A DNA stretch of 64,000 bases from Trichoplax sp. H2 (lineage: Eukaryota): the NCBI GenBank assembly GCA_003344405.1, contig NOWV01000001.1:868001-932000 (forward strand). The letters are read 5' to 3'. The position numbers and the translations under genes were made by a program. The notes beneath the pieces are model-generated. The model was not told the origin of the DNA. It saw only the letters and a program-made list of their open reading frames with translations, and did not search any database. Of this stretch, positions 1-64,000 are shown piece after piece; the first letter of the stretch is position 1; each line of letters begins with the position of its first letter.

Positions 1-244
1 TATGATACTAGTACCATTTAAATTATCTGTACTTATTGTCAGATGTAGATGAGAATAGAGCCTAGTTTAACTTGCAATAGATGCCTTTTAGTATAAAATA
101 GTACTTGCATTAAAGTAGGTCTTTCTATGAACACTGTGATACTCTAAATGTAGGAGATTAAAAGACCTCTAAAGACAATAATAAAATGCACTCTAGCCTT
201 CATTGTTAAATCAATCAACTAGGTCGATCAACTAGGATGTAATA

Positions 245-258
245 GTTTCTATAGTAAC
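245..258. promoter_or_regulatory. RFX-binding X-box candidate upstream of RGS22-like gene
   Basis: GTTTCT-AT-AGTAAC fits the X-box consensus GTHNYY-AT-RRNAAC exactly and lies ~460 bp upstream of the RGS22 ATG. Confidence 0.55.
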
Positions 259-718
259 CATCATTTGCATACTATCAATAAGAATGACGATAATATAATA
301 TCGTCTATGAAGCAGTTCCAGCTAATTGCACTCTTCTACGGATTGTTTATACAGATTGGTCAGCATTCGATCCAATTCGGCAATAGTAACCCCTTGTATA
401 GGAGTATAGGATGATATTGGAGTAATGTTTAGATTTGAGAATTACAGTTAATCATAAATAACGGTAGCTTTAGCATATTCTACGATCGTTCTTAATTAAG
501 TCATATATAAAAATGAAGAAATGGTACTAAGAAAGCATTGAAAGTTTTCCACTTCATCATTCTTAATAATCATGATAAGTAAGCTACGATGAATCTAGTA
601 TATTTAATACTTAAAAGTTAGATCTCGATGATTTCCTATTTACTACAATAGTAAATCCTTTACTAAAAGTTAATATTGTCATGCGTTTTTTGATGCACGA
701 TTATACGAAGGTGAGAAA

Positions 719-3700
719 ATGGATGTCAATGAAGATAATTTGGTGAGTAAAATGCTATCCAGAACTGAGAGTCGGAATTTTTATGCCAATATGTACATTT
801 CAGTTTACACTGCAATTATCATTACTGTTATGTGATCTATTATTGCACATTTAGTTATAAATAAGTTGAAAAGTAGATGAAAATTAACACCAATATCAAA
901 ATCTTAAGTAATCTTACAGTTTATACCATTTTATTTACAACGAATTTCAACGTTTTTTTTTGTCTAGTAGCTTAACTGCTATTCTCAGATTGTCGATAAG
1001 TCCAGCTAGTATCCATTCTTTATTACTAACTAATCCCTGTTTTTGGATTGTCTACTATGTAGTTAAGATAAATTGAAAAGTTTGATAAAATTTAGCAGCA
1101 ATTCTGTATACTATAATAGTCGTAGTATTCCATTCATAGCAAATTTCACTCTTAGTAATCTAATTTTGACCTACATGTTGTCGATTATCATGACTAATAT
1201 GCCATCAGCTATTTCGATATAATCGTTACTATTGGCTTGATTATCGTATAGTCTAGATTTCTGAAAACATCGATGTTATGATCTCGAGCAATCCTATATC
1301 ATACATAAATTTTGGTTATACTTTCCGTTCTTTCGGTCGTGCAGCCCAATTTTAACTCTTAAATTGCAGATAGATACGTCTGGTATATAATCAGTTATCA
1401 CCTCCTAGTGTAAGATATGTCTGGAAATTTACACTCAATTAAAGAGTTTATTTTTTATCACTGTCGTACAATATTGCTAAACTATTCCACCCTTTTAAAC
1501 TGAAAACTTTCAAGTAAAATTAATATAGTAAATGCAGACAACTTCATCCTCACGTTTTAGATAGGAATAGTTTATTTAGCTGTAGAATTATAGTATTACT
1601 TTAACTATAAAGACTGAAATTTTATATTAAATACTAGATAATAAATCATTCATTCATAAATTGAACATTTTATATAGGAGACTAAGTTAATGTACGACCA
1701 ACTGCTGGTAGAATTTCTGAATGAATATTTGGCTTCACCGGTAATAATAGATAAAATCAAACGATGACTTTTCTATATTCTTAATTCCTCTTCATAAGAG
1801 AATTTTTGATAGAATTTTTACCACTTTATACGTTGCATTAGACTTTTGGAGAGCGTATAACTTACAACTACAATACGGGCAACTTTGAAGGTCTACGAGA
1901 TGAATTAATTGATCAGAAACAATTCATTAGCAGTAAACGAACAATTTTTATACCACCAGGATCACCCGATCCAAACTCATGTACTTCCATTCATGTTTAC
2001 GTCAAGGTTATAGCTACTATAATATATTCTTGCAGCATTTCAAGCAATCATTTACCTCTTAAAGGTCATTTTAAAGGTATAATTCAATGTTACGACTTCA
2101 CTTTGATACTTCTAGAGTATAGAGAAAAAAATTGGCTTACAATGGTTCAAGTTACATCGATTAAAATCGTTTTTACGTAGCAAATCCTACTGTGAATATC
2201 GTTTAGCGATTGCTATTGATCAAAACTGGGCAGTAAGTAAAAACTTTTTACTAGTCTTTGCTTACTAAATAAAGATATGCTAAGTTCACTTTACAGGTCT
2301 TTGTAGACAGAAAATACAGTACTAAAAGACATTTCACCATCTATGTCCTAATTTATTATTGTCTTATTTCCTTTCATTTCATTTAAATTTTTGAATAGGA
2401 TCATCATAGTAAGAAATATTCTGCTACAAGTAAGAATAGCAAAATAGTCGATAATCTTTCTGTTCATGTTGCCATAGTTTCATTTTATTTCGACAGTATT
2501 TTTAAATAATTATAGCCATGAATTGAAGCTTCAATTTCTTCTAATTTATTACTATTATGCTGAATTCAATAGAAGATTCCAGATTTAATGTAAACAATCA
2601 AAAAGAAAGTCTAGCTAATTCTAAAACATCTGTAAGTATTGTTTATTTGATAATTTATAGGCAACATCGTTGGCAAATATAGTTTCGATCGATTAATATA
2701 GACCCTAGTTTAAATTATCGACTATAAGTAACAAGTAGGTGCATGTATAATATAATTGTAACTACAAGATCTTTGCAGTAACTATTCTAATTAAAAAGCA
2801 GTTTAAGGTGACAGCATTTCAAATATAGTGGCATCTGAATCTTAATAGTTTTAGTGTGATATCCTATAACCTATAATTAAAAGATTAAATTATGAAAGTA
2901 AATGTATGATATAGTCGTGGTAGCTTTAAGTTTTAAAAGAATAAAAGTTGTAAGCTTTTTCACTGATAATAATGGTGATCCAATTGGCAGCAGAAGAATG
3001 GCACATTGTCTATGGCCGTATCGAAGAAAGTTATGGATGAATTTAAAGAGTTTATCCAAGATAGTGATGGATGCAAGTATTTTAATTTCTGGGTAGATAT
3101 TGAATATGCAACGTTACAAAACGACCTAGAAAGTGACGAAAGTTATTCAAAGTAAGTAGCCCAAGAAGATTACGGACTGTAATTTTTATTCCAAATTTTG
3201 ATTTTGTAAGGTATCTCTGTCAATAGAGAAGCATTTCTATATGAAACCGTTTTATCGGCTACATTCGCTATTTACTTTTTTCTACCTATAGTATAATCCG
3301 ATTAATTCGGGATAAGTATGTTAATAATGGTAGCCCAAATCAGTTTAATAAAACATTTCTTGACTCAACCGGGTTGTATCGCCTATCAGCATTAAGTGCT
3401 AAAAAATTATTACATGTACAACAAAAGGCTTTTACAGAATTAGCAAGTTATTGGTGAGTAAAATAATCAATGAATCTACAATTATATTAAGACAATTTGC
3501 ACATAATCAGTAACAAAGCAATCTATAAATTCACCTGTTAACGTTCATTATTTCCTACAGTAGCTATTAATCTTGAGGATAAAACTCTATATCCTAACTA
3601 TTAACTAGTATAACTTCCTTCATAGTAATGCCATTAGAATATTAACTTTTCTAAAAGTAAAAGGATAGTTATATTAAATCAACATTGACAATACTTTTCA

Positions 3701-6700
3701 CTTATCTGTTTAAGGTTGAAATATTTATAGAAGTATAGGATTAATGGTTGTGATGAATCAATTTTGTTAGAATTCTATATCGTAATTGTCAATTTAGTCT
3801 TGCAATTCTAAAGTAAATTTCAACTACAGCAGGCCAGCGGAACATACTTCTTCTTATGGTCATATTAAATCGATTTTATTGTACTGTATCGATATGTGTT
3901 CATAGCAACCTAATCCAGATTTAAAAGTAACGTAAATTATTTTAGTAGCTTCTGATTTAGTTATTTTCTTAGTATAAACGGTACAATTAAAATACTAAGC
4001 TGACACAAATCTGCGTAATAAAATAAAGATAATTGCTATTTTTATCATCTAGTCTCATATTCTAAAGAACTTACATAGGCTGTAGATAATAATTTAGTTA
4101 GGCTAATAAGTTATACAAATAAAATAGAATATTTATATCCATTGCATCATAAGAGATGTTATTATTTGTCAATGATAACAATGAATCCTATGTGGTATTT
4201 TAATTTTAATAACTTGATTATAAAACTACAGGTATCCTCGTTTTATGATATGGTATCAGCTGCAACATAAGTCCTTAATTACAGATAGCTCAAATTCTCA
4301 TCGACAGATTACCAGATCAGTGGCTCAATCATTGTCTAGGCCTAGCAGCGCAAGTAATCCATCTAAAGCTGTTTCTCTATGTAAAGTCTCCTTTCCTAGC
4401 GAACCTTATTTCGAAGAATTATCCATACCAAAACGTCGACCCCAATCCGCAATATCGGCTCACAGTAGACCTTCTTCTGCAAGATATAAGGTAAAATCCG
4501 ACTATGTTATTGCTAATTAAAATTATCCATAAATCCACCTCTAGTTAATCTTTCTTGTTACTCAAATTGTGCTTTTTGAATCATGGTATGCTTCCATCTG
4601 CATAAGAATAGAGTTTAGATTATCACATCATTGTTGTAAAATTGCTCCATAGATGGTGTACTATAGAAGAAAAACATCTCGATTTTTATTGCAGACAAAA
4701 TCTTTAACTCAAACACCAGGCTTAGTCGATCACTATCGTCAAACTTTAAATCAAGTTGACAGCGATCATGAGAGTACCAAAGCATGGAGTCAAAGAAATG
4801 AAATTACCAATTGTGAAGGAAATGGCATTAAGACAATTATTACTAACAAGGGTAAAATGGTGCGTTAATATAGAAATTTCCTTTTAATGTCATCCTGTTG
4901 CTAAGCTTGCTTAATATCTAGTGCATCGATTAACATATTTCCCTCTATACATTGACCAAATAAGCTTTTTTATGATCTATTAAGATGAATAATCAAAATT
5001 AAATGATCAAAAGATCTACAGTAACTTTTACTATATCATAGTCATGTAATTACATTTGCCTATTTTAAATCTACCTACATAGCCTATAAATGACATGATA
5101 AAAATATAAAATAGATATTTGTATCCAGTATTACGGTCTCTTGAAGATGAGTAGTCTAAATTTGATATGACTAAAAGATCGATCGTAGTTTTAGAAGAAG
5201 ACGTAGTAGATTTTTTGTTACAATATCAAACTATTAATCTATAGTGTAGCCTATGATATACCCTTTTCCTGCAACTGCAATAAATAAGTTTTTAGGGTCC
5301 ATCATAGCTGAATAGTCGAAGTGAAAACGATTACAGGATCTGTGATAGCTTTAGAGTGAGATCTGATGAATTTATTATTGAACCATAGCTATAAATCTAT
5401 AGTAGCCCATGACCTCCTACATCTTTTCTCTATACGACTAATATAAATAAATTTCATGATCCATCGAAGATGAATAAAAAAATGAGACGATTAGAAGTTA
5501 GTTTTAGAGTGAAATAAGGCGAATGTATAAAATATCATAGTTTCAGAATTGATTTATTGTGACTTTAGAGTAAAAATCAAGACAAAAATGTTACTCTATG
5601 TTAAAATATCGATTGCTTTAGAATAGAATAGAATTAGAGTATCTTTTAAAAATTTTATGTACGCTTATTTCAATTTCTTTTAATGCTATCCCTCCTTTAG
5701 AACGAACCTAAAAAACAACTCATTGAATACTATGATCAAGAACCGTTATCCTATGATAATGAAAGCTTAATCCAGTCATTGCGTATTGCCTTGGAGAATG
5801 ACTCCAACTGTGGAAATTATTTTAAAAATTTCTTACAGCAGTCTGGTTGTGATCAGGTAACGTCAAGTTTGAATACAGCAGTGATTTTCTACTAATGCTT
5901 CTTATAGGGTGGGATAGCAAGAAATCATTTTATTCTATTTTTACTTCGTATAGTAAAGGAATACAGTAGTAATCTTTTATAAAAGGATCATAAGTGCTTC
6001 GAGTAATACTGTTATAATAGCTGCTTCTTGTAAATAGACGATATTGTTTAGTTATTATTAATTTACTTTCTGCAGAGTATTAAAAATTGCCATCAGTTAT
6101 GGCATGATATACTGGAATATATTCAATTCTTTCACGAAGGTACTTTTAACGAATTTAAAGTGGGAAGCTTCGCCAAGGTAACTGAAGAAATAGTGCGACT
6201 ATAATTCGATATTCTAACAGCAGTCTTATAACTGGTTAATCATCTAAAAAATTCTAAAGCTGGTAATTTAAAGTATGCATATCCTACGATTTATTCTCCT
6301 AATAATTGTTACCACCTTTCAATCGTGCAGAGAATTTTTAGCGACTATATATTGCCTGGTAGCCGATTCAATATTCATTGTAACGAAAAACTACGTAAAA
6401 AGGTCATTAAGCAACTGGATCCGCCTTATGAAGATTTATTTGATGATATTGAAGATTTTATTTTAAGAAAATTATTACCGCCTTGGAAGAATTTCTTACA
6501 ATTTGATAAAGAAGAACTATCTAAAGTCAGTTCGATCTTTCAAATCTTAGCGATTGCTCATAAAAAGAACTTAAAATAATTATCTTATTTGCGGTAGTTC
6601 CCTTCTAGGCAATCTACCATTTTAGTTTTTTATTATTTTGAAAAATTAATAATGGCGTTAAATATTTTTAAGACAAAGTCTATGTAGTGTACATGGACCT

Positions 6701-9700
6701 GTATACAGTATTTAAACTAGATAGGTACAATGGCCTTAAACTGATGTATGAAATATCTTTCATTCTACACATATTTTAGTTACCAAAAATGTCCATTTTA
6801 AGATATGTGGAAACTGAAGAATTTATTCCAATTTTGCAACGTGGGATCGGAGTTTATTCTGAAGACTGTGATACAGAATCAAGTTTATACATGGATTCAT
6901 TTGAATCTATGCTAAGTCAGCACAGATCGGCCAAGGTTACAGCAATTTCACTCAAGTCACTTAAAAATTTTTGTCTTTGATTGGCTGAATTGTCGGACTA
7001 ACGTTTTCTTATGTACTTGGTTAGAAATCAGATAAAGATTCTGTTAGCTTTATGGCTGCAGCCTTGGAAGCTCTCCATGGGCAGCATTTTGTCGATGGTA
7101 AAGGCGATACAGACAGCGTAGATGGCTCCAACAGTGATAGTAGTTTTTCAGATGATGACAGTGACCTTAAAGGACCGCAGACATTTCAGAAGACATTAAG
7201 CAATCGTAGTGAATTAGAGTTTCTTCGTAAATTTTTGGAAGAGAAACAATCTGTCAATGATTTACTATGTTTCCTTGATATTGAGGAATATCGTCGAGTG
7301 CCCCATACAGATGGTGCAACACGAAATCTATTGGCTAGCCAAATTAAAGAGAAATACCTAAATAGGAAATATTTTTTCAATGCTAATAGTCCTGCTAATA
7401 AAATGGTTCAAAAGAAAGTAAGTCGGAAGTAGATGACTTTAATATATTTTCGAAATAATTCGATTGCTGTATTCAATAAAAATTGTTACAATAACAGTTC
7501 CCATGGTCATTTACACAGAAACAATTTCAGTATTTAAGTATCCATTATTAAATTTCTTTCCACTAAGTTCTAATTAATTGATTATTAGAATGCCAATAGT
7601 GATCCTGTGCTTGCTTATCCACTTCCATTGTAGCCTTCTAGACAATTATCGTTAGCTATCTCTTGCTACTCTGATCTTCAAATAATGTCCTATTCTACTG
7701 TATATTGCTTCGATAGACTAGTAATCCGTTTTAGCTGCTTCTGTCATTATTTTTATACTCAATATTTCAATAATGTCCTATTGTAAATTATCTAGACAGA
7801 CTAGCAAACCGCTACAATACATCCTTGACTCTCCTTTTCACTATGTTAGCATTAAAGTGATGGGCTATAGGGAATCATCCATAACCAGATTACTATACAA
7901 TCATTAATAACTGCCTTTTGCTACTCGAATATTTAAATAGTTTTCGATAATATGATATTTAAATAGATTAGTAATAGCTATGCAACACCTATAACTGCCC
8001 TGTCCGATTGCAAGATTTGAATAATATTCTTTACTAAATTACCCATAGGCAAACTGCTATATAACTGTCATTACTTGTTACATTTTACAACTCTACTATT
8101 TAAGTAAACCCTGCTGTAAATTATCTAGATAGACTAATAAAATGCTACACCTCGGCTTGACCACTTCATAATATGTTCTTACACTAAGAAGATATTTGAA
8201 TATGTTTTATAGAAAATTATCCAGATGTAGACTTTTACAGATTCATCATCGGTTACCTCGTACTATTGTAAATTTCTAAAAACTACTATACGTACAAGCA
8301 AACTGCAATAATATATCCTCAGTATTATAGAAAGAAACTGTCATGTTCACATCTTTCACTACTCTTGAACCATTCCAATACTGAAATCAAAATTCTATTC
8401 TAAACTATCTAGATCTATACTGCTATGCATTCAAGTAATAAACTTTATCCGGATTGTCCATCATCATCTACATTAATCAGTGTGCAAAAGATTTTAAGAG
8501 CTAGACTTCAGAAGCATTGGTTTCCCTTATTTCTACAAACCGAAGATTTTAGAAGGAGAAGAGCACAATCAATGAACGCTAAATTATTCAACTTTAATTG
8601 TAGCAACTCACAACAGGGCTCGGCATTAAAGGTAATTGTGTTCGATAAGTAATAGGTAATCGTGTTCGATATTACACATAATTAATCAAACATGAATCGA
8701 AATGAATTATAGGATGATCATTACTGCACTGATCGGTAATTCCTGCATTAAGTAAAAGCTGTTTTTTTGCAATTTCTTACATCCCTGGTCTAGCTCCTGC
8801 GAAGTCGATGGAAATCTTCATCATATGATTTAATTTATCTTCGAAAAACCTTAATTGATGCCGAAAAATCAGTTAATTTTCAACATTTCCTAGTTGCTAA
8901 ACATAATCTTTTAGAAAGCAATGTTTTATTTTGGCGAGAAGTTCAAAAATATAAGGTAATCTTGTCTCTATGATATTTTAACGGGATTTTTATATCTTAT
9001 ATACTCATATATTTATATAGCATAAATCAATAAAAGTACTCATTTCTATTGATTTTATGTACAATGATAAACTGAAAAAAATTAGCTAGTGCATGAGTTC
9101 AAACTAAGCGTATTCCAGCTTCAATTGGTTGTATTAAGCATCTAATTATGTCAGTCACTCACTACCACCCAATCTAAACATGACTTCAGTATGAGCGTAG
9201 TTAAGTGATTTAGATTGAAGGCCGAAAAAATGACGGTCTTAGTTATATATCTGTAAATTATTGACATATTTTTAAAAATTGTGGCATGAAATTAGTTAAT
9301 TGTCCAAAATTTCATGCGCACGTCTAACTCTCTAAATGTAGCATGACGAGTTAAAATCATGTTTAAGCTATACATGAGGGTGCATTTTAAATTTTTGTTT
9401 AGGAATTATGTCATTCTCATGCGGAAATTACCTTCAGAATCAGTAAAGCGAAAGCCATCATTAGTCGATTTATTGATTCGGCTGTTCCACCACGCATACA
9501 AATTAGCATATCCGTAGATATTGCTAATCGTATTGTTGATCAGCAGAGGCAGGCTGGACCTTACATATTTCGTGAAGCACAGGTAAGAATGAATGATTTT
9601 TGATTATATTACATATAGGTTAATACATAAGTCCTTTCTCTCGGCAATATATAATAAGTATTAACCATACTATTATAGCTAACAGTATTCCGCGGCCTCT

Positions 9701-10533
9701 TTGGCTATTGGGGAGCGTATCGAGCCTTAGAAGCTACAGTCACTCCTGATTACTTTGCTACTGCGGCCGAAGAAGCGAAAAAACAAAGAAGAGAAAGATT
9801 TACTATTTATAAAAAACAGATAGATGAAGCAAATAAAAATAATCAAATGGAAGATAGCAGTATTGGTGGCGATAGTATCGGTGTCATAGAAGATAGTGTA
9901 GAACCTGAAAAGTTGATTAATGATCATCACACTTCATTTCGTTATTCGATATATTGTAAGGAAGGTATGGCTACCGACAATGTTGACATTAATGCTACCG
10001 AAATCAATCAGAAGAAAAATGAAGATGTTATTGATATTAACAAGAGTGTAAATGGTGAAGAAAAGGAAGAAAAACTGGAGAAAAAACAACTGCCTCCACG
10101 ATCAAAATCTGCACGTTACAGAAGAAAAATTTCCGATTCACTGAAGGAGAAAGAAGAGCAATCTAATGTGATAGATAGAATCGGACTAGAATTATCGACA
10201 ACGAAACAGCTCGATAAAGAGGATGTATCAGCCAAAATCACTGTTGTAAAAAATAAATCTCGCCCTTCAAGTGCTTCTTCTGCTTCTATCATGACTCAGT
10301 CTCCTCGTTATACTACTTGGAAAGGTAACTCTAGCCCAAATTTATCACCTAAACTATCAAAACAGGTTCATTTGAGTGAAAAGGACGTTACTAAGTTGAA
10401 GGTCAGAACTCAGTTGCGTCAACGATCGCATTGGCAACAAATCGTCAACCCATCTTTACCAACCTGTCAAGAAATTATATTACGGCGATATGCAAATAAG
10501 TTCGAAGTCAAATCGAATCATAAGAAACATTAA
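719..10533 (+). CDS. RGS22: Regulator of G-protein signalling 22-like (multi-RGS-domain), multi-exon
   Basis: Spliced exons give MDVNEDNL/ETKLMYDQLLVEFLNEYLASP/TFGERITYNYNTGNFE and QWFKLHRLKSFLRSKSYCEYRLA, resembling the RGS22 N-terminus. Several RGS-like blocks follow (AQNGTLSMAVSKK-flanked exon 2964-3151, LLCFLDIEEYR, LFWREVQKYK, FIDSAVPPRIQISI, PYIFREAQ). Last exon ends at the stop of ORF 9847-10533. Start codon is tentative. Confidence 0.85.
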
Positions 10534-11187
10534 TGTAAGGTAGTACTGTTAATACTACAATTGATCGAGATTTTTGTATCAGGTGGGCTTGTACGTGCTA
10601 CACGGAATGACTTGCTGTAATATATTTGTTATGTACTATAATTTTCTTGTAAAGACAAGAAATCTTTATATTATATTTCTTTCCTCACACAAGAAAAATA
10701 TCAATTATTTATTAACTGTTTAAACGGTGATAAGCGACTGTATGTAACTACCTATTGCACAGATACGAGAAATAAAAAACAAGTTAACATCATCTTGAAG
10801 TAATTTACATACAAAATAAGGTGTTAAAATATATGTACATGGTCAAAAATTATTTCTTCATTAATAAATATTCGAGATATTTTACCGCAAATTATAGTAG
10901 AACGTTTGCCTAGAATATTTATATTAAGAAAAAAATAAAACACTATAATGTACAGTGTACAAATTGTACATTTATCCAACTCACCGAATAAGATGACAAT
11001 AAAGCACGCAAAATACAGATAAATCTTGATTAAGATTGTGATGAAAGTTAGAATACGATACGGTACATTGGTATTGAATATGCGACAAAATTAATATTTA
11101 AGTGCATATATACAGTGATAACATTAATAGAAATGAGTTATAGTAATAATACTGCTGCTTTGATGATGTAAATAGGTTATATGCAAC

Positions 11188-15214
<4,027 letters not shown>

Positions 15215-15672
15215 GACACCTTTTACCTTATTTTACACATAGTAAAATTATTCTTAGTAACAGTATTCTACTGCGGACCATCATTAATCCGATATGGATA
15301 CGACTATAGTATTTACGTAGACATTATTCACACCAGCCAAAGTACAGTACAATGAATTAACCATATCCTAATATATGATTTACAGTTCTAGTTTTACCTA
15401 TAGCCTTATTAGTAACTCAACACCTTACTGTATGTAGTCATCTGTACTCTAGCACTACACTGCATATCTACAAAATATCTACACTGCTATATATCAAAAT
15501 TTACAGCTAATTAATCATCACACTACTACTAGTGTGCAATCAATTATGTTTTCTGCTATTAGTTTGCTATGCTCGTACAATACTGTACTGAATGGAATTC
15601 AGTAGTGAAGAACGACATCAGGCTGAGTACAGTACATTATACTAACACCGTCAACCACTTTAAATACTATCA

Positions 15673-18033
15673 TTACTTTATAGGTGCTTTGGTTAGAAAA
15701 AGAACAACAGTTGCTGCGTGTGGGCTTGTAAAACCATTCAGGGTTATCTTGTTTTGATTATTCAATGGATTGGAAATGTGCTGGACAGGAGTGGAGACCT
15801 GCTGAGGCTGTAAACTGCATTCAAGCTTGGCTTGCAGTTTGACGTAACTTGGAACGTTGCAGGTTGTGAAAGATTCGGTAGGAGAATTGCTAGTCAGGCT
15901 ATCGGCAGCTTCTACGCCGTTATGAGATGCTTTTGTGGGCTCTTCACCTTGAATATCTTGTGATATTAGTTGATCCGATGGAGTTTCAATAGTAGTCGCT
16001 TGGTCTGGATTGGAAGGAAAGGCAAACATTATCCATTGACAAATGGCGCAAACTACTTGGTACACACTTGTATCAGGTGGCCGAGAAGAGTCGCTAGTAC
16101 ACTATAGTATTATAATATTATTTCTACGCAGTACAGTACGGTACGGACGTACAACGTGGTGTACAGTACAGTACTGTCATTTGTTGCACAGCGCACACTC
16201 AGTCATTCATGATACACTCGATGCAAGTACAGTGTACAGTATTACGCATTACAGCGTTATACAGTACTGTACTGTACTGTACAGTACATACTGTACAGTA
16301 CAGTACAGTACACGTCAGTACACAGTATACAGTCGTAAGATCGTCAATAATAACAGTAGGCATGGAAAGGTTTACTGTAAATGATAATGATAATACAGAT
16401 ACTGTATACAGTAATATAGATTTATATTAGATTCGGCGACTACTGTAGTGTGCAGTACTGAGAGAGAGAGAGAGCAGTAGTCCCTGTTGGATTCAATCCA
16501 ATAAATCGATAGTAATGAGCGCTTGAAAAATTACTATTAATAATGCATCTACAGTATAAAGTATATTTATACAGTACAGTACATACTGTATTCAAATACT
16601 GTACATCATACTGTACAGTACAGTACAGTACAGTACAGTACAGTACAGTGAACAACTTAACTGCATTGCATCATGCGTCATGCGCAATGCACAATGTGCA
16701 TGCTTGATGAGCCTACACTATATAGTGTACAGTACACGTTGATGGCACTATGGCAGCCAATAATTAATTTCAATTTCAATAATATGAAAATTGATATAAT
16801 GTATAGTACCAAGTTATTAGTTTAGTCATTATATCAGTAATTGCAGTACAGTCATAGAGAAATGGTCAGTGCGACTTTCTATTTGATTGACATCATCTTT
16901 ATGGATAACTTAGCAAATAGGAAATTGAATTAATTTAGGCATCGATCGATGTAACCCAGGAAGCAATCCCCAACTAGTATAGATGCTACACCTTCAGCAC
17001 GATAGACACGTACTCACAAAACGTACTCACAAAATGATAAATTACTGCATAAATAGTCGTGTAGAAGGAAAGAAAGTCGGCAAGAGGCCGCTTATCTGAA
17101 GTTGACTACATAAAGTTGACGATATGCTTGTAGTCTTAAACACTTATAGGAAAGTTTACATCGCATCTGATTTAAGGTTTTTTGTGCATCTAATCTTCTG
17201 CTGTCAAGGTTGCATACGATTTCAAAAAAAATTGTGTCGATGCGGCACATTGCCGGTGGCTACGATATCTTTGAAGCGCTCAGTAACTATTTATATAGCT
17301 AATCACGAAACATCGGCTGAAAATATTCAAATATAAATGCTACGGTTATTCTTTTAAAATATTGTAAAACAAGATCGCGTTAATTCGTTTGATTGCTTGA
17401 ATAGTTTTAGTTACTACTGTACAGTAGATAGGCTCGTAATTTAAATAACAAGTAACATCGCGATACAACTAAGTAGTGTATAGATATATACATGCATATA
17501 AATGCTACAACTATACTAGTCAGTAGTTACTATGTGTTGAACGTTTACATCAACTGCCACTGCTAGATTACGTGAACACCAACTTATTACTGTCAGTTCT
17601 TGGCTAGTATTGCCATGTAATCGTCATCAATAATTCTACGGCGTAATAACAATAACAAAATAACATAAACATCAACATTTGCGGTTGTACAGTTATGTTT
17701 CTCTACGAACTAAACCATACAGAATACAGTCATAGCAATATCGACATTGATTTTTGATTCATCAGTCATTCCAGAAATTGCAACCACTAATTTACCGTTA
17801 AAAGAAATGGTTTTATTTGTACTTCTATTTTGCTGGATTAGTTGCAAGATGGAGAACGGCAAAGAAAACGCTTGTTCCTTGATTACTTTCGTTACATGCT
17901 TATTGTTCATTATGAATACGTCGCTTTGATCTTCGCATATAGCTCGTATTGCAGAATCAACTTTGAGTAATAATTCTGTCGATGCGCTACCTCCTGATTG
18001 AGGATGCGATTGTAGAGAAGTAATTGCTTCCAT
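15673..18033 (-). pseudogene. Unrecognised multi-exon gene or pseudogene
   Basis: Protein-like ORFs at 17710-18033 and 15673-16093 (AG acceptor at 16094-16095). The intervening exon-like segment ~17030-17288 (TERFKDIVATGNVPHRHNFF / EIVCNLDSRRLDAQKTLNQMRC) is broken by a one-base shift in a T8 run. No family recognised; could be two separate units. Confidence 0.3.
16130..16735. repeat. TACAG/CTGTA pentamer cluster (includes a (CAGTA)n run and a (GA)n tract)
   Basis: Dense cagta/tactg words, with a pure (cagta)n run at ~16616-16649. Confidence 0.9.
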
Positions 18034-18889
18034 AAATTAGCGCGAACTAAACACGTTTAACTTGACGGTAAATCAATGTCAGATTGGAAGAATTTTTAAC
18101 TTTGAAAATGACGATAGAGTATAAACAATACGTATATATAATGTTGCTGTATCATACAAGAAGCTTGTTGGACTAAATCTAGACGTCACGGTACAACACT
18201 ACGATACGATTCGCGAGTGTATTAGACATGATCTCACGTAAATAATTAAAATCGCATCGGCATTGTTTTCTTTGGCATAACAATGCATATTCTTGATGGC
18301 GAAAACAATATGACACTGTTAGGAGTATTGTTAACAGCTAGTTGTATTGTAACTACAAGGATTTCTTTCTATATTAACTTCTGCCAATGAGATCGCCCAA
18401 AGAGTAAGTAAAAATTATAAGTTAATAATTATAACTACTCCGTTAATTGATTAAATCGTACATATACATACAATAGCATGGGTCAGAAACTTAGAGAAGT
18501 CCGTGAGACCCTGATTCAGTACAGTAATCAAAACGGCAGTCAGCTTTTGCTATACAGTATGTACTATTAATTCTAATTATTCTAATTACGTCATAATATT
18601 GGCAGTATGTATTCACCTAAAAAGAGTAACGCAATATTTTGAGGGAAGAATGAATCACCTTTCACTATTTCGCTGACCTAAGAGTTGTTAAACTTCGAGT
18701 GATCAGAGAGCAAGAATTGCTAATAGCGATATCAATATATAATTAAATTAGGAGCTCTCTTTTCATAGTCTACTTTAAAACGTGACCATGGCACTGGTAA
18801 TAGCGACTAGAGTCACTAGTCTAGACTATAGATATAGCAGAGATATAAAAATTCCCCTTTCTTATAACTCTATGGTGATTGTAGGCTAT

Positions 18890-19320
18890 ACAGTACAGTA
18901 GACCCAAATCCTTTTTGAATTTATTTTTCATATACCTCGCTGAAATTGCTTTGCCGATAGATTATCTCTTCTGCTAAAAAATTTTTAAAATATTGTCGTT
19001 TATAGTAGTGTACAGTACAGTATAATATGGTGTGAGCCAGTTCTCTTTAAAGTGCTATTAGGCAAAATAATTTGTAGTAAAGCCGCAAAAATTTGCCTAA
19101 ATTTTATATTGATAGTGATGATTTTTTGGGGTAACTTAACCTTAATTAACTACTGTACTGTACACTGTTCTGTACAGTGTACAGTACTGCAGCACACTTT
19201 TACTCGTGCTTCTACAGTACAGTACGCTACAGTGTACAGTACAGTACTGTACCGTACTTCGCAAACTTTGCAAGTTGCAACAATAACACTGTACTGTACA
19301 GTTATTATGTACAGTACGTG
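18890..19320. repeat. TACAG/CTGTA cluster upstream of TMEM14 (putative promoter)
   Basis: Many tactgtac/gtacagta words ending ~60 bp before the TMEM14 ATG. Confidence 0.85.
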
Positions 19321-19378
19321 TAGTATCAATAAAACGTAGAAAAAAATCAACTTTACAGATTCGATCGGAATCTTCAAT

Positions 19379-20479
19379 ATGGCGTCTCCGGATTATTTGA
19401 GCTATACCTACGGAATAATTGTATTGTTAGGAGGTATCAGTGGATATGTAAGAGCAGGTACATACATATATCTAGTGCGTTAGCTGTAAATATAGGCTTA
19501 AACGTAGCGAATAATCTGATAACTAACTACTACAGCACAATTAGCTTTTACACGTATGATTGAGATTGCCTCATTTTGATTTGATTACACTACTGTTAGT
19601 TGGACAGGACAGGACGCCCAGCATTAAGCGATAATACCTAATTTTCATAAATTCTTACCTAGTTATGTCATATACATATACTAATTACTATACCTTATGA
19701 TATTTTAGGTTCCGTTGCCTCTTTGATCTCCGGATTACTTTTCGGCGGCGTCGCTATTTATGGTGCAACAGTCACTAGTAAAAATCCAAGAAACTGCTCA
19801 GTATGCCTAGCAACTGCTTCAGTATTGCTCGCAGTCATGGCTTTTCGGTTTTATAGAACACAAAAACTCATGCCAGCAGGTCTTATAATGTTTCTAAGGT
19901 GAGATATTGCTTGATGACTGCTGATGATATTGGGTGTTACTGGCTCATGCGATGACAGATATACGCGTTCTCATTGCTACATGACATTGTCGTACTAGTA
20001 TGTTATATCGCCAGTATAAGCCTTTAGTCAATCGTTTATTATTCCTTTTTTAGCTGTACAGTATGTATTATTAATAGGGTTAGTATGCATCTGCTACGAT
20101 CACATTACCATTAGTTGCCAGCGTAGGTACACAATGGTGCATTTCACCTGGTATTTTGACCTTAAGATTATTAAGCCAGTGATGATGCAGTAATATAGTG
20201 TTGTGACGGTTGTCTAAGATCTGCAGTACAGTATATGTATTGCAAATTAATGCGCGATATTGAACTGCGAAGTACGCTGCTATTACGAACTGAACGATTG
20301 GGTACTTATACTGTACAAGTAGTTACAGTTCCCTAGGTACAGGAGATAAATTATTTCGAAGTAGGCTGGCTTTAAATTATTATCTAACCTTGAATGTTTC
20401 ATATGAACTTGCTAATGTATGATTTTTGTGTTGTAGCTTACTGCAAGTAACGAGATTACTGGTAGGCCTTAATGAATAG
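19379..20479 (+). CDS. TMEM14: Transmembrane protein 14 family, 3 exons (19379-19457, 19709-19898, 20437-20479)
   Basis: MASPDYLSYTYGIIVLLGGISGYVRAGSVASLISGLLFGGVAIYGA...MAFRFYRTQKLMPAGLIMFLSLLQVTRLLVGLNE* carries the family GG..GY...GS..SL..G and RF....K.MPAG motifs. Confidence 0.93.
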
Positions 20480-21464
20480 GCGTCACGTACGTTCTCATTT
20501 GAATGAAAACTTAAAAGCTTAAAATTAGATTATAATAGTAATTATAGGATAGTCTTCGTAATCAGTTACCTTTTAAAATTGTATACAAATGTTATATCAC
20601 TTGGTAATCTTACTTAAAGAGTCAAGACCATCGCTGTAATCGCCGAGGTTTTACGTTATAATTGATGTGATTGTAATTATAAATCAGTTGTAGAGGCAAA
20701 GCAAAATTATGCAACTTTATCAAATGCGTCTTGGCAAGTATTTTCAGTTTAAATAAAAGATTATGACTCATTTAATTTGTTTTATATTTTAAGAATTTAT
20801 TCGTAGGGTAATGCCCATTTACAGTGTTGGTACAATACGAGTATAAAGTCAAACTACGATGTATAACGTGAATTATCAATAATTTGAGTTTTGGAAATGT
20901 GAGTGTATACAAGGATGTGATATATCATGAAACTCATCTTGAAGATTCTAAACCGCCAATTACTACCATCTTAAGTAATTGTTTATTATACTATGGGTTA
21001 ATTGTATTATTAACCGTACATAACAGGGTCTTTGAAACCCTAGAAATGCTAACACTATTTTAATTCAAACCACTGCATGGAATAGCTATATTAGATAACT
21101 ATCAAGTAGGGATCTCTATTGGTGGAGGAATCGCTGCTATGCGGCTACATCTTCATTCATGTTAATCAAATTAAGTATTAAAAGAATGTACAATATTGAG
21201 GTAAAGTTCTAGATACTGCTGAGGAAGTAGCAAATAAACACACGAATATCAAAACATAAATAAATGACATAGGATTCATGGAATCGTTATTGCTTCCATC
21301 AACACGTATACCCGTATACGAACGCAAGTATACGTATATACGAGTATGTTTATATACATAGTATTCTTGTTTTCATCATGCTCGCATAACATTGCAATTA
21401 GTCGTTTACAAACACTACAAAAATTTAGTGCTGAAAACGATATTCAGATCATAAAGAAGCGATA

Positions 21465-24400
21465 TTAAGAGACCAACAAAGGGCCACTTCCCATCTTCCC
21501 TGGCCACGCTTCCTTAGCATATACTTTATGCTTTTTCGTTGATAAGGTTTCGGAAGCAGAAACTTCATTCATCGGCAAATTACCAGCTGGAATTGGTACT
21601 GAAGGTAATGCTACTTCATCAGGAATAACTGGACCAACATCTGGAGCTGGATTAAGTCGAATAGATGACGTTAATCCAGAGAAAATCGAATATGAACCAG
21701 TTCCTACTCCAGTCATCATATTTGAATCGTCCTGGTCATGTTTGTTAATCGGTAGATTAATATAGTGGTCAGCGCCAGCAATCCCTTCGAAAGTATTCCT
21801 TTCAGTTCGTTGTTTCTAAATTAGATAAAAAATTTACAATAAGGCTAGCTCAGGAATACCTTTAACAAATCTGTAATTAGTAAAAGAACTTATAATATTA
21901 GCTAGGAGATAGAAGAACCAATGATGAAAACATTTGCTACGGAAAAAAGACTAAAATATTTTAGTTCGATAGTGCTTACTTTCAAGGGCACTACTGTTGA
22001 TTGTACCATATTCCTAAATCTCCCAACGCTTGAATCGACATCCTCTGGAAAATTACAAACGATCATCAGTTATGCACTTTATCATAATCTATTATTTTAT
22101 TACATCTACGTCGCATTTGTAACTTAGATTGTATAATAAATCTGCATAAAGGTAACAAATAAGTGAGAATACTTAATTGACAGAAACATTATAGGAGTAC
22201 CTGTTAGCACCTTAATGGTATTGCACGTATAGTTAATTGTAAATATTATATTACGCATAGATGTACGCTATATATGAATACATACCGGGATTTATAATTT
22301 CCTCTTGGCCAAATTGTACCTTTAAGCGAGCTTTATGCTTGCGTTTACCGCTCATTAATATATCGTTAGACTTATCATTTTCAATAACCAAAGAAGAGAT
22401 TCTTTTGTTATGTGCTGTATTATATTCTGTTAGATCCTGAAGGAGCGATTGATAAGCTATTTTACGATTGCAATCTCGTAGACGCATATAGTTTTTATCG
22501 TACATCATATACAGATATACTGGTATCTATTCTTATTTCTATTTATGGTTCATGCGTGCTGTACACGTATATTTTTTTATTAAACACAGGTTTACAGTCT
22601 GTGCAGCACCTATGATGCACTTACATCTAATTCGTTATCATTTTCAGGCAAGGAGAGTAGACTTTTGACAGCGTTATCTTCACTATTGTCGCCACCAACA
22701 GGTATCACTCTTGTCGGAGGCTTTTCTCTTATTACATAACATCGAGTAGAAGCACCAAACAGTATAGTGCTATCTACCGGTAACTGTTGCGGTTTATTTG
22801 CTTCTAACCTTACTGATCCAAGGAATGTCCCGTGCGCTGAAAGTGTAATTATCAGCATTAAATATGTGCATAGGCTTCAATTTACCGTACAACGGATCAT
22901 AAAATAGATGACCAAGTGCCATTCGTGCGAATTCAAGATGTTAAATGCCATGATTTTTACATATTAGAAAAATATTTGCTATAGTGAACACTAATTCGCT
23001 GAGCGTTGAGAAACCGAGTTCGGTACTTTAGCTCTATACTTGAATAACGTTATAAAAGTAATATTAGAAAATTAACACTTACTACTGCCAAGATCCATGA
23101 TGAAAAATCGTTTTAACTGTTTATGGAACACTATTGCACTGTGAACACGAGAGCACGATTCATGGTTAAGAGGAAAATCGCAATTTTCGGAATTACGCCC
23201 AAAGAGGTAATAACTTTTTTCGTCAATTATTAATTTCTAAAATTAAGATAAAAACAAGGGATGAGTAAATAGCAGTATAGTATACTGTTCGTGGTAAAAT
23301 ATTACAAAAATGTAGTCAATACTCGATTTAACAGTCAATTGTCAGGTCTTACACGGAATACTGGTAAGGTAAAGAATGCTTTGATATTATGCGAACAGTA
23401 CAGTGAATGTAGTTACGTTTTTTTATAAATAGAATAAAAATAAAAATAAAAATAAAAGAAAATAATATGTACTGTATATACATAAGTATAATAAATAAAT
23501 CCTTGTACAGTAGGGTACAATGTTTTCAAGATCGGTCGTATGCATTTTAAGTAAGTTGTTAGTGGTAGGCTACTAGGGTGTATATATATTTTGAGGTCAG
23601 TAGTAACTAGCAAGCATTCCTATTAGGAATTTAAATTAGAGTAAACAGATCTGAGAATTTCATTGTCAACATGTACTCGTATGCCTAGACAACTTCTCTA
23701 GTACATATAAGGTCATAGTTTAGAATGTTGTGCAGATCCGGAAACAGCCGTATATCGTATTACAAACTAGAGCAATATAAGGTAAGAGCACGCTGCTTAA
23801 TTATATAATTATTGTACTCGTATGAACGTATACAACATTTAAAGAAATTTACGAACTTGTCCTGGGATATGGTCATTAACACTCTTTATCCAGCAGACAA
23901 GGTTAGAACGTAGAGTTCCACCAATTATAGTACAGTAACTGTACAAGCTAACGTATACAGGTAAGGTATAGTGCACTATACTTATTATATAAATATCATT
24001 ATTACCGATGTTTACCAAATAACTACCAATAGGGTTGAATTACACTAGAATAAAATTCAATTTAAGATTAGAAAAAGTCTTCAAATCGAAGTTATGTAAC
24101 TGATTGTTAACAAGCGTAACAACGTAGTTATGGTAAGTATGAAGTAGAGATGTTCAAATTTTTGCATAAAAAGTACGATAAATTGAGCAATCCTATATTG
24201 TTAAATTTTTTTTTGTATGAAACGTGTATTCAATTAAAGTAGTGATTGTCATACTTCAAATTAGCGCAATCGATTCTCAAGTTAGTGTTGATGTATAATA
24301 TTGGTAGGACTATATTCGTATGATAGTCGAATTACTGCAGAATAATCGTGTATTGACTTCGGATTCCGAAGTGAACAAGAAGGAAGTTGTAAAACACTGG

Positions 24401-25962
24401 TATTAAGTCTGTTGTGCAGAGTGTACAATAAGCATAAGCGTACATTGGATTATATCTATATAATTATTGAATCTTAAAGACAGATGATGCATGTGCGCTT
24501 TTGTAGACAGCATGCTATGAAGTGAATGTTATTACAGTCTGCTGTATTACGCCCGCTCATAAAAGTGGTCACTTTCATTAGTTAGCGAGGCAGTGGATTT
24601 CTTGATTTATTTACTTCAGATATAGCTGTGACTTCCTCATGGTGTGTGTATTTATGTACATTAACATGAATTATACGTATTTCAGACCTTGCTATAAGCC
24701 TGTGACTATCAAATAGTTAGCAATGCAATAATCATATAATGAACTATTGCTGTAGTTCATTTTAAAAATTTTTTTGTCAGCAAATCCTTTGCTTTTATGT
24801 TTTAGGTATAAGAATATTAAGGTTAAGACGTATTGTGGTAATTGATAGGGTATCTTTCTCTTAATCTTTTACTTTAGCATGGATATACTGATTCAATTTT
24901 AGTGATGCTGCTTTTTAATGAAGGGAATTTTAATTCAAAGACATGGTTACAGGAAGACAATGACATCCTGAAATCGAATTAAGGCATAACTGCTACATTT
25001 TGTAACCTTTTGCAGTAAATGCGTTTACTTTAGTACACTATGATACTGTATTGTTAGGGATTACTGTAGAAGTTACAGCGTCGATAACTTGAGACGACTA
25101 CCATCCATTGATGGCAAGTTGATAGCAAGTTGATGAACTGTACTGTACAGTAGATGATTTTAATTTGATGTATCTTATAACGTCATTGACAAGATATACC
25201 GGGTATGTAAGGGCTTCAATACTTTAAAATGATTCCTCTACATTTCAATAAAAAGTATTTCACTGTGTACATCAACTAACTAAATAAGAACATAAAGTTC
25301 ATATTGATTGCAACATGTCTTCCGCTGACTACGCATAGGCTATAATACTTGCTACAAAATATCTTATTGGACTAATTTCATTCCATAATCCTTTTATGAA
25401 AGTTCAAGCATGTCCGTTCTCTTCAAATTGATAATCCATAGTCTATTTTCCTACAGCTGATACAGAAGAGTATTGGTGTACTATTATTTATGTAAAATAT
25501 AATGGCAGATATCGCCTGGATTTATTATATAATCATGGTCAAGACAAGATTTGGACCAAAAGCGCATCCAATTTACTCCAGTGGCCTGGCAAACCAATGA
25601 AATGTATTGTGTCATGTGTAAGCTTGTCAGTGGCCAGTGGCCACTCGGTGGTCAAGTAACAGTAAAAGAGAGCAAAGACATGTATAGGTACTGTATGTAA
25701 CCATACTGTCAATTGAAGTATATGACATACTACATGGTAAACAATTGGTCAATGCATACCTCAACCAAAGTACCATTTTTCATTACATCTAAATGGAAAC
25801 CAGCAGTCGGTTTACCAGCCCTAAATAGGATAGATCAGCCATGAATTACTACTGAACTGGCTATATAGCATTACTGTAAACGATGCCTATATTAATCAAG
25901 TCAATGTTTGAGAAAATTGTAAGCTAACTAACTAACCACTTCGGTGGCTCAAATTTTGCCAT
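21465..25962 (-). CDS. PPP1R8: Nuclear inhibitor of PP1 (NIPP1), FHA domain, multi-exon
   Basis: MAKFEPPKWAGKP..FHLDVMKNG; FHA motifs YLFGRN, HESCSRVHSA, DLGSTHGTF; LTEYNTAHNKRI; RVxF-type KVQF..EEIINPEDVDSSVGRFRNMVQ; C-terminal YAKEAWPGK. Confidence 0.95.
23650..25140 (+). pseudogene. Possible decayed antisense gene fragments inside the 2.5-kb PPP1R8 intron 2
   Basis: Stop-interrupted protein-like reads (DYIRMIVELLQNNRVLTSDSEVNKKEVVKHWY; LSWDMVINTLYPADK|gt; MLLFNEGNFNSKTWLQEDNDILKSN), some with splice-like borders. The intron is far longer than its neighbours. Confidence 0.25.
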
Positions 25963-26070
25963 GTTTATGCAAGAGCCTACGGGCTCGACAACATCAAGCT
26001 GATTAGTCCCCAGTCCAATAATGAATACTGGTAGGCGTTGCGCACGTTTTTAGCCAGGGTTGTGTTACTT

Positions 26071-26750
26071 GTGTACTGTAGTCAGTGTACAGTACAGTAC
26101 AAGTCGAGTCAGCGTTAGGGACTCACAGTACAATATACTGTACAAAACGAGTGCATAGTACGGCACAGTACTGTACAGTAGTACTGTAGTCTCCATCGAG
26201 CAATAGTCAGTGGCTCAGTGCACAAGTCGGAGTTAGCGTTATGCAAGGAGCCAGGGACTCACAGTACAATATACTGTACTGTACAAAACGAGTGCATAGT
26301 ACTGTACTGTACTGTACTGTACAGTACAGTAGTAGTCTCCATCGAGCAATAGTCAGTGGCTCAGTGCACAAGTCGGAGTCAGCGTTAAATACAGTATGCA
26401 AGGAGTCAGGGACTCACAGTACAACATACTGTACAAAATGAGTGCATAGTACTGTACTGTACAGTAGTAGTCTCCATCGAGCAATAGTCAGTGCACATGT
26501 CGAGTCAGCGTTATGGCAAGGAGTCAGGGACTCACAGTACAACATACTGTACAAATTGAGTGCATTGTACTGTACTGTACTGTACTGTACACTGTACAGT
26601 AGTAGTCTCCATCGAGCAATACTGTAGTCAGTGCACAAGTCGAGTCAGTGTTATTATGGCAAGGAGCCAGGGACTCACAGTACAACATACTGTACAAAAT
26701 GAGTGCATAGTACTGTACTGGACAGTACAGTAGTCTCCATCGAGCAATAC
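26071..26750. repeat. Tandem array, ~5 units of ~130-145 bp, TACAG-rich
   Basis: The marker ctccatcgagcaata recurs at ~26191, 26337, 26472, 26607 and 26736; agggactcacagtacaa recurs once per unit. Confidence 0.93.
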
Positions 26751-27065
26751 CGTAGAGTACAGTAGTGTTACTGGACTGCAACATTCGCTACTTAAGTACT
26801 GGGTCGTACAATACAATACCGTACACGGTACACTGTACTGTACAGGGTGGACGGGCTAATTTCTATGATTTTGGTGCAAACGGATGTCACAAGTACAGTA
26901 CAGTAAGTACGGTACGCTCGATGTCATACAAATACTCTCTCTCTTGGTAAGAACACGATCGACATAAAAGAACGTTCTCTTGTGTTCGAACGCGCTCTTA
27001 AACAGTGCATACAGTAAATGCAATGCACTGCACTGTACACTGTACACTGTACTGTACGGTACATG
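26751..27065. repeat. TACAG/CTGTA cluster upstream of DDX24
   Basis: cactgtacactgtacactgtactgtac and related words, followed by CATGCGC. Confidence 0.75.
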
Positions 27066-27190
27066 CGCTATTGGCTTCGGGAGTACAGACGGATAGATTC
27101 AGCTCCACACCAGATTTTTACTTTGGCTCCTTCTCTTCTGTAGTCACTTGAGCCACGCACGCGAACGAGGTAAAAGCATGCTGCCGGTGA

Positions 27191-27280
27191 GTAATGCTGA
27201 ACGAGTGGAATGTTGCTAATTGACTGATGAAATTGGTAATGCTGAACGAGTGGAATGTTGCTAATTGACTGATGAAATTG
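27191..27280. repeat. Perfect 45-bp tandem duplication
   Basis: gtaatgctgaacgagtggaatgttgctaattgactgatgaaattg occurs twice, just after a gtgagt donor (probable DDX24 5'UTR intron). Confidence 0.95.
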
Positions 27281-27419
27281 AATGGTTGAGACCTGAAAAC
27301 TTCATCCACAATTTCAAATATATTATGATTGAATTAAAATGAACTTATTTGCAAAGTAGAATACTCACTTACGGTATCTATCTTATATAACAGGTAGGTA
27401 TCGGCAACATCATTGCAGC

Positions 27420-30400
27420 ATGACGTTCAATATTAAAGGTAAATGGCAGTCTATAGCCATCGATTGCGAAGAAGGTATTGAGCTAGATCAGCTGCAAGGA
27501 TTAGTCTCTTTTGAAGAATTAACCGATTATACTATAACAGATGGTACAGGAAAGGTAATCAATAATAATCATGCTGCTAATACTATCGATGACTAGCTAT
27601 GTAGTTCCAATGAATCCCAACACTTGCTGCGTAAAAGGAGTAATATTATACAAGAAAATACACGTAAAGTAGCTGACGTTGTTCGTTAATGGACTCTAGT
27701 TCTAATGCCATACGTAGTATGCATTTCATCTCAACGATGTGCATGTAATTGTATACAGTACAATATCATCGATCTGCTTTTAAGTTATTGATCTCTTAAT
27801 AAACAGGTCAGCGAAGTGACCAATCGTTCCAAAAATAAATCTGTAAAAAAGGCCCCAAAAAAGGACGCCAATAAAGTTGAAGAAGAAAGTACTGTTGAAA
27901 ATCCACACGATGATGGAAAAGGTAAACTTATTTTCATTCTATACAGTAGAAGCATCTTTACTATAGACACTGGATACTCTTTTTCTCTCTTTGAGTGACT
28001 TTGTCAAGTTTGTCTATACTGACAGCGATTTTGCTTGTAAGTGAATTCTTCAAAGCAAACATCGGGTCATATACTACTGGACGCGTATACTGTACAGTAC
28101 AGTACTAATGCCTATATGTGTAAATGTAGTTGAAAGAACTGTGAAGAGAATCATACTGTAGTTATTTTCTCCTTTATGACCAGCTATATGGCTAATACAG
28201 TACTGTACTACCATGGTAATACGTGTTAAACTTGTATATATATATAGATAACATGAACATGAAAGCATGGGACTCGTTGCAAGTTCCAGAACCTGTCCTC
28301 AAAGCTTTATCCGATATGAATTTTTTAACACCAACTCCCATTCAGTCGCTATCTTTGGTAGCAGCTATCCGTGATAGGAAAGATATCATCGGAGCTGCCG
28401 AAACGGTTTGTTAAATGATATATATACAAGTATTTAGTAAACGTACCACCTATGGTACGTGAATGTAGCTGCAATTAAGATCCAGGTTATACCTATCTAT
28501 CAATAAATTTTTCTATATTTTTGATTATAATGGACAATCGAACTTTACTGATAAGTGTTGGTGATGTATGATTGAAAAAACTTCCTTTACATACAGGGCT
28601 CAGGAAAAACGTTAGCTTATGGGATTCCAATCATTCAACGAATTTTACAACTCAAGGCAGGTAAATTTGGAGACACGTACTTTGCTAGTGCAGCTTTGAA
28701 TTTCTTCGTCGGTAGCTACTAAATTAAGTAATTGATGACGACTTTTAATATTCAAAAATAAATATCAACTCTAGATGGTAAGAAATCGTCAAAAAGAAAG
28801 TGGGACAAAGCAAACGACAAGACAGAAGTGATCAAAGAAACCCCAAGCAAAAAAAGAAAGCATGAAAAAGGAGCAAAACCTACCAGCTCTACAAGTGACC
28901 AAAAATCGTCAAATAAAACTACAGTTGATAATATGGATAATTCGGAAGTTGCGGAAAGCCCTGTATACGCTTTAGTTTTAACGCCCACTAGAGAACTTGC
29001 ACTACAAGTTAGAGACCATTTAAGAAGTGCTGCCAAGTATACCGACCTAAAAGTTAGTCTAAAATACCTACTTGCATTTCAAGAGTGCAAATAAAACCAA
29101 TTATCAGACGTATCTTAATAGCCACGAAAACTTTTCTGCAGATTGAAGCTATTGTCGGTGGAATATCTCAACACAAGCAACAACGACTATTAAACTATCA
29201 GCCTGAAATTATTATTGCGACACCTGGGCGCATGTGGCAGCTATTAAGCGAGGTTTTTTTCTTTTATAAATTCAATTTTTTGAAATAGTAAATTTTCTAC
29301 GGTATATATTTTTTAACCTTTGTGATGTACTTTTTATAGTCTCAATCTTATGTTATGGCATTTAGGGGGAAAGCCATCTACAAACCATAAATAAGCTACC
29401 GTTACTAGTGCTAGATGAAGTTGACAGGATGATAGAATATGGACATTATGCCGAACTATCAGATATACTGGAGAGATTACCGGAACGTCCATTAAGACAA
29501 ACTTTGGTTTATTCAGCTACATTGACCATAAATAAGAATAAAAAAGTAGAAATGAAAAAAAGTGTTAAGAAGAAGTTATCTAATGAAAAAACATTTGGTA
29601 AGTCTAAAATATTTTAGGGATATGTCTGTTTTAATTTTAATTTTTTATGGATAGTCTATAATCATACAGCCACAACAAGTCAGCATTATTTCTCCAGATG
29701 GTATAGTGATAATGCGTTACAGTTGTGGAAAAATAATTTGTGAAATTTTATTCGCGAATTCGATCCTGTTTTAGTTTTGAATTTGCTTTATAAATTTCAC
29801 ACTGCGTTTCCTGAGAGTTGGCTCGAAATGATCGTATTTGAGACCATAGCATAGAAACGCATATCTTGCCTGCTAAAACTTGTAGTGTTAACAAATCGTT
29901 GGTAAAGATATCTAAAATTATGAAAATTTTGGATTGGTATTTATATCATGTGGTAGATTATTAATTCAGTTGATACTTCACGTTTTTACACAGATGCTCT
30001 AATAGAAAAACTTAAACTTGATAAAAAAGTGAAAGTCATTAACCTAATAGAAAAAGATATAACTGTAGAAACTCTTGTAGAAGCACGAATCAATTGCATG
30101 GTTGATGACAAGGTATGATTTTACTGTTACTTTTAAATTTTTACGTATCGTAGCTAGTCTTGAATGAAGAACCTGATAAATAGCCATGTTAAAATTTTTA
30201 TTTCAGTTGAGCTGCTTGTACCTTTTTTGTTTACTTTTTCCTGGTAAAACGTTGGTATTTGCAAATTCGGTATCTTGTATTAAAAAAGTTGTCGATATCT
30301 TCCGCTTATTGGAGCAACCGGCTTATCCACTCCATGCTAAGATGCAACAACGACAGCGTCTCAAAAATTTGGACAGGTTTTATTCAACTACTGTGATTTA

Positions 30401-32042
30401 TATTAACATGCATACATGCGATCATCATTTGATATAAAATTTATGTATATTATAGGTTCAAATCGTCTCCTAGTGGGATTTTATTTTGTACCGATGTCGC
30501 AGCTCGTGGAATTGACATCAAAGATATTAAATATGTTATTCATTTCGAGTTGCCTAAAGCAGCTGAGGTAAGCTATGTGAGATACAGCATAGCTCTATAT
30601 CAGTTATTGCTTCACTAAAAGAATACTTTATGGACAGCTATATGTTCATCGCTGTGGTCGAACGGCTCGCGCTGCTAGCGAAGGTATGAGCATTGCGCTC
30701 CTTAGTCCGAGAGATATACAGTCTTATAGAAATATTACAAAGGTGCTTAATCGAGGTAATTATAAATGGAGACTATAGTCAGGAAGGTTCATCTTGCTTT
30801 GAAGTAAATTTCTACGTTTTTATTTATATCTAATGTAAATATAGATATACCCGAATTTCCTTTGGATCGGTCATTTGAAAGAGATGTTAAGCGCCGGATG
30901 GTCCTCGCCGAACGTATAGTTAGCTTGGAAAAAACGTATGTGTACAATACAGCAATTATTGCATGTGGTATACGAAATACGCGTATGCGCAATTATAAAG
31001 TTATCAACTTATTGATGGTACGTAAATATTTTTCTTAGTTCATCAAGGGAAAAGTCTCGTAAAGCTTGGCTTAAAACAGCGGCCGAGGCCTTAGATGTTA
31101 CGTTAAATGACGAAATGTATCCTAACTAAAATTTGCAGTTGATCTGGTACCTTACCTAACTTAGCAACAGTAACTGAATAGTAAGCAGGATGTATGATCG
31201 ATTGACCGTATACAGTAGTACCTTATAAATTTCTTGCATTTACTTCGTATTGTCTACATGCAATATATTTTCTTGTTGTAAACGTCTTTAACGAATTTCT
31301 AGCGACTTGTCTGTCAATGCAAGATCCGAAAATGAAAATTCAATCAAACTAGCAAGAAGTAAATATTGAATAACTTTTTCAAAATATAACGAATCTATGT
31401 TGCTAACGTAGCATCGTATAATACTCTCCCAACTCCCATTTTTCAGTTTATTGTAACAAACCATATAGGATTAATACTGTAATAGGCATCTCAAAATTAA
31501 ATTAAACGTAAAAGCTGTACTAATGCAGGATGTATATTATCGTATGACAGAGATGCTCACAACGCAGTTGAAATTACCGTTAACAACCCGCAACTTTTCT
31601 GGAAATTTTCCCGCCACAAACGAAATTCTTTCGACTCCTCGTTCCGGTACGTGTAACTTACATAGTTTATGTATAGCTTCAATACATGAAGATTTTCGTT
31701 ATCATGGATACGAGTTTTTTTGTACAGAATCATTTTATAATATTATATATACTGTATATCATCAATAACTCTGAGTGCTTAACAGTGATGATTTTCTCGT
31801 GTTTACAATCCTCAGATGATCCTATTACGCCAAATAAAGATGATAGTATTGCGGGAATAGAGGCTTTAAAAAAGAAGAATAAGCGAAAAACTGCCGCAAG
31901 AAGAGATGATAGTATTGTGGGAATAGAGGCTTTAAAAAAGAAAAATAAGCGAAAAACTGTCACAAGAAGAGATGATAGTATTGCGGGAATAAGAGCTTTA
32001 AAAAAGAAAAAAAAGCAAAAAACTGCCTTCAAGAAGAAATAA
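27420..32042 (+). CDS. DDX24: DEAD-box RNA helicase DDX24 (Mak5), multi-exon
   Basis: N-terminal GLVSFEELTDY; Q motif PTPIQ; DIIGAAETGSGKTLAYGIP; PTRELA; ATPGR; LDEVDRMIEYGH (DEVD); YSAT; LHAKMQQRQRLKNLDRF; TDVAARGIDI; YVHRCGRTARA. Confidence 0.95.
29686..29866 (+). ncRNA. Candidate intronic H/ACA-type snoRNA(s)
   Basis: Three consecutive hairpins in a DDX24 intron, followed respectively by AAAUAA (ANANNA, 29731), ACA (29799) and AUA (29861). G-U pairs favour the + (host) strand. The third pocket UGAGA/AGCAUA is complementary to 18S UAUGCU-UG-UCUCA. Confidence 0.45.
31839..32036 (+). repeat. 3 x 66-bp in-frame repeat in the DDX24 last exon
   Basis: DDSI(A/V)GI(E/R)ALKKK(N/K)K(R/Q)KT.. units start at 31839, 31905 and 31971. 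Confidence 0.95.
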
Positions 32043-32310
32043 GACAGCAAGTCCTGGGAACGAGCATAATGGTCTTTTGTATATATATAAGCTTCAAAGA
32101 AAGATAATTTAATGTTTTTATTTATTTTAAAAAACCATATCACAATTTTAAATAATTTTTCCTTAAAAATAATGTTGGATGACTGAGATAATTTCCTCTA
32201 ATGTGTTAATGTACTGAATTACTGGGAATGATCGCAATTGAGCCCTTACTGCTCCTCTTTATCTGTACAATATATCTGTTTGGAATAAAACACTGGTATA
32301 GATTTATTAC

Positions 32311-34705
32311 TCAATGATCTGATAGTAAGCAGCAAATGCTGGTTAATCTCAAACCGATATTTTCATTGACAACTTCTGTTATCTGAAAGGTTAATGGAAA
32401 AACGTTATTGAAGATTTCTCATCTATGTTCACTTATAGATACGTGCCAAAACTTACAGCATTTGATTCATATTTCCATATCTTGATCCATCCATCTGATA
32501 GGGCAGCAACAACGACATTAGGCATCGTTGGGTTTGACGTTGAGCAGACTTTCATAGCTTTTATCCTAATAATGTACCATTGATCGTATATCAGTCATAT
32601 ATGCGTAAGGACAAATGAATAAATTGGAAATACTAATCGTCATGTACGATAGCAGACAGCTATAATAGACTCTTTAGTTGGGAAATATCGTGTTTCTACA
32701 CACACTAGCGCTAATTTACAGATGCGATTAAAAGTTTGCAAAAAAATAAGTAAATAAATTTGGTTATGAGATACTTGGTATTTCTAGAAATACAATATAC
32801 TCCACCTGCTAGATAATTTTGCTGATTCCGATGAACAACTTTCACTGCTTATTTCATATAATTTCAGAATTGAATTGTCGCCAGTTATTGCTACAATATT
32901 CTCCTAGATATAAAAACGTAAACAATGCACAATTAGCATAGAGCTTCATCTTGTTTGAAAATTTTAACATACCGAGATGAATTGTAGTGAAGTGATTCGG
33001 CTCTGAAAATCCACTTTATGTACAAATGAAGCAGTCTGAAAATTAACGTTAAACATTTAAATCTATTTTAAGTTAACTGCCTAGTCAGTTTTCTGAGTAA
33101 AGTAAGCTTACCTTTAATTCATAAAAAAAAGCCTTATTTTTTACAACTAAAGCGTAAAGATGACCAGAGGGCGACCACTGTACGATGGGTACATCTGGAT
33201 TGGAGAATTTGGTACACAAGTGATGTTTATTTAGATATCAATCACTTTTTATTAAATGAAATTGCAATTACCTTCTTTACAGTTAACAATGTAAGACTGT
33301 CTGCCGGTGACTAGGTTCCATACTCTAAAGTTGGAAAAAGTTGTTAATTAAATAGTATTAATATCGTGTAACAACAAAAGACGCTTGTGTATTGCGATCC
33401 TGCAAACATCAAGGCGGCAGCATACCTACCTCATAGTTTTGTCTTTTGATGTTGTCATAGCCATATTATTTGAAGGGTGCACAGCCAAAGAATTTATAGC
33501 TGATCTTTGAGGAGGGAATTTGATAGTAAATATAAGTTACTCAATCGCAGATATAATTTGAAGGGAGATCCCATACGAAGTCAATATCATACTTGTGTCC
33601 TTTGAAATTTTTCAAGCATTCCCAAGATTTACATTTCCAAATTGTTAGGATACCATCTTCTGCAGTACTTAACAGATGTGATTTTGATGCAAATTCTAAT
33701 CCCGTTACAGTACCTATAGTGTAATGAGGAAAGCATTTCGCATAAAACAAATTTCAAGTTCTCTAGCCTGTAACGAGTAGCAAAGCATTACCGTTGTGAT
33801 GCATCAGAGTTCCTAGCTCTATTCTCTTGTTGAAACTGTATAGCCTGCAATGCAAATCATCACAATTTAATGATCTATTTTATAATACTGCACTGAATTA
33901 TTGACTGTATAACTATGAACTATGCATATTTCGAGGTTGCTGATAAGTGCATGCTGTTGAATTATTTTATATTATACTGTACTGTACTGTATATTCTGTA
34001 TACACGTAAACGTATATAATTATTTACTATTGAATATGCACAATCGATCATCACTACTGAACTATCCATGCACGAGTAATTCAGACTCCTGATGGCATAT
34101 ACTGTATGGGACACTAATAATGTCTGCATAGCATCATATATAGAGAATTGAATGTATCAAATCCTGGATTTGGTTAGTAATTGTAGGATTAGGCCAATTA
34201 TTTGGCCTATTCTTAATGCGTACGTTAATGTATTTGGAAATTCATCGATGCAAGCAGTAGAGAGTATGGCTATTGTCTATTGTGCATATATTATTGCTCC
34301 AACCGTTATAGCAGCGCATCAAGACCTCTTACTGTACGTACTCTATGATCGAATATTCCAAATTTCTATCTTAATATCGCTGACAGAATAAAAATGAATT
34401 CTATCGAAAATAAATGAATAGTACCTAACGCATTCGTCTGTACTACCAGAAGCGAAGTAATCACCGGTAGCAGCAAGGGCCTTCACATTACCAGAATGGT
34501 TTTGATTGGAAAAATCTAATGCAAAATCCTATTTATAGAGGTCAATTTAGAGAGAAATGGATAGCTATAAATGGAAAGCTATGATGTCGCCCAATTCATT
34601 TTTAACATATCATAATAACTAATGCAAAACCTTGCTATCAGAGCTATCAATATCCCAATGGAATCCAAGTACTTGTCCATCATAATCACCCACAATCACC
34701 TCCAT
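32311..34705 (-). CDS. PAK1IP1: WD40 protein PAK1IP1 (Mak11), multi-exon
   Basis: MEVIVGDYDGQVLGF, FASGSTDECVRLY, ELGTLMHHNGTVTGLEF, HLLSTAEDG..IW...WECLKNFKGHK, SLAVHPS, DKTMRVWNLVTGR, VQWSPSG, RIKAM, SDGWIKIW, RLTSI. Confidence 0.92.
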
Positions 34706-34797
34706 CCTGCGGTTGGTTTAGCCTCGATCACACACGGCTTGTGTTGCAGCCTCGACACAAAGTGATGTCACTCGTGACGAATGACTTCCGTCGTTCG

Positions 34798-35210
34798 TAG
34801 TACTGTGCCACGAACTACGGTACTAACTACAGTACTAAAGGTAAGATTTACTGTACTGTACACTGTACAGTACTGTACAGTACATTGTACGGTATAGTGT
34901 TGTACTGTACTGTAGTCCATGACTGCCGCAGAGTCTGTCTGTAGACGTACTGTACGCTAGTGACATTGTTTTTGCTAGCGATTTGGTACAGCGCTTAAAA
35001 AGTAGTCCACGATACTGTATCGCTGTGCACTACGCTAGTACTGTACCATACAGTAAGGTGAAAATGAAAAGCTTATTATTTATCTCTATAATAAACATTG
35101 GTAATTCTAGTTTCAAATATAATGTCGCAATACTGTACAGTGTACAGTCAGGATTTGAACAGTTCAGCACAGTACTGTACTGTACACTGTACACTACAGC
35201 GTACACAGTC
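34798..35210. promoter_or_regulatory. Bidirectional PAK1IP1/RTEL1 promoter region with TACAG/CTGTA clusters
   Basis: About 560 bp separate the divergent ATGs (34705 and 35266); dense tactgtac/gtacagta words at 34850-34915 and 35130-35200. Confidence 0.75.
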
Positions 35211-35265
35211 GCACAAGCAAAATCGAAAATCTCGCGGGCTTGAGAGATATCCAAAAAATGAAAGG

Positions 35266-38200
35266 ATGGTCCTGGTCGATGTCCGCGGCATTGAAGTCGA
35301 TTTCCCATTTAATCCCTATCCATGCCAGTTAGATTACATGACTAATGTTATACAATGCCTGCAAGAGGTAGAACTCCAAACTTTTCATTGAGAATACATA
35401 GGATAGAGGCCTAAAAAAATAGCCATAGCAGTTTATAGTACTGTTCTAAGTGAATTTCAATGAAGAAGCTCTTTGAAACTTGTCGCTCGTACAGTGCGTG
35501 CTTGAACTTGATTCAGCCCAAGTTGTTATAGTTGCCGTTGAATAGACGAAGTATATACTGTACACTAGCAACTTTAAAGTACTGATCTAGACACTTACAG
35601 AGTACAGTATAAAAATAAAATTCTCTGTCATACCATACGTAAACATGGCGAATCAACATCCTCTGAATTTACTAAACCAAGCAAGTTGATGCTGATATCT
35701 TTATACCTACTTTTAGGGAAAAAATGGTATTTTAGAAAGCCCAACTGGCACTGGTAAAACGCTATGCCTTCTGTGTGCTTGCTTGGCTTGGCGACAAACT
35801 TACGTTGCTCAGGTACAACTTAACCAACGGATACAAATGCAACAATTGCAACAGAATCCAAATACGGACAGAAATAGTCAAGATCTAAAAGAACACTTAC
35901 AAGATGATATATCTCAAGCTCTATTTGGTAGTAATCGCAATGACGGTAAGCGAAGATTTCCCCTATTCATGCACTGAATCGTTAATCAACAACTATGGTA
36001 CAACACTAGCCGTACAGTGAAATAGGTTTCCTTCTTTTAAATCGCCCTTTTTCATCTAGTGCGCTTTCATGCTATACAGCATATTAGTGGCCTTTCACCA
36101 AACGCTGATTAGTGTCGATAATTGATATAATCAAATATACCTGTATTCTATCCATTTGTAGGTACAACAATCTTTCAAGTGCCGAAGATAATTTATTCTT
36201 CACGTACTCATTCACAATTATCCCAAGTCGTCAATGAATTAAAACATACTATTTATAGGTGAGAGTGGAATGATTTCAGCTAATTACAGTAGTTAGGTGT
36301 TAGGGAATACAGTGATACTGTACAGTATATATGTAGTACGTAGTACCGTAAGAAAATGAAATATGATAAGAATCTGTCAGAATATGAGCATCATTGTCAT
36401 CAATAATATGTGTTAACGCTCTCGTGCAAATAATTTCATATTTCTGCATGAGTTGTAATGAATTGCCAAAGGAGCTTACTGGTATTACGCACAGTATCCA
36501 TTGGCGATTTACGTATTGACAACACCCCTGCAATAATACTAAAATTGACGTTTATTGAAAGTATACAACAAATATCAGAGTTATACACTAAACAGTAAAC
36601 GAATTAGCAAGTATTCTTTTTTCCTGTAATTGTAAAATAACACAATTGCACTCTTGTTAATATCTACAGGTCTTTAACTACAGTAATTACGCGTGGCTAT
36701 ATTATACTGTTGTTGTATTAACTTACTTTTAAAGTATTATGCGTTATCTGTACGTCTTTGTAATAGAATTCTTATTGTGCAGTTTGTAAGGTTTTTCCTT
36801 TAGAATTCAAGTACATCCTTCACAATTTTTAAACACTTTGTATGAGCATATTCTGGATAAGCTATCTGAACTATCACCATTTTTTATCCATCTAGGCCGA
36901 AAATTTGTATTCTAGGATCTCGTGAACAAATGTGCATTCATCCTGAAGTAGCAAAGTTACAAAGCAATACAGCAAAGGTCATTCATATACGTAGTGTTAA
37001 CTGGACTATTTAACTAATAAAAATGTCTGTATATATTTGTTAATCAAACATGTTCTTTTTTAATTTATTATTTATATCAATACAGATTCATGCATGTAGA
37101 GCTAAAGTAAATGCCCGAACATGTCATTTCTGCAATAATGTAGAAAGTAAGTATCTTTAATTAATTATCGTTTTGATATACTATAACTCGATAATTAACG
37201 TCTTTGTCATGTTCATTCATTAATTAAATTAATTATAGCAATAATTATTTAATTGACAAATTTTTAATTCTTAATTCTTATTCTATTAGCAAAAAAAGAT
37301 GATCCTAGTTTTTCGGAAAATATCTTGGATATTGAAGAGTTGGTCGAATTAGGAGGAAAACAGAAGTAATTACTTTTAGTTATGATATCATTTTTTAACT
37401 GTAGACTCTGGGGCTGTTGCTTATGATGAAACTGTTTCTTTTATCACTCAAATATGACTTAAAATGATTAATTCTCCACCAACACTGAGGCGACGGAGTA
37501 GCAAATATGTAATTGCTATCACTGTACTAGAATACTTATTTTCGGTCTTGCACCTCATCCCTAAATTTTTTATGTGCACGATTTACTTACTACGTATATA
37601 GGGTTTGCCCTTATTACATGGCAAGAGAGCTAAGATCCAATGCCGATATAGTTTTCATGCCTTATAATTACCTCATCGATTTCAAGGTAGTTTTTAAATG
37701 ATTTTTCGACTGTATGTATCTATGCAATATTAATTCTTAGATTACCGGTACGTAAATTTAGTCTAGGCAATCGAATAGCATTGATATGAAGAATGCAATT
37801 ATCATTTGTGATGAAGCCCATAATTTGGTATTTTTCATGTTTTTAATTTCCTCATATTAATATTTCACTGTGATTCATTGTAGTCAACAACTCAATCGAA
37901 TCTGTCTAATACTTCCATCCATATACCGACATAATTATACAATTATATCATTCTAGGAAAAAATTTGTGAAGATTCAGCTTCTTTTGATCTTTCATCAGC
38001 CGATATTGCTAACTGCATAGATGAAGTTGACAACTTTATTAATATTCTTCAAAGAATAAAGTCAACTACAGATAGCGAAGAATATGACGCAACAGGTATG
38101 CAATGCAATGTTAATAATGTCATTGGAAGACTATTTCAATAGGATTCAGCGATTTCATTGTAATAGACTCTTAGGCTTTTGCGTATCCGTAATCTATTTT

Positions 38201-41200
38201 GTAGTATAACATTGAAAGCTTATAAATACCAAATATTATTTATAACGTCCAGGGGCCGTCGATACCGACCTTGACGTGGAGGATCTGGCGACACTGAAAG
38301 GTTAGTTGTAACTTTTACATACAGTATAGTATAGGCAATTCTGGCATATCCGCGTGGATTAACTTCATAGTGGTCATGTGTATGTGTTTAACATTCTAGC
38401 ACTGCTTCTGAAGTTGGAAGAGATTCTCGGAGATATAGAACTTCCCAGTTCCGGTAACGGAGTTACAAAGCCTGGAAGGTACCAAGTACACACTTATTAA
38501 CCGTTGCTAACAATATTTCGTATAGTGAAGTTGATATCGAGTGGTTTATATAAAACGTAGATGCAATATTTCATATTTGTATGACAAAGATACCAAGTAG
38601 CTTTACTGTCTAACAATGCGGTATGTGATTGAATCTAGCTATATATATGAAATATTTAAACAACTTAATGTAACATTTGAAACAAAACACCTTTTTGTGC
38701 AAGTATTGGGAAAGTGTATAGATGCCACAGTATCAGGTACTGTTGTTGCTTTAATATAAATCTTAAATTCTACGCATAAACGATCTCTTATTTTCACTAC
38801 AGTACCATTCATTCCTTTCTTGTAACTGTAGATAGCAAAACTCTAAGAGCAAAACACTTTGGATTAGAAAAAGTTTTAGATATTTTAACGGTAATTTTTT
38901 CTTGGTTATGAAGTTATCAATCAAAGAAATCAACTCATTGTTTAATATTATTAACTGTTAGTTGATATTCGGAGCAAATCAAATAGATTTATCATCTGGT
39001 TCTAGTTCAAATTCGCAAAGATATTATAAGGTAATCATATACATAGAGACTTTAATAGACTATTATTCAAGCAATTGTTGTCCTGTAGGTTCATATTCGA
39101 TCCGATAATAACATAAGAAAATGGCAAACGTCACATAGTGATCCTTGGACAACAGCAAAAAAGGCTGCTAAAGAGGGTCGGTATAGTGTTGTCTTTAATT
39201 ATTACATGCTATTAAATCTTATTTTAAGCATGATAGCACATGTTCTTAAAGTTATTTTCTTTAATCTGTATATTTTTATTTAATAGGTCGGATTCTTAGT
39301 TACTGGTGTTTTAGCCCTAGTTACAGTATGAAAGAATTAATAGATCAAGAAGTTCGAGCAGTAATACTTACAAGTGGAACTCTTTCCCCGATAGAATCAC
39401 TGGTTGCGGAATTTCAAGTGTAATGAACTTTAGTATCTTGCATCTCAAAGAGTAAACTTATAGTAACTGCCGTATTTTATATCTGTTCAGGAGCTTTCCA
39501 GTTCAGTTACAAAATCCTCACGTTATCGACAAGAAGCAAATTTGGATTGGTACTGTATCTAAGGGCCCTTGTGGTACAGCTCTTAACTCATCGTACAGAA
39601 ATCGGTAAACTTGCAAAGAAATAGTTAATAACCTTGCTATTTATTAATTTATAAATGCTGATAAAATGTTAACACTCCTATAGATCGTCAGCAGAATATT
39701 TATCTTCGTTAGGCAATACGATTGGTGGGTATATATGTATAATGATAAATATAATTGTAAAATTGTTTAGATTAATCCTAATGCTAGCCATAAAAACTTG
39801 TTACAGTCAATTTTGCCAGAATAATACCCGATGGATTGTTGGTATTTTTTCCATCTTATCCGGTAATGAATTCCTGTATTGAACATTGGCAGGTAGGATA
39901 AGTAGGCGGAGAATTATACTCGCAAGCCTTGCAGATATTGTTAGGCTGGTAACGCAACTAAGGAACACTATTTTCTATTTCTTTATTACAAAAGTCCTCC
40001 GGTATATGGGACCGAATATGTCAACATAAAAGTTTGCATATTGAACCCCAGCACAAATCTGAATTTAATAGGGTTGGTATTTGAATTACAACACAGCCGA
40101 TTTTAGGTACAGCTATATTCGTATATTACAATAAATGACCAAAAGTTTTTGCGATCCAGGTAATGGATGAATATTATTCGAGTGTAAGAGATGAAAATTG
40201 TAGTGGAGCCATATTTCTAGGTGTATGTAGAGGAAAGGTGAATGCTATATTTTTTCTTAGCCTTTAGTTCATGTAATTAATGGTAATATCAAATTATGAA
40301 AGGCCTCTTTTGATCTTGTAGTTCAAATGTTTGTGCAATGATTGTATTTAAAATAGGTTAGTGAGGGTGTTGATTTTGCGGATATTAACGGTAGGGCTGT
40401 TATAATTACTGGCTTGCCCTTCCCTCCGAGTAAAGAAGCAAAGGTTAAACATACCAATATCAGTTTTTGAACCTCATCTTAAATTTACTAAAGATATATT
40501 AACCCAAAATTCCTCTAGGTGATGCTGAAAATGCAGTATCTAGATGAAAACATTGGATTTAAAGAGCACAAGGTTAGTATTACTCATGAATAATCCTATG
40601 TTAGGCTTAGAAACGTATTTATAAATCAACTATACGCTAGAATGTTTCATTCTTATCACCCCTTTATGAAAATATTCGCTTTTTATTCCTGTCCTATTAA
40701 ATTAGTCAATATGTGGGAGAGATTGGTATCGTCAACAGGCTTCACGCGCCGTAAATCAAGCAATTGGCCGCGTAATAAGGCATCGAAATGATTATGGTGC
40801 AATAATCCTTTGTGATGAAAGGTAACTTGCTAGACCTCACTTTTATTAGTTTTTGTCCAAAGCTTACGACGAACCATTAATATTTCATTAGAATTAAAAA
40901 TTATTAATACTATTGCCACTGTCAGTAGCTACTATTGTTTATACACTAAGTTAAACAGAATTCATGGTAATTAAAGGTTATTTCTGGAATGTAAACAGAT
41001 TTAATCAAAAAGACTCAATAAGCCAGTTACCTAAGTGGTTAAAAGACTATGTTCAAGCATATGGTAGTTTTGGCCTCACTCAAAAAAGTTTAAAAGATTT
41101 CTTTTCTACTGCAATGACTCTGGTTAGATTGCACGTCAATTTTTAAATCGCCATTACTTTTATTTTTGCTTCAACGTTTCGTTTTCTAGCTTATTATAAA

Positions 41201-42440
41201 ATACGCGTACATCCAATTTTTGTTCAGGGCAGGGAAGTTTCGTCAGAGAAAGCTGCTCTCAAGCACAGTAATGCAGAAATAGCGAAAAATCTTTCGCGTC
41301 CTTTCAAGAAACCGACTTCTAGTGAGAAAAACGCGAAGGATGTTGTGTTACATGTCGCTAGTTTACAGCCAACAGTCCCAAAGTCTCCTAATGACCGCAA
41401 AGCAGCTGAGAGACTAGAATCGAGAAAGCAAACCAGCTTATTAGAATCATTAAACCAGTGTGATGAAAATAGGATTACAGATACTGTTCCAGATAAGAAC
41501 GTGAGCTAATAGACGTCAACCAATATCTCCTCGGATATATTGTAAATCTAAATTTCAGTTTTGTAGTTACTGTTCATTGATAAACGTTGTACATGTTATT
41601 AATTTTTTAGGATACTGCAACAATCTCCAGCACTATTTTAGACGAGAATCTGTCCAATGTTGACGCCAAAATCAACGCTATGCCAGTCGCGAAAAGAACT
41701 CATAAGGTATATATGACTTTCGATGAATATAAGATACTATCAGGTTTATTAACTCTGCCAATTATCAATTTCTCACTCTTTATTCTGTGTAACTGAGAAG
41801 CGATAGCTGAATGTTTTGTGCATATTTTTCATACTCTTTAGATTATTCTGCACAAAAAAGGTACAAATTCAGGAAATCGAGAGAATACGGCCGCTATGTA
41901 TTTAAAAAAGGTGTAAAAATCGAATCAAGCTGAAAATTTTCTGTTATTACGACTTTCAAATTTATCGATATTTGCTAATATCAGTTAGTGTGCTTGAAAT
42001 TCATTGTAACATCGAAGATTTGTTCTTAGGTAAAAGAATGTTTGAGCGTCGATTCTTTTGCAAGATTAAGACATCTTTTAGCTTCATTTAAGAAGGTTAG
42101 AATTACAATGTCATGAATATATGAACCTTATAAAATTTGTAGCATTATAATTTTTGCCATCTGATTGATAGGATCGCAATATACATGCATTGATTAACGG
42201 CTTATCAACAGTATTTGATGATTCGTCTATGTATGACCTTGCAATAGGTAAGCATACTAGGAAAAGTTAGAGACTAGACATTGTTGGATAATATTTTATT
42301 TATCTAATAACGAATATCAATGGAGTAAATAAACGAAATGTTAATTATGTCGCTTAACAATTACAGAATTTGTCCAGTTTATCCCTGGATACCTGAAGGA
42401 GGAATTTGAGACAAGTTTAAGAAAGAAACTAAATGGTTAG
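35266..42440 (+). CDS. RTEL1: Regulator of telomere elongation helicase 1 (Fe-S DEAH helicase), multi-exon
   Basis: [128 protein letters not shown], then a harmonin-N-like block (YLKKVKECLS...EFVQFIP). Confidence 0.93.
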
Positions 42441-43174
42441 GTTTAACCTTTTCAAGCCTGTGCTGTCTTTACCGGTTTGATTCTATAGCTAACAGCATTA
42501 GATTAAGATTTGAATATCAATTCCTTTGATCTATTTTTGCTGATATTTGTATATCGCTAAATCTGACTATGAAATGTTCTACTGCGCAGTATACTTTAGA
42601 TTATATCTACTTTGAAGTACTTTGTTTTTACCTGTAACGTTAGAGTACTAAACAAACTCTTGTAAGAAATATTGTACTCAAGTTTTAATGGACTGTATGG
42701 TTGCTCTGAAGATCAATTCTGTTCATAGGCTAAATGCAACTCCTATATAAAATATTGATATCATAGAAAATTACTGTTTTATACATGTATAATCTGAAAT
42801 TATCATACTTTGTAAGTTGTGACAAGGAAATTTCCGTAACTGAGTCTCAGTTATACTACCCCATGTATATAAATTTTGACGCAATATTAACCAAGCACAA
42901 AGTACGCATTTATTTCGTTACATTACGCTTGCGATATTACTGTACAGCTCAACGCCGGCAATTGTATGCGTTCATGATGTTTGCAAAGTATAATGTAAAA
43001 TTTAATTAGAATGGTATCTTTATTATTTTAAAATTTAACTGATATTTGTAATTCGATAAAAACTTTTTGATACCATACTGTGCATATAATTTATCATGTC
43101 TACATCCTGACTAAGTCAATCATAATACAAAATGTTTGTAATATGAATGTGTGACTACTTATTGCAAGATAAGC

Positions 43175-43192
43175 TATATATATATATATATA
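43175..43192. repeat. (TA)9 microsatellite
   Basis: tatatatatatatatata. Confidence 0.9.
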
Positions 43193-43710
43193 TTGGACGT
43201 TTCATAACTTTATAATTTGCAGTTTTAATTATTTAATTAACCATTGAAATGAGTACCCCCGTATACCAGTATCGCATCTAAACAGAGTGAACATGATAGC
43301 TTTAATTCACTGCCGTCTATATGCTCTCAGACTTAAACTCTCGTACAAAATTTTACTGGAACAGTATTCTACAACGGAATCAAAAATTTAGTAAGAATAT
43401 AAAAATTTTAAATCATTTTTCTTCATCATTGAGAATTCGTCACATACTGCTACTGCAGTATAGTGATAGTTTGATAGTGCATTAGTTCTTATACAGCTAT
43501 GTACTTATAAAACAAAAGCGTAGCTACTTGTGGATTCATAATTGGCTACAAAAGATGGTATAAATAAACTGGGAGTAAAAAAAGTTGTACTGTACAAAAA
43601 TATCTAAAATGACTATTATGTATTTACACTCTGAAGCTTAACTATACAGTATGCTACCTTATCACAATTTGATAAAAAGTCATCACTCTATTACGGTAAC
43701 ATCGCCGGTA

Positions 43711-55505
<11,795 letters not shown>

Positions 55506-55696
55506 TGTATAACAGCTTGATACGTGTATTAATAGCTTGAACTTCTATACCATAGAAACATAGTACTACGCTGAAAAAATAAAAAAAAAAGGAAATCTGT
55601 CTGAAACTCCAAGTTTAAATCAATATTTTCTCTTCTCTTTGCATTGCCAGGAGTAATTCAAATCGACAGTAGGTTGGTCTTCCAATTTGCCCTACC

Positions 55697-55870
55697 TACA
55701 GTACGGTACTGTACAGTACGCGTTTTCGTCTGGATACATCATTGACACACGTATTATACCATACTGTACCGTAGTGACCTGTCTACAGTACTGTACATAC
55801 AGTAGTCAACCGTCAACGCCCTAGTGTACGTTGTACTGTACTGTAACAGGATATACTGTACACTGTACAC
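55697..55870. repeat. TACAG/CTGTA cluster at the FAM135 5' end
   Basis: Dense tacagtac/gtactgtac words 200-370 bp upstream of the FAM135 ATG. Confidence 0.8.
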
Positions 55871-55935
55871 CGTAGTTTCTGCGGACAGCATCCTAGCCGG
55901 CAACTCTGTACGCATGCCGCTAATTGCTAGGTAAC

Positions 55936-56944
55936 AGAAACAAGCTTCTGCACTTGAAAACCACTCAAAAATAAGTTAGGGTGCTACTACTGTCTTCTTT
56001 CAAGTTCAGAAACAAGCTTCTGCACTTGAAAACCACTCGAAAATAAGTTAGTGTGCTACTACTGTCTTCTTCGAAGGTCAGAAACAAGCTTCCGCACTTG
56101 AAAACCACTCAAAAATAAGTTAGTGTGCTACTACTATCTTCTTTCAAGTTCGGAAACAAGCTACCGCACTTGAAAACCACTCAAAAATAAGTTGGTGTGC
56201 TACTACTGTCTTCTTTCAAGTTCAGAAACAAGCTTCTGCACTTGAAAACCACTCAGAAATAAGTTAGTGTGCTACTACTGTCTTCTTCGAAGGTCAGAAA
56301 CAAGCTTCTGCACTTGAAAACCACTCAAAAATAAATTAGTGTGCTACTACTGTCTTCTTTCAAGTTCGGAAACAAGCTTCTGCACTTGAAAACCACTAAA
56401 AACCACTCAAAAATAAGTTAGTGTGCTACTACTGTCTTCTTCGAATGTCAGAAACAAGCTTCTGCACTTGAAACCACTCAAAAATAAATTAGTGTGCTAC
56501 TACTGTCTTCTTTCAAGTTCGGAAACAAGCTTCCGCACTTGAAAACCACTAAAAACCACTCAAAAATAAGTTAGTGTGCTACTACTATCTTCTTTCAAGT
56601 TCGGAAACAAGTTTCTGCACTTGAAAACCACTCAAAAATAAGTTAGTGTGCTACTACTGTCTTCTTTTTAAGTTCAGAAGCAAGCTTCTGCACTTGAAAA
56701 CCACTCGAAAATAAGTTAGTGTGCTACTACTACTGTCTTCTTCGAAGGTCAGAAACAAGCTTCCGCACTTGAAAACCACTCAAGAATAAGTTAGTGTGCT
56801 ACTACTGTCTTCTTTTTAAGTTCAGAAGCAAGCTTCTGCACTTGAAAACCACTCAAAAATAAGTTAGTGTGCTACTACTGTCTTCTTTCAAGTTCGGAAA
56901 TAAGCTTCTGCACTTGAAAACCACTCAAAAATATGTTAGTGTGC
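55936..56944. repeat. Minisatellite, ~14 x 72-bp units
   Basis: Unit agaaacaagcttctgcacttgaaaaccactcaaaaataagttagtgtgctactactgtcttctttcaagttc starts at 55936, 56008, 56080 and so on. The consensus has stops in all six frames. Confidence 0.97.
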
Positions 56945-57874
56945 GCGCATAGAGCTTCAAAACGCCATTGCGTTCGATGTAAAATTAGCCCATCATCCGC
57001 AATTTATACATTGCAATCAATTATTCTGATCCAAATTCTTATTCACCCAGCACATTATGATTAATTACAACTGCTATTACTTTTCTCCATATGACTTCGA
57101 TCCAACACCGATTGTACACCAGTAAGAGATGCGTATAATCGTATAAAAACATTAAATAAGTGAAAAAGATCTGGTACCAGACATGCAAATTTCAGTTATC
57201 AAACTTTCCACTCTTTGGTACACTATACGCGTAGACAGTAGTGATACAATAATTTAATTTCGCAATCGATTGAAAATAATTAAAACAAAATAATAATAAT
57301 AATAACACTATGATAACTATAATAGATATAAAATTGAAAAGATTTAACGGTAAACAGATAAATTTACTCACTTACCACTACTGCCAACGTACAGTACAAT
57401 ACTATACTATATTGAACTGCCAGAACAAGATTCTCTACAAAAAAATTGATTGCTTGTTAAAAAACATCAATAGAGTCGCTTTAGCAAACCGATGCGAAAA
57501 GTAATAGAAGGCAAGGACTATCGAAATTAGTACAAAAGTGAGGATCTACTACCAGTCCGGCCAGAACTAAAATTTAGCTTCACTTTCATCAGTTCCATTG
57601 TACCAGCATATTATATCAAATTGCATGGAGATAACTGTAACTTATTAAGTGGGTATGGATGTCAAAATCGAAAAACCGTACCAAGCGAAAAGAAAAGAGC
57701 GATTGTTTTGCAATACTGGATTTGCAGTCGCAATACGTTGGGAGCTTAAGCCTTATAGATACATTACTGTATGGTTTACAATTCATAATTAAACAAGAAT
57801 ACATTCAACTATGTAAACAAGAACTCTCTACCTTGTTTAACGTAACTCGGATCGTACTTTTTACCAGTGAATTT

Positions 57875-60502
57875 CTACTGAAGCTTGTTTCGTATGCCTG
57901 ATAAAAAGTCACGGGCAGCGTCTGCCTTAGCTTGTTTCCAATTCTTTCCACCAGTCCATAAATAAAATGATGTTACTAAAGTGATTAACCTTATTAAAGT
58001 TGTGACTGACACATAACAATTTAAAAGTATCGACAACAATAGAAGCCCAATGAATATAAGAATTTTTATTTCATTTTGATATCATGGCAGAAAAATAACG
58101 CATTGTACTTTACCCTCATTCAAATATACGAGAATTATAGGCCGTTGTAAGGAAGATTGAGTAGGAAAGGAAGAAAAAATTGTCATGTTAACAAAGGTTT
58201 ATTGGTCAATGTTGGATTTGATTAATATAGATTAAATTTATGGGTTAATTAATTGAAATTCTCAGAATCGGATATTGATATGTTTACACTGCACAGCAGA
58301 ATAATAGCAATGGCGTATATTTTTCATGATTGTTTTTTAAACCAAACGGCTTAGTAATCTTCTACTACCAAAATGATCTTTTCTAGAGCAATAATTTTAC
58401 ATATACAACGTATATCAGACACGCCGCGAGCATATACTGTTATGATACAAATATTTATAGCGTTCTAGCAGATACGAGCATGTTTCCATACCGTGTAAAT
58501 ATGAAAGCTCTACAATACTTTGCATTTGATTAATAAACAAATAGGAAATCTTATGTTACAAATTACATTGATATTGCATAATTTTTGAAAAGCCAAGAAG
58601 GTGGTTCACTTCTATTCATTATTAAAGTTTAGTGATTTCGATAAAATAAATTTTTTATTGCACCGTTATTCTTCAAATTTTAATTACAAAATGGTTATAT
58701 TTACGAATTCCATACAATAATAAGACGAGGACGAATAATCCCCTAAAAGACATTAGTGACTATTATTATTTTGTAAAAGTTCTACTGAGTAAACTAAGTT
58801 ATTGCTAATATCATATGCGTGGGTGTTATTTTCTTGAAAAAACTGAAGCAATTAATTTCCTACTCACAGTCAATAAAAATACAAAAAACTACGTAATACT
58901 CAAAGCCATCGGTCTATCAAGAATGTATTCCAATTGTCAAGGATAAACGTGATTTCTATCATTGGAACACGACAGCCCCTTAATATTATGGTAGCAACGA
59001 ACAAGAAAGTGAATTGAACAATAAGATGTCTGCATTTTTAGCCCTTCCAATTGATCTGCTATTTATAGCGGCGAACGTAATTGTGATTTTAATTACAAAA
59101 TAATCACTAGTTAACTGTATAGAGATTGATAATAATTGAGGATGAATTTTTTTATCCACAATAGGCGCATGGATAGGTTAAAGCAATAATTGCAATTATA
59201 GCTATCGTCCTTAATACGTACACATGTATAATATTGTCAGCCGTACAGTATCAGACAAGTAGAGTAAGAATCAGATATTTAGCTACTGAATGACTCTGAT
59301 ATGGGTTATATGGGATATCTTCCTTTTAAAAGTAAAATTTTGCAGTAATATGCGTATCTGCAGTACAACTGTACAATGAGTGTACGTATATGTAATGCAC
59401 AATGTACTCGTAGAGGTGTCCATTTTACAGTACTGTGCACTAGATGGTTGATTCTCGAGACTATATTTTGCTAAAGAATTCGATACTTGCTGTACTTTTG
59501 CAGGTTGTAACGGAAAATTATGATATTGTGCTCGTACTTATTAGTGATACTATAAAGTAGAGTATTGTGAAATGACAAAATAGACAGCATAAATCGCACA
59601 CGAAGCTAAAATCGACAATATCAAATCTTGGAGGATATCATCGACATCATCACCTATCCATCGACCAAACTCACCTGTCCATTGACAAATTACTAGAAAG
59701 AGACCAAATGATCCTTGATGTAATATTAATGGTTCTCAATAAAACACAACGTCCTCGATGCACTGTCGAACTGATACTTTATTGCTCGAGCCACATGCAT
59801 GCAGACACCGATATCTAGACTGACGTTCTACATACGAACACAGATGTAAATTGAACATTAAGAGTAAGATATCAGTCAGAACTATAGGCAGTTTTAAACC
59901 TGTTATTACCTTACCAAAGATAAACTATGATAATATTACAGTAACATTACGTTGGTCTCGCAATAAGCCAATCAGATCGTGTATAGGTACATCTACACTA
60001 GGTATATTGTACAATAGGCCCCCGCCAATTTATAAAAAGTTTTAAGAATACTTAGCTGAAACTATCGTACTAACGCATCAGAATTATTAGAAGCACCTCC
60101 ATGTAAAATTATGATCACATTCTGGTGATTCTCTCTGCAAATGAAATGGTATGAAACCGTATGAAATCCTATTGCACAAAGCAACCTAGCATCTAATTTG
60201 GACTATCGTACTAACGCATCAGAATTTTTATTAGCATCTCCATGATCACATTCTGGTGATTCTCTCTGCAAATGAAATCGTATGAAACCGTATGAAATCC
60301 TATTGCACAAAGCAACCTAGCATCTAATTTGGACTATCGTACTAACGCATCAGAATTTTTATTAGCACCTCCATGTAAAATTATGATTACATTCTGGTGA
60401 TTCTCTCTGCAAATGAAATGGTATGAAACCGTATGAAATCCTATTACGCAAAAGCAATCTAGCATTTAATTTGGATACATCGGTCGCGGACATCGCGGAC
60501 AT
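57875..60502 (-). CDS. Putative divergent (possibly decayed) SCAMP-like membrane protein gene with many short exons
   Basis: Colinear exon-like pieces: MSAMSATDVSKL...HLQRESPE; VPIHDLIGLLRDQ/HIGVC; QWTGEFGRWIGDDVDDILQDLILSIL; GLFVLVLLLYGI(Q); PIILVYLNE/VTSFYLWTGGKNWKQAKADAARDFLSGIRNKLQ*. These resemble SCAMP DFGLSIL, FFVFFFVYICQ and [24 protein letters not shown]. I could not build one fully phase-consistent model. Confidence 0.35.
60061..60473. repeat. Tandem triplication, ~141/131/141-bp units
   Basis: actatcgtactaacgcatcagaatt...gcaacctagcatctaatttgg starts at 60061, 60202 and 60333. Confidence 0.95.
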
Positions 60503-60539
60503 AGCGGACAGCGTACCGTCGCAGCGTCGATCTTTTTCT

Positions 60540-60712
60540 ACTGAGTGTACAGTACATACAGTACAGTACAGTGTACTGTACACTCAGTGTACTGTACTGT
60601 ACAGTACAGTAGGGAAAACTGGCTACGGTAAAAAGAAAAGAAAAAGCTCCTTGCCTCTGTACAGTACCGTACAGTGTACAGTGTACAGTGTACAGTACAC
60701 TGAGTACAGTAC
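60540..60712. repeat. TACAG/CTGTA cluster between the SCAMP-like (-) and AHI1-like (+) 5' ends
   Basis: Dense gtacagtaca/gtactgtac words. Confidence 0.85.
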
Positions 60713-61542
60713 AACCCACGCGAAATCAACATACCAAGACTAAAAATAAATACTAACCGTTATCGACGCTGTTACACCCAGGTGACAGTCAGTGTGGCAT
60801 ACTGTATCTAGTTACAGCACTTGCACAACTGCATAGTCAAACAACAAGTCGTTTCCTCGTTCATTGAAGCCGAGCAAATTAACCCAACTACAACCTCTGG
60901 CGGTATATTAGTTGTTTGCGAGAGAAAAAAACACTTGTATCTTCTTCAATTATAGATTCAAGAACGATATATTGTACAAGTCTTTAAGATTGAATGGTTG
61001 TAAATCCTAGTATTCGATAGAGGTAGAAGTAATTTTCATTTTTTGAAAGAAAAAATGAAAAAAATTTTACAACATTGAATGGTTATGGTACACTTTTACT
61101 TTCTCATTTCATATTGGTCAACTTATGCTATCATTTTGTTAGTACGTGTTGTGTATAGGTTCTGAACTCTCTAACATAGAAGTACATGTCAAGTCTTTCA
61201 TCAATTTAGCCATAATAAATTAACATTTACTTTATGAAGATATACAATTCGATACTACCTAGTGTTGTATCACTGTATTTTCCCAACACACAACTACAGT
61301 ACTGTAATTTGTTGAAATCATGACAGTACTTGTACAGTCTACAGTACAGTATTGTAGTAGTATTAATGAGGTGGATTGCACTTGATCTGGATAGTTTTTT
61401 AATATTGACGGTGTTTCAGCTTGGATGTGAGCCTTCTAATGTCTAACTGTCTCAATTTTATTCATAGATTCTATGATGACGAAAATATGACCATGTACCG
61501 TAGTAGATACTGTATGCCAACATAAATAAGCTGTCATCAATT

Positions 61543-64000
61543 ATGGATTTAGATCAAGTTAAGAAGAAAAGAGGTGCAAAGAAAAGGCGACCTACCAAGG
61601 TTAGTTTAAAATCCTTTAATCATATTTAAAAATGGCTTCAAGAAAATCCAGTAATAAAACATCTAAATGATCTCATGAAAGAATTTGCAAATACAGTCCT
61701 ATTCTATCTAATGTAAACCAGTAAGAACGAATCTGATTGACCATAGTAAATTAGAAAATCAAGACAATCTACAATATATTTAGCTACTTATTAAACATTG
61801 AAGTAAATCAACTACTCAACATTTTCACCTATGAGTTATTGACTATATTATCATTTTATATACTCTATATTGTATTTGATGAAATTTATTACTACGACTA
61901 TTTGAAAACATACGCCTAACAATAGAATTTGTTTATCGAGAACTACTACCGCTTACACCAATTATAATAACATCATCAGTTTAATTACCCTACTGCATGC
62001 GTATAGACATCGATAGACTGTATCTTAACAGGAATTCAATTATTATACTGTACTTCTTTCTAAAAGGCTATGTGGACATATTATATTTCATATAATGACT
62101 ATACATAAACAGTCTATATTCTCAGCACGATTAATATTGTGCTTGTACACTTAGTTGAACGATAAAATTATACTTTAGACAGCAGGGCAACATACAGTAA
62201 TCAAATACAGTTTTAAAAGCTTCTGCGAACATAGCGACTGCATGTGAAGCTTCATACTCATTCAAAATGCTGCAATGTTATTTATGTTGATCAATATTCC
62301 CTAATGTTATGCATGTGAGAGTATATCATACGTAGCACATTTACGTACTATCCCAGTTGCAAATGTACAATAACAACACACACTTGATTCAGTAGCAAAT
62401 TTGAAGTATTTACACATTGATTTTGTACAAGGAGATTGAAGCTTTTTTTTTATAATTAATCAATCATGCAGGAAGAAAGTAGTCCGCTAGCTGAAAATGA
62501 AGGTAACAGATTCTATTCTTTGATCTAAAATTACAGCCCACACCATAACTTTAACATACTGCATGATAAATCCTTTTCACTATTTTATGCATTATTATTT
62601 AGGCGGTTCTGAAAACCTACGGCAAAAGACTAGAGCGAGATTTGCCCAACTACTTGAATCATCCAAAAACACATCTGATAACCAGTAATTAAAATTTCTA
62701 TTAAATGACATGACTAAAGAATACAGTACACCTATATCAAGCTAATACGATAGCAGTACATGTAAATGCTGTATATTTATCTGAAGATGTCATCCATCTT
62801 AGCTTTGCTGCTACAGTAATGTTATATAATTTATTTATTTACAATCAGATTGAATTCATTAGCGATAAAATAAATTATTAAACGATATGAACTATTAGTC
62901 ATCCATCATCAGAATCGATAGCTTTGATAGAAAAGTAATTACATCAGGTTTCGACATCTCTCTTTTCTAAATTTGTTAGACTTAATGAAAGCCTTAGTAA
63001 GAAAAGGCGATCGCCTCGCGGAGCATCTACACTGGTACGACAAAAATAATTCACTCAAGTTTATCATTATGAAGTACTTGCATTAAATTATTTTATCAAG
63101 AGAAATTACAATTGCTAATACATAAATATTATTAGCTCATTATCTTTAAACCCCTTTCAAATGGTTATCCATTTATTGATATTTCATGTTTATACGCATC
63201 CCGTAGTCCAACGAAGACGATGATGATCGGTTGCAGCCCCACGTGAAAATCCCTACTAAGGATAAATCTCTAAATAAAAATAAAAAGAAGTCCAAATCAA
63301 CTAGTATGTGAATAAATCACAGATACAGAAGCTATGGCTAATTGCAATAGCGAAACTGTTATTATAAATATACCAATGGCTTTATACTCTGAACTATACC
63401 GTAACCTTAACGTTATCAGGGAAAGCAAGAGATAATGACAAGGAATATGAAAATGACGAGAACACTCCAGAGAAAGTTAATTACGCAGATAATGAAGGTT
63501 ACATCCACGACGATAACAATGTATCACAGTCTATTCCGGAAGGGAAACGTACTAAGAAAAAAGCTAAATTTAAACTTAGCAACAATGAAAATCCGTACGT
63601 AGATTTTAGTACTGAGGCATAGTAAAGAATTCATCTCTAAATAATATGCCATGTATTAGTAGTGACTAAATCTATTCCTATTTCGTAGTCTACAAATCGT
63701 TTAGTAGACACCAGTTTTCAGAAAAATAGCTTTATCTTCTTTTCTGATGTCAATTTACAACCAATCTACAAATTTATCACTCTTCAGAGACGCAGATTAC
63801 ATCGACACCCCTAAAAAGCCAGACGATCAAGGGAAAGCTAAGACTGTACGCCCTACAGGCGATATTTGTAATATTGATCACCATCGAACAAATTTATATT
63901 CAAATTTTAATTTATGCTATAACAATCTGCAGATATCGCTCATAATTACGTAATATTAAAAATTGTTTTACGGTAGGCAAAATCCAAGAGTAAGAAAGAT
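61543..64000 (+). CDS. 5' part of a multi-exon gene with a charged low-complexity N-terminus, possibly AHI1/jouberin; runs off the window
   Basis: Phase-consistent exons MDLDQVKKKRGAKKRRPTK / EESSPLAENE / GSENLRQKTRARFAQLLESS / LNESLSKKRR / SNEDDDD / RKARDNDKEY / DADYIDTPKK. KTRARFAQLL resembles human AHI1 KTKVRFEELL. No WD40 or SH3 sequence lies inside the window, so identity is tentative. Confidence 0.6.

Follow-up and report, generated by a model that had tools for sequence, protein, structure and literature searches.

Low-complexity sequence classes that mark and open broadly active promoters include the GAGA-factor (GA)n promoter microsatellites of Drosophila and the CpG islands of vertebrates. 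Heat-shock elements, which are short and inducible, consist of contiguous 5-bp nGAAn units in alternating orientation that are read by an oligomeric factor. The placozoan arrays described here would resemble the (GA)n and CpG-island classes only in their working mode, the sequences being different. With heat-shock elements they share a modular 5-bp unit, orientation switches within a single array and a putative multivalency, but they differ in the unit itself (GTACW versus nGAAn) and in extending over 100–800 bp at housekeeping promoters. We know of no binding factor for the placozoan arrays.

For placozoans, the available text of Kim et al. 2025 (PMC12221973) describes 2,978 housekeeping genes (GP1) that have loops as well as ATAC and H3K4me3 peaks. 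The motif reported there shows enrichment at 3,557 loop anchors, and four placozoans carry it at orthologous promoters. According to the same text, placozoans lack CTCF and about a third of the genes are folded into promoter hubs. The Chimaera paper of 2026 (PMC12817080) reports, in the text available, 'repeating motifs ACGG and ACAGT' in T. adhaerens, with ACAGT tied to insulation and with a model that puts insulation at the gene starts of this species; it equates the motif of Kim et al. with ACGG, not with ACAGT. The idea followed up here is largely in print already in these two papers. The available part of a preprint on transposon-derived transcription factors counts nine such factors in Trichoplax, with no FHY3, and offers no lead to an array-binding factor.

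The window (the whole stretch of 64,000 nucleotides that was analysed) contains period-5 arrays, and ACAGT is a rotation of both TACAG and GTACA; judged by sequence, the window arrays are the 'repeating ACAGT' motif flagged by the T. adhaerens Micro-C neural network. In the available text of PMC12817080, that motif receives one sentence, with its logo in a figure, and the GTAC core, the switching of A and T spacers, the distance to the ATG and the gene classes are not part of the description. The arrays also very likely belong to, or adjoin, the motif that Kim et al. 2025 describe at housekeeping promoters and loop anchors. The available text presents that motif as lineage-specific and as located at the promoters of housekeeping genes, which make up about a third of the genes and frequently form collinear or divergent clusters; the array genes of the window fit this class. 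The two differ in that EDTA-annotated Mutator terminal inverted repeats (TIRs) are described there, whereas no Mutator hallmarks were found in the window. The strings 'gtac' and 'acagt' occur zero times in the text of Kim et al., where the letters of the motif are shown only as the logo of Fig. 3d, and 'tacagta' and 'gtacag' occur zero times in three spreadsheets of that paper. A literature search found no paper pairing Trichoplax with ACAGTACAGT. The motif of Kim et al. and the ACAGT repeat may be distinct things, though ACGGT variants sit within the window arrays.

Anatomy of the GTAC arrays

The heptamers TACAGTA and TACTGTA occur in 209 copies in the 64-kb window, compared to about 15 expected from base composition, and TACTGTACAGTA occurs 13 times. 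For GTACWGTAC, 82 matches were found, whereas 100 dinucleotide-preserving shuffles of the window averaged 0.48 (maximum in any shuffle, 3; 0 of 100 shuffles reached 82). The six dense clusters of such words reported in a first-pass annotation are all present where it had placed them, and they hold 68 of the 82 matches while spanning 2,792 bp (4.4% of the window); the remaining 14 matches fall outside the clusters, chiefly in gene bodies, and a scan of the whole window gave zero matches before position 14619. The clusters (with their GTACWGTAC matches) and the gene ends beside them are as follows.

1–719, plus strand: region upstream of the RGS gene TRIADDRAFT_58106, with its annotated ATG (719), without an array
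15676–16029, minus strand: first coding exon of TGS1 (TRIADDRAFT_58107), ATG at 16029
16130–16735: array cluster 1, upstream of TGS1, with (GTACW)n blocks at 16131–16311 and 16574–16735; 18 matches
18890–19320: array cluster 2, ending 62 bp before the TMEM14 ATG; 9 matches
19379–19896, plus strand: 5′ part of TMEM14, ATG at 19379, Pfam Tmemb_14 exon at 19663–19899
25760–25962, minus strand: 5′ coding region of PPP1R8/NIPP1, ATG at 25962
26071–27065: array cluster 3, between the divergent PPP1R8 and DDX24-like genes; 19 matches
27420–27593, plus strand: first coding exon of the DDX24-like DEAD-box helicase gene, ATG at 27420
34606–34705, minus strand: first coding exon of the PAK1IP1-like WD40 gene, ATG at 34705
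34798–35210: array cluster 4, in the gap between the PAK1IP1-like and RTEL1-like genes; 9 matches
35266–35370, plus strand: first coding exon of the RTEL1-like helicase gene, ATG at 35266, exon end approximate
55697–55870: array cluster 5, 201 bp upstream of the FAM135 ATG (55505, minus strand); 4 matches
60540–60712: array cluster 6, with a period-7 run of four GTACAGT at 60669–60696; 9 matches

The array unit is the palindromic tetramer GTAC plus a W spacer, repeated with a period of 5 bp and less often of 7 bp (GTAC-to-GTAC spacing in the window: 5 bp, n = 88; 7 bp, n = 21), and the single base between consecutive GTACs is A in 41 cases, T in 41, G in 4 and C in 2. This replaces the earlier description of TACAG as a pentamer that is itself palindromic. 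Tandem Repeats Finder called period-5 arrays at clusters 1, 2, 3, 4 and 6. The GTAC plus W repeat generates GTACAGT and ACTGTAC words on both strands, and the palindromic words previously noted as standing 'head-to-head' do exist, though each is a run with A spacers meeting a run with T spacers, that is, a switch of spacer. Units with other spacers are a minority within the arrays (ACGGT/ACCGT variants; 6 matches to GTACSGTAC in the window versus 82 to GTACWGTAC). The next most enriched word, TACCGTA/TACGGTA, is a variant of the unit and was found in all six promoter regions; (ACGG)n as such is absent, with 0 copies of ACGGACGG in the window. A search of the window against Rfam returned zero families, and the clusters are therefore not known RNA genes.

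Arrays at gene 5′ ends

An array is found 62–519 bp away from each of seven verified start codons, at no more than 201 bp for six of these, and just 7.6% of the window is within 210 bp of any array; for this window, the proposal that the arrays mark gene 5′ ends is upheld. The arrays fill the short gap upstream of the ATGs of broadly needed genes and are often common to a divergent pair, as with cluster 4: a gap of 561 bp separates the divergent ATGs at 34705 and 35266, and the cluster takes up most of it. The largest distance, 519 bp, separates the DDX24-like ATG from the chain of arrays in cluster 3, with a perfect 45-bp repeat (two copies, 27191–27280) in between; within cluster 3, the pentamer runs are embedded in a tandem repeat of about 130/261 bp (26117–26749). 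Cluster 5 is adjoined by a 72-bp minisatellite on the side away from FAM135. Splice joints were seen in two of the genes next to the arrays: the TMEM14 intron (19897–20434) is visible as a GT..AG joint, and splicing of the downstream PPP1R8 exons, including an FHA exon that matches PDB 2jpe, is shown by CT..AC joints.

The first-pass annotation had named five 5′ ends with clusters, and the assignments to TMEM14, PPP1R8/DDX24, PAK1IP1/RTEL1 and FAM135 stand. At cluster 6, its labels of SCAMP-like and AHI1-like genes found no support in PDB, homologue or Pfam searches: the nearby open reading frame (ORF) at 59550–59735 (minus strand) had 0 PDB matches and no homologue at E ≤ 0.001, and a Pfam scan of 44 ORFs in the 57–64 kb interval, at E up to 1, gave nothing over noise. 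TGS1 had been credited with only a weak trace of the repeat; its annotated ATG (16029, minus strand) is in fact 102 bp from cluster 1, so that cluster 1, too, is at a 5′ end. At tail-to-tail junctions, where isolated copies at most had been reported, there are indeed single words only, GTACAGTGTAC at 10950 and GTACTGTAC at 43587.

The array-bearing genes (TGS1, TMEM14, NIPP1/PPP1R8, DDX24-like, PAK1IP1-like, RTEL1-like and FAM135) are of housekeeping type, a class assigned from gene identity alone and not from expression. This agrees with the suggestion that the clusters are a housekeeping-promoter mark, as does the start of the RGS signalling gene TRIADDRAFT_58106, which is without an array (no GTACNGTAC in positions 1–2500). 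This promoter, which rests on an annotated gene model, is the single array-less one in the window, and a restriction of the arrays to housekeeping genes is consequently a statement with n = 1.

Strand mixing, length polymorphism and copy number

A and T spacers are mixed in six of seven window arrays (minor-spacer fractions: 0.30, 0, 0.33, 0.22, 0.22, 0.25 and 0.33). Among the metagenome matches listed, 117 arrays from at least 114 loci were available for comparison, of which 73.5% were pure (mean minor fraction, 0.046); the window arrays are more mixed than these listed arrays (Mann-Whitney p = 7.6e-5), which in many cases come from similar contig series and are hence non-independent. In sequencing run X1, coverage is even (~76) across introns and intergenic DNA, so the run behaves like DNA. 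Relative to the window, this run has 5-bp insertions at two places, TACTG at 18552 and GTACA at 19295, each equal to one unit. In its array bins, the summed depth reaches 805–11,471, and 4,513 records aligned to 20 kb, from which it follows that the repeat is present at very many loci.

A period-5 tandem structure and one-unit length polymorphism are both properties of microsatellites, and the (GTACW)n microsatellite at the unrelated metagenome loci shows that the unit recurs elsewhere; a single orientation per array, as in most arrays of this repeat elsewhere, is lacking in six of seven window arrays. The arrays could accordingly be neutral microsatellites that persist where room exists, the upstream gaps being the main non-coding DNA of a compact genome that is unconstrained by splicing. 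This reading is distinctly improbable: introns make up much of the non-coding DNA of the window, yet only scattered single copies occur there, and no other microsatellite builds up in the upstream gaps, except for one short GA run. Further, G and C spacers are rare although A-to-G changes should be common, the strand-mixed structure of the window arrays departs from that of generic arrays, which are mostly pure, and the models described in the available text of PMC12817080 tie ACAGT repeats to features of contact maps.

Proposed origin and action of the arrays

The same strand mixing, which sets the window arrays apart from ordinary (GTACW)n arrays, would be expected of inverted ends, and the runs with A spacers pair with those with T spacers as inverted repeats that reach 37 nt. 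The available text of Kim et al. 2025 (PMC12221973) says that Mutator elements annotated by EDTA are frequent in GP1 promoters and that their TIR contains the loop-anchor motif, and targeted integration is one of the readings offered. The window arrays might, by extension, be TIRs or remnants of Mutator or foldback DNA transposons that integrate into open promoters, in which case the link to promoters would reflect insertion preference and not function. We consider this unlikely. None of eight inverted run pairs is flanked by a direct repeat of 8–11 bp, as left by target-site duplication, compared to 33 of 2,000 random position pairs, and a Pfam scan of 222 ORFs of at least 55 aa in the window recovered no transposase family. 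Once the pentamer words are masked, no sequence is common to the clusters, and the six promoter regions then match only their own local tandem repeats. The inverted repeats arise automatically because runs with A and with T spacers share a palindromic core; structure-based annotators might label inverted microsatellite runs as TIR elements. The one-unit differences in array length at two places in run X1 are, in addition, the behaviour of a microsatellite.

Alternatively, the arrays might act through the DNA itself. Without a dedicated protein, the arrays could extrude cruciforms under transcription-driven supercoiling, exclude nucleosomes, or provide bidirectional initiator-like CAGT cores with dispersed starts; CAGT or ACTG is present in every unit, and may be likened to the arthropod initiator core. 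When folded as single-stranded DNA, seven of nine array segments are more stable than shuffles (z from −2.5 to −5.3), and a perfect 22-bp stem is present at 16264–16311; the other two segments fold no better than shuffles, and a palindrome-based repeat folds well by construction. In the RNA-labelled run X11, the summed depth is raised in array bins (98, 43, 97 and 64) and 206 records aligned, many with unrelated flanks, though the contigs of this run may include DNA and are uninformative on transcript starts; gaps in coverage and contig ends close to arrays carry no weight in the readings given here. Taken as a whole, we give this DNA-intrinsic action a low probability.

Somewhat more probable than its negation, in our judgement, is that the clusters are promoter-resident short-tandem-repeat arrays acting as a multivalent promoter and architectural element. 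An array would then serve as a multivalent, strand-symmetric landing pad for a putative sequence-specific factor, which would recognise the GTAC-centred word in dimeric or oligomeric form. Once bound, such a factor might keep the promoter open at these loci, and the array-bearing promoters might contact each other in hubs. The arrays themselves could have originated by slippage, growing and shrinking one unit per step, with strand switches introduced by template switching that the palindromic core would ease.

A bolder reading, which we put forward tentatively and hold to be doubtful, is that the 'Mutator TIR' motif at placozoan loop anchors is the strand-mixed (GTACW)n family, with ACGGT as a variant unit, and is not a transposon end; placozoans would, in that case, use a self-renewing palindromic microsatellite as a housekeeping-promoter and hub element, with an oligomeric putative factor and with array length tuning hub strength. 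To identify the protein that builds the hubs, one would first need to know the exact DNA element at their promoters. To the published descriptions, this analysis adds a base-level anatomy (a GTAC core, an A/T spacer, periods of 5 and 7, strand-mixed arrays, 60–200 bp to most ATGs) and unit-length polymorphism, with no transposon hallmarks (neither a transposon body nor target-site duplications) in the window. If the anatomy holds genome-wide, it would provide a precise bait for pulldown or DAP-seq, and the label 'transposon end' for the element would come into question.

Two minor observations concern the surroundings of the arrays. The only other common promoter word is GCGGACA, which occurs near the RTEL1-like start and at two of the clusters (5 and 6). 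The ORF at 17713–18036 (minus strand) has no significant PDB match (best E, 0.12) and four weak matches to unrelated long proteins; it has one metagenome relative of 82 aa with 51% identity, and is probably a lineage-specific coding exon.

Pentamer clusters and the genes they adjoin

The six dense TACAG/CTGTA pentamer clusters described in the first-pass annotation (1, 16130–16735; 2, 18890–19320; 3, 26071–27065; 4, 34798–35210; 5, 55697–55870; 6, 60540–60712) are real, with 209 occurrences of TACAGTA/TACTGTA, concentrated in these six places, compared to ~15 expected from composition. The underlying array is (GTACW)n (W, A or T), and GTACWGTAC occurred 82 times in the window (33% G+C) compared to 0.48 in dinucleotide shuffles (maximum among 100 shuffles, 3). 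The six intervals hold 68 of the 82 matches in 4.4% of the window, and the first 14.6 kb hold none. The other 14 lie mostly in 5'-proximal portions of the array-bearing genes, such as intron 1 of TGS1 and the initial 800 bp of the DDX24-like gene. Period-5 arrays were detected by TRF in five of the six clusters, and cluster 3 additionally contained a ~130/261 bp tandem repeat with pentamer runs inside.

Gene order was established by scanning 222 open frames with Pfam and by tblastn of the TGS1 and RGS proteins, together with spliced joints in contigs of the sequencing runs, N-terminal exons read directly, and a single PDB match, to the NIPP1 FHA domain (E = 1.8e-16). The TGS1 product is 99–100% identical to T. 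adhaerens TRIADDRAFT_58107, as is the RGS-domain product to TRIADDRAFT_58106.

Genes of the window (coordinates, strand, feature)
719 (ATG) to 10530, +, RGS gene
16029 (ATG), −, TGS1
17713–18036, −, conserved unnamed ORF
19379 (ATG), +, TMEM14
25962 (ATG), −, PPP1R8/NIPP1
27420 (ATG), +, DDX24-like
34705 (ATG), −, PAK1IP1-like
35266 (ATG), +, RTEL1-like
55505 (ATG), −, FAM135
beyond 57 kb, strand uncertain, putative genes

Distances from the seven verified array-associated ATGs to the nearest array (≥4 matches) were 102, 62, 125, 519, 148, 81, and 201 bp, and positions no more than 210 bp from an array of this kind make up only 7.6% of the window. TGS1, previously credited with a weak trace only, is in fact 102 bp from cluster 1, which had been left unassigned. 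The four tail-to-tail junctions were indeed array-poor (≤1 copy each), and no support was found for the SCAMP-like and AHI1-like labels at cluster 6. Upstream of the RGS gene, positions 1–2500 contained no GTACNGTAC; going by the gene model, with its annotated start at 719, this would be the sole array-less promoter visible in the window. Overall, the proposal that the clusters mark gene 5' ends holds within this window and its promoter-mark reading is reasonable, but it is not new.

Anatomy of the array

GTAC occurred 435 times compared to 178–321 for other palindromic tetramers of equal composition, twice the count of any except TGCA. Successive GTACs were spaced by 5 bp in 88 cases and 7 bp in 21, and the one-base spacer was A (n = 41) or T (n = 41), seldom G (n = 4) or C (n = 2), despite the transitions expected to produce these. 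As GTAC reads identically on both strands, (GTACA)n becomes (GTACT)n on the opposite strand in an unchanged register, so the ‘head-to-head’ words noted earlier are junctions of an A run and a T run. The spacer strings of the seven arrays were AAATTTAAAA, AAAAAAAA, ATAAAATTA, AATTTTTTATTTTTTTTA, TATATTTTT, TATT, and AATTTAAAA, with perfect palindromes arising at the A/T switch points. The most specific word, ACTGTAC/GTACAGT, was 47-fold enriched (111 within clusters, 51 elsewhere). Variants with ACGGT/ACCGT were also present (GTACSGTAC, n = 6, all inside clusters), and TACCGTA/TACGGTA was 12-fold enriched and found in all six promoter regions.

On balance, we lean towards the array as a multivalent, strand-symmetric binding platform, a mechanism we infer. 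That the arrays act by way of DNA structure or of initiator-like cores appears unlikely. Single-strand folding was better than in shuffles for seven of nine array segments (z, −2.5 to −5.3) and no better for two. The divergent PAK1IP1-like and RTEL1-like ATGs are 561 bp apart with array words from 34798 to 35210 between them, leaving 93 and 56 bp to the two ATGs, so that both core promoters necessarily abut the array or extend into it.

Published motifs and the origin of the arrays

The GP1 class of Kim et al. 2025 (PMC12221973) comprises 2,978 housekeeping genes of T. adhaerens that have ATAC and H3K4me3 peaks and loop into promoter hubs. The loop anchors (n = 3,557) are enriched in a motif that is also present at orthologous promoters of four placozoans and lies within TIRs of EDTA-annotated Mutator elements frequent in GP1 promoters, for which those authors leave open domestication or targeted integration. 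The strings ‘gtac’ and ‘acagt’ are absent from that text and from three of its supplementary spreadsheets, the motif letters being confined to figures. A 2026 paper on Chimaera (PMC12817080), in its passages on T. adhaerens, names ACAGT, a rotation of the array unit, and ACGG, which it assigns to the transposable element that Kim et al. tied to insulation; its model places insulation at gene starts. No further literature on the repeat in Trichoplax was found beyond these two papers. The clusters are this published ACAGT repeat and very probably belong to the published housekeeping-promoter and loop-anchor signature; what is added here is the base-level anatomy of the array and the absence of transposon hallmarks in the window.

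Arrays as transposon ends, with insertion targeted to promoters, would agree with the Mutator annotation, but this too we consider unlikely, if by a shade less so than a structural role. With pentamer words masked, the six promoter regions shared no sequence with each other or the rest of the window, matches being limited to each region's own local tandem repeats. Pfam scans detected no transposase families in the window's open frames, and flanking direct repeats of 8–11 bp accompanied none of eight inverted run pairs compared to 33 of 2,000 random position pairs. Since these hallmarks are lacking in the window, the ‘Mutator TIR’ annotation may describe inverted microsatellite runs, a possibility that can be tested.

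A neutral microsatellite is the least probable reading. Sequencing run X1 carried one additional unit relative to the window at 18552 and another at 19295, as expected from slippage. For comparison, metagenome contigs were scanned for five GTACs with W spacers (at least 114 loci); among the matches listed (117 arrays), 73.5% had a single spacer type (mean minor fraction, 0.046). Six of seven window arrays had mixed spacers (Mann-Whitney p = 7.6e-5 against the metagenome arrays listed, which are not independent), and the window arrays are not ordinary microsatellites. The metagenome arrays listed (L001–L114) were long and mostly of single orientation, on contigs of 34–63% G+C, with up to 106 GTACWGTAC in one 2-kb contig among the matches listed.

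X1 behaves like DNA, as its coverage of introns and intergenic DNA is even. Across the 20-kb stretch 15651–35650, its summed depth rose from a baseline of ~76 to 5,921, 2,045, 11,471, 3,256, 1,315, 7,475, and 805 in array bins, with 4,513 matching contigs, indicating that very many loci carry the repeat. Depth on array bins was likewise raised in the RNA-labelled run X11 (206 matching contigs, many with unrelated flanks), which does no more than hint at transcription of the arrays, as RNA libraries may contain DNA and transcript starts cannot be read from contigs.

Neighboring repeats and gene models

The ORF between clusters 1 and 2 (17713–18036, −; 108 aa) lies in an area covered by RNA-run contigs and had one relative (82 aa, 51% identity, metagenome contig) and no family assignment found; it is possibly an unannotated placozoan-specific gene. 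Residues 131–482 of TGS1 model TRIADDRAFT_58107 aligned at only 73% (12876–14231, −), over a stretch of the window with a 120-bp ×2 repeat (13244–13487), and the TGS1-cluster protein of Trichoplax sp. H2 has 855 aa compared to 725 aa; a difference in the old gene model or in repeat number is probable.

Apart from a short (GA)7 run in cluster 1 (16462–16476), no other simple repeat was seen in the arrays. A 72-bp minisatellite (55935–56944; 13.7 copies, 87% match) directly adjoins cluster 5 and separates the FAM135 promoter from the following gene. Cluster 6 is immediately preceded by a 131-bp tandem repeat (60111–60475; 2.7 copies) and a 9-bp ×3 repeat (TCGCGGACA; 60484–60510). The word GCGGACA is also found next to cluster 5 (55881), with its reverse complement near the RTEL1 start (35280). 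A perfect 45-bp ×2 tandem duplication (27191–27280) between cluster 3 and the DDX24-like ATG probably belongs to the 5' UTR or the promoter, and a 66-bp ×3 tandem repeat (31838–32037; 91% match), inside an open frame close to that gene's 3' portion, would encode a lysine-rich repeat.
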